64,000 bases of DNA from Chara braunii (lineage: Eukaryota; Plantae; Charophyceae). The notes beneath the pieces were generated by a model. The model had not been told where the DNA came from. It was given only the letters and a program-made list of their open reading frames with translations, and made no database searches. Both the position numbers and the translations under genes were made by a program. Each line of letters begins with the position of its first letter. Position 1 is the first letter of the stretch. Shown here piece by piece: positions 1 through 64,000 of this stretch. The DNA lies in NCBI GenBank assembly GCA_003427395.1, contig BFEA01000032.1, forward strand, positions 2,706,826-2,770,825, in the 5' to 3' direction.

Positions 1-1465
1 AGGGATAAAGGAGAGAAGCAGGATCAGAATACCATCCAGACACTTCTAAAGGGGTGGGAATCATCATACCGTCGAACCCACCACCCCGTTTGCATTCCAC
101 CTGTCAACCAAAAAGAAACAGGGCACTCTGCCGCAAAACTAACAAATTGTCGAAGAAGGGTTGTTAGCCAATTAACAACTCCCCCCCTCCCCTCTGCGCC
201 ATTTGCAATTGTCGAGAAGAGCACAGGGGCAGCGGTCATCCTTGCCAGTGATGTCACTTCTATACTTGTTGTTTTCGCGATGACTTACCGTTGTTCTCTC
301 TTGTCAGGGAATAGCTCCTCGTGTGGCTCAAAGGTAGCTGTCTCCACTGCCAGTGGTGTTGGTGTTGTTGTTGAAACGATCGTCGCCGGTTCCTCTATGT
401 CGAATAATGTCACCGTGACTTGCACAACCTCCGTTGTTTTTGTTGTTGTGACAGTTGTCGTTTTCGTCGTTGGTGTTGTTCTTGTTTTCAGACTTGGAAT
501 TCGAAGTACGGGTTCGCCCTTATCGAATGATGTCGCCATGATAGTACGCGCGGGAGCCATCTCCATCATTTTGCTGCCATGACAGTTGTCATTTCCGTAT
601 CTAGCTCCTCTGTGCCATGCGAAATCCCCACGACAAGCGCCAGAGCATCCGCCATTATTATAGTCGAAGATGTTGTCCTCGGTGTTGTTATCGTTATTGA
701 TGATGCACCCTCTCCTGAATAGATGAGCGATGTTGTTATCATTGTTGATGACACACCTTCCCCTGAGTACATGGTGACAAGATTGGAGACCTCAGCCTCC
801 CGCCAGGCTTCAGTCTCCAGCCTCTCCTTGATCGCAACCCTGATCAAAGATTAGGTTGCAGCTCATTATCAGTGCTTCAGCCTGCTGCCAATCAACAAAA
901 GGTTCTAGTGTTGGATCCTCCTCGATCTGCCAGAGCAGGGTTTCCAATTGTTGACACTTATTTTCAAGCCATGCAGTCGGGGCAGACCCCCCCCCCATCT
1001 GCCACCAGCCAGGCCCGAACAATTGAGTACAAGACTCCAACAATCTGCTGCATGCACCGTTGTATATCTTCTATTTCAGACAGCCACACGTTTGCCTGGT
1101 GTCGGAGATCATCTGGTGAAGCTACCGCCTCCTGGCCCACCACTTGTGTTAATCCTTGCGCAAGGACGCCTTCTCCACATTGCCACCGAGATGTCATCAT
1201 CTCGCCCACTCCTTCATTTGCCACGTCAGTCAAGCCCAGTTGACCCATCGCTGGCTGACCTCCTTGCAAACTCCGGTGATGACATCAACACCTTCTGTCT
1301 TCCTCGGTAACTCCGAGGCGTTGGTCTCGAGACCGCCGGGCCCACCGGTCGGTTCGTTCCCCTCGTGCTCACACCTGAAGGACCCGATAGCGCTTAGGTA
1401 CCGCCGCTGCACTTTGAAATGATAGTTCTGGAAATGGGCAGGTCTCGCGGGCCCATCATTTTTTT

Positions 1466-1509
<44 letters not shown>

Positions 1510-2325
1510 GAAACAATCCCTTCAGTGCTAACGACGCTGAGAAGAGCAGACGCCGTTAGCACCTGGGGATAGGCTCCATCTATTGGTGGGGAGCAGCACC
1601 TGCTGGAAAACGGGTCCAGCGTCCCTTATAGATGTGATACAACGGAGAATTTATCAACACAAATTTAGGACAGATCCTGCCAGCATCGATTGCCCTGAAG
1701 AGCAGGGGAGGAACCTCTTCACCCTGATTACGGTGCCAGATCCTAACTATTGCGCACTGGTTCCCCACTCCCTTTACTAGAATTCATAAAGTTCAGGAAA
1801 AGCAAGAAAATTCAGAAAGTGAAACCAATGAGATGCTGGCTGCCAGCATTGACTACCCTAGTAACCTCAGCCCTACTCCTCAAAGCTATTTTGCTGCCAG
1901 TTCGATGTGCCATACTAGAGCAGGGGTGGGGTGTTTAGTGGGGTGTAGTACGGTGCTATTCTGCTTTTTCTTCGGTTCATGACCCTCTACTGACCATACC
2001 ATTGCATTCCTACTAGACAGTTGGAAGGGGGAGGAAAGGGATCAGGGAAGTCTCCGGGAGGCTTGAGGGGAATCTCGGCACCTATCGTGGCCCACTCATA
2101 AAAGATCAGCTTTAAGTTTGTCGGTGTCCTTGCTCCCTGTTGACAATCGTCTGTCTCCCTTGACTCTCCTTTCCACTCCGCCTTCCCGATTTTCCCTCCA
2201 TTCAGTCCGCCCAGCCAGCGTGTGTTGAAATCTTGTATTTTTTGGGTGATGTCCTTCTGTGTTTGTAGTTCCCTAATATGAGTTCTGACTACTTCCCATT
2301 TAGACGGTATTCCTGTCTGAATCTG

Positions 2326-4079
2326 CTAAATCACATTGTCGGTGAATTCCGGCCCTTCAAGTCGCACCCCTTCCATCTCGAAGGTGCAACGCCGTCTCCA
2401 CAGTGCCCAGATGACCGCCCTTCGTCCTAGCTNAAACAGGTTAATAGTAAATTCATCAGGGTGATGCTCTGTTTGTCTACTGGGCCAGGCTTCGCATAAC
2501 AGCGCCTTCCAGTCCCAGGGCCAGGGTGTGCATGTCTCTAGTTGGTCCCATATTCGGTCCCACCATCTCCACAACCATAGCGTGCCCGGGCATTGTAGAA
2601 ATATATGTTCAATTGTTTCAGGGTGTTTTCGGGTCAGGAAGACGTTCATGCACAGCTTGCACCAGGGGAGGGCCAACCCCCTTTGTTCCAGCGTGGTTCG
2701 CTCTATCAGCCAATTGTTAGTTGGCAGGCAGCGGTGCTTCAACTGCCATTGAAGCGATGCTATTTTAGCAGGCTTTACCTTAGCCAGCCGAAACCATTTT
2801 ATTGATCTGATATCGTCTTGATTGATGTTTAGGTGGGATCTCCATCGATCTGCAACCTGATCAAAGAGGTTGGTTTTTGGTCTAAGGAGCCTGTATGTTG
2901 CTTTCATTGTTAATCCATGTAGGGATTTGGGTCTGTTTCTTCCCTTTTTTGATTGGGTTGTCCATCTCCATTCCATCGGATCCAAGGGAAGATGTTGGAT
3001 CGAGGTGGCTGGTTTGAAGGCTATCCATTGCTGGTCCTCATGCATCACCCTCACCCGAATGAGTTCAGCCTTTGGGTGAGCTGTCGGCATTGTGTCGGTA
3101 TTATTTTGGAGAATGTCTCCTTTCCCTATGTTGAACCAGTTGACGGATACAGTTCCGTCTGGCTGTGTGGAGGCGACCCTGCCCACTTCTCCCTTCCTTC
3201 CATGGCTTGCCACCCAGTCATCTTTCTGCAGGGTACGTAAGATTCTTAACCAGTTTATGGGGATTATTTCCACCACCTTTTCTAGGGCTCACTGGGGGTG
3301 GTGACAATAACGCAGCTTTTCCGTAACTGCCCCGCGTCAATCCACTCTCTTTTTTCTGTATCCCATATATCTTATATTCTTGTGATCCCGTTCCTTACCC
3401 AACCTTGCCACGGCGAACCCATGCAGTCGAGGGTTTGGCCATTCGTTTCTGTTATCCATCGATTGCCAAAGAGGGGTTGACGGATAATTTCTTCCCATCT
3501 TTCAGGCGGTGCTTTGTCTGGGAGGGGAAGGTTTCTCAAGGTGTTGAGGAGGTTGGGCCAGAAGGGGTCTTTTGCCAGATCATCTTTGACCATTTGTCTG
3601 GTTGTAGCCAGGTGAGAGTCCCGCTGTCGAGATGCCCTGGGGATGGTCCAGTCCCGGTTTTCCAGCCACATTAAAGGGTCTTTGTCATCCTTTGTTTGGG
3701 GGGCCAGCCTGCAGATTTGCTCCAGGGCCAGTCCCTGCCATGGGGATTCGGTGTTGAAGATTAGCCTCTTAATCCACTGTATTGCTAGTGCTTTTGTTTG
3801 TGTTGAAGGGTCAATAATTCCCAGCCCTCCCTTCGCTTTGGGTTGAATTATGGAGTGTCATGCCACGCGGCTAATTACGTTTTGTTTGTCGTGGGCCCCT
3901 CTCCACAAGAAGGCATTTATCTGGCGTTGAAGAGGGCGTAAGGTCTTTTTATCCAGGGCCCAGATTGCAGATTTATACCACATTGAAGCCAACACCACAT
4001 TGTTGATTATAAGAGAGCGCCCCCACAACGAGGTAGGTTTGTCTTTCCAGAGTGCTAATTTTGCCAATGGGGGGGCCAT
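2326..4079 (-). pseudogene. LINE ORF2 C-terminal region including zf-RVT-type zinc-binding motif (fragmented)
   Basis: SLWGRSLIINNVVLASMWY, LQWQLKHRCLPT, CKLC...ETIEHIFLQCP, IWALWRRR. Confidence 0.85.
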
Positions 4080-4154
4080 GATCCATTCCTGATTGGTGGA
4101 CGGTCTGCCTTCAGCCGTTAGTGAGATGCCTAAGACTCTTATAGGGGCCTCCTT

Positions 4155-6038
4155 CTACAGCCACCTGAGACGCGGTTGTTCCGGGGGTCTCACACCTTGA
4201 TGATGGATCCACCAACCTTGGGTTTTGTGTCCCCAATTCACTTTCATGTCTGACAATAAGCAAAAGCGGTCCATCATCCACTGTATTCCTTCCATGGACT
4301 CTCTACTTGCGTCAACCATCAAAGTGAGGTCGTCAGCAAACATATAACAAACCGGAATTGCTTCATTGGGTATTGCAGACACTTGAATCCTCTTTACGTC
4401 CTTGTGAGTCCTTAAATTGGCTGCCAGTGCTTCCATGACAATCACGAAGAGGTAGGGGGCAATCAGGTCCCCCTGTCTCACTGATCTCTGTAGTTCAATA
4501 GGTGGGGCCAGGTTGTTATTTACCATGACCCTGGTTGCTGCATTCACATGCAGAATTTGTACCCAACGTCGGAAGCCCGGCCCAAAGTTAAGTTTTTCAA
4601 GGCATTTGTCGAGAAAGTACCAGTCTACATGGTCATAGGCTTTTTCAAAGTCAATGAAGATGATTGCTGCATTGTTCTTGGACTGCCTTGTTAATTTGAT
4701 CATCTCATTGACCAGGAGAATGTTGTCCTGGATATTCCTTCCTTGGATAAAACCGGTCTGGCCCGGATGGATAATGTCAGTCATCAATGGTTCCAAACGA
4801 TTAGTCAAGGCTTTGGCCAACAATTTGTAGACTACTGTGAGCAATGTGATTGGCCTATAATTCCTAATATTAGTCTTATCTCCTTTTTTGTAAAGGAGTG
4901 TTAGCACGCCTTGCCCCACAAATTCTCCCATTTGGCCCGTATCCGAGACTTTGTGATAAAAGTCCATAATGTCTTGTGAGAGAATTGGCCACATAGTTTC
5001 CCAGAACTCTTTGGGTAATCTGTCTATACCCGGGGTTTTGTCCTCTTCCATTTGCTTCAGAGCTTCCCAAATTTCTTTTTTTGTTATGGGGTTCTCAAGC
5101 TCGTCTCTTTGCTGGGCCGTGAGGGTTTTTTCCAGTGGAGTCAGGAACTCTTCGATATCCGATTTTCGTTGGTCCCTAGTCTGATTCCCATAAGTGGATG
5201 TGAACAATTCCTGGTAGAAGTCCCTGGCAATTTTTGTGCGTGCGGCCGTGGATGTGACCAGGGGATCTTGAGTAGTTTTGGGGCCTTCCAGAGCTTCTAT
5301 TACTGATCTCCCTAATTTGGCTTTTGCCATTGCGAAGAATTTGGCATCCATTGCGCCTTCCAGGTTATGTTTTGAGAGTTTGCCATGGATTCTGGCGCCC
5401 TGCCATCTGCGTTCCTTGTGCGCTGCCAGTTCCGTTTCTAGTGTTTGGATGGTACTAATTATGTCTCTACCCAGATCGCCTGTGTCATCCTCCTGTTGCT
5501 GGAACTGATGCAGTCGTCGTTGAGTCTCGACCTCGTTAGCATGACGCCGGGCTGCCATCAGCCTTGAGAATTCATTGCACTTGCGGCCCAGGTAAGCCAG
5601 GCCGTTGTTGAACCATAGTATGTCGTCATTTATCTGGTGTCTTAGACTTTGCCAATAGGACCAGACATCTTGCAGGTAATTTTTGAAGTTGTCTATCTTT
5701 AGAAGAGATGTATTAAGTTTATAAAACCCTTTGCCCAGGTCTGGCTTTTTTCTGAAGGAAAAAACAGCAAGACACATGGCATGGTCCAGGCCCGGGACGG
5801 GACAGTGAGGAAAAAATTCTGCTACTTGGAGAGCGCCTTGCAATTCTTCTGAGGCTAGTATCAAGTCTATGCGAGATTTCGATATGCGCTCCACGCCATT
5901 CCTTCGGAGGCAGGTAAAGCGACGGTCCGTGGGGAAGCGCCTCCGGAATGTGTCAAAGAGAGTAAGAGATTGTGAGAGATCCGTGATTATGCGTTCGTCA
6001 TTTTCCATATAAATGGGCAAGGTGTGGGGACTTTCCAT
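4155..6038 (-). pseudogene. LINE ORF2 endonuclease C-terminus plus reverse transcriptase
   Basis: SRIDLIL and LDH (EN end); KTPGIDRLP, NYRPITLL, IDFEKAYDHV, RQGDLIAPYLF, MFADDL (RT); premature stop at 4155. Confidence 0.92.
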
Positions 6039-6576
6039 CTGTCCATCCAGCGGTCGGGAGCCGCATTGAAATCCCCTGCAATGATGACCGGGATCCCAAC
6101 AGGTAATTTAGTTTTAAGTTCTTCGAAAAAATTTTGACGTGCTGCTGGTTCGTTGGGGGAGTATATATTCAGGATGGCGACGACCTCCAGTTCCAGCATC
6201 CCCAGCAGATAGATCCACCTGCCCTCGTGTTGGTCAGCCTCCCAGTTAAGCATTTCGATCTGTGAGTCTGGAGGGATCCATATTGCCACACCCCCACTAC
6301 CTGGTCTCGGGGCATGGGCCCTATAGGCTTGATGTGGCCAGAGCTCTTTATGTTTGTGATTGTGGAGTCCATGAGGAGGGTCTCTTGCAAACACACGATA
6401 TCAGGCCAGTCTTTCCCTCCCACCCCCTTCAGTTGGTCGATAATGACATGCTTCTTGGGGGGACCTGCTGAAGCCAGGCCGTTTACGTTGAGTGATCGCA
6501 AGTCAAGGTCTGCCTGCCTTTTGCAGAGTTTCCAGACCCTGTCTCTACCATAAAGGGCGTCCACCACATTCATCAT
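5987..6576 (-). pseudogene. LINE ORF2 APE-type endonuclease domain (frameshifted)
   Basis: Motifs SLNVNGL and DIVCLQET (6169-6576), then ILNIYSPN and IIAGDFN (5987-6394) in a different frame. Confidence 0.9.
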
Positions 6577-6610
6577 TTCTCCCTCTCTTCTATGTGCGTC
6601 CTAACTAAAT

Positions 6611-7333
6611 TTACAATGGCAGCCACTCCTTTGAATCCAAGATGTTTCCTTTCTGAAGCGTACCATTTTTGAGCAGCTTTACCAGGAAGGTGCAGATCTC
6701 AGTGGCTGACCACAAATCGCCCGTATTTATTTTTAATATTTGGAGGTCCATCAGGGAGTTGTGATCCAGCCAGATAAGGGCATCCGGGCTGGTGTGGTCA
6801 TAGCGCAGGAAAATGTCTTTTGAGGTGAGTCTGTTCGGTTCGTGAGTAAGGACCATAGCCCCAGAGGCTCCCGCCGGGAGATGGTCACGGGTCAGCTGGG
6901 ATCTGTCTGCCTTGCGAAGCACCCAACCACCAGCCCAAGAGGTCAGTGAAAGGAAAACAGACGAGCGGCCGTGAAGGGTGACCTCTCCATGTGTTGCCCC
7001 CTGAGGCGCCGAAAGCCCCACCTCCCAGTGCTCTCCCTTTTTTCTGACGGGGAGAAAAGCAATACCTTTTTCAGTAGGGGAAGGATCACCCGTCGTCAGT
7101 TCCAGCAGGTGGCCGATTTTTTGACGTTTGATGACAAGGCAATCTTCCGGGGGCTTTGGGGGGGGAGTGCTACAAGGGTCAGTCCGTGTTTTCGGAGCGG
7201 GTGTGTTCAAGGAGGCCAGGGCTAGGCATAAGCCCTCCGTCGCAGATACCTCCGTTGCTGTCAGCTCATCTGGTCCGTCCCCCTGGGTCGCTGGGGCTTG
7301 GGACATGTTTTCCTTTTTGTGCTCTGCGGTCAT
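6611..7333 (-). CDS. C-terminal part of probable LINE ORF1
   Basis: 240-aa ORF directly upstream of and co-oriented with ORF2; no recognisable domain. Confidence 0.5.
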   Translation of the reverse strand: MTAEHKKENMSQAPATQGDGPDELTATEVSATEGLCLALASLNTPAPKTRTDPCSTPPPKPPEDCLVIKRQKIGHLLELTTGDPSPTEKGIAFLPVRKKGEHWEVGLSAPQGATHGEVTLHGRSSVFLSLTSWAGGWVLRKADRSQLTRDHLPAGASGAMVLTHEPNRLTSKDIFLRYDHTSPDALIWLDHNSLMDLQILKINTGDLWSATEICTFLVKLLKNGTLQKGNILDSKEWLPL

Positions 7334-8491
7334 GCTCTTTTCCTGTGTTTTGTTGTTATCCTGGGGAGAGTCTTCGGCTCCGTTTATTCCATCCTCTGTG
7401 TCATTGATCCTTCCCAGTTTTTCACAGTCGGCCTGGGGTGAGCTTTCGGCTCCTTCNCCNCCTGCTNCACTCTGAGTTTCCGAGTTGTTGTCTTGCTGCT
7501 GTCGGGCTTCCTTATTTNTACCGTTTCCCCCTGGGTTTTGTGGATTGTTTTCCTTTGGTTGTTTCCCTTTCTCTGAGATCAGGGGGTGGAAGCGAGCGAG
7601 GACAATGTGTAAGATCTTGNNNNNNNNNNNNNNNNNNNNNNNNNNNNNNNNNNNNNNNNNNNNNNNNNNNNNNNNNNNNNNNNNNNNNNNNNNNNNNNNN
7701 NNNNNNNNNNNNNNNNNNNNNNNNNNNNNNNNNNNNNNNNNNNNNNNNNNNNNNNNNNNNNNNNNNNNNNNNNNNNNNNNNNNNNNNNNNNNNNNNNNNN
7801 NNNNNNNNNNNNNNNNNNNNNNNNNNNNNNNNNNNNNNNNNNNNNNNNNNNNNNNNNNNNNNNNNNNNNNNNNNNNNNNNNNNNNNNNNNNNNNNNNNNN
7901 NNNNNNNNNNNNNNNNNNNNNNNNNNNNNNNNNNNNNNNNNNNNNNNNNNNNNNNNNNNNNNNNNNNNNNNNNNNNNNNNNNNNNNNNNNNNNNNNNNNN
8001 NNNNNNNNNNNNNNNNNNNNNNNNNNNNNNNNNNNNNNNNNNNNNNNNNNNNNNNNNNNNNNNNNNNNNNNNNNNNNNNNNNNNNNNNNNNNNNNNNNNN
8101 NNNNNNNNNNNNNNNNNNNNNNNNNNNNNNNNNNNNNNNNNNNNNNNNNNNNNNNNNNNNNNNNNNNNNNNNNNNNNNNNNNNNNNNNNNNNNNCCGTAT
8201 CTGTGGCGCAGGCTCTCCAGCAGCCAGTCTGCCACCTCCTGCAGGCCGTCCTTCTGTGACATTGGGTCCCTCTCCTGGGCCTGTGAGGGATCCTGAGGTG
8301 TTTGGCTTTCGCTGGCATCAGTCATTTCGATATCTGCTGGGGAGGGTGGGGTCGGGGTCCCCGGGACGGTTTCCACTTCCATGGGTTCCAGGCCGAATGC
8401 CCGCTCGAACATGTCCTCCTTCGTGGGCCCATCAGAGTAATTTGAAAATGGAGATGCCCTGGAGCATTTTGCTCTACATTCTGTGAAGTAA

Positions 8492-8960
8492 GTTTTTTTT
8501 TTTTTTTTTTGAAAAGTCCATGGTGTTGTAGAGGCCAGTCACTGAGTACACAGTGATCACCTGGAGCAGTAGGCCGTGGGTGTCCTGGAATATTAGACCA
8601 CCTCCCATCCCATCCTCACGTCAATACTCCTAGCGCACCCCCTATCCCACTATCCTACCGCAGTGTGAGCAGCACTCAGGACCATTACCCTACCAATGGG
8701 CAGGTAACTTGGACCGAACAGCAGTGATAGGCACCAGGGCTGATAGGTTGCCCAGCCCTGGCGGAAGCGGAATCGGACGAACCTTGTCGAACGGAACTTC
8801 GGACGCCAGGCCCAGACAATCTGCTACAGGCCCCAAGAGACTCTAGGCCCTAGGTTTCAGACAGGGTAGCACCCATTGAAGCAGTCTTACCGTCCTTCCC
8901 CTAGCTTACCCAAGGCCAGGCGGAACTCGGACTGGCCTGACCGACCTATACCCCTACCCT
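8492..8960 (-). mobile_element. 5'-truncated poly(A) retroposon tail (LINE 3' end or SINE)
   Basis: Poly(T) 8493-8510. The following ~250 bp is the reverse-complement homolog of 42060-42281. Confidence 0.7.
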
Positions 8961-9032
8961 TACCACAGGGTCTAAGCCTTATATATAGCCACTAGACAGT
9001 TCTATCCAAATATCAGTAGGAACTCCGGTGGC

Positions 9033-9034
<2 letters not shown>

Positions 9035-9064
<30 letters not shown>

Positions 9065-9510
9065 CACAACCCCTGCCAGTGCTAGTGCTGCTGATACGAG
9101 CAGTCACCACTAGCACCCAGTGGCCCATACCTGTCCTTACTGCAGATACTAGACCCCACCCAGTGACTAGACCCCCCCAGTCTGATAGTTGTGTAGATCG
9201 CAATGTATGTGGATACCCGAAGGCTGTGTATGTTCCGTGTATCTATGTATCAAGATGTTCAGACAGCACTGTGTGTGGAACTTGTGTATGTAGCCCGTAG
9301 GTCATGTAGAATTCACAAGCTATGTATATGCCCAAAGGCTGTGTGTGCTCTGTGAATCAATGTATCGAGATGTATAGGCAGCATCATGTGTCTATATCGA
9401 AGAGAGAACGGGGTAAGCTGGACAAGGACCCCCCCAACGTCCGAACCAAGCTCGAACCCGTGACCTTGTAACATGTAATCGAACGACTCTACCATGTGAA
9501 CGACTAGTGG
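9035..9510 (-). mobile_element. Probable tRNA-derived SINE
   Basis: Minus-strand head 9510-9441 reads CCACTAGTCGTTCACATGGTAGAG...GGTCACGGGTTCGAGC (A- and B-box-like). Poly(A) tail at 9035-9059. May be composite. Confidence 0.55.
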
Positions 9511-10499
9511 AAATGGCACGAACGTGTGATATGCCAGACTGGGGAGATCAACAGAACACCCAAGACCAACACCCCCAAGCAACCAATGTGAAACCCAGAA
9601 CCACACCGATAGTCGCATGCTGGTATCTATCATCATCATCATCATCATCATCATCATGCTGATTCTGATTATCATGGCGGATACGACTACGAAATCATAA
9701 TCTTCATGGAGTGATGGTCAACTCAACCATAAGACAGATAGAATTCAATTTGTTGGAATTGATGATTCGCTCACTGAACTGGTGCGCTCTTTTCTGATTT
9801 ATTCGAATCGAAATATAGATTCTGCTGCTTGTCACACAGACCTTCTCATCACTGTGCCAAGGAAGTATGTCTGACGACTGACGCTTGTCAGTGCTCGTGA
9901 CCCTTTGGCTCGTCTTCTCCTCCCCAGTCTACTACCATGCCCACTGCCAAGCCACATGACCACCACCAACATTTGAATGGTGCAACCAGCTCCAATGACA
10001 GCTGTGATTCCTTTCCACTACAACACAACCTCAAGTGAGCAAAGAGTGAGGAGGAGGTGGCGCCATGCTTCTGGACCGGATGGGGAACCAACAGAGCGAT
10101 GGGGAGAGGAGAAGGGGGGTGAAGGAGGAGGAAGAGGAGGAAGAGGAGGAAGAGGAGGAAGAGGAGGAAGAGGAGGAAGAGGAGGAGGGGGAGGCCACAC
10201 GCATGGCACCAGTCTCCTGTGCCTGATGGGCCAGCAAGAGAGCACGGGAAGTAGGAGGAGGAGGATCATAACGATGACAAGGACAAGGAGAACAGTGAGG
10301 AACAGAGATTGAAGTGGGCTGTCATAAATCCAATGCACCCGCGGTTGAGAAAAAAAGAAACAGGTGTGCATCCATGTAAGAAATGCGCTGGCAGAAAACC
10401 ATAATGTTAGCAGCCACATACTGAGTTCGCTTGTTATGCAACTGGCTCGCCAGTTGACTACCCAGCATGGGCTCAACCAGCCTCAAGCCTGTGGGGTGG

Positions 10500-10990
10500 G
10501 CAGTCGGCCGAGGCCACCATGCCAGTCACATGATGATACTTATCTTCAACGTCAAGCCCGCACAGGCCTTCATGGCTACCGTCTCCACCCAAATAAAACG
10601 CCCAGTCATTATAGCTGTATTTGGGGCAACTTTCAGTCTAGATACAGAGATATTTACCGGGCATTCTACTCGGGTGAATACGGTAGTAGGGAGGCGGTCA
10701 CGCTGGCCAATCGGAAGCATCCAACAGCTAAGAGGCCCCAGTCTCATCCCGCTTGAAGAGATGAGACCACCAGTACATGGGCCCAGGCAACTTGCGAAAA
10801 CTAGAGAGCCTCTCCCAAGAGTTTGGAGGCTCAGGGAAACCGGATCAGAACGGGTGGCAGCGCCAACCAAATCGAAAACGAAAACGCCGCGCTGGCGTTT
10901 CAGCAAAGCTTGGCGTGCAGGGGGAAGCCACCAGCCTAGGATGTACGGGTCGTTTAAGGATCATGTGGATAGGATTTCGTTTAGGCACTG
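10500..10990 (+). pseudogene. Possible decayed Ty3-type aspartic protease fragment
   Basis: AQAFMATVST resembles a degenerate AFxDTGST motif, and VTLANRK occurs in a neighbouring frame; weak. Confidence 0.25.
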
Positions 10991-11196
10991 ACAGAGATAT
11001 AAAACTGTTATAAAGAACATATGTTCTTTTCTAAAATCGAAAGACAACATTCCCCACAACAACCTTCCCTCCACTATGTCTATCCCTCTTAATGATTTCG
11101 ATGCAGGGGCGAATCAGGTAGGCACCCTTGCCTCGCCCCTATCTACACTGAGACAGAACTGACCCAGTGATGGAAACTATGTAATAATTTCCATAT

Positions 11197-11289
11197 GGGA
11201 CGCTGGGCCCGGTTCCCAGCACGTGCTGCTCCCCACAAATAGATCGGAGCCTTGTTCCCATTAAAAAAAAGAAAAAAAAGAAAAAAAAA
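11197..11289 (+). mobile_element. Short LINE-3'-end insertion with poly(A)
   Basis: GGGACGCTGGGCCCGGTTCCCAGCACGTGCTGCTCCCCACAAATAGATCGGAGC followed by an A-rich tail; homologous to the LINE 3' UTR at 1572-1625. Confidence 0.75.
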
Positions 11290-12143
11290 CAATGCCTGAG
11301 TCCCTGAAGCTCACCCCTTCCTTCAAGGGACATCTTCAGCGTGTGGGCCCATAAGTACCCCACAACATAGGCCTTGTTGTGATTGCGCGGCCCAGCCCCA
11401 ACCCTTAGACTCAACACCATGTTCCCCCCAACAGAACGCAGGGTCATCATGTCCACATCTCACCTGAAATTGGGCTTAGCACAGATAGAGTATGGCCCCA
11501 TATCCTCTTTTTTTTTCAGTAATAAGTAAGACCTTGTGATCTTAGCTTTATTGGCAATGATGATAATGTTCTGCATGCCATATCTGTCCCTGGCAGTGTT
11601 GACGCCTCATCATCCCATGTTCTATACTTTCAAACACAAGAATGGAATAATTAAGAAGAAGATGATGTAAAAAAAAAAAAAGAAAAAAAAAAAAAGAAGA
11701 AGAAGAAGAAGATGATGTGAGTTTTACTATCACGGCGTCATCAACTCCTCCCCAACACCCCTTGATCTGACATCATCAAGGAACTCCACCATTCTACTCA
11801 AACGCCACTCGGTTGGGGCCACAATGACAGCATTCATGTCTCTCTGCCAGAGTACATGTGATGTGCCTGTAGCCTGTGTTTGATAACTCCACTCCCAAAT
11901 GACAATGCGACACAGGCTATGGAGTACATTACACCCACCATAAGTTGCAGGAAATCAACCGAAGCTCCAAACGGGAGATCAGTCTGGTTGTGCTCCTCGT
12001 TCGAAAACGATACCTCTCCAAGCTTCCTCATGTAGCTGCAAGAAAGGAAACAATTATGGCCATTCGTTCAGGAAGATGGCAATGGGCTTAAAGTCCGTTG
12101 GTTTAGAACTTTCGACCTTGCAATTGCTTCAGAGTGCATACCA

Positions 12144-12900
12144 TTTTATTTTATTTTTTTTTGGGGGGGGCGGGGCAAATCTCCAATCTGTTCATGAGGA
12201 GCAGCACGTGCTGGGAACCGGGCCCAGCGTCCCATATGAAATTACAAGCACTGCAATACCGGGACCGATACACGGCTTCACCTGAGAGAATCTGAGAACA
12301 AACCAAGAAATTTTAGAAAACCTGAGTAAACTGCCAGCATGTTAAAACCAGCTACTCATGAGAGAACCTCTAGCTGCAAAAATTAAGAAACCATCCTCCC
12401 ACTTCCCTACAACCCCCCTGCTCTTCATCATCTTCCGACGAGCCGACCTCCTCCACCACATAGTTCGGAAGATAAAAACAGTAGGCAAGCAACCTCACCG
12501 AATCCCATAATGGTTAAAAGCAGACTTCAACTGTTCATCTTCCTTCGACAAGTTGACCTCCTCCACCATATAGTTCGAAGAAGAAGAATAGAAGTAGTCC
12601 ACCCAGTCGCAAAGTAGAACACATTTGAAATTCCGGGGCCATTACCCGGCTTCGGCTAAGAGGCCAATCAAGCAATCTCCAATCCTTTTTTTGAGCAGAG
12701 TACTCTTTTTTTAGAGAAATCACAATTGCCCACTATAGCTCAAAAGAGCTACGAGAACTACAAGAAGAAGTTAGCAAACCCAAAACAAGGCTAAGAAGTC
12801 GCTCAACAAGACAGCGGGACCTGCCTCAGAAGACTCCCATCTGTTAGGCTACACGGTGGAACGACCCATCTCGGCTCCGACCGGCATTGCCTTGATAACA
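12144..12900 (-). mobile_element. Decayed 5'-truncated LINE fragment
   Basis: T-rich tail 12144-12162 and the shared 3' motif at 12180-12236; IWWRR-like residues upstream on the minus strand. Upstream boundary uncertain. Confidence 0.45.
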
Positions 12901-13229
12901 GCCCTGAATAGCCACAGAACCACCTTCCCCCCTCGGCGATTCCCTAGACCTCTTACCAGGCCTCACGAGCCCTCATCCTGTTCGAGTTACAGGGCAGCAT
13001 GACCAAACCCACAGCTCCGACCAGCATCGTTCTAGCTCGGCCATTCGAAAGCCGAAGAGTGCAATGGTGTCAGCACAACGACAAACGAACCTCCCAGCTT
13101 CTCACATTCCCAATTGCGGTTTGCTAGCATTGAGTCGAGTTATAAAACCATGAAACTTATGAGATGACTGGCCCGAATAAAAAACCCATGGTGACTCCTC
13201 AATCCCCTTACTCCCCTCCAGCAAGACTT

Positions 13230-13650
13230 TCTTATAGCGGTGTCAAGCGCATCGGTCCTGCAGGGGGATCCTCCCGGCCGCTTCACGGAGGATTTTGCAG
13301 GACTTGTCGCGGAGAGAATTTGCCACTCCAGCGAAGTGTGTCAGGCGTGCCTCTCACGAGCCCCTACGACAAGATAAGGCCATGCGAGGCACAACTTACC
13401 TCCACCCGCGGGAGATGTCGCCATCCCTTAGGTGGGCCTATCCCCGCCGAGCTACCGAGCCACATGTGAAGGTTTTTCATATGCAATCGTAGAGGTGGCC
13501 CAGCTGAGGGTGTTTCTCGTTCGCTGTAGCATAGGGGGTACGCGCGGTTAATGCCTGAATTGGACCCGCGCGCAAATCGTCGCACACAATGATGATCTCT
13601 TCAATGCGATCCTACGCTGATCGACTAGGACGGCCATCTTAACCACGCGA
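13230..13650 (+). repeat. Conserved ~400-bp non-coding module, copy 1
   Basis: Collinear with 16170-16590 and with the reverse complement of 30570-31050 (e.g. TGTCAAGCGCATCGGTCC, CCCCTACGA, CCATCCCTTAGGTGGGC, GCAATCGYAGAGGTGG). Confidence 0.85.
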
Positions 13651-14093
13651 TACACTGTTCAACTAAAACTTTGAGTCTACTTATAATATCGCGCCTAGTT
13701 TCTTTTTCCGCTCGACCCGTAACTGCTTTCGCATTTTAGCACAAAGATGTTGCACGCAAGGCTTCGCATAAATAATCGTCGCTTTGCAGGGCTCTATCAT
13801 AATGACTAGTCATGCGTGAACATGTGAGCAATAGCGATGATGGAGTACTATGTACTGCCCATAAACATGCGATCCCCTTTAAATCGTTGGATTGCATTCG
13901 ACGCTCGGGTGCCGTCTGACGGGCGCGCAGAAAGGTCAGTCCTTAGCGAGCGCAGAAGCAAACCGAGCACCCTGTCATCTTCTGCACCCTATTGTGCCCC
14001 AAATGGGGTAGGATAGTATGACAGAAGGGAACTTGAAATGATGGTGAGTTGTCTAGCGCAATACCAACAGCACGTTAACCCTTCTACTCAGTG

Positions 14094-14317
14094 CTACGTG
14101 GCACCCTGGGCCGCGGATCCTGCGACCCAGTCCGAGCCACGCGGCCGCGCCACGGCCCAGTGGGGGTGCGCGCGGGAAATCGTCGTGTGGCCTCGGCCTG
14201 CGCACGTCCTCCTCTAGAGGACTGCGCTTTCAAAAATATATATATATATTTTTTTGAGGGGGGGGTGATTTTTTATGAGTGAGAAAATTAATTAAAAAAT
14301 AGAAAAAAAAATATTCG

Positions 14318-14363
<46 letters not shown>

Positions 14364-14364
14364 A

Positions 14365-14396
<32 letters not shown>

Positions 14397-14415
14397 ATTG
14401 ATTGATGATTGATTA

Positions 14416-14446
<31 letters not shown>

Positions 14447-14459
14447 AAATGATTGATGG

Positions 14460-14508
<49 letters not shown>

Positions 14509-14598
14509 CGATTGAATTTTTTTTTTTGATCGATTGATTGATTGATTCATTGGTTGGTTGGTTGGGGGACGGTCGCCCAACCCCCCCTCCTCCGCGCC

Positions 14599-14654
<56 letters not shown>

Positions 14655-15074
14655 NNNNNNNNNNNNNNNNNNNNNNNNNNNNNNNNNNNNNNNNNNNNNN
14701 NNNNNNNNNNNNNNNNNNNNNNNNNNNNNNNNNNNNNNNNNNNNNNNNNNNNNNNNNNNNNNNNNNNNNNNNNNNNNNNNNNNNNNNNNNNNNNNNNNNN
14801 NNNNNNNNNNNNNNNNNNNNNNNNNNNNNNNNNNNNNNNNNNNNNNNNNNNNNNNNNNNNNNNNNNNNNNNNNNNNNNNNNNNNNNNNNNNNNNNNNNNN
14901 NNNNNNNNNNNNNNNNNNNNNNNNNNNNNNNNNNNNNNNNNNNNNNNNNNNNNNNNNNNNNNNNNNNNNNNNNNNNNNNNNNNNNNNNNNNNNNNNNNNN
15001 NNNNNNNNNNNNNNNNNNNNNNNNNNNNNNNNNNNNNNNNNNNNNNNNNNNNNNNNNNNNNNNNNNNNNNNNNN

Positions 15075-15161
<87 letters not shown>

Positions 15162-15253
15162 ACGCGCGCGCACGCTCCCACGCAGCGCAGCTCCCTCACT
15201 CTCCCGCGCGCACACACACACACACACACATCACACACACATGCGCACATAAA

Positions 15254-15292
<39 letters not shown>

Positions 15293-15296
15293 ACAC

Positions 15297-15349
<53 letters not shown>

Positions 15350-15763
15350 CTTTTTTTTTTTTTCCTTTTAAAATTTTGCATCTGCATTTTTTTTAAACAC
15401 CTCATTTCCCTGCAAAAAATAAAAATTCAATTCTAAAAAAATACAGGTGTACTCAGGGACCATATATCTCATGATAAAAAATGGCAAAAAAATTTTTTTG
15501 CTTTTCTTTATATTTGTTTTTTAATTTTGTTTAAATCGATTTTAGTTTTTGATTTTTTTAAAATCTTAAACAAAGTCGGATTCCAAAAAAAAAAAATAGG
15601 AGTGTAAGGTTTTTCAAACCCTATACCCCCATATTTTTTTATTGTTTTTTGACGTATTTTTAGGGGGGGTGGGGGGGGAATATTGAAAAACCAGGCCACG
15701 TACTAGGCCTCATCGGCTGCAGCGGCCGAAATTCCCGCGGCCTAGGCCGCGGGTGTCACATAG
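14094..15763. mobile_element. Non-autonomous TIR DNA transposon filled with microsatellites (contains an assembly gap)
   Basis: Termini CTACGTGGCACCC / GGGTGTCACATAG, GC-rich subtermini, internal (TTGA)n, (CT)n, (CA)n and (TCAA)n. Flanks ACTCAGTG / CAACAGTG are only a partial TSD. Confidence 0.6.
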
Positions 15764-16169
15764 CAACAGTGTAATTGTTCGTAGGCCTTGGCCTATGCAA
15801 AACATGTGTGTGCGCCGACTATGACAGTCGCACGCAGGGAAATGGCCAAGTCGCACATCGTCCCTTTGCTAGTGTCCGACCCATTACTTATTCCGCGCGA
15901 AACTTCAGGTGTAGCTTGTGTGCGAAACTGCTTAAGAGGGATGGGTGTGTGAGATAAATCATAATATTCAATTATGTGAACTCCTGCAACCAACTGTCAT
16001 GGCGACACTCCACGCTTTACCCACAATCGCTCAATCCTTCGGGGGCTTCAGCGTTACGCACGACGTTCGAGTATTAGAGATAAGATGTCGTGAAAGGAAT
16101 TTCCTTCACGATATTGTACAGCCGAAGGATAAACCGTTCATCCCTCACGGCACCTCTGTCTCTTAGGCA

Positions 16170-16590
16170 AAGCGCTGTCAAGCGCATCGGTCCCACAAGG
16201 AGGACCCTCCCGACCGAGTCATGCAGGATTTTCAAAGGACTTGTCTTGTAGAGCGTTGCCGCTTCGTCCAAGTGCGTCAGCCATACCTCTCGCAAACCCC
16301 TACGATATGATAGGGTCACATGAGGTACAACTTTCCTCCACCCGTGGGAGCTCTCACCATCCCTTAGGTGGGCATATCCCCACGGAGCTATCGAACCACA
16401 TACGAAGGTTTTTCGTACGCAATCGCAGAGGTGGCACAACCGAGGGCATTTCTTATTCATTGTAGCATAGGGGGTAAGCACTGTTAATGTCCGAATCGGA
16501 CCCATGCACAAATCGTCGTCCGAGGTGCCAATCTTTCGAACGTGATCCTACGTCGGTCGACTAGGACAGTCAAATCTAACCACGTGATAC
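16170..16590 (+). repeat. Conserved ~400-bp non-coding module, copy 2
   Basis: Direct homolog of 13230-13650. Confidence 0.85.
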
Positions 16591-18375
16591 ATCTCACGGA
16601 AATAAAATCCAACTTCGTACGTAAATCGCCCCTAGTCTCTTTTTCCACATCTAATCTATAACTTTCAATAAAAGAATTAGGTGAGTATCGCGTGTGAAAC
16701 TCTTGAATAAATATCACAGTGACATGAATTTTATCACGACTAGCCATACATGAATACGCAAGCGGTCGAGAGGATGAAGTACTATGCAGTACCCACAACC
16801 ACGCGATCCTCAATAATTTTGCGGGCCGCATTCGACATGCGTCATGAAGGGTTAATCTCTTTACGCCAGACAATCCCAAGTACGATTGCGGGACATACCC
16901 TCTTTTGCACACTGCGAAAAGGAGGGGTAGGCGGTCTCGGCCCGTTGTGGCGGCCAAACGCCTCTAATCCTGAAAGTGGGGCTCCATCTTCAGAGGCCTG
17001 GAAACAAGTCATGGGGTTTGACTTTGACGGCCGCCACGGACCTCAACGTCCAACTATAAAAATCTAAAAAGCAGAAGTAAAAGGGACCTCATTTTCTCTT
17101 GGCACAAATTTACTCAATCCTTACGTACGATCAAAGTAGACTTTTCGTATACGCAAAATATAAATATAACGAGGTTATACAACACGAGGTGATCACTCTC
17201 ATAATCACAGTGTGATTTCTTTCAAAATATACACATAATCGCAAGCACATCCAAATCCAAACTTCGACTCATAAAAAAATACATGCACTCACACCAAGAT
17301 TCAATCATCGACATACCACTCACTACACGGGGTCAACTTCAATCAACCTCTGCACTCACACCCCTTGCCATATGCACACAAGCCTCAACCTTTGTCCAAT
17401 CTTCCAAAAGAATCCACTCAGTCTCTTTTTAAATGACCATTTAATAAAAGTTTAGGTAATAACCCAAAGAAACAATTCAAACCACAATGGTTAAGACCTT
17501 AGGTTGAGTAGCGAGAATGAGTTAGAGTTGAGCTGGAAACCGACCCGTTCTCAAAAGATAACAGAAGATGATCCTCATAGGGTCAACTTGAAGTTAGTCA
17601 AGCCACGAGATAATCTGAATGAAAATGACATGCAACACAACACAAGTCAGTGTCAAAGCTATGATTGAGTGAGTATGAAATACTCAACCTTCCTACCTCA
17701 CCTCTTATATCTGCCTTAAAATACTAGGAATTTCGGCAATATCTCCCCTAAAGCAAAGACATATTGTCAAACTTTCAAAGTTCTAAAATATTCTAACTCA
17801 TCTACATTTCAGAAAATTTCATCAGCGCTTCCCGTAGGAAAAATACCTTTATAGAATTTATATAGGACTGGATATGAAATTTAAAGGTGATCTTTAATTT
17901 TACAGAATCAAATTTTGTCTAACTCCCTGAATCAATAAAAATTTAGGCAGTATCTCTTTTAGAGAAGTAGGTTTCCCAGATGTATGCTAAGTCAGATATG
18001 AACTTAAGATAAAACTTGAATTTTGTAAAGACAAAATTTGACTAACTCCTTGGTTTTGCAAAGTTTTGTGTAACACTTCCCTTAGCAAAAATGTCTTTCC
18101 AAAATTTATACAAAGCCAAGTACAGGAAATAGACTTAACTTAAAAAATGCAAAAATCGAACCCACTTCTATAACTCCAGCACGTGCCGAACATCTAAAAC
18201 AACTACCTATCAAAGCTAACACTCATAACAAGTAGAGCTCACACTCAATCACATGCAAGTTCATACCACAATGAGTAAGTTGCCTCACAAAAATCCCAAG
18301 TTTTTAATCTCATAAATAGTTCATTGCCTCTCGGCTAGATAAACCTCAATACCCTTGCTTACATATGGCATAAGA

Positions 18376-19255
18376 AGGTTAAGCCAAACCGAAGCTACAT
18401 TGCTTAACCTTTGTCTTTGTATACACAAACAGAAGATACGACCACTTCTCTTTTCATTAGATAGTTAACTAGACCAAGCCGAAGTCACATTGTCTACTCC
18501 TGCTAAGTGTTTAATATCCAAGTTATAATATATTTTTAAATCTTTAATTTTTTAAAGACTAAGCCTGAGTCAAACCGAAGCCACATTTCTCGGTACGCTT
18601 TAGGTTACACTCTTTATATTCTTAACTAAGTATTTTCTTCCTTTTTGTAATAAGCTATAGTCAGACCAAACTGAAGCCACATTGTTTGACTAACTTTATT
18701 CAATAATAAAATTATAATATATTTAATATTTATATAGTAAGTTATATTTTCATATTCTTATTTTATGTGTATGACTTTAGACTAAACCAAACCGAAGCCA
18801 CATTGCGTAGTCATCATTCCAAACCTCCCACAGGAAAAAATAGTACTTGGATCTGACGAAAGCCACATTACCCAACTCTTAAACTCTTTCAACAGTCAAA
18901 TTACCACAAGAACAACAACCAGACCTGACCGAAGTCACATTGTCCGGTCCGAGTAAGGAACAGAATGACATAGCATAGTCAGCTAGGCCAAACACAAAGC
19001 CACATTGCCTAGCTGCATGGATAACAACTTACAGGGTATGACAATCAGACTTGATCGTGGCCACATTATCTGATTGTCAAGAAAACGAACAATACAACAT
19101 CTAAGCCCGACCGAAGTCACATTGCCTGGTTGTAAAGAAGACACGTCAACAAAAATTACAGCAACTAGACATGATCGAAACCCCATTGTCTAGTTGCAGA
19201 GGAAAACATAATAAACAAAGAGATCAGGTCAAACCGAAGTCATATTGCTTAACCC
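18376..19255 (-). repeat. Hairpin array A: 12 stem-loops with conserved apex (+ strand consensus CAAACCGAAGYCACATT)
   Basis: Units near 18376, 18470, 18561, 18658, 18780, 18845, 18918, 18980, 19040, 19093, 19161 and 19223, most flanked by a unit-specific inverted repeat. Confidence 0.9.
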
Positions 19256-20881
19256 TTTGGAGACCTAATCAATGCAAACAAAACTACATTTCTCCCACCT
19301 TCCCCCAATGCATCCCTCTTTGTCTGGATTCAAACAATGAAAATAGTACATAAATTTCACGTGTCCATTTCTTTTATTTACTCTGAATTAAGTTCTTAAT
19401 AAACCAGAATCTATAGGGATACACACATACAGAGAATTCAGCATAGAGAGGTATATTGATAGGGGATTAGCGAGTTTCACACTAGACAAAAATGGTGTAC
19501 CTGGTTGTTCCCTGTCTCCAGAACTCCTCTTGAGTTCCGGTAGAGCTCCCGCAATCAGTGGGTGGATCTCTCACAAAGTCGTGTTGCGGTCTTGTGGGTT
19601 GTAATCCCACCTTCCGCCTTCCTATTCGAACCACAAATTAGACTTAGAGTAAGAAGAACAAGAAGGGGTATCAGACTCTCGAGATACAAGAAGGTGCCAA
19701 CTCAACTCGCATGAGAGAGCCTTGGTATCTTGACGTGCCTGAGAGTTCCTCAATGGTGGTCAAACGCGTAACAAGTCAGCCAACCGAAATCAAACTGATA
19801 AAAAAAAAAACCGTGTAGCAGCACCCTGACGGCTCTCCACTTGGTGGCAATGATCCTCTTGCAGAAGCCTGACCTTCCCCTTTAACCACCGTACTCCATC
19901 CTCTGACTAGAATGCAGTTACGTTGTCGGGATAGAAACCCTGACAAGGGTATTTACCCTGTATTTTCAATGTCGGACACTGTCCGATTTCTAAAGTAAGT
20001 TTTGTTGAAAATATTTGGTCTGGTGAAATGGAAACACTGCTGAAAGGTATTCCGGCTTGTCTGCGATTGAAGAAATCTAATTTATGTATCCGTCTATCTG
20101 CCGACAGACATAACGACAAGGGTGGACGGTGTAACCGGACACTCTTACGTTGAAATAGGGCCGGAAAGAGAGAGACGACAGTGAAAACACTAAAATAAAT
20201 ATCGTAATAGCCGCGCGATTCAGGACTAGAAAGACAAAAAATTAGTCACGCCAGGGGTGCAGCGACGAAAGGAAGGGCTAACATGGCCAAAGTGTCGTGT
20301 CATTCCTAAAGGAAAGGACCGTCAGGGATCCGAGGGCAAACATATGGGATTGTCGGGCCTACGAGATTAAGCCTAGCCGGCAGGATGGCAGGGAGACTGC
20401 CTTGGGAAGGGGTAGGCAGACTGCATCTGCCTAGACCAGGGGAAGGCAGGACTGCGCTTGCCAAGGTCAGGAAATAGGCGGCCTACAGGGCCGCAACCCT
20501 TCAAATAGAAGGGTGGCAGGTATAGCTCACGTGATAGGAGCTAGCCCAGTAGGTACCGCACTCAACTTCCACCTAGCAGACGCTGGGATTGAGCCCGGCG
20601 ATATGGTACCAGAGCTAGCTCCTTTTTGGAGTGGCCAACCGTGCAAGCATGAAGCGTGACCATTTTCGGCCGCGAGATCGTCAGATCTCACGGTTGAAAA
20701 CGGTCGCGTGGATACATCATGGCCCCTGCACAAGGATGACACGCACAAATCGAGGGATGGCCCAATTTTTTCCGATTCCCTAATGGGAATCGAACTCGGG
20801 TCCGACACATCGGAGGGGAAGGGGAAGACGTCAGCAAGGCGTAGTACTGGCCGTTGGCTTATGCCAACAGCATTCTTACTG

Positions 20882-20914
<33 letters not shown>

Positions 20915-21645
20915 GGGAGAAGCAGACAACGCCAAATGACGCCTACAAAAGTGGCAGGGGACTTAGTGTCCCCAGAGGAAACCTGCAGGCGCCTATTGAA
21001 AACGGGCTGCCGTTTTTTTAGGTAAGACAATTTGTTTTTTTTTCTTTTCTTTTGTTAGATTTCTTAGTTATATTCTTAGATCTTCTTTTAAATTTTCTTT
21101 TTCAGATTTTTTGTTCGTTTCACGAGTTACTGGAAACGCCCTTTAATCGAAAAAGATAAACGGGCAATGGCCACCTACCTGCAAACTGGCCACGCCGTTT
21201 CCATTGACAGGTGGAGCAAAATCGAATGAACCTACGTTAGAAAACGAGGGAATACGCTGCCAACTGTGTGTGTGTGAGAAAATGAAGGGGGAAAACACTT
21301 ACTTGGCGTTTGGCCTCACGCAACTTCCAACAATAGGATGAGCGAAATTGGGATGAATCTTTGCCCAGAACATGGAAATATACGCCTACCACCAGCACCT
21401 TCCCATCCAAAGTAGCCTGTACTTCGCCAGCTTTGGTCTGGACCATGTGTTATAAGAACAGTGGAGTCAGTATGCTTGACCACACGTGAATACACATAAC
21501 CGTGCTATCACGGCGAAACCATATGTGAAATCTCGCCTCGACTTGAAACCTCCGAAAGATAAACATAAAGAAACGAGGTGCGCCACAGCTGCGGCTATGG
21601 CACCGCCCACCCTCTCCGCCAAACCAGAGAGTGAACGTCTGGCAA

Positions 21646-21692
21646 TCCCCAACTAGTTTCGGTTACCGCCAGTCGTAGCCTCATCAGGGGGA
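21646..21692 (-). ncRNA. Minimal type I hammerhead ribozyme of the Penelope-like element
   Basis: Minus strand: UCCCC-CUGAUGA-GGCUAC GACUGGCG GUAACC-GAAAC UA GUU-GGGGA. Stem I UCCCC/GGGGA, intact catalytic boxes, very short palindromic stem III. Confidence 0.85.
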
Positions 21693-22356
21693 ACGAGATA
21701 TCCGACAATTCCTACTTTCTCGCCTATATGCTACGTTGGTTGTCGTATCGACCATCCTAATTCGTAGTATCGGCCCCCCGCAGTGTCTTTTCCCGCCTGA
21801 TTCTTCCTCCGAGGTCCTGACCTGTTGCCTTTACTTCTTCGTCCGTTTTCCAACTTCGGCCTACCCCCACGCGGTCCGCAGTAGCTCAGTTCACAGTATC
21901 CTGACTCTCCAACATGTTTCTTACATCCGAAAAAAACGACCAGATACTCCTTTCAGGCCATTGCTCTTGGAAACGGCGCGATCTTACTAAGCGCTCCGAC
22001 ATATTTGCCTCATGGTTCATAGCGCCCCTGTCCTCGTGCCCTGGTCCAGTAATACCTCAGATCCTACAACGAGGACAAAAAGCAAAAAACAAAATAAAAA
22101 AACAAAAACAAAAAACACAGGTAGTTGCTCCGGGTTTGAAAAGGTTCCAGGTCCCCCGTGCTCCCATCCGGTAACCCTGTGGCTGAAGCCCCTTCTTCCC
22201 AGGTCCTATTCGGTCCATCAAAAACCATTACCCATAAGTAAATACGTAAATAAATAAATAAATAAATAGCTACACAGTTGCCTCGATAAATAATAATAGT
22301 CCATAAATATTCACTGATCCTTATCAGCCGTCCATATTTCTGTTTTCGCGCCTTCG

Positions 22357-24504
22357 TCACCACTTCCCCAGCATTCTGCCCCACTTTTTCCATGTTGGGG
22401 CATGTTTTCGAATGAAATTATTTAGACAGCTATTGAAAATCTCCCTCGGGTAACTCTGTCTCCGAAGCTGTCTTTTCAAGGTCAATAGCCCCAGTCCAGC
22501 GAGCTCATCAGAGGAGGATCTGCTCTTGATCCTGTGCATAACGCTGGTTACTACCGCTTTCTTCTGCCTCCGGGTCGAGTAAGACTCGAAATCTTGCATT
22601 GTTCTGAAGACCAATCTCCCCTCTCCCCAGACCTGATTGAAGTTTTTCGGATAACATTGACACGTTACCTCATTCTTCCGAATTTTCATCCTCGTCCCCA
22701 GGAAATCCCAGTTTCCTCTTCCTTCATCAGTCCGTTTCAGGACCACATTCTTATCATACGCAACTTCAAATTCTTCCATAATACGTTGTTGTCTCGCTTC
22801 ACCACCCTTGATTGGGCACCAAACCAGGATGGTGACGTCATTAATCAATCTAAACCCTTTTACCAGACTCCGATCAGCGCCCAGGCTGGTCAGAAACCTC
22901 CATTCATTCATTGCACACAGTATGCATGCCAACGGGGGGCTGCTACTCTTCCCCATCGGTATTCCAACCTGCTGCTGAATCAGCCGATTGGAAGCAAACA
23001 CGAAAGTATGCTTTAGCTCATGCTCCACCATATCCCTTATCATTACGAAACTAATTTTCATCCACCAATCGTCGCCTTCCTTCCTTGCAAACGTCGCCCC
23101 CTTTCCCCTCCTTCGTATGCTCAATTGATTCCTTCCCTTCTGTCTGTACCAGCTCAACAACCAGTCTACTGCAGTCAAGATCGACTCATGAGGGAGTTGG
23201 CTGAACATCTCCTTGATGTCAAACGCAGCTCCCCTCACTTCCCCTTCCCCTTTCCTCCTAACCCATTCATTCGCTTCCCGTACGAGGTCCTTCAGAAGTC
23301 CCGTCGCTTTCAGGTTGAAATGCATCGACTTCGGAAGGAGGAGCAGCAAGTGGTTTAACGCCCGAGCCACCCTTCCTCCCGCAGTCTTTGATGGTTCCGA
23401 GTAAGACTGGCTAATCGGTCGGAAGCGACAAATGTCCTTATGTTTTGGTATGATGTAAGGTCGTCCGCACCTCCCTTGGTTATCCCACCGCCCCAATTCC
23501 GTCAATCCTCTCCGTTTGTAATCCATTTCACATTTTACCAAGATTTCTGCCTCGCTTTCCCAAACAGCCGAAAAAATGTTGTTACCCCAAAACATCTCGC
23601 GCATTCCATTGGCGTAAACTACCGGGCACATTATGACTGTTTCGGCCGGATTTCTGTCCACTGTCGAGCACACTAGCCGGGTGTACCGCCCTTTACAATC
23701 CAATACTTCCTTTTTACTGTCCACCCTCTGGTCCCGTCGCCCGTTCAGGCATTTTATGACATCATCCAGTCCCACAACTTGTTTTATCCCCATTCTTATT
23801 AAGCTATCATTTATTTCCTGCATCATTACCCGCTTCCCAAGTCCATTCCCATTGCTTGCAACATTCCTAGCATTCTTGACAAAGTCGGGTACGTGTTCCA
23901 GGTCACTCATCCTGCATTGCACATGACCCTCCCAACGTGGGAGGGCTTCGTCCGCACAGTCGCAGNCAACCACCTTCCGCTGCGAAGCAGCCCTATGGTT
24001 ATGGAGCAACTCACCAACGNTGGAGTTCTTCTTCCAGGTCATCCTGAGTCGCCCACATGTGTATGCAGCCAGTGCATCCGGGAACTCTGCCCGGATCCTA
24101 TCAGACACTAATCTCCGAACGGTTTGCATGGACACNTTNTGGTCATATGTAATAGATACACAAAAATTATTTCGGATATTAAACCCGAATTTCTTCCAAA
24201 TCACTCCGGCTAGCGTGTCTCGAAGTAGATTTCGAGTACTTTGTCTCGAGAACAGGTTGGTTCCTTCAACGAGTTGTATTAATCTTCCGACATCATAGCT
24301 GTAAAGTTTCTTCTTATACCAGGGGTTCCTTATAACCTGGTACAACTCCCGCTTATCCTTCATTTTCGCGGCAGACAACCTTCTTAACTGTAGTTTGATC
24401 AACTTGAAAATCCCCCCGGCTTCAAAATCCTTCCTCATCTCTGCCATCCGTTTCTCCGTGTTCCCACATCTAATCAAGCTGTCACCCAACTCCTTGGTAA
24501 TCAA
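22357..24504 (-). pseudogene. Penelope-like element reverse transcriptase (5'-truncated; catalytic DD reads ND)
   Basis: YIIPKHKD..RFRPI, AAFDIKEMFSQLPH, QQVGIPMGKSSSPPLA, RLINDV, WDFLG; no endonuclease after the thumb region. Confidence 0.85.
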
Positions 24505-24923
24505 CCCCTATTTTTGGCCCCATATTGTTCCCCTTTCCTAACTGCGATTGAGGGCCGGTGCAATCGAGGTGAGTGTTAGTTTTTTTTTTTTTTTTTTTTT
24601 TAAGTTATTTTCTCCCCGTTTCCTAATCGTTGTTGAGTGTTGGAACGGGGAGAGGACTGGAGCAGGTTGCAACAAGACCAAAAATTGAGAAAAAAAAAAA
24701 AAAAAAGCAACGAGGTAACTGCTTCGTGGGGGAAAAAAAAAAAAGAACGGCCTTTTTTAGGCTGTGTGGGTGCAAGCTCAACTGCCCACTCAGAACGGTG
24801 CGAATAATCGTGACCGTGAGATCTGGAATCTCGCGGCTCACGATACGCGCGTGAAGGAGGGATTAAGGGAGTTGGATGAAGGAGGTTGAAGAGAGGGAGA
24901 AGGGGAACGTGAGAGTTGGGAGG

Positions 24924-25070
24924 GGGAGGTCCTACTCCTCCCAACCTGCCAACTACCCTTCCCGTTTTCAGGGGAGGTCCTACTCCTCCCAACCTGCCAA
25001 CTACCCTTCCCGTTTTCAAGGGAGGTCCCACTCCTCCCAACCTGCCAACTACCCTTCCCGTTTTCAGGGG
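24924..25070. repeat. 48-bp tandem repeat x3
   Basis: GGTCC anchors at 24928, 24976 and 25024; unit GGAGGTCCTACTCCTCCCAACCTGCCAACTACCCTTCCCGTTTTCARG. Confidence 0.95.
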
Positions 25071-27308
25071 ACGTCCAACCCTCCTTAGCCACTATAAAAC
25101 AGGCAGTTGTCCCCAACTGCCACACAAAGCACTCGTGCTGCCAGTGTGTGACGAACACACTTGAGTGCTGCTGGCTACTGGAGGTGCTGCCAGAGGCAAC
25201 GTGGGAGAAGGCTGGAGGTCTGCAGAGGAGCGCGAGGAGAGGAGCTGGGCAGCTATAGCCAAGGCAGGGAGCACTCTGCTCCCCTCCCCTCTGGCTGGTG
25301 ATGATCCCATGGGACTGACCCAGGGACACTGCGGGACTACGACGGTATGACACTGAAAATTTGGGCCTGGGGCCCAAGTTTTATTAATTCTGGCCAGCCA
25401 TTTTTTCATCTTTTTTGGGGAGATGCTGCCAAAATTTTACAACGGCAGGTAAGCTGCAGCAAGGCTGTTGACGACGGTACCGGCGAATGGATCTACAGCA
25501 AGCCATTTTTCCACTTACATGAGGAGGTGTTGTCGAATTTTTACGACAGTGAACGACGAGCGGCTAGGCTATTGGCGGCGGCACCAGGCTGAACAAATTT
25601 GCGGTAAGTTATTTTCCCCACTTCTATGGGAAAATGCTGCCAAAAAATTTTAACGCCAACGGTAAAAATTTTAGCGGCGTTATGCTGCCGAAATTTAAGG
25701 CCGTCAGGATAAACTAAGTGGAAGGGAAGTGCTGACCGTCGGCGACCACGTTAGTAATTAGCGCTTTTGAGTGAGAATCAGTGGGGAGGTGACATTTATT
25801 TTTTATTTTGCGTCAACAAAAGGCGGGACGACGCGCAATTGTCCAAGTGAGACCAGTGGGACCGATGAGACACGTGAGTGGATCAGGCGGTACCAGCAAA
25901 GGAAGAGTGGTCCTTTATTTATTTTTTTTAGAGTCAGGGGAGACTGTTTTGACAAACGACATCATCTGGAAGTGAAAGAGGAGGACATGGGACTGCCTGG
26001 GACCACTTGGCACTAGTGGGCATCGCCGTGAACCACTCGGTACCAGTTGGTACTAATGCAGACCACTGGGTATTACTTGGCACAGACGTGGGGCCACCTG
26101 GAGCTAATTGGGACTTGTGGGACTTTCCGCCTTCGCGTTTGGGACTGCCGAAAAAAAAACTAGTGAGTCGGGTGTCGACCGGGACTAGTAACTTGCGCAG
26201 TTATACCTGAAGCAGCGGTTTCTTCGACAAGGCGCGCCAGTTACTTGAAGGAGGTCGCAGTCAGAACTTTCTCTACTGAAGGTCAATGGTTGGCATGAAT
26301 CCCTCACACTGTATGACCCTTCTCTTTTTTTTTTGGGTGCTCAGAAAAAGGTTGAAAGGAAAGAAAGTGTGACGAGGCATGCTTGTGTGGGACTCTGGGT
26401 CTGACTTGGGTGATGCTTTCGTGGTTGAACTCGTTGAATGTTGACTTTGCTTTGCATGCAGATGTGTGAAAAGGGAGAAGTACTGAGAAGGGAAATTCAA
26501 ATTTTACTGATTGAAATGGTGAAAACGTTGAATGTTTCTTCTATCTGTTCTCTGTGCTGTCTTCACCTATCTGATAAAGTAACAGTCAAACTATAAACGG
26601 GAAAAGTAACCGGGGTCGAAAAAGAAATGTGGAATATAAAGGAAAGGGAATGAATGAACTTAACTATCTTTGAGGTTCTTTTTCTATCCCGAATGACTCT
26701 CTCGACATGCCTCCCGTTCAAATGACTCTCGACTATATCTCCTTCCTTCTCTGCATTTCTGATTCGTCTAAGTTGTTTCCCTCGTGTTGAGGTCCAGGGT
26801 AGTCGATCTGATTCTGAGTTTGAGGGCTTCCTCATTCTAGAGGGAAATTTGGGCGGGGGTTCGTTGCTTTAGGAGCCAACCCTGTTATCGACCCGGAATG
26901 ACCGTTTTTATGGGGGAGTGCTTTGTGGATTCGATGGAGATGGTCCGACTTCTGAGATTTGAGCTTTCCTCTTGGACAAGGAAAAGGAGTACTCCAGACC
27001 ACTTCCTAGAGGGTGGGATGCACAACGAATAAACGATCAAAATTGGTTTTCCCGTGTACCTTTATACAGGGAAAAAACTGAAGATGAATACCCTTTTGAG
27101 TGACCACCTTAGGTGTCACTAACTCATGGAGAACTGACGTAAAAAGGAACCTAGTTCATGTACATATTAGTGTCTGAAGGAGTGTGAATAGACACTACTT
27201 TTTCGTGTCTGGACCGTGGTATAAGAATCACGGCTCAGAAAGAGGGATAAGGGTAAAGAGGTTTTTGCAGATAAATTTATATTGACAAGGTTATTGCTTA
27301 TCACTCAG

Positions 27309-28916
27309 ATGTCTACCGAAGAGGTGATCATCCGTTTTTTTAAAACACGTGAGGCGACGTCAAACTAGATAGTTGTGCCAACACGATCCCGCGTAGGCAT
27401 TGATGCAGGAAAGGCGTCTAGTCTAAAGACTGCACAAAGTTTTTTCGAACCGGGACGAATCGTGATTTTGGGACGGAAGTTTGATAAATCCTCCATTAAG
27501 TTATGTTTTTAGGGCAGAAAGTGAACTTCATATGGTGCGATACGATTTCGTGTCTTCTTTTCTTACACGAGATTTTGGGGATATGAATCTCGTCGTAGTT
27601 CATGAGGCGAATCCCAACAGGGAGGACGCTCCGGAGGTTAGAAGAATGTTTCTTCGTATTTTGCTATGGTTGAACGATCGACAATGACCTTTTTGTTTTC
27701 TTTACTATTTGAGACGGATTCGGGCCAACATGTTCAATATCCTTTATTCTGAACGGTTTTCGATCAACGCATTCGACGATCAGGAGTACGAAATCGGGGA
27801 GCATCTGCGTGAATGACATTTTGTATAATTAGAAACTGGTCAAGGAAAGGGAGTTAGAAAAATAAATATCTGAGGAAATTTGTTATGTTTTCATAAAAAC
27901 TACTCGTGTTTTCTCTTTTCCAGATGTCTACGGTAAGCGCCGTCATCATGCTCTTTCCAAGCAGTGAGGCTGCCGCAAGATATATAGTCTAGGCAAGAAG
28001 GTGAGGTGTAATTTTAGAACAAGTCGGTGGAATAGTCTATGATCCGATCGTCGTGTTTCTTCTAGGACGAGAATTAAGAACGGATCACGACACGACAAGG
28101 AACCCACCACGAACTTTTTTGTTTATCACATCGCCTTATCAACAGATTTTCGAATTAAGCTTCGTCAGAATTCTACGGTCGGACTGGGATAACCTACGCA
28201 TAGTATTTGGGTACAAGGATAATGATTTGCATGTCTATTTCAATCATGACATAAATTGATGTATCTGCGACTCGTTTTGTACTACAATGCCCGCGTACGT
28301 CCATTTGATGAGATCGAGTTCATGAAGCGAATTCGAGCCAACCGCTTCCAAAATTCAGGAAGAGAAAGGTTTGACATAGCCATCTATTGGAACCGGCTGA
28401 GTTATCTGCGACGACTCCTTGATGTGAACTTTACAGATGACGTGCAAGACAGTGATAGTAATTCTCTTTCACACATGTGAGGAGGCAAGTGAATGGATAT
28501 CAAGCACTGGAGACAACGGGATCGGCTCGATGCAGACAGGACGGTTAGTATACGATTCATCTGTCGTGTTTCCTGAAAGAGATAGACAACGATTCTAGCG
28601 AGGAAACTTGAGACGACCTTCAAGGAGTTATCTAATTAGCACTGCCTACGGATGGGACATTACTCAATATGGGTTCGCCCCTCGACGAGACTTTGACGGT
28701 GCATATCTGATGGTTCGGCACAACGAAGGAGCGGGGCGATACATCGAGAATATTCCTGAAGTGAAATGGTTATTCTTAGTTATTCTAGTGCATTTCAATG
28801 AGCAGCATGGACCCTTCGATTTTGGTCACCATTATCGTCGGACTCCAGATGACCGATTTCAGCACTTCAGACGGATTGTTTTCTCTGTGGTAGAGTTCGA
28901 GCGCGCGGAGCGCTGA
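27309..28916 (+). pseudogene. Three tandem decayed paralogs of an unknown ~160-aa protein
   Basis: Units ~27309-27815, 27924-28480 and ~28540-28916 share ILGRKF/LLGREL/ILARKL and FLxIL..xN....PF......RRI.AN.F; in-frame stops and frameshifts. Confidence 0.65.
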
Positions 28917-30118
28917 TTGTTTTCGCTGATCAACTCTTAATTGTGGTTCTCTTGTGAGAAGATGGACGACGGACGACGCGATCTTACCATAGCGAGATAT
29001 CTTTTTGTTCGCAACACACACGAGGGCGATCTAATCAGAGAAGCGAAGCGACTTTTGCAGGTTCGAGATGACACTCCTACCTAGTGGATCGGTTTCATCG
29101 AGATACTCTGAAATGACGATGGATTTTTCCCTACCACTCGTGCGGATTTCCGGGTCGATACGGCTCAGACTCCTGAGGAGTTTTATGGTTATAACTTGTA
29201 TTTCCACCGCGTAAGTAACCTCCAATGTCTCTCTCAAGTCATTGTCAGTATTAAGATTACCTCGTCCGATAGATGTTTCGACGTCGTCCGGATCCGGGAC
29301 ACAGAGACCCGACACTTATTTGGACTGAGTCGGCCTTTTCGAGTCATAGTATGAAGACTAGCCTCGCAGATGGTCTCCCTCTATGGTACTCGAATTGTTA
29401 GAGTTATGCGAGGTGGATGGATGACGAACTTGGTATTCGACGACGGCGAGCTTACGCGATTGGATCTGTTGGAGGCTCAGACACGCAGAGGACGACATAT
29501 TTACCAGGGCTAGACATCGTTTTCTGGAAACGTTATCTGATTTACCGAAGAACACCTCGCATAGACTAATCCCGTTGAAGAAGTCATATGACTTATGACT
29601 TCACGAGGTAATCTCAAAAACAAAAATAAAAACACTCCATGTAGATAGGTCTGTCGGATGGATAGTATTCGGACTACCTCGATAATTTCACTATCATGCT
29701 TTGGCATTGAGGGGTAAATACATAAGAAAAGAAGAATAAACAAATACGTTTCATCGGTCTGAAGTTACCTTTAGACGTTTTTGCAGGAAAACTGAAACGG
29801 GCCCCTGAAATCAAACATGAAAACTATAGGCGTCAAATTAAAGAATTGAGGGAATTTTCTCTTTTCATTTTCAACAAGAAAGTTTTCTGTTGTTTTGAGA
29901 TTACATCAACGACAACGAGGAATTACGTTAGCATGATTTTTTCATCAGACCAAATCAATTATATTAAAAATTGTGTTGTATTTTCACATCGGTGATTGTT
30001 TAAATGATTGACTGAGATGATGACTTATATAATATATATATAATATATATATAATATATATCGTCAAATAGAACTGCCCGGTAAACCGTAGGCAGAGAGG
30101 GAGAAGAGGACAACAAAC

Positions 30119-30200
30119 GAGGGGTTGTGACAAACTGTTTCGTCGGAGTTCCACCGACTCATCAGGAGGCTGAACCCTCAACAGTCTGCAGAATCCCCTC
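30119..30200 (-). ncRNA. Type III hammerhead ribozyme
   Basis: Minus strand: CAGACUG-UU-GAGG GUUCAG CCUC-CUGAUGA-GUCGG UGGAACU CCGAC-GAAA-CAGUUUG, plus outer GAGGGG/CCCCUC pairing. All three stems pair. Confidence 0.9.
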
Positions 30201-30382
30201 ACTGATTACACTGTAAATGATAATCTACCTTAACCAAAATCAAAGTAGACTATCACTCACCCACACCAGATNGAAAACTCTACAGACTGTCGGTTCACAC
30301 CCCATCACAAGCCAGCAAAACATCCACGAAACAAAGAAAGGTCTGTCACAGCCAAAAAATACACTCCAGACACACCGCTGGC

Positions 30383-30386
<4 letters not shown>

Positions 30387-30453
<67 letters not shown>
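30387..30453. repeat. (TA)n microsatellite
   Basis: Direct reading. Confidence 0.95.
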
Positions 30454-30456
<3 letters not shown>

Positions 30457-30569
30457 CTTTGTTAACGACATGTGTGACTTCACCTTGTTAAGTTATATAT
30501 ATCTATATATATATAGAATATATATATATATGTATATTGTATAGGACTAGGGTTGAGTTGTGGTTTCCA

Positions 30570-31050
30570 TGCTTGATTGAGACCGCCCTAGTCAACCGGT
30601 GTATGCTTCATCCTTAGGAGATCATCGTTATAAGTGACGAACGACGTCCGGGTTCAATAGGCGTTTTAATCGCGTGTACCTATATTACAGCGATCGAGCA
30701 AACACCCTCGGCTGACTCACCTCTGCAATTGCATGTAAAAGCTTTCGCACGTGGGTCAGTAGCTCGGTGAGGATACACCCCTAAGGGTGGTGACAGCCAC
30801 TTAGGGAAGAAAGTTTATGCCCCGCGGGAACCTATCCTGTCGTAGGGGACCGTGGGATGTACAGCTGGCGCACCCGGCTAGAGTGACGTGACCGAGGTCG
30901 TCTCGACGACTCGTGGGACTATTTATGCTTCGTCCCCAAGTTGTCTCTCTTGTTTTGTTTTTCGTCTAACTCCTACGTGACATAGTCGGGAGGGCTCCCG
31001 CCTCGTCGCAAGAAAAGGCGGGGGCCGATGCGCTCGACAACGCAGCCTGG
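30570..31050 (-). repeat. Conserved ~400-bp non-coding module, copy 3 (inverted, more diverged)
   Basis: Reverse complement aligns to 13230-13650 (CCCCTACGACAGGATAGG, CACCACCCTTAGGGG, GCAATTGCAGAGGTG, CCGAGGGTGTTT). Confidence 0.75.
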
Positions 31051-32343
31051 AAGGGCTGCGCCAAAATAGAGCACACGCCCATGCTCTATTCGAGATGTTA
31101 GCCAAAATCGGTGAAATGTTGTGAACCCAACAACTGTGCGCAGCAACACGTCATCGTGGTGATGCATAGTAATGCATAACAGCGAGCAGCGGCGTGCATG
31201 GCAAGATGCGCGACAATGTGCACTGTAAAACACATAGTAAACACAACAAGCGGTGCATGCACTGCGTAAAATCCAGCAAGGTGGCAAGGCACAACAAACT
31301 TCAGCAAAGCAAACTATGCAGCAACTCAGGAAAACAACATTGAGCAGCAATACTCAACATACAACAAACCTATCAGAACAGTGAAACCGCAAGGCTCAGC
31401 AAGGCAACGAGTCAACAACTGCCACCAACTAGGAACACCGACGACGATCACAATGAACAACACTTCAGATGGGAATGTGACAAACAGCACCCGCCATTCT
31501 GAGGGAAACTCCGAAAGGAACCAGCTACTCAGACAGTTCGATCAGTCTTTCGCCCCTATACTCAACTCTAAAGAACGCAAACATTACAGTATCGCTGCGA
31601 GCCTCCACCACATTCTTTGGCCTCACCCTTCTCAGGCATAGTTCACCATCTATCGTGTCCCATTAGTTATATACACCCTGGATCCTGTCACAGCAGATTG
31701 TGATCGGAGTCACACTCAGCTTTGAGCAGCAGCAACGACCGAAGTACACTCAGATGGCGATCACACTGTGTATTTGTAGTGAAACTCAGATTCAGCTAAA
31801 CTACTGCCCCCTTTGTTCCACACTGTCTCTCAGTTCACGATAAGCCTGTTTCCGTCCTAACCCCCCCTCCCCCTCCCGACTAACGTCGACAGACCACAAC
31901 TACCGGATTGCCTATGACATGGAACCAGGCCGTACTCACACAATCAACAGGGGCAGCTGGCATAGCAAAAATAAGGATGGCTGCACGCGAGCCCGACCAA
32001 TCAGCAACGGCCCCGCGGAGCAGATTCAGCGGGACCCCTGTGATGACCAGCAACGGGATCCAAGTGCAAAACTACGGATCTGGTTGGCGATTCATACGTA
32101 AGTCAAAACTTTTTTTATTGCAGTCCCCACTGGATCCAGACTCACGTTTGTAATTCAACAGAACTGATTTTATTGCGTTCGCCATTAGATTCAAACTCAC
32201 GTCTGTAATTCAACAGTTTTATATATGCATTAACTGAGCAGCCTCCCAATGTACAAATTTGAGAATGAATCTTCTGCTAGAACATGGAAAGATACACCGC
32301 GACCTCGTGCAGAGGTCGCGCGACACGAATCACACCACCTGGT

Positions 32344-32438
<95 letters not shown>

Positions 32439-33355
32439 CCACACACACACTGCAGCTGCCCCCTGTTCACGAAGGCACCTGGCCACTAGCTATGCCGGGT
32501 TCGGTCGAAGCCCAGGGGAAAGAAGATCACGAGGCTTGAAGTAGCGTACAGCCGGGGCGATCACAATGATGACGACCAGAATCGTGCTGTCCTCCAAATG
32601 TGCAAAATGAGAATGAATCTTCTGCTAGTTTGTGACCGGGTACATTGGTCCGCTGAAAATCAACATAATGGCGGGCAACGATTGGTAATAACCTCTTGAT
32701 GAAGATCCCCTATGACAAACAGGTAGGTCCCTGTTTCTCCCTCTTTCTTCCTCGTCGTTCCTTGTTTGCCTTCTTCCTCGTCGTTCCTTGTTTGCCTCCT
32801 CGTCATCTCCCCATCTGCTTTCGTCCTCGATCTCACCTGCTTTCCTCCTCGTCATGTCAATCGCGTATCATCATCCCTGTGCGTGCAACCTCTCTCTTCT
32901 ATAACGCCCAGACTATCATTCGAGCCTCAAATCTAAAGCTACCATTCAACTCGCGGTGGCCCAACCCCCGTTTAGCCTTTTATTTCATTCGATTCCATCA
33001 AGAATTGAGTGAAAACTAAATTTCTTACTCGCACCATCTCTCTTTTTTTGCTACTTTTGCGCAACCCTTTTTCCTACTAACCTTTATTCCACTAATCTAA
33101 CAGCAAAACTAACCTTACTAACGAATTCGCCCCTGCACAAAACCCTTATCTACCACCCTGGTTCGCCCGAATCTGCTAGGAATCGAGCAGACCACACAAC
33201 TTTCATCCGCCATGCTCGTCTTCGTCCTCTGTTTGCCATCAACCCTCCCTTATGCTATTGCTGCACCTAGCGCTCTACACTCTGTCAACAGCCCAATCAC
33301 ACAACAACATCAGAAGGAAGCCCGCTGCCCTCGAGAGCTCAGCCTCAAATAGCCC

Positions 33356-33360
<5 letters not shown>

Positions 33361-33394
<34 letters not shown>

Positions 33395-33432
33395 TAAAGC
33401 TCCATCTATTGGTGGAGAGCAGCACCTGCATA
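33361..33432 (-). mobile_element. Very short LINE-3'-end insertion with poly(A)
   Basis: Poly(T) 33361-33393 followed by GCTCCATCTATTGGTGGAGAGCAGCACCTGC. Confidence 0.75.
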
Positions 33433-36242
33433 GCAGCAGCAGAGATGGTGGCTCCGCTGCAGTCAGTCTTGCCGGAGTGAGGTATAGTGGATTGATGGGG
33501 GGGGTTCTGAGTCCGTTTCTCAATTTTGTTTAATCATGAAGATTGTCATAGACATGTCTGAAGTAGCTCCAATTTTTCCGATGGCCCCAGTATCTCAATT
33601 TCCAAAATTCCATCCTTAGGCTAATTACACTTTTCTAGTAGTTCCTTTGTCTCATTTTCATGAATTTTCCGATGAAGTTTTCTGAGCGTACTCTTTATGG
33701 GAGGCTGGGCCCGGTTCCCAGTTTGTGCCAATTTGTGAGGATATGGTTGTATCTATGGCGCGACTCACCACAGCTCCGACCAGCGTCGTCTCGGCAGCAA
33801 TCCTTCATTGTCCCGTGGAAAGCCCACCCCAAGACCTCCCCAGATCTCACTACCAGACCTCACCCTCCTGAACCGCAGGTTATAGGGCAACACCCCAGCA
33901 TCGGTCAGCGTCGTTCTGGCATCGAACAACCGCAGATCACTGAGTATAACAGCATTGAAGCCACGTAAGACGCGTTAGTAGGGATCCCAGAGTCCTAAAG
34001 AACATTCCTAGGACCACTAAGCACCCAACTCTTTTTGGGACATTCGAAAAGCTTTAGAAAAATATAAGGGTGGGTGAGCAAGACTAAATCTGCCTACTAT
34101 CCTAGATTCCCCCTTCCAACAGATGGGGCGCCGGTCCAGGCTTTCAGTCCTCGTACCAGAACTCACTTGATCTCATACCCCCTTCTGCTAGGGTAACAGG
34201 GCACCACAACCCTCCCCAGTACCGATCAACCTAGCTCTGACGGACAGGAATTGCCTTTCCCCCTCTACAATTCCCTTAGAGGGGAGCCCCTAAACAGGTT
34301 ACAGGGTCAAAACCCCGGCGCCAACTTTGTCGGACGATCTGGTTATGCCTTCCTCCCTCGGCATAACTTCCCAGGCCTCAAGCTCCCCCTGGGTTACAGA
34401 GCAGAGGCTCCAGCACCGGCCTGTGTCGTCCCAACATCGTCCTTCTAACCTACTTACCCTAACAAACAACCCTTTCTGTTGAAAATCCCTTTGCTACCTT
34501 CCTTCCTTTTAGTCTAGCTTCCCCCCCCTTCGGCTCACTGTGTAGCTATCGAAATCACTCCTTCCCTCAATAAAAAAGTCCTAACACACTGCTATAAGCA
34601 GCCACCCCCTTGCCTTCTCTCCCCGCCCGCCAGTACTGATCCGACCCTAAATCCATCTGGCTAAGAGACAACAATCCCCCAATACCGCCTCCCCCCTCCA
34701 AGGATAACACCTCCCACCTTGTGAAACCCTCACGGGGGGAGGCTCTAACCCTCAAGGAAGACCCCACACAGCAAGCCACAATTACGCCCCTCAAGACCAG
34801 GAGTTGAGATTTGCAAATAGAGAAAGCCAATCCGAATCAAAAATTACCGCACGGTGTTATGATTAACAACCATAAGGTTTTGAAAAAATACTGCAGTAGC
34901 CTACTTTTAGGCATCGGAGATCAGAACAAGTTTGTATCAGAAATCAAGAAAAAAATCAAGACCATAAGATCGATGGTAAGGGAAAACTATTGAGTGACAA
35001 AATTTACGAGAAATTATACGAAATTTAGGTTTAGGTATCCATAAAGGATTTTTGAATCAGATTCCCAAACCACGGTTTGAGAAACGTTTAACAAAGATGT
35101 AAGGCACGGAAAAGTTTAAGAAAATATTTTCAGAAAACCATAATATCGAGAGGATCCACCAACGGAAAGCTAAATCAGATCATCACCATTAGAAAGAAAA
35201 TTCAGAATTACAACCTAGAAAAACAAACGAGTGAATTCATAATAGAGAAAACAAAATTCAAAAGACCTAATTAGATCATCATCCTTTGGTAAACATCAAG
35301 GGCATGCGGACGTTAAGAATCAAGAGAGAGAGGGCAAACAGGCAATACAAAGTCAAACAATCAGAAAAACTATTGAAAACGAAACCCTGAGATCATGTTG
35401 ACGTGGAACCTTTTTCACCCGCAGCAAGCTTCACATGAGATGGCGATGTCCTCCTTCCTCCTTGAAGCGATATCCTCTATGAAGAGTCCTCGAAAAACCC
35501 CTCTGCCTCCCTTTCATCCACCTACCATCACTCGAACCAACCCCCACCACCTTCGGGAGGGAAACATCAAGCCCCCCTCCATTTGCCGGCTAGAACAGCT
35601 TCAGCTGCCGACCACAGTGTCGACGCCAACAACAAAGGTATCAACGGTCATCCACAACTCTACAAGGTACTGGATGGTGAAGTAAAGCCTCGTCGAGCCC
35701 GTCAAGGAGTTACCTCAGGAGATTCAAGCCCTCAGCAGAACCCTGTCTGCCACCTTACGCAGCGTAGACGAAAGAGAGCGGAGGAAACTAAACTACCAGC
35801 CATGAACCCTCATGTGCCATCGCCAACCTCTCCTCACGTGGCGCCACCACGATGCATCCTCGTCACCATCGTTCTCGTCGTCCTCCGAAAACCCCAAGCC
35901 ACTCACCCACCTCACCTCCCTCCCCCAATATTGCAGCGCGCCGCCGCACTGCACCCTCCATCCCGTCGTTGCTGCCGCCTGACGTCACTTGGTCCGTCCG
36001 CGTGAACGGGGCGCAACGCTCCCGGTCGTGCTGCGCCCCCGACCTCCGTAAACGCACTTGTCAAGTCCCCACCTGCAGGTTAATTCCAACATGGCTCGCA
36101 GCAACATCAAGCAGCAGGGTTGTTACAGCCTTTTCTGTACATTTTCAGTCTTAACCAAAGTCCTGAGGAACTAACATTGGGAACGACCTCAGAGTATCAT
36201 CTCGGAACTGACCGCTTGCTTTACAATTTTTATTCACCTAGT

Positions 36243-36460
36243 CCCATCTAGATTCGAACACAGGTCTGCACTTCAACAATTAAGGTGTGCGACAACTCAG
36301 CTACGCCAGTTGGTACCGGCATTGTCATGGAACCAGTCACAACCCCGATATCAGATAACCCAAAACCATAGTATTTTGTTCGCCCGTTTCCAGTGGAGCT
36401 TGAACTCAGGACTGTATTTCAACAATTCATAGGTGTACCAACTAGGCTACAGTAGCCCCC
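36243..36460 (-). repeat. Two tandem degenerate tRNA-like (Pol III A/B box) units
   Basis: Minus strand: TAGCCTAGTTGGTACACC..AATTGTTGAA..CCTGAGTTCAAGC and TAGCTGAGTTGTCGCACACC..AATTGTTGAA..CCTGTGTTCGAATC. Confidence 0.55.
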
Positions 36461-38844
36461 TTGATATGAGACTAAAAATAAAAATAAGAATAAAATTTAG
36501 AAAAATTTGAAAACAAAAGGAAGGGGGAGCAACCCATGGCATCTCCTTCGTCCTGCCGATTGGACCCACGGTCGGGACCAACAATAAAACTAAGGACGAG
36601 CAGTCTCGTCGGACCCTTTAACCCTTTGATTCCTTCAAGTTGCTCCACCGCTCTATCGTTGCCTGTCGTTGGCCTTAATCCTTATCCCTCCATATTGAAA
36701 ATCCAATATCGTAACCAATAGCACTAAGCCCAAGGCCGATTACAACAAAAACGATTTTTAATATAAATGGCTTTTGTGTTGTATACGGCTTACCGAAACG
36801 CCCCAAGGCCTCAACTTAGCTTTCCGGTCGAGCCCACGACCGCCGAATCCCGGCACCCGCCCCACAAAGGGTCCGATTTTCCTTATAGTCGTTGTGGCCG
36901 TCGTGCACGCCGCCCATTACGCCAAAGTCATACCACCGTAAGGTCAATCAAAATGCCTTACCGCGTCGTGTATTAAACGAATCCATGTCCCTTCAAATAC
37001 AATTTTAAATAGTCACCCCTAAAAATGTCACGACAATGATGGTCAAACCTGACGTCGGCCATAGGAATGTCGTCTTTGTGCGTGCACATGCGCCATAAAC
37101 ATGCACGCACAAACAAACATATCAGCCAAAGAGAAAAATAATTTAAACCTAGTTTAATCAAAACAATAAGTCCACTGACAATTGTATCGGTTCCTTTACA
37201 TCAACAAGAAAAATCGTGTGCGCCTTAAAACCACGCGCCCACGCACCCCTTATTTTTCCTCTTAACTAACGGTTGGTTACAAAGAGAAAACTGGTTGCGG
37301 CTCACGTAGCTCACCAAATTTTCGTATCCAATTTTTAATTAAAGCCTTTGTTTCTATTATTTGCAAAAACCAGGGCAAATACCCTTGTAAGGGTATTCTT
37401 GTCGACAGCGCCATAATGGGCAGGGTGCGAATGCTCAACGCATAGGGGAAACCATTTTGTGTTGAGCTAGAACGTGGAATGTCCTTGACAATAAACTCGA
37501 ATTCCAGGTTCAGGACCAATGTCTCACCAATTAATTCAAATAGCAAGGATGAGTGTGCGCATTATCACGATTGTCGCGAAAATTATGCGCGCTCACTTTC
37601 ACTTAGCCATCATGACCACGATAAAATAAAAAAAGTTCAATCAGTCAAACAAAGAGGTGTGATATCAGACGATCACTCTCACAACAATATCGTGGTTTGT
37701 CCATATGCATTCACACAATACACAGACAATCACCAAGGCTCAATCCATAATTTTTCATTCATACATGTGATCACACTAAGTTTGAACAACAACATCGCAC
37801 GCACTAAGGGAGTCAACTTTACCATTCCATGTGCCTCATACCATGCCTTATGCACATAAGCCCCAACCATTTTTCCACCATCCCACAACAAAGACATTAA
37901 GTCTTTAAAAATGATCATTTAGAAAGAAGTCTGAGTGAAAATCCTAAAAAATATAAAAACCCACAAGGACTAAGGTCTTAGGTTGAGATGCAGAAGCAGG
38001 TAAGTTGCGTCGTAAACCGATCTATTATCAAGGGATAACAGAAGTGTGATCCTTTGTAGGATCAGGCAGAACAAATCGAACCTTCAATCGAATACATAGA
38101 TTTGCATCACCATACATGTTAAAAAAAAAACCATACTATGTTTAAAACAAATAAAGGACATGCTTCATTTGTAGCCTAACTCCTCTACTAACTTTTCTCT
38201 CTCCTTTCTCTGATTGGAACCAGAGGTTATTGGAAATTTTGGCAGCATTTCCCCTAGACCGGGTGGATTGCCAAATTTCTCATAGCAGAAAATAATCTAA
38301 CTTTTCAAATTTCAGAAAATTTTGGCAGCGCTTTCCGTAGGAAAAATGTTAAAAAAGAAAATTCACGAACCCCTAAAAACTAACTCTTGGATATTTGTAA
38401 AAATTTCGGTAGCGTTTCCCATTGGAAAAGGAGGCTGCCAAAATTTATGCAAAGTTGAAAATGCGAAAGCAAAATACAACTATACTTCAGACTAACTTCT
38501 GGCACTCAGTTGATAGTTAGAACTGTAAATAGTCTACACGATCTTTCTTTTGAATGTGGTATCGTGAGCTAACATTAGTCCTAACTTCTAGTAAGGTCAG
38601 TCATATTTCATCTCAAGTTTCCCTTCAATCATCTATCTTACCTGTCTGTAGCTCCAACACTCAGCGAGCATCTAAATCAACTAAGTTATCGAAAAAATAT
38701 CCCAAATGATAAACCAAAAACACACACACAAGTGAACACAATAACATCCTCTCACTAACCTTCAAGTTTCTTTCCAGATCATATAGTTTGTTTCAGTCTC
38801 ACGTTAGTACCTTTTTACCCTTCCTTACATAAGGCATAAGATCA

Positions 38845-39900
38845 GACAACCCAACTTATGGGTATGACTAACCTGCCTAAATCACATGACTAAGACACAC
38901 CAACTTATGGCATGACAGACTTTTGCCTAGACGATTAACATAAGGCGTATGACCAGACCGCGCCAACTTATGATGAGGCTGATCAGGCTTAATATTTGTC
39001 ATACACAAATAACTGAGTTGCCTCAACTCATAAGGATTTCAACCTTTGTCTGAACAAACGACAAAAGACATATGACTAGAACACACCAACTTATGGTGTG
39101 ACTAGCCAGTCTAAACAATGACATATAGCATAAAACTAGATTACCCAACTCATGGGTAGTTCAACCTGCTTAGACAAACTACATGCGAGTATGACTGAAC
39201 AACCCCCAACTTATGGGTCCGTCCAACCTCCGCAGCACAACTACACTCAACAGGTAAGATCACACCTTCATTCTCTCTTCCGACATATGGTACGGTCACT
39301 CCAACTTAGGGAGATCCCCAACCAAGTCTCAATTATGTTTAAAAAATAGTCCAGTTTTGTATTATCTTTCTCAGCATCTTGTTTCATCATGGGCATAGGA
39401 CTGAACTACCCAACTTATGGATGAGTCCAGCATGTCCAAAGTTACCTTTCAATTTTATATTCCAAATGTTATTTATTTTCTGTTTTTGTCTTCTACCGAA
39501 CTATATGGTTAAATCTCCCAACTTATGGCGCCTAGCCTACCAATGATATACATAATACATAATTATATCATATTTTATGCTCTGGTTCCACTTATGTTCA
39601 CAACTCATGACTTTGTCACATCAACTTATGGTGCGACTAACCTATGTCTGTGTCCCCCTCATAAATAAACATAGAACCGAACATAAGCACTTAGAATGCG
39701 ACCATCTTTGTTCAATAACCAAAAGAAACAGGGATTTTGATTACCCTATCCATGGGTCTCATCCTCCGTTCAGAAACCCCAAGAAAAACACGCGACTGGA
39801 CTGTCCAACTTATGGAGCGTCTCAGCCTATAAAAGTCAAGCAAACAACCCATCATACAAAAAGGAAACACAACACTGAGCCTATGCACTTATAACGGACT
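38845..39900 (-). repeat. Hairpin array B: ~13 stem-loops with conserved loop (+ strand CCAACTTATGG)
   Basis: Units near 38851, 38900, 38964, 39024, 39086, 39145, 39206, 39301, 39410, 39518, 39622, 39805 and a degenerate one near 39886; e.g. CACACC-AACTTAT-GGTGTG, TACCC-AACTCAT-GGGTA, CTCC-AACTTAG-GGAG. Confidence 0.88.
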
Positions 39901-41248
39901 CAGCCTTTGGTTAACCCGGTCAAACGCAGGCAAAACCAGCCTTCCTCCCGTCTTCCCTCATTCATTCTGTTTGAATTCATACAAATAATCTGAATTCTCA
40001 CACATACTTATTTGATTAACTTTTAAGATGAAGTAATTAAATTAAAACAAATAAAAGTAGTAAGTTGTCTTAATCATACCTTCAGAGTTTTCAGACATAT
40101 AAAGAGTTTTATATTTTAGGGGATGGGATCACACGCGTAAAACGATCATTATATATGTTCTTTCCTTGCCTCCAGAACCCCGTTTAGGTTTCGACAGATC
40201 TCATGCAATCGGTGGGCTAACTTCCCACAAGGTCTTCCTGCGGATTACGGGTTGCAATCCCGCCTTCCGCTTTCCTCTCCGAACCAATCAGACTAGACTT
40301 AGAGTTAGAAGGGCAGAGATAAAGGTTATTAAGTCTCTCAGATACAAGAAGGGTGCTCTCAAACTTGCGCGAGAGGGCCTTGTAAACTTCATTCGTCCGA
40401 GGGTCCCGCAATGGTGGCAAAAAAAAGCAGTAGAAATGGTTAAATCACAGCCAGAACGTAGAGTACCAGCCCCTGAAAGTCGTCCAAGTTGAAGCAGCAA
40501 CCCTCCTTGTAAAGCCTGATCACCCCTTCAAGTCATACCACCATTCCCCCTTACCAAATCGCAGCTATGCAACCTCGAAAAAAACGCTTTCGAATAGAGC
40601 ACACCCCCATGTTGTGTGTCCGAAATTGGATTTAACGCGGGTTTCGCGTTAAAAAATTCAACGCTCGTTGAATTCGCGTTCAATCCCCGTTTGAACGCGC
40701 ATTGGACGGGAAAAAACGGGTTCCGCAATAATTTTTTTCCTAGGCTAAACATAATCGAAAAAAAAAAATAAAAAAAAATGGGGTCGTAGATCGTTTCGAG
40801 GTCTACGACCCCATATTTTTATTTTTATTTTTTGAGCTTTTAATATATTTTTAAAAAATCAAAAACATAAGCACAATGAAAAAACAAAAGCAAGAAATGA
40901 CACGTCTTTTTTTTTTTGGGTTTCACAGAGATTTTTTAAGGGCTTAAACAAAAACAGAAAAATATATATATATATATATAGGGTTGTAGATCTTTCAAAG
41001 ATGTACAACAAAATATTTTTTTTTTATTTTTTTTATAACCTCGTGTATTTTTAAAAAAATCAAAACCATAAACAACATATTTTTTGGCCTGCATGGCTTA
41101 GGTAATCTTGCTGGGTAGACTCCCTGTTGGGTAGACTCCCTGATTTGGCCTGCTTCGTTCATTGTTGTTGTAACCACCACCATCAGATCATTTGTGATCT
41201 GATGGCTGGGAAGCACTCTGCCGTGATTTCCAGTGGGAGGTCTCTGTT

Positions 41249-41520
41249 CTTTTTTGTTTTTTTTTTGCCTTTCTCCTGTTTTCTCAGCCCAGGAACTCGT
41301 AATGAACCTGTCAGGCCGCTGCCACTCAGTGTCACACTGGATCGGCCACACTCCAATCCGTCTGCTAATGGGACCATGCCCCTGGGGTGTGGTCCCATTA
41401 GCAGTCCGATAGAAGCGTGGCCGATCCAGTGTGACACTGAGTGGCAGCGGCTAGACAAGTTTATTACGAATTTCTGGGCTGAGAAAACAGGAGAAAGGCC
41501 AAAAAAAAAAAAAAAAAAAC
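41249..41520. repeat. ~270-bp foldback (MITE-like long hairpin) with T-run / A-run ends
   Basis: Arms of ~115 bp are near-perfect reverse complements around a ~3-nt loop near 41382. Confidence 0.9.
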
Positions 41521-41989
41521 CTGACAGCAGTGATCCGGACACCCTCCATATACTCCGTGATTGAAGGAGGGCTCCACCCAATGAGATAATTGGACAACAG
41601 CAAGTAAAATGCTGAAAATCTTCTATCCAGTGGGCTAAGGCCGACCCCAACCTCGTTTGGGGTTGGCCACACCCCCAACCGATTGAAAAGATTCTGGCGG
41701 GAAGCTGTCTTTGCACGGGCATGCCCAGTGTTAAGGAGAGGAGGAGGGCAACGAAGATTTCCTTACTTTTTCCAGTAATACATGTAAAACACTGACCGTG
41801 GGATCACGAGTACTGCACTGCAGGATTTGGGTCACTCAACTGCCACACAAACTCTTTTCTATCCTATCCGGTTGCTAGTGGGACCATGCCCCTGGTGCTT
41901 GTCTTCTTTTTTTTTTCCGTTGCAACGGGAAATAACTTTTTTTTTCTTTTTTTTTAAACAACGGGCCCAGTGCCCAAGGCTGATATTAT

Positions 41990-42281
41990 CAATGAAAATG
42001 TTGAGGCCGGGGACCTCACAGTCTACCCGGAGTGAACCCGAAAAACAGCTGAGAACCGGGCTCACACTGCTGTCTGGTCGAAATTGCCCTCAATACTGGT
42101 AGGGTGATGGTCCTGAGTGCTGGTCACACTGAGGTAGGATAGTAGGGACAGGGGGTGTGCTGGGAGTATTAACGTGGGGATGGGTAGTGTAGGTGGCCTA
42201 TCCCTGTTGCTACGAGCAATCACCATGGGTCTGGTCCTTGGCCTCTACAACACCCTGGGCTTTCAAAAAAAAAAAAAAAAA
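41990..42281 (+). mobile_element. 5'-truncated poly(A) retroposon tail, same family as 8492-8960
   Basis: Homology plus poly(A) at 42265-42281. Confidence 0.7.
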
Positions 42282-44155
42282 CAAAGAATGGATCTTCTGC
42301 TAGANNNNNNNNNNNNNNNNNNNNNNNNNNNNNNNNNNNNNNNNNNNNNNNNNNNNNNNNNNNNNNNNNNNNNNNNNNNNNNNNNNNNNNNNNNNNNNNN
42401 NNNNNNNNNNNNNNGATTGTCTTTTGTGCATGTGGTGAGTAGAAGCCCTTAGGGCCACTGCACGTATTCCTAAAAAAAGAAAAACGAGAAAAAACAGAAG
42501 AAAAATGAGAAAACAAAAAAAAAAACGGGAAAACAAAAGAAAGAAGAGAAACAAAAAAAAAAACGAGAACACAGAGAATTCGTGACCCATAACTAAGCTG
42601 CACAGACTGCCACAGACCTGAATTCGAATCCAGACTATATATTCTCGGGCCACACAAACAGTTTCGAAGTTGCTGCTCCACGAAGGGTCGTTGTTAACTC
42701 GTAGGGACCCTTCGGAAATGAGACTGGACGACTAGATTGCAGCCTTTGTGAAAAACAAAGGAAAAAAAAGAAGGAAATGCATCCACATGCACACGTATGT
42801 GCTCCCAGTCTTGGGGTGTGTGGTGACCCTTACTTTTTTTCCCTCTTGCTGTTTGAATTTCGGGAGGGCGGGGCAAGTTTGGCCACCCCACCCTCTTAGC
42901 AGGGGTCAATTTGTTTGTTTGTTTTTTCGTTGTTTTTAGTGTCTGGGCGCGTAGGGCCACGTGTCCGAGGCCCAACGCGCCGGTTCCGTTTTTCAAAATT
43001 CAACGGAACACCCCCGTTTTCACGTTAAACGCGATTTAACGGGGGGCCCCAGGCGCGTTGAACGGGTTCAACGGCGTTGAATTTTGCAGCGGAACACCCC
43101 CGTTTTCGCGTTAAATGCGATTTAACGGGGGGGCCCAGGCCCGTTGAACGGGTTCAACGGCATTGAATTTCGCCCGTTCTCCGTTCATAGGACACACAGC
43201 CCCCATGCTCTACTAGGAGTGGTAGCGAAACTGCAGCACTGCTTAGTCAAAATCAGTAGGTCAAAGAACCCGATACAAGTTTCCCAAGGCTTAGCAACAA
43301 CAACTTGTTGCATCCTCTGAAAACACAACAGTATTCGGCAGCAATGACAACTTCAAAAAGTTGTCAAAAAGAGATTAACAATCCTTTTCGCAGATTGTAG
43401 CAGCACTTGTGCCCACAATATCAAGTTCATAAATCAGCAACACCAACACTTCGAAGACACAGGAGTCCGGATCGACAACAACGTCGAACTAAGTAAACGA
43501 ATGGCCGCTTTGATTTACGGAACCAGGCAACATCCAAACCACTGAACTCCATTTAGCGGATGACCGAAACGATCGTATGGACAATGCCAACATGACATTC
43601 TTTTGTGCTCTCTCTATTTTATTCTAAGAGTGCCTTTTTTTTTTTCACTTTTTTTTTTCTCTCTCTCTCTATCTTTCTCCCTTATCTCAAGTGCTCTTTC
43701 CGCTTGTTTGCTCTGTTTCTCTCTTGATCTGCCCAAGAGGCTTTGCGCACTTCGGTTGCGTCTCCCTTTCTCTGTGGTGGCGGCTCTAGCGACTTCGTTA
43801 GTCATAGTATGGTGGGGTCGCAACATAGGGACTGGTTTCTATACCTCTCTCTACTGTTTATCACTTTTTGGTGCAACCTGTTTTTCCTTAAAATCTTAGT
43901 TTCTTCTACAGTCCGCTCTCTCTTTTTTCTTTTTTGTTGTTGTGTTCTCCCTTTACCGTGACTCCATTTCATGGCATCTATCATTTACTTTTGTGTTGTG
44001 GTTAGGCTTCCGTCTGAAGATCCTTGCCTTTTTGAGTCGTGTTTTGTTAGGTGTTTTACCTGTTTCGTAAAGGAACTTGTTTTTCGACTCCCTACGTTAA
44101 GATCCGACAACGTTTTGAGTATCTGTGTTTGTGTTCTCCCCTTTCGCTAAGCGTA

Positions 44156-45617
44156 ATGGCGGATGACAGTCAATTCTCTCCTATAGAGAGGGGATGTTAT
44201 CATTGTCGGCAGCCAGGTCATTACATCTACTGACATTGGCAGGATGACCTTATTTTTGGCACCCCGGTCTCTCGCTATAGCGGTGAGGCTTCCTTCCCTC
44301 CTTCGCAGGCTGCTCCCGGATCGTCGTTTGTTCCTTCAGCGCCACCTCTTCGCTTCGGTCCACCTCAGTCTTCGCCCCCAACGGCGTGTCTGCTGTACCG
44401 TACGAACTTCAGCCCTACGATCCCGCCTCCTGCAGGGTCTTGGGCGCCTCGCCCTCGTACGAATGACGGTGAAGTTGTTTTGCTTTTGAGAGAATTGGTC
44501 AACGATTGAAGGGAAGAGAAGCATCACCGTCGGGAGGAAGAGGAGCGGCGACTCAGGGAGGAGCAGGGAAGGATTGTCAAGGAAGAAGAGAAGAAGCACC
44601 TAGAAGAAGAAGCACGTGAAGCGGAGGGGGAGAGAATGGCCAGAATGATTAATTCCAAAATGGAGGAGTTGGACAAGCAGTACCAGGCTAGGTCAGAAGA
44701 AGAAAGCAAGAAGATGTGGAGGGAGATGGCGATTTCCGAGCCTGTTCGGAGTAAGAAGGGTAAGGAAGTTACCGAGGATGGTGACAACTGCAAACGAGTG
44801 CAGAGTGAGATAGAAGGGTCGCCTCCTTTCCAGCCTGCGCACGGCCGAATCTACCAAGGTTGGGGGAGCTCAAATTGGTGGCCTTGATGTGGGTTCGCTA
44901 CTTATGGAGATCGACAACGTGAAGCGCTCTCAAGATTCGCAATTCGGGGTTATGAGGCGCATGATGGATTTGGTGGAGAAGCTCAGTTCCTCTATTCCCT
45001 CTTCCTGTGTTCCCAATCCCATTCATCTCGATACTTCCATCCCCTCTCATCCCCCTCCCCCCCTCTCTTCCCCCCCTCCTCCTCCTCCACCCTCTTTTGC
45101 TGCACCTCAATCTTTGAACCCTCCCCCTGCCTCTCCTCCACCTCCTTACCCTTACGCTCAAAAGAAGAAGATTCCAGACTCTCAGGCAAACTCTTCCAGA
45201 GGACGCCCTCAGGATAAGACTCCCGATGGTAATCGCTTCTGCGCCAGGTTGGTGGATATGTTTGCCTTTGTGGAGGGCAATTCTGTTAGAAGAAGGACGC
45301 CGATATCCCCTCCTAGACACATGGTAGAGGAGGAACCCCTGGGGTTTGACAGGGTCATACCTGGGAAGAAAGTGGATGTGGCGTCATCAGGCAAAAAAGG
45401 ACGTGTCAAGTATGTGGAAGATCTTAAGAAGGAGCTTCTCAATAAGTCCAAGTATCAACTCGAGTCTCTGTGTAAGGCTGACAAGATCAAGTATCACAAT
45501 ACGAAGCAGGCTTCCGCTGATTTGGCCGAGATCCGTCGTGATGCGTATGGTGACCAGTCTATGGACGAGGGACTCCACAACATTAAGGCTGATGTTCAAG
45601 AGGAAAACCTCTCCTAA
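44156..45617 (+). pseudogene. Retroelement ORF1-like: CCHC zinc knuckle, E/R-rich coiled coil, Pro-rich linker (disrupted)
   Basis: MADDSQFSPIERGCYHCRQPGHYIY* (Cx2Cx4H, last Cys lost), followed by charged and Pro-rich ORF fragments 44636-44887 and 44889-45617. Confidence 0.6.
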
Positions 45618-45717
45618 GGGTTTGTCGATCCTGCTGAACTATGGCACTATTGGAATTTTGACGGCTCATCTGCAATTGTGTTATGTAACGAAAGGGTGAT
45701 TGTGAGATGCTCGAAGC

Positions 45718-46682
45718 TTGGGCTCGTTTTTTGCTAATTTTTTGGTTTTTCTTGGGCAGATCGCTTGGGCTAGGAATTATGTTGCCATTTGGCTAGATCT
45801 GCTTCATGCTGGATATGACATCTTTATGCCCTGCGCTCCATGTGTGTATGTCCTGTTGTCTCCCTCCTTCCATGCCACCCATGTGGGTTCCACCTCCCAG
45901 TCTCTATCAGTTCTTTGGCACGAACATACAAGGCTATCTTTTGATGGAACGGACCGGTGCAGCCATCGGCTTCGGCAGTGGTTTCGGAAGACGGGTTCTT
46001 CCCTCTATGTTGCCTTTCCAGTTGCTTTCCCTTCCTTAGTGAGTTGCGTAGCGTCGAGGCTTTCCTTATTTCCCTCTGGTCCACGGTCCTTAATTCGCAA
46101 GGAAAGCCGAAGAAACACGGATGTAAAAGGAAGGGTAGAAGGGAACATGCTGCTTTTTTAAGGAAAGCTGGGGGTCAGGCTCCGCAGCGTCCTTCTCTTG
46201 GTCGAGTGATCACTTTTGAGTCAAGTCCTGGCAGCTCCTTGCTCCCAACCCCTTCCCTCCCTTTCCTCCTCTTCTTACTCACTGCTAACTTCTTTGAATG
46301 ACTGCCTCGATTCCAATCGCCTATGCATTACAGTTAGGAGTTCTGGTGGGAATGTTTGCTTGGATGCTGGAGTCCCATTGTCAGGATTTTTGGCCTTTCA
46401 ACGGTCTCCCTCAATGGCCGCACCACCCTGTTGAAATTCCTTCGGTTTGAGATAATGAATGGCGGTTTGTTCTATTTTGTTTGCGTTCAGAGGCACTTCA
46501 ACGCTCAGGAGGCCATCCCATTGGCCTGGATATCAGAACTGAAAAGAGGCCCGAGGATAAGACTGGGGGACTGGGTCGCCATGCCTGAGGATTGGCCGAT
46601 CCTGATGGCATTGTACAAGGTTGACAAGGTACTCGATAACATAACGCTGCTTCAGGCCTATACACCCCGACTCCCGGGATAA
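45718..46682 (+). pseudogene. GIY-YIG-like endonuclease plus linker, N-terminal part of a Penelope-like ORF2 (truncated)
   Basis: CVYVLLSPSFHATHVGSTSQSLSVLWHEH matches the GIY-x-YIG-T...R..EH pattern. 46356-46682 resembles the start of ORF 22357-24504. Confidence 0.65.
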
Positions 46683-46689
46683 CGGTGGT

Positions 46690-47830
46690 CAAAATTGTTC
46701 AAAGAAGATAACCTGGACCACCAGCGACCCGCCACGGGCTCATAAGAGTACGGGTCCTCAATGACAGGAGGACGGCCCGTATGCATATGAACCATCGATC
46801 CCCCTCAACCAATTGCTGTTTGAACCCCAGGAATGGGAATGGCACCAGGCGGGGAGCTGCACACTTCAGATATGGCAGTACACGGTTAAAAATGGATACA
46901 GGATAGCTCGGCAAAAAACACACATCACAGATCGGATTGGAGCACGATGGGAGAGATAATCTCCCCTTAGAAGGGGGGACTTACATAGTCTTAATTGGGC
47001 TTCCTATTCACGGATCCGGCCCACCAATCTGAGAGCTCTTCAATGGCAAATTATCCACAGATGCCTTCCTAACCCGGACTGGCTCGCATCCAGAATGAAT
47101 TTGGAAATCCTGGGAGAGTTATCCCCACTCTGCAGCTACTGCAGTGGAACAAGGTCCCCCCAAAGAAGGGCCACCTTGGAACATTGTCTTCTGGACTGCC
47201 CTATGGTGGCCCAATTGTGGAGTTGGTGGGACGCGACATGGCATTACCTCACATGAACACATATACCATGGGATATCAAAGCGATCCTGCTGGGGGAAAA
47301 AACACCACAAATGGCCCAATGGACGCCCTTCATGACCGACCTGTTCACCACTACTTTCCTACCAATGCTTATGGGAGGGTGGCGAATGAGGTGCGCACAC
47401 GAACGCAAGTAGCACACATTTGGGTATATGGAAGCACGGGCATCAATCGCCGAAACAATCACGGTCAGTACACATGCGGCCTGGCAAGAGCTTCGAAACA
47501 TTCTGACAAACGAAACCAGATGCAGTCAAACGTAATGACCTCTCACACTTCTTCCGCACGCTATGGGTGGATAACGAACAGAGGCTCTGTGAACTGGATC
47601 CGGACAACTATCTGCGATGGAACCCGATGGGAACGCCTGCCCCGGGACCACTTTCATATCCCCTTCCAACTGACCAATTTCATCCTGGTTCCAACATAGC
47701 AGTCTGCATTCTCAAATCTCATGGCCCCCCGCATCCCCTGCTCCAGTGATCCCAACGCCCCTGCCCCTAATGTGAGCGAGCCCCACTGCCACCAACCCCC
47801 CCCCCCCCCCCCTCTACTATTCAACCACTT
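46690..47830 (+). mobile_element. Decayed L1-like LINE ORF2 C-terminal fragment
   Basis: Manual translation gives LQWQIIHRCLPNPDWL (~47039) and LEHCLLDCPMVAQLWSWWDATW..PWDIKAILLGE (~47177), homologous to ORF 2326-3276. Ends uncertain. Confidence 0.75.
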
Positions 47831-49311
47831 TCTTCTCTCCCCCCCCTTCCACCCCGATGCTGATTGCCGGCCAAGCAAGGACTCCCTCCCTCTCAAGAAG
47901 TACCATGCATCAATTACGACCCCAGCGACAGAGGAGCAGCAAAGGGTAACAGCGGCAGCGTAAGGAAGGGGCATGGAGCATGAAGACCAGAGCCACACCT
48001 TCTCCAGTCGCAGGACACCTGGACAAAAAGGGACGTGACATGTACATACAGGAGTAAAGGGACGAACGATTTCAAATCGGGGAGCTTACAACAGTACCAG
48101 GACCTGTGGAGGTCAGATGGGGGTTGGGGTGCTGAGGGGGTGGGCACAGAAAGGCGCAGCACCCCCTCACGGGATTATGATTGCTGAGCGGACAGCACAA
48201 CACAGCTACACACTGTGATACACTGGGACTTTGGGACAATAGGCTACAAGATACAGTGGTATGGGATTAATGGGAGGGTGGGCACAGGGGGGTCGTTGGG
48301 GCTGTGGCCTCACGCCCCACAGTTCTGAATAAAGAACACGAAAGACGTGAGATTAAGTCAGCAACAGCCCGGACTTACCGATACAGGGATACATGGAAAC
48401 AGATGATACGAAAAAAGATAACACTCCCACAACCGGGAGACTGGGGGGGTGGGATTAGATGGTTTCTGGGACGGTGGGAACAGGTGGTGGTTAAGGCAGA
48501 TCCACATAACCACGCTAACACCTTACTGCACACTGTCACAGCCCCGCACAAGAATGCAGCCCAAGTTATGGCAGGCAAAAGGTGGAATGACGGGACAACA
48601 GGGTTCAAGGTTTATGGATTTATGGGTGTAAGAGGTAAAGGGTTCAAAGAGACCTGCCATAACACTTGGGCTTATTGGCCACATAATTGCGCTGGATAGA
48701 ATTAGCCCACTGACAAATTGACTGACATACATGCATGGTCCGTAGGAAACACAGTTAGGAACACAGTTAGGAACACTCTCAACCACATCTTATATAGCAC
48801 ACCGCGATATGAGGCAAGAAACACACGCAGGAACACCTTCAACAGACACAGACAGAATAGCATATGGCAACGTGAAGATAGATAGTCGATAAACAGCAAG
48901 TGAATGTCAACAGGTCAGGATGACAACATCATAAGCAATAGTTCACTGAATAATTCATCACAAAAGATCTGATAAAGCGCTGGGCCACTCACTGCCCAGC
49001 CCCTCATGCATACTGACAAACCATGCTTTCACTACCTTTGTTTCTCACCTTGTATTAAGGCAGAAATTTGTTTTGGTCTCGCTTTGGCAGGTCCCATGGA
49101 CCAGGAAACTGTTATCTGATTTCTCCCTTTCCAATCTTATTAAGCTATTTAATACCATTAATATGTTTTCTGCCAACAAAACGAAAGGAAATTTGAAAAG
49201 GATTGTTGGACCAATGATCACTAGGAAAGTTGGGTTTCCTTGCGTCAGCCCTTTGGTAGTTAAATTGAGATTTGATGAGCGTATCAGCAAGGTGGTTGTG
49301 GCTCAGGCAAC

Positions 49312-49560
49312 CTATGTGACACCCGTAGCCTAGGCCGCGGGCAAATCGGCCGCCGCGGCCGGGGCCAACGAGGCCAACTTCGCGGCCCCTTTTTTTGTTT
49401 TTTTTTGTTTTGGTCGAAAAATAAGTAAAAATAACATAAAAACATGTGGGGTTGTAGGGTTTGCAAAACCCTACAACCCCATAACGTTTTTTTTTCGAAT
49501 TTGACTTGATTTACGATTTAAAAAAAAAATGAAAAACGAAACTTGGTTGAAAAGAAAGAA
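49312..49560. mobile_element. Terminus of the same TIR family as 14094-15763
   Basis: CTATGTGACACCCGTAGCCTAGGCCGCGGG matches the reverse complement of 15735-15763; subterminal palindrome at 49445-49482. Confidence 0.75.
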
Positions 49561-49649
49561 AGAAAGAAAGAAAGCAGAATTTTGTTTGTCCCATTTTTTT
49601 CATGGCTGATATGGAGTTGAGAGTCCTCCTAAAAGGAAAAGCAGGTATT

Positions 49650-50445
<796 letters not shown>

Positions 50446-51229
50446 TAAGAGTCCTCCTAAAAGGAAAAGCACAACCACTCATTCTTCTGAGCGCGAAAAA
50501 TCACTGAAATTGGAGTACTTCTGTTGGCCCACTCATGGCTGACTGGCAAAAATGGAAATTGTGCTGAATCGGTGCGGCGATTATTTCGTGGTCTTAGTGA
50601 AATTTCTAAATTTTTCTGATATTTTTCCTGGAGATAGCACGACCTATTCTACGGGTTCTCAAATTTTCAGACTTTTCTGTGAATTCTTCTGAACAAAAAA
50701 AAGTCTCCAAAGTTGCATCTTGCGAACACCATTTCGGAATCGCCCAGTTTCACCAAAGGGACCCCACCATGGCCTATCCCTCCGAGTGCCACTACGCATG
50801 GGACTTACGCGTGAGACCTGTCCTTTGAAATGCTTACCTACCGGCAGGGCCTCCTTAAGGGTGTGGATCCTCCGCTAGCGCTTGAAGGACCAGTCATACC
50901 AGAATTTGGACCTCTATATGCCCTCTTTAGCAGTGGTAGCCCGCCGCCATAATTCGGCCACCTTGACACAGACAGCGGACCCCACCATATCGCAGCCCTT
51001 AGGGCTGCAATTTTCAGAGGAATAAGAACAGGGGTTGAGAAGTGTGAGTCCTTCCTTTAAAGGAAGCAATGAATGCTGCCACTCAGGGTCCCTTGACCGT
51101 AACGAAGGGAAGAGTGAAGTGAGTGGATCTTTGCAAGGGACGCTGAACGCGGTTTCCAGCAAATACTCCAAAATACAGTTGCATTGAAATAATAATAATA
51201 GTAAAAGAAAATTTGCAAAGTACCCCTGA

Positions 51230-51533
51230 AAGTTCAACTATATGCTAACATACCCCTTAAAGATGTGGGTAGAGCAGAATACCCCTCTGACATTTCACAA
51301 GTTTGTGAAATGCCCTTTTTGACCTAAATCTTTGCAATCTATCCCTGTCAAGGGGTTGTGCAAGTTTGCATTCTGCCCATGACAGGGGTATAGCACCAAC
51401 TTGGCAACCCACTGACAGGGGTATAATGCAACGATTTAGATCGAAAATGGCATTTAGGAAACTTGTGAAATGTCAGAGGGGTATTCTGCTCTACCCACAT
51501 GTTTTAGGGGTACTTCAACATATATGTGAACTT
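51230..51533. mobile_element. MITE (long inverted repeat)
   Basis: ATGTGGGTAGAGCAGAATACCCCTCTGACATTTCACAAGTTT pairs with AAACTTGTGAAATGTCAGAGGGGTATTCTGCTCTACCCACAT. Confidence 0.85.
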
Positions 51534-51577
51534 AAATGATAATAATAGCAATCCGAAGTAGGAGAAACTACGTGGGC

Positions 51578-51739
51578 GTCACAAAAATGAGTTATCATTG
51601 CACTACGGGCCAAGATACAGTTTCAAATTGCAGTTTCGGGCAATGTATGCAACCCAGCTTTCTGGCCAGGTAGGGTGCCCGAAGTGCAATTGCAAACTGT
51701 ATCTTGCCCCGTAGTGCAATTATAACTCGTTTTTGTGAC
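51578..51739. mobile_element. MITE (inverted repeat)
   Basis: GTCACAAAAATGAGTTATCATTGCACTACGGG...CCCGTAGTGCAATTATAACTCGTTTTTGTGAC. Confidence 0.8.
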
Positions 51740-52193
51740 TCTACTGAAGTTACCCCTATAATTACAGCAATAACAACAATACTTATGTGAGTGTATTGGA
51801 TGATGTGGCTAGTGCTAGAAATTTGGCCTATTCAAAGGTAAGAGTTCAGAGAAAGATGCTAGCGCCGGGAAGGAGCTATCATCGTTGATGATGACCACAG
51901 CAGTATCATTGCTGACAAACACAGCAGCATCACAGGCAAAAATAAAGTCAAAGACTCAGACCCAAGCCCCACGGGGCTGTATACGTGTGCCTTGTACTGC
52001 CTACTAGCTCAACATTGTCTGCATTGATCAGAATTTGTGCTACCCTCTTCACCAGAAAAGAACGTATGGAAAATTTGCCTGCATTGGGAACAACTTTCAG
52101 TCTTAGATACAGCGATAATGACCATAAGTTACATTCGGGGGAAGACGGTAGTCCAACAGAGGGCAGGACCTCATAATGGGGACTGAAAGGTAC

Positions 52194-54062
52194 CTACCTC
52201 CTAATCCTGCTTGCCAGCCGTGCATTCTGGATCTTGCTTGATGACCCTGCAGCTCCAGGTGCCTCCCGAGGGGATAATACAGATCCAGCCTTAGTTCGCG
52301 CTTCAGGGGATCCTGGGCTTGAGGGAGCCTTTTCGACAGTTCTGGATTCACTTTGTATTTGCTCTAGGCTCCTGGTATCCCTCTTGGTTGTTGCCCTGAT
52401 AATAATCCTCGCTGGCCACTCGATACGCTGGCAGAAGAAACCTGAGCCATCGGATGATGAATGACCTAGACTGACAACTTCAAAATCTTTCTTTGACCGT
52501 GTTTGCGAGAGTGCTGCCAGGTTTGGGGGTAGATGCAAACCTGGCACTGCTGACCTCCTTGGATGATCTGATGTTGGGCTCTGCACCTCAGGTGCAGTTG
52601 CCGGTGTCCCCGACTGAACTTCAGGTGGCGGTGGCCGGATACTCTGCGACCTTTGCAACGTTGCTGATGAGTCTGCGGAAGGATCAGTTTGATGTTTCTT
52701 CAGTTCTGGCCGCAAATCCTGGTCCTCTTCTGCTGTTGAGATTGCTGTGACCGCTTGATTCTTAAGATGTGTGACTGCAGTAGCTGAGCGTGCCGTCGGA
52801 GGAGGTGCAGTCGGAGAGGGCGAAGCTGGAGGAGGAAGCGGTGCAGTTGGACGCTCCTTGGAGGGAGAAGAATCTTGATCTTCCAGGCCTTCTGGCTTCT
52901 CCTTAGCAGCTGCTTTGATGTCCAACTGTGATTTCTCTGAAGACCCAAGCTCCTGTCTGAGCAATTTAACGGCCATGATCTTTGACAATAATGTTGCAGC
53001 TCGCCTTTCTGCAGTTGACTTGAATGTCTCATCAAGATTAGCTTTCCACCTCTCCGCCTTGCCTGCCACTTCCGTTTCAGACGCCTTAGCACCAAGAAGG
53101 GGAACTGACACAATGTTTTGAGAGTACTTTATATAATCTCTTGCAATGTCTCTTGCAATGTCTCTTTTGCTCTTCTCATGCGACCGCACAGACCCTCGAA
53201 CACTTTCTGACCCTCGCTGCTTTCCGCGCGACGAAATTGTGCTCCTACGTGATCCATCACGTGGAGTGACTCCATCATGGGTTGATTCCAACTTGTCCAC
53301 GGGCTTTTTCAAACTGCTCTTCTTGACCTGCCTTGGCTGTGCCCACTTTGTTGGACTTTCCACTTGTGGAGCATTCTTCGATGGTGATGGTGATCCCCAG
53401 CCGGTCTCCTTTGGCGTTAATGCTATGGGCTCCTTGCTGCTCAAGTTCGATGATGGACCCGGATTTATGCTGCCACCGTCTCGGTTTGCAGATAGTACCA
53501 TGACAGAATACCGCTTGAGAAGCGCAGAGGTGGCAATCCTGCCCGAGGAGATCTTTCCACCACTTCCTGATTGCAAGATTTCTTTTTTGCTGGGAGTGAT
53601 TACATGTTGCTGGCGACTTTCATGCTCTGCAATCAGTGCTGCCAGACCTTTGGCATCAGATTTCTCGACATCCAAGCCGCTGTCTCGAAACACGCGTATA
53701 ATTGAGGACCGAGCGGGGCCAAGAAAATCAGGCTTGGACAGCTTTCCGGTCCCAGAAATCACTGCCATCCTACTGGTTATTGGTGATTTCACCTTTGCCT
53801 TTCTGTTTGCGCCAAGTGTGCCTTCACTGCCCTCTGATCCCGCGACGCTTCCAACGCTTCCAACTTGGGAAGACGGGGAGTGGCCCGGACTGCGATCCGT
53901 ATCTGTCTTCCTTGCAATCTTCAAACTCTTTTCCAGTATGCTCGCGCCAGTTGGGAACTGGGAGACAAGAGAACTGTGTCGTCGCATCGCATTCGTCAAC
54001 TTTGCAAAGTCCTCATCGCTGAATTTGATGCTTAACTGTCGCCGCTTCATGATGTCTCTCAC
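52194..54062 (-). CDS. Large exon of a probable host gene encoding a Ser/Lys/Pro-rich, largely disordered protein; likely extends upstream across the gap toward ~54800
   Basis: Uninterrupted 622-aa ORF without TE motifs. The apparent stop lies inside a candidate splice donor AG|GTAGGT at 52198/52197. Confidence 0.65.
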   Translation of the reverse strand: MRDIMKRRQLSIKFSDEDFAKLTNAMRRHSSLVSQFPTGASILEKSLKIARKTDTDRSPGHSPSSQVGSVGSVAGSEGSEGTLGANRKAKVKSPITSRMAVISGTGKLSKPDFLGPARSSIIRVFRDSGLDVEKSDAKGLAALIAEHESRQQHVITPSKKEILQSGSGGKISSGRIATSALLKRYSVMVLSANRDGGSINPGPSSNLSSKEPIALTPKETGWGSPSPSKNAPQVESPTKWAQPRQVKKSSLKKPVDKLESTHDGVTPRDGSRRSTISSRGKQRGSESVRGSVRSHEKSKRDIARDIARDYIKYSQNIVSVPLLGAKASETEVAGKAERWKANLDETFKSTAERRAATLLSKIMAVKLLRQELGSSEKSQLDIKAAAKEKPEGLEDQDSSPSKERPTAPLPPPASPSPTAPPPTARSATAVTHLKNQAVTAISTAEEDQDLRPELKKHQTDPSADSSATLQRSQSIRPPPPEVQSGTPATAPEVQSPTSDHPRRSAVPGLHLPPNLAALSQTRSKKDFEVVSLGHSSSDGSGFFCQRIEWPARIIIRATTKRDTRSLEQIQSESRTVEKAPSSPGSPEARTKAGSVLSPREAPGAAGSSSKIQNARLASRIRR

Positions 54063-54903
54063 ATTGTCAGCACGAGTCCCACTTGCTCCATTGGAGCTTG
54101 CATTTGGTGGAGAATGGACCCTTGCAGCCCTACCTGCAGAACCAGAGTGCGCAGNNNNNNNNNNNNNNNNNNNNNNNNNNNNNNNNNNNNNNNNNNNNNN
54201 NNNNNNNNNNNNNNNNNNNNNNNNNNNNNNNNNNNNNNNNNNNNNNNNNNNNNNNNNNNNNNNNNNNNNNNNNNNNNNNNNNNNNNNNNNNNNNNNNNNN
54301 NNNNNNNNNNNNNNNNNNNTGCATTTGGTGGAGAATGGACCCTTGCAGCCCTAGCTGCAGAACCAGAGTGCACAGAAGCAGAGGCAGCAGCTGGGGCTAC
54401 TGGCAGCTTCTGCATCTTGCCGTGTGGGCTTGGTCTTCTTGCTGCAGATTGTCGACCTATTGATTACTTTCCTGTGTTTTGGCGAGCTGCATGGATGGCG
54501 TTTGACATTCTCCTGGACATATGCAAACCATAAGACCTTTTCACATTGGCTAGAACTTGTGCACGTTGCGGAACCTTTTTTTTCTCCAGTTTGGAGTCTT
54601 TGGATTGGGTATGTGCAGATCGCTGCAACACCTGCTTGAATTCGCTTGCGCTTCTGAAAGCCGTGAAAACGGCCTTGGAATACTGAAAAGGTTTTGCCTC
54701 TTCCGAATTCTTTTCACAGTTGTTTCCCCTCACAGGATGCAAGACCTTTGGACATCGGTGCTTCATCCCCTGCAGATTGTGAAATCCATTTGAATTTTGA
54801 ATTGGTATTTCCTGCCACTGTTTGGACTTGGAGACCTTTTCACAATCAGTATGGCTTGCCAGTGTGAGAAGTTGTGATAGCTACCACAGGTGGATGCAGA
54901 CAG

Positions 54904-55346
54904 TTAAACCACCACTACCTACCGCATGTTTTGTACCCGCTGGCCTCGAATGAATTTGGACCGGGGGGCAGGCCGATACGGCTACTGCGTTAACAGCCGG
55001 CCCAACCGGTAGGTACTGGTGTTTAAACTATAAACCACCACTACCTTTCCCAGGCAACGTCGAGACTCAACAAATGAGACAATCCGGTGATGATTCCGGG
55101 CTCTTTGGAGGCTCGGGGCTACTGGAATCCGATGGTTGGCAGCACAAGCCAAAAGAGGGAAAAAGTGCCATGCTGCCGCTCTGGCAAAGCTTGGCATGCA
55201 GTTATTTTCTGCTTCAGCAAAAAGAAAAAGAAGGTCCAAATCGGCGGATACTGACCGTATGGGAGTTGATTACCCATCTGTTGTTGGTATTGATTTGGGG
55301 ACAAGTGACTAAACAACAACTTCTCAGAGGTAGTGGTGGTTTAAAC
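54904..55346. mobile_element. Two abutting small TIR elements sharing TAAACCACCACTACCT termini
   Basis: Forward motif at ~54906 and ~55031; inverted copies at ~55012-55027 and ~55328-55346. Confidence 0.6.
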
Positions 55347-55503
55347 CAAGCACAAACTGCGGTTTGCATCTGGTGTCTCCAACTCCAACTCACTAACTCA
55401 CTGCTCAGCCCTAAGTTCTCTAAATTGTGCAGCAACACTCTCACTTCCTGATTATGAAAGACCCAACCAAAGTGGGAATGGGTCCAACACGGAACGCCAG
55501 AGA

Positions 55504-55539
<36 letters not shown>

Positions 55540-56208
55540 GTGTCCTTACAGAGTCTTAAGATGAGCAGGAGGATTCTGGTAGCAACACAAGCAACTTGGG
55601 TTATGCACCCCCGATCCGCCCTGCTGAGTTGTGGCCCTCCTTATCTTGTCAAACCCGCAACTGGCAGCTGGCATCCTCTTGGACATCTACCCACGTCACA
55701 ATCAGCAAGCAAGCATGAGCTGTAAGAGAGTTCCTGTCCCCAGTATGGTGTTCATAGCATGCCCACACAGCTGCATGGGTGCACTTCAGGTGCCACTTTT
55801 TTTGTGACCCCATACTGCCAGTGACTTACTGTGCCCAGTATGGTGTCGACAATACATCGACACGTAAGTCACCGGTGCTACCGTTAGCTCTAGGCTCAGC
55901 AAGGCAAGGCTTACCGGTAGCTCCAGGGTCGGAGTTGATAGCTGAGAAAGGTACTGGTGGTTTCAGGTACCACTTTGTGCTCTCGTGCTATGAGCGAGTT
56001 ACTGTTCTCAGCATTGTGTTAATAATATGCCCGCCCTGCTGGAAGTGTGGTACCGAGGTACCCTTTTGTGGCCCTATGCCTTAAGAAAAAATGTTGCAGA
56101 GCCCGCAGGCAACATAAGGCAGTCGAGAAATCACTGACCTGCCTTGAACATACCTGGCATGTTAGCAGGCCTTTCGATCAGCTACACAACAACAGCTGAA
56201 GCAGGAAG

Positions 56209-56390
56209 CACGATCAGGACCCACTCCTTTCCCGCTAACCCTTCCCAACTCATCGGGCAAGGAGCACTAAGGACCCAAAGTCCCTGCGGCGCTGGTTACA
56301 CGATCAGGACCCAGTCCTTGCCCTCTAGCCCTTCCCAATTCATCGCGCAAGGAGTACTAAGGACCCAAAGTCCCTGCGGCGCTGGTTACC
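56209..56390. repeat. 90-bp tandem duplication
   Basis: CGATCAGGACCCA anchors at 56211 and 56301. Confidence 0.9.
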
Positions 56391-58286
56391 AAAGCATCTA
56401 ATACCCCCTTCCAACGCAAGAGAAGGCATTTGCCTGCTTTCAGGCGAAGGGCATTGCAACATCCCTTCTACAACAGCTGAAGCTGAGACCCCCCTCTAAA
56501 TAGCCCTTCCCGTCTAATACCCCCATTCCAACGCGTCAGGTAACGACTGCAAGTCCCGGCCCTGCTGGTTCCACATGCAGTCTGTGCCACACTGCAAGAT
56601 GACTAGTCGACCCACGTTCAACCAAATGGCATGCCAGCAGACTCAGCACCCATTCTCATACCTGCAAGACAGGTGAAGCGGAGAGTTTCCTCGAAAACAA
56701 CCTCTTTCCCGCCACCAGGTTCTATATGCATCAGGTAAGGGCCTTTCTGGCCCCTGCTTCGTTGGGCATCATGAAATGCTAGAGCCGCAAGGACATGTTC
56801 ACCCACAACTTCAACCAACTTACATGCAGATCTCTGTTTCCCCCACTCCCCAATGCAAAAGTAGACAGGAGTCGTACACGCACACCTTTAACCAACCGAC
56901 ATGTCAGCATCCTCTTCCATAACTGCACGGCAGCTGAGGTGGAAGCTTCCTCGACATGGTCCTGTCTTTCTCTCCCCTTCCCCCGCGGACAAATGCTCTG
57001 AGTTTCCGTCCCATCTGCTAATGTCAGTCGATGAACGACTGCATGTCTTTGTAGAAGTTTGTACCTCTCTGCTTCAGCTTGCACCTCCAGTTCAGCTCAT
57101 TTGAACAACACGGCAGTGGAAAGTTCGGTGACCTATCTAATTTCATGTCTTCAGCATGGAATAAACATTCATTTAAACCTTTCTGAATTTGCAAATCGAA
57201 CCCATAGTTTGCATTGCCAATCACTTACTGTCGATGTTTCCTTTCAAAAAGGATTGATTCCTCTGCCATGACCATTCAGGTGTCCTGGATGGACAATGCA
57301 TCCAATGCATCCAGTGTTCCCTTTCAAGAAGGATCATTCGCCTTTGCCACGACCATTCAGGTGTCTTAGAAAATGCGGCCCTCTGCAGAGCCCTTCTTAT
57401 ACCACCTGTCAATGCTCTGGGAATGTGAACACCTCACTGCCGCCCACAACTTTCCCATCTGATGATTCTGATATCCCGGAAAGGCATGGATTCCAGAGGG
57501 CCCTTTCACTACCCCCTCTTTTTGACCCCTTGCTTAGAGGTGTGGCAGGTCAGTTTACCGTGGCTAGGTAGGGCCGTGAACAGGCCACTTTGAATTCAAA
57601 CTAGAATGGTTCCGGACATCTACTATTTTTTTTTTTCATCAGATATCGCCCAATGGCATAGCCTCGAGAGGCCACTATCTCGAAACCCCTTTTAACCCCC
57701 TGGCTTAGCAGCATGGCAGGCCTGTTGAGCGCAGTTAGGTAGGCTCTTCGACAGGTTACTCTCATTTCAAGCTCGAATGGTCGACAACATCTTCCACCTT
57801 CATAGAACCTGGACAGTTCCCTGAAGGACATGATCAGTCTCAAGCACTATGATGATGTTCAGCAACACAAATAGAATCTTGGGAGGGTGGAACGAGGGGG
57901 AAGAGAAGGGCAGCGATCATTCCTCCATTCTCCCTCAGCTCCTTTCGTCCTCGCAGATGTTATGGTAGCTCATATCCTGTCAGATGATACAACACCTCAT
58001 CACCATCTTCTCACCTCACCATCGCTCCGAGGTACGAGCTACATCGCTCCCGAAGTAGTCAATCGACTTTTCCGACAGGAAGAAGGAACATTTCCAACCT
58101 TCCAAACACAAGATCTTTCTGCTCATGCCTGCGCAAATGTCCAAAATTGAAATGTTCCAAATACTATGCCATGTCATCATCGCATGCATGAATCCGTTTT
58201 GAATGTTGTCGTGGTCCAACTTTTGATGAAACTGGATGTGTCCTACCTGTGAATTTTACTTGCGTGTCTGAAAAACTATGTATAAA

Positions 58287-58429
58287 GGACGCTGGACCCG
58301 TTTTCCAGCAGGTGCAGCTCCGCACCAATAGATTGGAGCCAACAGGCAGCCTGCTAGGGGTGGGTGCTCGTATCACTATCCCTAGCAGGACCAACTGATG
58401 ATTTAAAATTAAAAAAAAAAAAAAAAAAA
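58287..58429 (+). mobile_element. Short LINE-3'-end insertion with poly(A)
   Basis: Shared 3' motif, then hairpin CCTGCTAGGG...CCCTAGCAGG, then poly(A) 58411-58429. Confidence 0.8.
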
Positions 58430-59573
58430 GTTGAGCCCTGGCCATTAGCCCAAGCATACATGTGCGTGCTTCGTGTATGGTGCATTCGTTTTTCATGTGG
58501 TCATTGTACATACGCCTGGTTTGTGTATGATGCGTTCTTTTCATGTGATCACCGCCGATGGTTTTGGACTTGCATTATGCAATGTCAATGCTATGGAGCC
58601 ATGAGCTTCGCCTATGGGCATGGCAGTTGAGAAATGTTTGCGGAATCATTTATATGATCCCATACGTCCACAGGTATGCATGCCATCTGCAATCACTCAT
58701 GACCCAAGAGGAGTGACACTACCTTTGTGGAAGCAACTGATAACCGGTGAGGGATGATTTGTCTCATCTGGTGGTCAGGAGCGGTGGGAGGATCATGTGC
58801 TGGATTGAAGCGAGAATTGCCTGTGCGGCATTTGCCTGTGTAGTGTTGTGTGCGTGAGTGAGTGAAGGACACTGCAGCCATGCAGGGGTCGGTTAGGTAT
58901 TCCGACAGGTATGGTTCCACTTTAGAACATCGTGTCATGGGTGTAGTGGAGGCTCTGCAACTGCGACCTGGATGGACGCCGTGTGAATGAGCAATGGAAT
59001 CTGTGTTCTCCACAGGACCCTTTGTGATGTCTGGCATCAATCACTACTATGGTCCCTCCGTCGCCCCCAGTGTTTGCACTTTCGGGCGATCCCGATTTCC
59101 AACCAATGGAGAACTTGGGATCCTTAGGTGTCCCCACATCTTGGATCTGCTGCCTGCAGCTGGCTCTTGTGGCTAAGGGTGCTGGTTCGATTCCACGCGT
59201 GCACGGATGGATCCGAGGCTAGAAAGTACTGATCAGTAGCGACCGACAACCTTGTTACCCTGAACATACCTCCCTGTTATTATGGTTCTACTCGACCAGG
59301 ATAGTCTGTATACATTTTATTGGGGAGTTATGTTCAGGGGTGTAAGGTAAGGTAGCTCCCATTGCCTCCATTGGGAGTGCGAAGTCCAAGGAACGAAACC
59401 TTGGCCATCGTGGTGTGTATGCATTCATGATGATCTTAGGGAGTTATGTTCAGAGGAGGAATGTAGTTACCATTTCCTCCCTTCGGAGTGTGAAGTCCAA
59501 AGAACAAAACCTTGGCAATCAAGAAATGCACGAGGTGATCGAATCGCCCGGTCACAGCTAACTTATTACAACT

Positions 59574-59862
59574 GGCATTTTGTTAAAACTGACATTTTTT
59601 TCTAAATTCATGAAATTGAGCGTACCACAAAACAACATTTTTTAGTGTTTTTTTGTCCCCATGACGTCGGATGATCAGATCATCGGGTGTCATGGCGACT
59701 CCCGATGATCTGACCATTGGATGTATGTTAACAGTACTTTACGTTGAGGTACATCAGATGGACAAAGTGAGATAACCACTTTCTCACCCGATGAGCAATG
59801 AAATTTTGACTAAGTCCACTTTCGTGAATTCAGAAAAAAATGTCAGTTTTAACGAAATGTCA
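59574..59862. mobile_element. MITE (inverted repeat)
   Basis: CATTTTGTTAAAACTGACATTTTTTTCT...AGAAAAAAATGTCAGTTTTAACGAAATG. Confidence 0.8.
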
Positions 59863-60417
59863 ATTTTACCCTGAATATAACTCCCTTATGATGGTTCTGT
59901 TCGGCCAGGATTTTTCTGCCAGAATAAGGAAGGTTCCCCCTTTAATAGGAGGAACTACCATCAGAGTAAAGAGGGTATAAGAGGACCGGAATAGCTGTCC
60001 ACCTGCAACTCCCCCTGATACAGGGTAACGGGGTTAGTAGGGGAGGATAGCAGGGACTGCGGGATAGCAGGGACTGGGGGATAGCAGGGGATAGAATACG
60101 ACTTCATTGCCGGTCTCAGCCAGGGGGAGACATGAGATAGTCTCAAATTCTTGTCCAGTTGCTACTACAACATGATTAATGTTCATCATGTATCAAGGGT
60201 TTAGGGTTTAGGGTCTAGGGATTAGATCCGAAAGGGAGGAGGATGAATAGAGGAGAATGAATGTGGCCACCCTCGACATCGACCAACATACAGTGAATAA
60301 AGGGGGGGAGTAGCTAGTGTCTCATTGAATATTAATGGCAGTCTGCCGTCAGATTGACAAAGGCGATCCCCCCACATGTTTCAACCTGTCCCTGTTTTTA
60401 ATGTACAAATGTATAAA

Positions 60418-60543
60418 GGGACGCTGGGCCTGTTTTCCAGCAGGTGCAGCTCCCCACCAATAGATGGAGCCTCCTCCGAGGAAGCTTGAGGCGTCTTCTC
60501 CGGGGTTGTTTTCTCAAAAACAACAACAACAACAACAACAACA
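60418..60543 (+). mobile_element. Short LINE-3'-end insertion with (CAA)n tail
   Basis: Shared 3' motif, a third hairpin, then AAAAA(CAA)n. Confidence 0.75.
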
Positions 60544-60762
60544 TGATTAATGAGAATCACGTCCAGATCTCAGTCAAAGAAGTTCCGGCATGAGTTTGCC
60601 CTAAGATCGGAGCCGGCCTTCAACGGGCTAGGGAGGGCTCCTATCCGTGCAACGTTGAAGGCCTGGCCCTTGATGTTTCTCTTCAAAAACACGCACAAAA
60701 AAAGAAAGAGGATAGGTTCCGTATAGATTTCGTCACAATGTGATCTCTGAAATGTATTCTTT

Positions 60763-60906
60763 GGATGCTGGACCCAGTTTCCAGCAGGTGCTACTCCCCA
60801 CCAATAAATTGGAGTCAGTGGCAGGGTAGGTAGGAGTGCATGCTCTTAACATCATTCCTATATTCTTTCAGCTGTATTTCATTATTTATTAAAAAAAGAA
60901 AAAAAA
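60763..60906 (+). mobile_element. Short LINE-3'-end insertion with A-rich tail
   Basis: GGATGCTGGACCCAGTTTCCAGCAGGTGCTACTCCCCACCAATAAATTGGAGT; A-rich tail at 60891-60906. Confidence 0.7.
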
Positions 60907-61639
60907 GGTCCCATATCTAGGCGACCAGCTGGACCGCCCAGGTCACCTTTTTTTTGCGGGCGGCCCGGCCGGTCCTCGTAAGGTCCCAGCAAAAAAAAAA
61001 AAAAAATCCGAATAAAAAGTATATTATGCAGAAAAATAAACTGAACAACTTTTGCCTCAGGGTCACATCCCAAATCTCCACCAAACAAACAAAAATTGAC
61101 CAAAGGCGGTGCGTTAGCGCAGCGTTAGTGGCGGCGTTCGGGCGTTGGGGGATTGCTCACGGGCCGACAAATCTGTCTGCTTGGATTGCCAAAACTTGGC
61201 GCTGGCGTGACCATGGCGGCGCAGGGAAGAACACTGGGGTGTTAGGGGGGGTTACCGAGGGAGCTGTGATATGCTCCTGGTCGTTGCTGGTCTCACTTGA
61301 CTTCTGTCAGGAATCCTAGTTCGGTGGAGGAAGGAGAGCGTGATATGTGGGGCCATCGGCGAGTGGGATCCGGATGCTGCATCATATCTGACGAGACCGA
61401 TCGGGGGTTCTGCCCCTCGATCTTTGATATGGAGGTTTTTGCGGGGGTCTCCTGCCCTGACACTGTTGTCAGGGTCAGCCCGCAAAGGTGAGGAAGACAG
61501 GAGCTACGGGAGATTTCCGGACTTCTCATGTTTGCGGCACAGCGGTGGTACGTGGGGATTTCACTTACGATCTCCAGCAGGAGCGCACATTGACTTTGTG
61601 GATTGGGTGTGCTCACCTGTCATGGCTCGTGTTGGGGTC

Positions 61640-61657
61640 AGAGACAGAGAGAGAGAC

Positions 61658-61738
<81 letters not shown>

Positions 61739-62738
61739 NNNNNNNNNNNNNNNNNNNNNNNNNNNNNNNNNNNNNNNNNNNNNNNNNNNNNNNNNNNNNN
61801 NNNNNNNNNNNNNNNNNNNNNNNNNNNNNNNNNNNNNNNNNNNNNNNNNNNNNNNNNNNNNNNNNNNNNNNNNNNNNNNNNNNNNNNNNNNNNNNNNNNN
61901 NNNNNNNNNNNNNNNNNNNNNNNNNNNNNNNNNNNNNNNNNNNNNNNNNNNNNNNNNNNNNNNNNNNNNNNNNNNNNNNNNNNNNNNNNNNNNNNNNNNN
62001 NNNNNNNNNNNNNNNNNNNNNNNNNNNNNNNNNNNNNNNNNNNNNNNNNNNNNNNNNNNNNNNNNNNNNNNNNNNNNNNNNNNNNNNNNNNNNNNNNNNN
62101 NNNNNNNNNNNNNNNNNNNNNNNNNNNNNNNNNNNNNNNNNNNNNNNNNNNNNNNNNNNNNNNNNNNNNNNNNNNNNNNNNNNNNNNNNNNNNNNNNNNN
62201 NNNNNNNNNNNNNNNNNNNNNNNNNNNNNNNNNNNNNNNNNNNNNNNNNNNNNNNNNNNNNNNNNNNNNNNNNNNNNNNNNNNNNNNNNNNNNNNNNNNN
62301 NNNNNNNNNNNNNNNNNNNNNNNNNNNNNNNNNNNNNNNNNNNNNNNNNNNNNNNNNNNNNNNNNNNNNNNNNNNNNNNNNNNNNNNNNNNNNNNNNNNN
62401 NNNNNNNNNNNNNNNNNNNNNNNNNNNNNNNNNNNNNNNNNNNNNNNNNNNNNNNNNNNNNNNNNNNNNNNNNNNNNNNNNNNNNNNNNNNNNNNNNNNN
62501 NNNNNNNNNNNNNNNNNNNNNNNNNNNNNNNNNNNNNNNNNNNNNNNNNNNNNNNNNNNNNNNNNNNNNNNNNNNNNNNNNNNNNNNNNNNNNNNNNNNN
62601 NNNNNNNNNNNNNNNNNNNNNNNNNNNNNNNNNNNNNNNNNNNNNNNNNNNNNNNNNNNNNNNNNNNNNNNNNNNNNNNNNNNNNNNNNNNNNNNNNNNN
62701 NNNNNNNNNNNNNNNNNNNNNNNNNNNNNNNNNNNNNN

Positions 62739-62802
<64 letters not shown>
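61640..62802. repeat. (GA)n microsatellite spanning an assembly gap
   Basis: GA repeats on both sides of the N run. Confidence 0.9.
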
Positions 62803-62806
<4 letters not shown>

Positions 62807-63802
62807 GCAGCAGTTAGGGGACCAGCTGAAGCCAAACAGTTGAAACCCCTGAAACCCCACAAAAAGGTGCAGAAATGAGAGAAGTCAGTAGGCCCGGGCA
62901 TTAAGAACTGAGCGTGGTTCATGCACTGGGGGTCTTCAAAACTGTAGCTTGCCAATTTGCCAAACCTATTACCAACCATGGGGCGCGGCGCTCCTGGCAG
63001 CGCTGCGCCCCGGACATCGCAGCTGCACGGGGCTTTTTCGACAATGCGGTCGCGCGATCGCCGCGTGTGAGGAATACACCGAAGTGCATTGTGTTTCGTG
63101 CCATCGCGCGAATTAGAGAGCTGTACTTGGTGGAAAATTGCGCATGTCGCTCCTGCCCTACTTATGTCGGAGTTCGAGACGATAAGGGAGGGGAAGAAGT
63201 GAATGCTTTCTCCTATCTGTGTGGGGGTCAGCGGACATAGCCATGGCAGGCTCATGGTAAGGAAGGTGGGCGTACTCGTGAGTGCGTTCTGGAGGCAGGG
63301 AGTGTAATGCTCCTTTCGCAGTCATCTGGACCAACATTTGGAAGGAGATCTGACAGGAGGTAAGTGCGAGCGGGTTGAAGAAAGGGTTAACCGCGTTACT
63401 ACATCAGGAGCATCATTTGGCAGTATTCATCATCATCATCATCATCTTTGAAGTCTTTATTATTTTCTTCTCTATAATCTACGCGTCCATTCGTCCTTTC
63501 TGCCACCTCACTTCTTCCCTCCAATTTTCTTCCCTCCACCTTTCTTTCACTACTACTGCTTCGCTCTTGCTCGTTTCATCTTCGAGATTCTACCCCGATT
63601 GCTACTTCGAAAGTGGGGGTTCAGACAGCGGGACACCCATAGTAGGATGTGGCGGGGGGAAGAAATGGAGGAGAGGAGGCGTAGGGGGAGAGGAGGAAAG
63701 TAGGGTTAGAGGGGGGGAGAGGGATGGGGGGGGGGGGGGAGTTTTTGTGGCGGTTTTCTACAAGTCGCGACAGTGTCGTCAGGTATTGTGGACAGCATCT
63801 TC

Positions 63803-63850
<48 letters not shown>

Positions 63851-64000
63851 TTCCGCTAGCTCTTTTGTCTCCTTCGTACTCTCTCTCTTCTTCCATCCAC
63901 CTTTCTTCCCTTCAAATTCCTTCACTACTCTTGTTCCCCTCTGGAGCGTTTCTTCTTCGCGGATTCTAGCCCGACATCCAGAATAGGATGTGGCGGGGGG

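Follow-up and report, generated by a model that had tools for sequence, protein, structure and literature searches.

Two diverged copies, A and B, of what is almost certainly one abundant non-coding mobile element lie in the window, the whole stretch of 64,000 nucleotides that was analysed (Table 1). Each carries an array of hairpins whose tips are conserved within the array and unrelated between A and B, and the basal stems of both arrays share one consensus. The reading that we favour, with a probability of roughly 0.45, is that of an RNA-level protein-binding array whose tip varies from one subfamily to the other, irrespective of where the reader is encoded.

Table 1. Positions in the window of elements A and B, their arrays and flanks, and related copies
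Feature	Position	Strand	Basis or remark
Element A	16091-19968 (3,878 bp)		TG...CA ends, 5-bp terminal inverted repeat, read depth
Candidate 6-bp target-site duplication of A, left copy	16085-16090
Candidate 6-bp target-site duplication of A, right copy	19969-19974
Conserved non-coding left block of A	16171-16836		common to C and D, absent from B
Flank of A left of the array	17186-18375		homologous to 37667-38841
Second, looser hairpin-like repeat set in A	17727-18000		conserved in B, echoed in E
Array A	18372-19258	-	12 hairpins; motif matches, arm-swap test, unit alignments
Splice-donor-like AG/GT at 19501/19500	19495-19503	-	lies 240 bp upstream of the A hairpins
Conserved upstream block of A	19501-19764	-	family members show minus-strand RNA in RNA run X5
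Element B, recognisable part	37667-40594		sequence comparison
Second hairpin-like repeat set in B	38233-38450
Array B	38831-39835	-	11 hairpins, tip CCAUAAGUUGG on the minus strand, G-U-rich outer stem
Conserved upstream block of B	40157-40421	-	without AG/GT where the donor-like site of A sits
Copy C, a further family member's left end	13151-13902		starts TGAAA
Diverged left-block fragment adjoining the left end of A	15817-16111		E 1e-4
Copy D, inverted truncated left block	30554-31040	-
Element E, inverted stretch resembling the second repeat set	25385-25700	-	weak (E 0.011), relationship uncertain

The initial annotation described A and B as collinear, with conserved flanks and a block of about 250 bp, and this description holds. 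Segments 17279-17575 and 37761-38053 (70%, E 2e-21), 17785-17844 and 38289-38347 (85%), and 19508-19764 and 40162-40421 (73%, E 6e-29) pair in blastn searches. Alignment of the flanks, on which that annotation had staked its interpretation, is far above chance: local alignment scores are 142 for the left flank and 163 for the right, against 25.4 ± 2.4 and 21.7 ± 2.0 in 100 shuffles. The array-proximal 18-mer is identical at 17/18 positions between 18358 (A) and 38824 (B), and both arrays begin immediately after it. The arrays themselves align to each other at chance level (25 against 23.6 ± 2.4, 100 shuffles). The conserved flank blocks were also folded to a consensus, but from 2-3 sequences and without a control, and these folds are left out of the argument.

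Units of array A are composed of a 9-bp variable stem, an asymmetric internal loop starting with AAUG and a short stem with a UUCG cap. An exact cUUCGg, well known to form a stable tetraloop in RNA, is present in 7/12 units. With up to two mismatches allowed, the motif has 14 plus-strand matches in the window, 12 of them inside 18390-19235. We used 12 anchors in A and 11 in B; looser motif matching gave 8 extra matches that were set aside as misregistered or degenerate, the one at 18474 being re-anchored at 18480. The stems of A form 74/108 Watson-Crick pairs against 49.4 ± 5.3 in arm swaps, none of which scored as high (0/20,000). Two-sided changes are observed in 9/9 outer pairs, and covariation is 0.587 against 0.394 ± 0.038 in the control (0/500). 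Unit-to-unit identity is 74% in the cores and 40% in the arms. Two inner-stem columns alternate G-U with G-C or A-U, with minus-strand pairing in 12/12 and 11/12 units. Against an RNA reading, the outer stem holds 11 G-U and 8 C-A. That the A stems vary between units yet remain paired is strongly supported.

The motif of array B has 12 plus-strand matches in the window with at most one mismatch, 11 of which lie inside 38851-39805; a possible degenerate twelfth unit was detected with the unit HMM at 39009-39053 (E 0.053). Stem pairing in B is weakly above chance (p about 0.02-0.03), with 22/44 Watson-Crick pairs against 14.6 ± 3.3 in arm swaps (400/20,000) and, in a second test, 51/77 against 44.5 ± 3.0 (129/5,000). 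In the fold derived from all B units the covariation term is -0.07, and 2/9 pairs show two-sided changes. Two outer columns are mostly G-U and are paired in 11/11 and 10/11 units. The G-U excess of B does not exceed that of arm swaps (18.5%). Identity between units is 93% in the cores and 34% in the arms. As for the 12-13 hairpins at intervals of about 50-120 bp initially described for each element, A agrees (12 hairpins, 56-121 bp apart) and B departs from it, with 11 hairpins and a wider spacing of 49-184 bp.

Comparison of the two arrays separates the tips from the stems. The tips show 6.52 matches against 6.67 ± 0.48 after permutation (597/1000 permutations at least as high), and the unit HMM of each array has no match in the other, in agreement with the earlier claim of unrelated apices. 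A matrix built from the A arms scores 5.6 on the B arms against -0.7 ± 1.0 (0/5,000; 2/2,000 with permuted columns) and 3.5 against -0.9 ± 1.1 (0/5,000; 12/2,000 with permuted columns). This shared basal stem consensus suggests that the arrays likely descend from one ancestral unit whose tip was altered, rather than from separate insertions. The proposal of a conserved architecture with a motif replaced array-wide therefore stands for the tip and fails for the whole motif, the basal stem consensus being common to both. Two tip types were observed, each in a single full-length copy. Spacers are 0-133 bp long and mutually dissimilar, neither array A nor array B contains a repeat according to Tandem Repeats Finder, and the only spaced arrays in a window-wide scan are A and B, plus one microsatellite. 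The tips are apparently under sequence constraint, the cores being kept while arms and spacers diverge.

The family of element A has a very high copy number, with a very high summed read depth in its conserved blocks from 16223 to 19997; it is this family that read depth and array sharing cover. Summed depth over array A is far under that of the conserved blocks (257-1,535). The non-array linkers are equally low (398-1,916), so that the low array depth reflects subfamily divergence. The A array is also found on other contigs with 82-84% identity, in one case contiguous with the flank, and the joints there are those expected if units had been gained and lost. Other copies thus inherit the array with its flank, which for A removes the independent MITE or satellite insertion that the initial annotation had held against itself.

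Its TG...CA ends and 6-bp duplication make A a probable solo LTR or non-autonomous integrase-type element, and an LTR-type element, likely a retrotransposon's long LTR, is the slightly favoured classification. In a chance control, 37/400 random window pairs (9%) match the duplication, TG...CA and 5-bp inverted repeat of A. Plant Gypsy elements usually make a 5-bp target-site duplication. Copy C starts with the first five bases of A, at the offset homologous to the left end of A. Searches for a target-site duplication of B, C or E and for the ends of B identified none; there is no clear primer-binding site or polypurine tract beside the ends of A within the window, nor a convincing pair of long terminal inverted repeats with a duplication for A or B. 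Some other identities were rejected. An Rfam scan of 12000-42000 (E up to 1) gave 8 matches, none in A or B, which disposes of a retrozyme or ribozyme element. The ENE triple-helix element has a U-rich internal loop between two helices, and the internal loops of the units are short and purine-containing. Letters needed for kink-turn, C/D-box or upstream-AUG readings are, by eye, not kept across units or strands.

The raw folding energy is lower on the minus strand in 23/23 units. This preference was discounted because composition control removed most of it. After dinucleotide control the mean z is -1.49 (plus) and -1.62 (minus) in A, where neither strand is favoured, and -1.54 (plus) and -2.09 (minus) in B, a slight minus preference. 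DNA folding parameters give z similar to RNA parameters, and z falls below -2 in just 4-5/12 A units and 3-4/11 B units. Folding by itself fixes neither the strand nor the level, RNA or DNA, at which the hairpins act.

Transcript reads add information upstream of array A. The donor-like site is seen as the loose-end consensus of other copies in X1, X5 and X6 and may be used as a splice donor. X5 (107 reads, none with at least 95% identity) contains minus-strand RNA just upstream of the array and spanning this site: first-mate-plus depth at 19394-19695 is 14.5 and 7.7 against 0.3 and 0.24, and the RNA/DNA ratio there is about 4 to over 100 times that of other conserved blocks. X6 is mixed at 19394-19544 (34.6 against 22.5), favours plus-strand RNA in most bins across 16374-18336 and includes 29 plus-strand-RNA reads within array A (18641-18649). 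Little RNA covers the array in either X5 or X6, and strandedness is assumed for these libraries. A possible second-exon start suggested by 17 X5 reads has no counterpart within the window. On balance we lean towards the hairpins functioning as RNA.

The hairpins likely fold in minus-strand RNA, and every subfamily would thereby have a multivalent docking signal of its own for a protein. The minus-strand transcript would start near 19,850 and cross the donor site at 19,500, so that the array would lie in RNA kept only when the intron is not removed. Stems would present the tip and need only pair, the protein reading the tip sequence, and binding might mark unspliced RNA for export or packaging, by analogy with a retroviral response element. 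Each lineage may have re-amplified one variant unit, spacers and stems then diverging, as described for VANDAL motifs. That the reader is encoded by the element family itself is less likely than not. The most far-reaching scheme, a swappable RNA code in a retrotransposon family, with about a dozen hairpins on a shared stem scaffold in each subfamily, array-wide tip exchange and a co-evolving element-encoded protein that exports or packages only its own unspliced RNA, is unlikely.

The best surviving alternative, itself somewhat unlikely, is that the arrays are DNA-level cis elements, i.e. same-orientation motifs on duplex or extruded DNA recognized by an element or host factor with an anti-silencing or enhancer role. 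Stems would then belong to the DNA site. The absence of a strand preference after composition control, the similar DNA-energy z and the scarcity of RNA over the array are all compatible with this. However, a duplex site needs no unit-specific complementary arms, yet the arms covary, and the G-U-type alternation in four columns together with the UUCG cap fits RNA better. Precedents exist on the DNA side, the available text describing, for VANDAL21 and VANDAL6, motifs packed densely in one orientation within introns and upstream regions and distinct from family to family (PMC5735166) and family-variable palindrome regions in Sirevirus LTRs (PMC4728375).

A second alternative, which we consider quite unlikely, overlaps the favoured reading in its RNA step and differs on the reader: the RNA hairpins would be read by the host (splicing or stability factors, Dicer-like processing), or would act by structure alone, with tips that drift or escape silencing. 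The shared basal stems could be the feature truly recognized, and a donor-like site that other copies conserve immediately precedes the array. At 9 bp the stems are rather short to serve as Dicer substrates, which weighs against processing. The 93% identity of the B tip against 34% in the arms fits a sequence-specific tip reader instead. Hairpin-derived small RNAs have been proposed for the palindromes of Sirevirus LTRs, according to the available text (PMC4728375).

This host-reader alternative also draws on the outcome of searches for an element-encoded protein. Codon periodicity is absent in 5/5 block comparisons (p 0.09-0.74). Pfam searches of 40 ORFs gave 3 matches, all in a LINE at 2.3-6.4 kb and none in A, B or E, and those of 23 frames and pieces in and around A, B and E gave nothing. 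Homolog searches returned 0 matches among 18 candidates for the left-block ORF and among 38 and 42 candidates for two E ORFs, and an Atlas search with one E ORF found weak look-alikes only. Around A, B and E, these Pfam and homolog searches thus identified no autonomous element, Gag, accessory or partner protein.

A neutral origin is improbable. Here a unit would have been amplified in each subfamily and template switching, an established means of correcting quasi-palindromes, would have kept the arms complementary without selection. The joints observed in other copies and the weak folding of many units agree with such a process. Nevertheless, the tips are conserved amid unrelated spacers with no tandem repeat, and neutral decay would not spare them. 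Finally, the coincidental arrival of independent MITEs or satellites in the same slot is highly improbable and, for A, largely refuted: the shuffle-level alignment of the arrays and the low depth over array A speak for it, against which stand the common basal stem, the A array present in other copies and once contiguous with the flank, the equally low linkers and the identical starting point of both arrays.

The pattern of change points to function, since stems only need to pair, tips are kept and two tips sit on related stems. It makes directly testable how an element distinguishes its RNA from a relative's and limits parasitism by non-autonomous copies. If cognate proteins exist, the hairpins could yield new orthogonal RNA tags. 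A swappable RNA code, if true, would parallel VANDAL/VANC at the RNA level and could supply orthogonal pairs of hairpin and protein; arrays acting on DNA would represent a further VANC-like case of moderate interest. A literature search of openly available main texts, mostly judged from titles and the beginnings of abstracts, found no description of covarying hairpin arrays with exchanged tips or of the element itself.

Several known systems share some of these features. Retroviral RRE/CTE and the phage MS2/PP7 operators are alike in logic only, a stem presenting a tip that is read, orthogonally between relatives. RRE/CTE mark unspliced RNA, and natural MS2/PP7 operators are single sites with known partners. 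Neither sequence comparison nor Rfam gave an RRE/CTE- or MS2/PP7-like match in A or B. The TG...CA ends of A, with their candidate duplication, are presumably unlike those of Helentrons. Helentron HINE and DINE elements also have differing central repeats between conserved ends, but these repeats are satellite-like and tandem in the available text (PMC9659126). A Helentron/HINE identity was rejected, a head-to-tail tandem array being absent and the spacers dissimilar.

Family-specific repeat arrays are common in plant retrotransposons, their origin and function being given as unknown (PMC11963269). Retand/Tat and Ogre Gypsy elements carry such arrays in a fixed non-coding slot, and antisense ORFs are found near the Retand arrays (PMC11963269, PMC9659126). 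These are, however, tandem repeats arranged head to tail between pol on one side and the 3' LTR on the other; the available text describes no conserved structure, and the word 'hairpin' is absent from that of PMC11963269. LTR palindromes of Sireviruses (Ty1/copia) are multi-copy, hairpin-capable symmetric motifs of family-variable number and sequence, as far as the available text goes, but are GC-rich with a CGG-CCG core and conserved arms (PMC2829016, PMC4728375). The palindrome motif is described there as upstream of the TATA box, within a CpG island. In A and B, by contrast, it is the tip that is conserved, the arms being variable and covarying; the spacers are rich in A/T, and there is no sign of a copia internal region. 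The Sirevirus LTR motif was itself rejected, its CGG-CCG core being absent from the unit alignments and the arrays lying in 35-39% GC windows.

VANDAL/VANC is, by analogy, the closest precedent for a family-specific code. The available text describes motifs set densely in one orientation within introns and other non-coding regions, with array-wide change between families by repeat re-amplification (PMC5735166). Comparably, A and B have 12 and 11 units on one strand, and their tips are unrelated. VANDAL systems also have a Mutator-like transposase; no Pfam family turned up among the ORFs and frames scanned in and around A, B and E. VANC differs in being an element-encoded protein that reads 8-9-bp duplex-DNA motifs inside tandem repeats (PMC5735166), whereas A and B have hairpin units with covarying stems that are not tandem repeats. 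Family-specific arrays as such are already known in plant transposons; what this analysis adds to the initial annotation is a shared basal stem consensus under unrelated tips.

Elements A and B, two diverged copies of one mobile element, are collinear from about 17,186/37,667 through 19,960/40,600. The homology of the sequences flanking their arrays, proposed in the initial annotation, is confirmed by alignment scores of 142 and 163, vs 25 and 22 for shuffled sequences. The arrays themselves align at shuffle level (25 vs 24). Their tips, the conserved apices of the hairpin units, are unrelated as had been claimed, and unit models of A have no match in array B or vice versa. The expected 12-13 hairpins spaced by 50-120 bp are found in A (12 units, 56-121 bp) but not in B, which has 11 units at a wider spacing (49-184 bp); these counts omit 8 looser motif matches judged misregistered or degenerate. 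A scan of the whole window identified no other spaced array, and Tandem Repeats Finder detected neither array A nor array B. The paired-array observation is real and far above chance.

On the minus strand, the A unit comprises a variable 9-bp stem, an asymmetric loop starting with AAUG, a 3-4-bp stem and a UUCG cap (exact cUUCGg in 7 of 12 units). The stems are unit-specific because swapping arms lowers the number of Watson-Crick pairs from 74/108 to 49.4±5.3 (0/20,000), and two-sided changes occur at all 9 outer pairs, although such shuffle counts are not strict probabilities since the structure was picked on the same, mutually related units. The B unit, also on the minus strand, carries the tip CCAUAAGUUGG atop a stem that is rich in G-U and interrupted. 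Covariation is weaker in B than in A (p ~0.02 for the inner and 0.026 for the outer stem), and the covariation term of the B consensus fold is near zero. Identity between units is 74% (A) and 93% (B) for the cores vs 40% and 34% for the arms.

We estimate at roughly 45% the probability that the arrays are tip-specific binding platforms acting at the RNA level. As long as the putative intron after 19,500 stays in, a minus-strand transcript would retain the array, the stems would present the tips for reading, and a protein would bind these multivalently and route the array-bearing RNA to export or packaging; that this protein is encoded by the element and co-evolves with the tip is rather doubtful. 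The attractive but hypothetical RNA-code reading rests on two full arrays. Over 19,394-19,695, RNA run X5 shows first-mate-plus depths (minus-strand RNA in most stranded libraries) of 14.5 and 7.7 vs 0.3 and 0.24. Loose ends occur at 19,507 (73 contigs in run X1, 22 reads in X5 and 85 in run X6) and read AG/GTAAC, a donor-like sequence, where A itself has AG/GTAC; 17 further X5 reads diverge into other letters from this point and may be spliced. This donor-like site is missing at the corresponding place in B. The X6 strand signal is mixed, plus-strand RNA being favoured left of array A and at one spot inside. The reads derive from other family copies, and RNA over array A is sparse. A TATA-like box sits in a block that ranks among the most conserved of the A family, and plus-strand RNA predominates around it in X6. 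Transcription may therefore start at both ends of the element.

That the motif arrays act at the DNA level is unlikely, though it is the most probable of the alternatives. Composition-controlled folding z-scores are similar for both strands and for DNA energies, so that folding cannot decide between RNA and DNA; a lean towards minus-strand RNA comes only from G-U-alternating columns and the UUCG cap. Codon periodicity is absent from all blocks examined, and searches for protein families and homologs of ORFs in the A, B and E regions found none. An RNA function exerted through host machinery or structure alone is quite improbable.

Reads of two DNA and two RNA runs were aligned to 15,770-20,270 at 80% likeness. 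Summed depth over the best-conserved blocks of A (16,223-19,695) is 30,000-67,000, that of contigs identical to the A locus is 8-13, and this points to a family of thousands of copies, the summed depth not being itself a copy number. Depth over array A (257-1,535) is comparable to that of non-array linkers (398-1,916). Array A is also present in other copies, at 82-84% identity in other contigs. One array-bearing contig begins within the flank, at 18,350. Joints within array A in other copies are consistent with both gain and loss of units; the arrays are probably under selection, and neutral amplification plus template switching is a very unlikely origin. Independent insertion of the arrays is extremely improbable.

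The array-wide replacement of the recognition motif holds for the tips but not for the basal stem. An A-arm weight matrix scores 5.6 and 3.5 on the B arms vs -0.7 and -0.9 at random anchors (0/5,000 each), and column-permuted matrices do as well in 2/2,000 and 12/2,000 cases; a basal stem consensus is therefore common to both arrays. The simplest history would be a single ancestral unit whose tip changed and which was re-amplified in each lineage.

Element A is best interpreted, with slight preference, as a 3.9-kb solo LTR. The chance rate of its combination of end, inverted repeat and duplication is 9%. Its boundaries gain support because copy C, the left end of another family member, opens with A's first five bases at the homologous offset and contigs with a variant at 16,123 terminate about 35 bases off. 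As neither PBS nor PPT was found in the window, A could possibly be a non-autonomous integrase-type DNA element. In B the left 1.1 kb has been lost and neither end can be recognised; a stretch like the reverse complement of A's right end lies to the left of B, with no further homology there. Region E includes donor-like sites, an inverted array resembling the second, looser set of hairpin-like repeats of A and B, and decayed ORFs for which a homolog search found none. E may be a cargo-bearing relative.

The window is eukaryotic DNA rich in repeats, with microsatellites and assembly gaps. The 716-aa ORF has Atlas look-alikes at 0.97, chiefly in Streptophyta and Chlorophyta, and looks like a Chlamys-type Penelope RT. 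The hammerhead, scoring below the gathering threshold, sits in a 320-bp insert flanked by TA microsatellites, probably a Penelope-like fragment. Chlamys elements are reported from streptophyte algae in the accessible text of PMC8557442, and the CxC motif and the hammerhead among TA repeats fit that description. These features suggest a host of charophyte type. The U6 and rRNA fragments are probably retroposed pieces.

Features of the window and their coordinates
Feature	Position	Strand	Remarks
LINE	2.3-6.4 kb		
Copy C	13151-13902		
Repeat family	15470-15763; 49312-49604		internal hairpin, GC-rich terminal hairpin (by eye)
Hairpin	40759-40833		similar to that of the repeat family
Element A	16,091-19,968		TG...CA ends, 5-bp inverted repeat, 6-bp duplication
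TATA-like box	17055	+	
Array A	18372-19258	-	
U6 snRNA 3' fragment	20715-20771	+	
ORF, 716 aa	22357-24507	-	without Pfam match; CxC motif by eye
Tandem repeat	24923-25084		48-bp unit, 3.4 copies, 94%; adjoins TATA-like box at ~25,095
Region E	25350-29990		
Decayed ORFs of E	27,000-29,600	+	
Bases in E	29,977-29,986		10 bases identical to A's right end
Type III hammerhead ribozyme	30132-30187	-	44.2 bits, gathering score 48.5, E 1e-6
Large-subunit rRNA fragment	31521-31659	-	140 bp
Stretch beside B	37362-37410		~45 bp like reverse complement of A's right end (76%, E 5e-4)
Element B	37,667-40,594		
Array B	38831-39835	-	
MITE-like long palindromic inserts	41246-41520; 51230-51533; 51578-51739		79-88% self-complementary

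Rfam gave no match within A or B, and searches of the accessible literature found no report of covarying hairpin arrays with subfamily-exchanged tips. Arrays that occupy a fixed slot and vary between families are described, in the accessible parts of the sources, for Sirevirus LTR palindromes (PMC2829016, PMC4728375), for Retand and Ogre tandem arrays and Helentron central repeats (PMC11963269, PMC9659126) and for VANC motifs (PMC5735166). For none of these do the same parts mention stems that vary and covary, as in A and B, around a conserved tip that is swapped from one subfamily to another.
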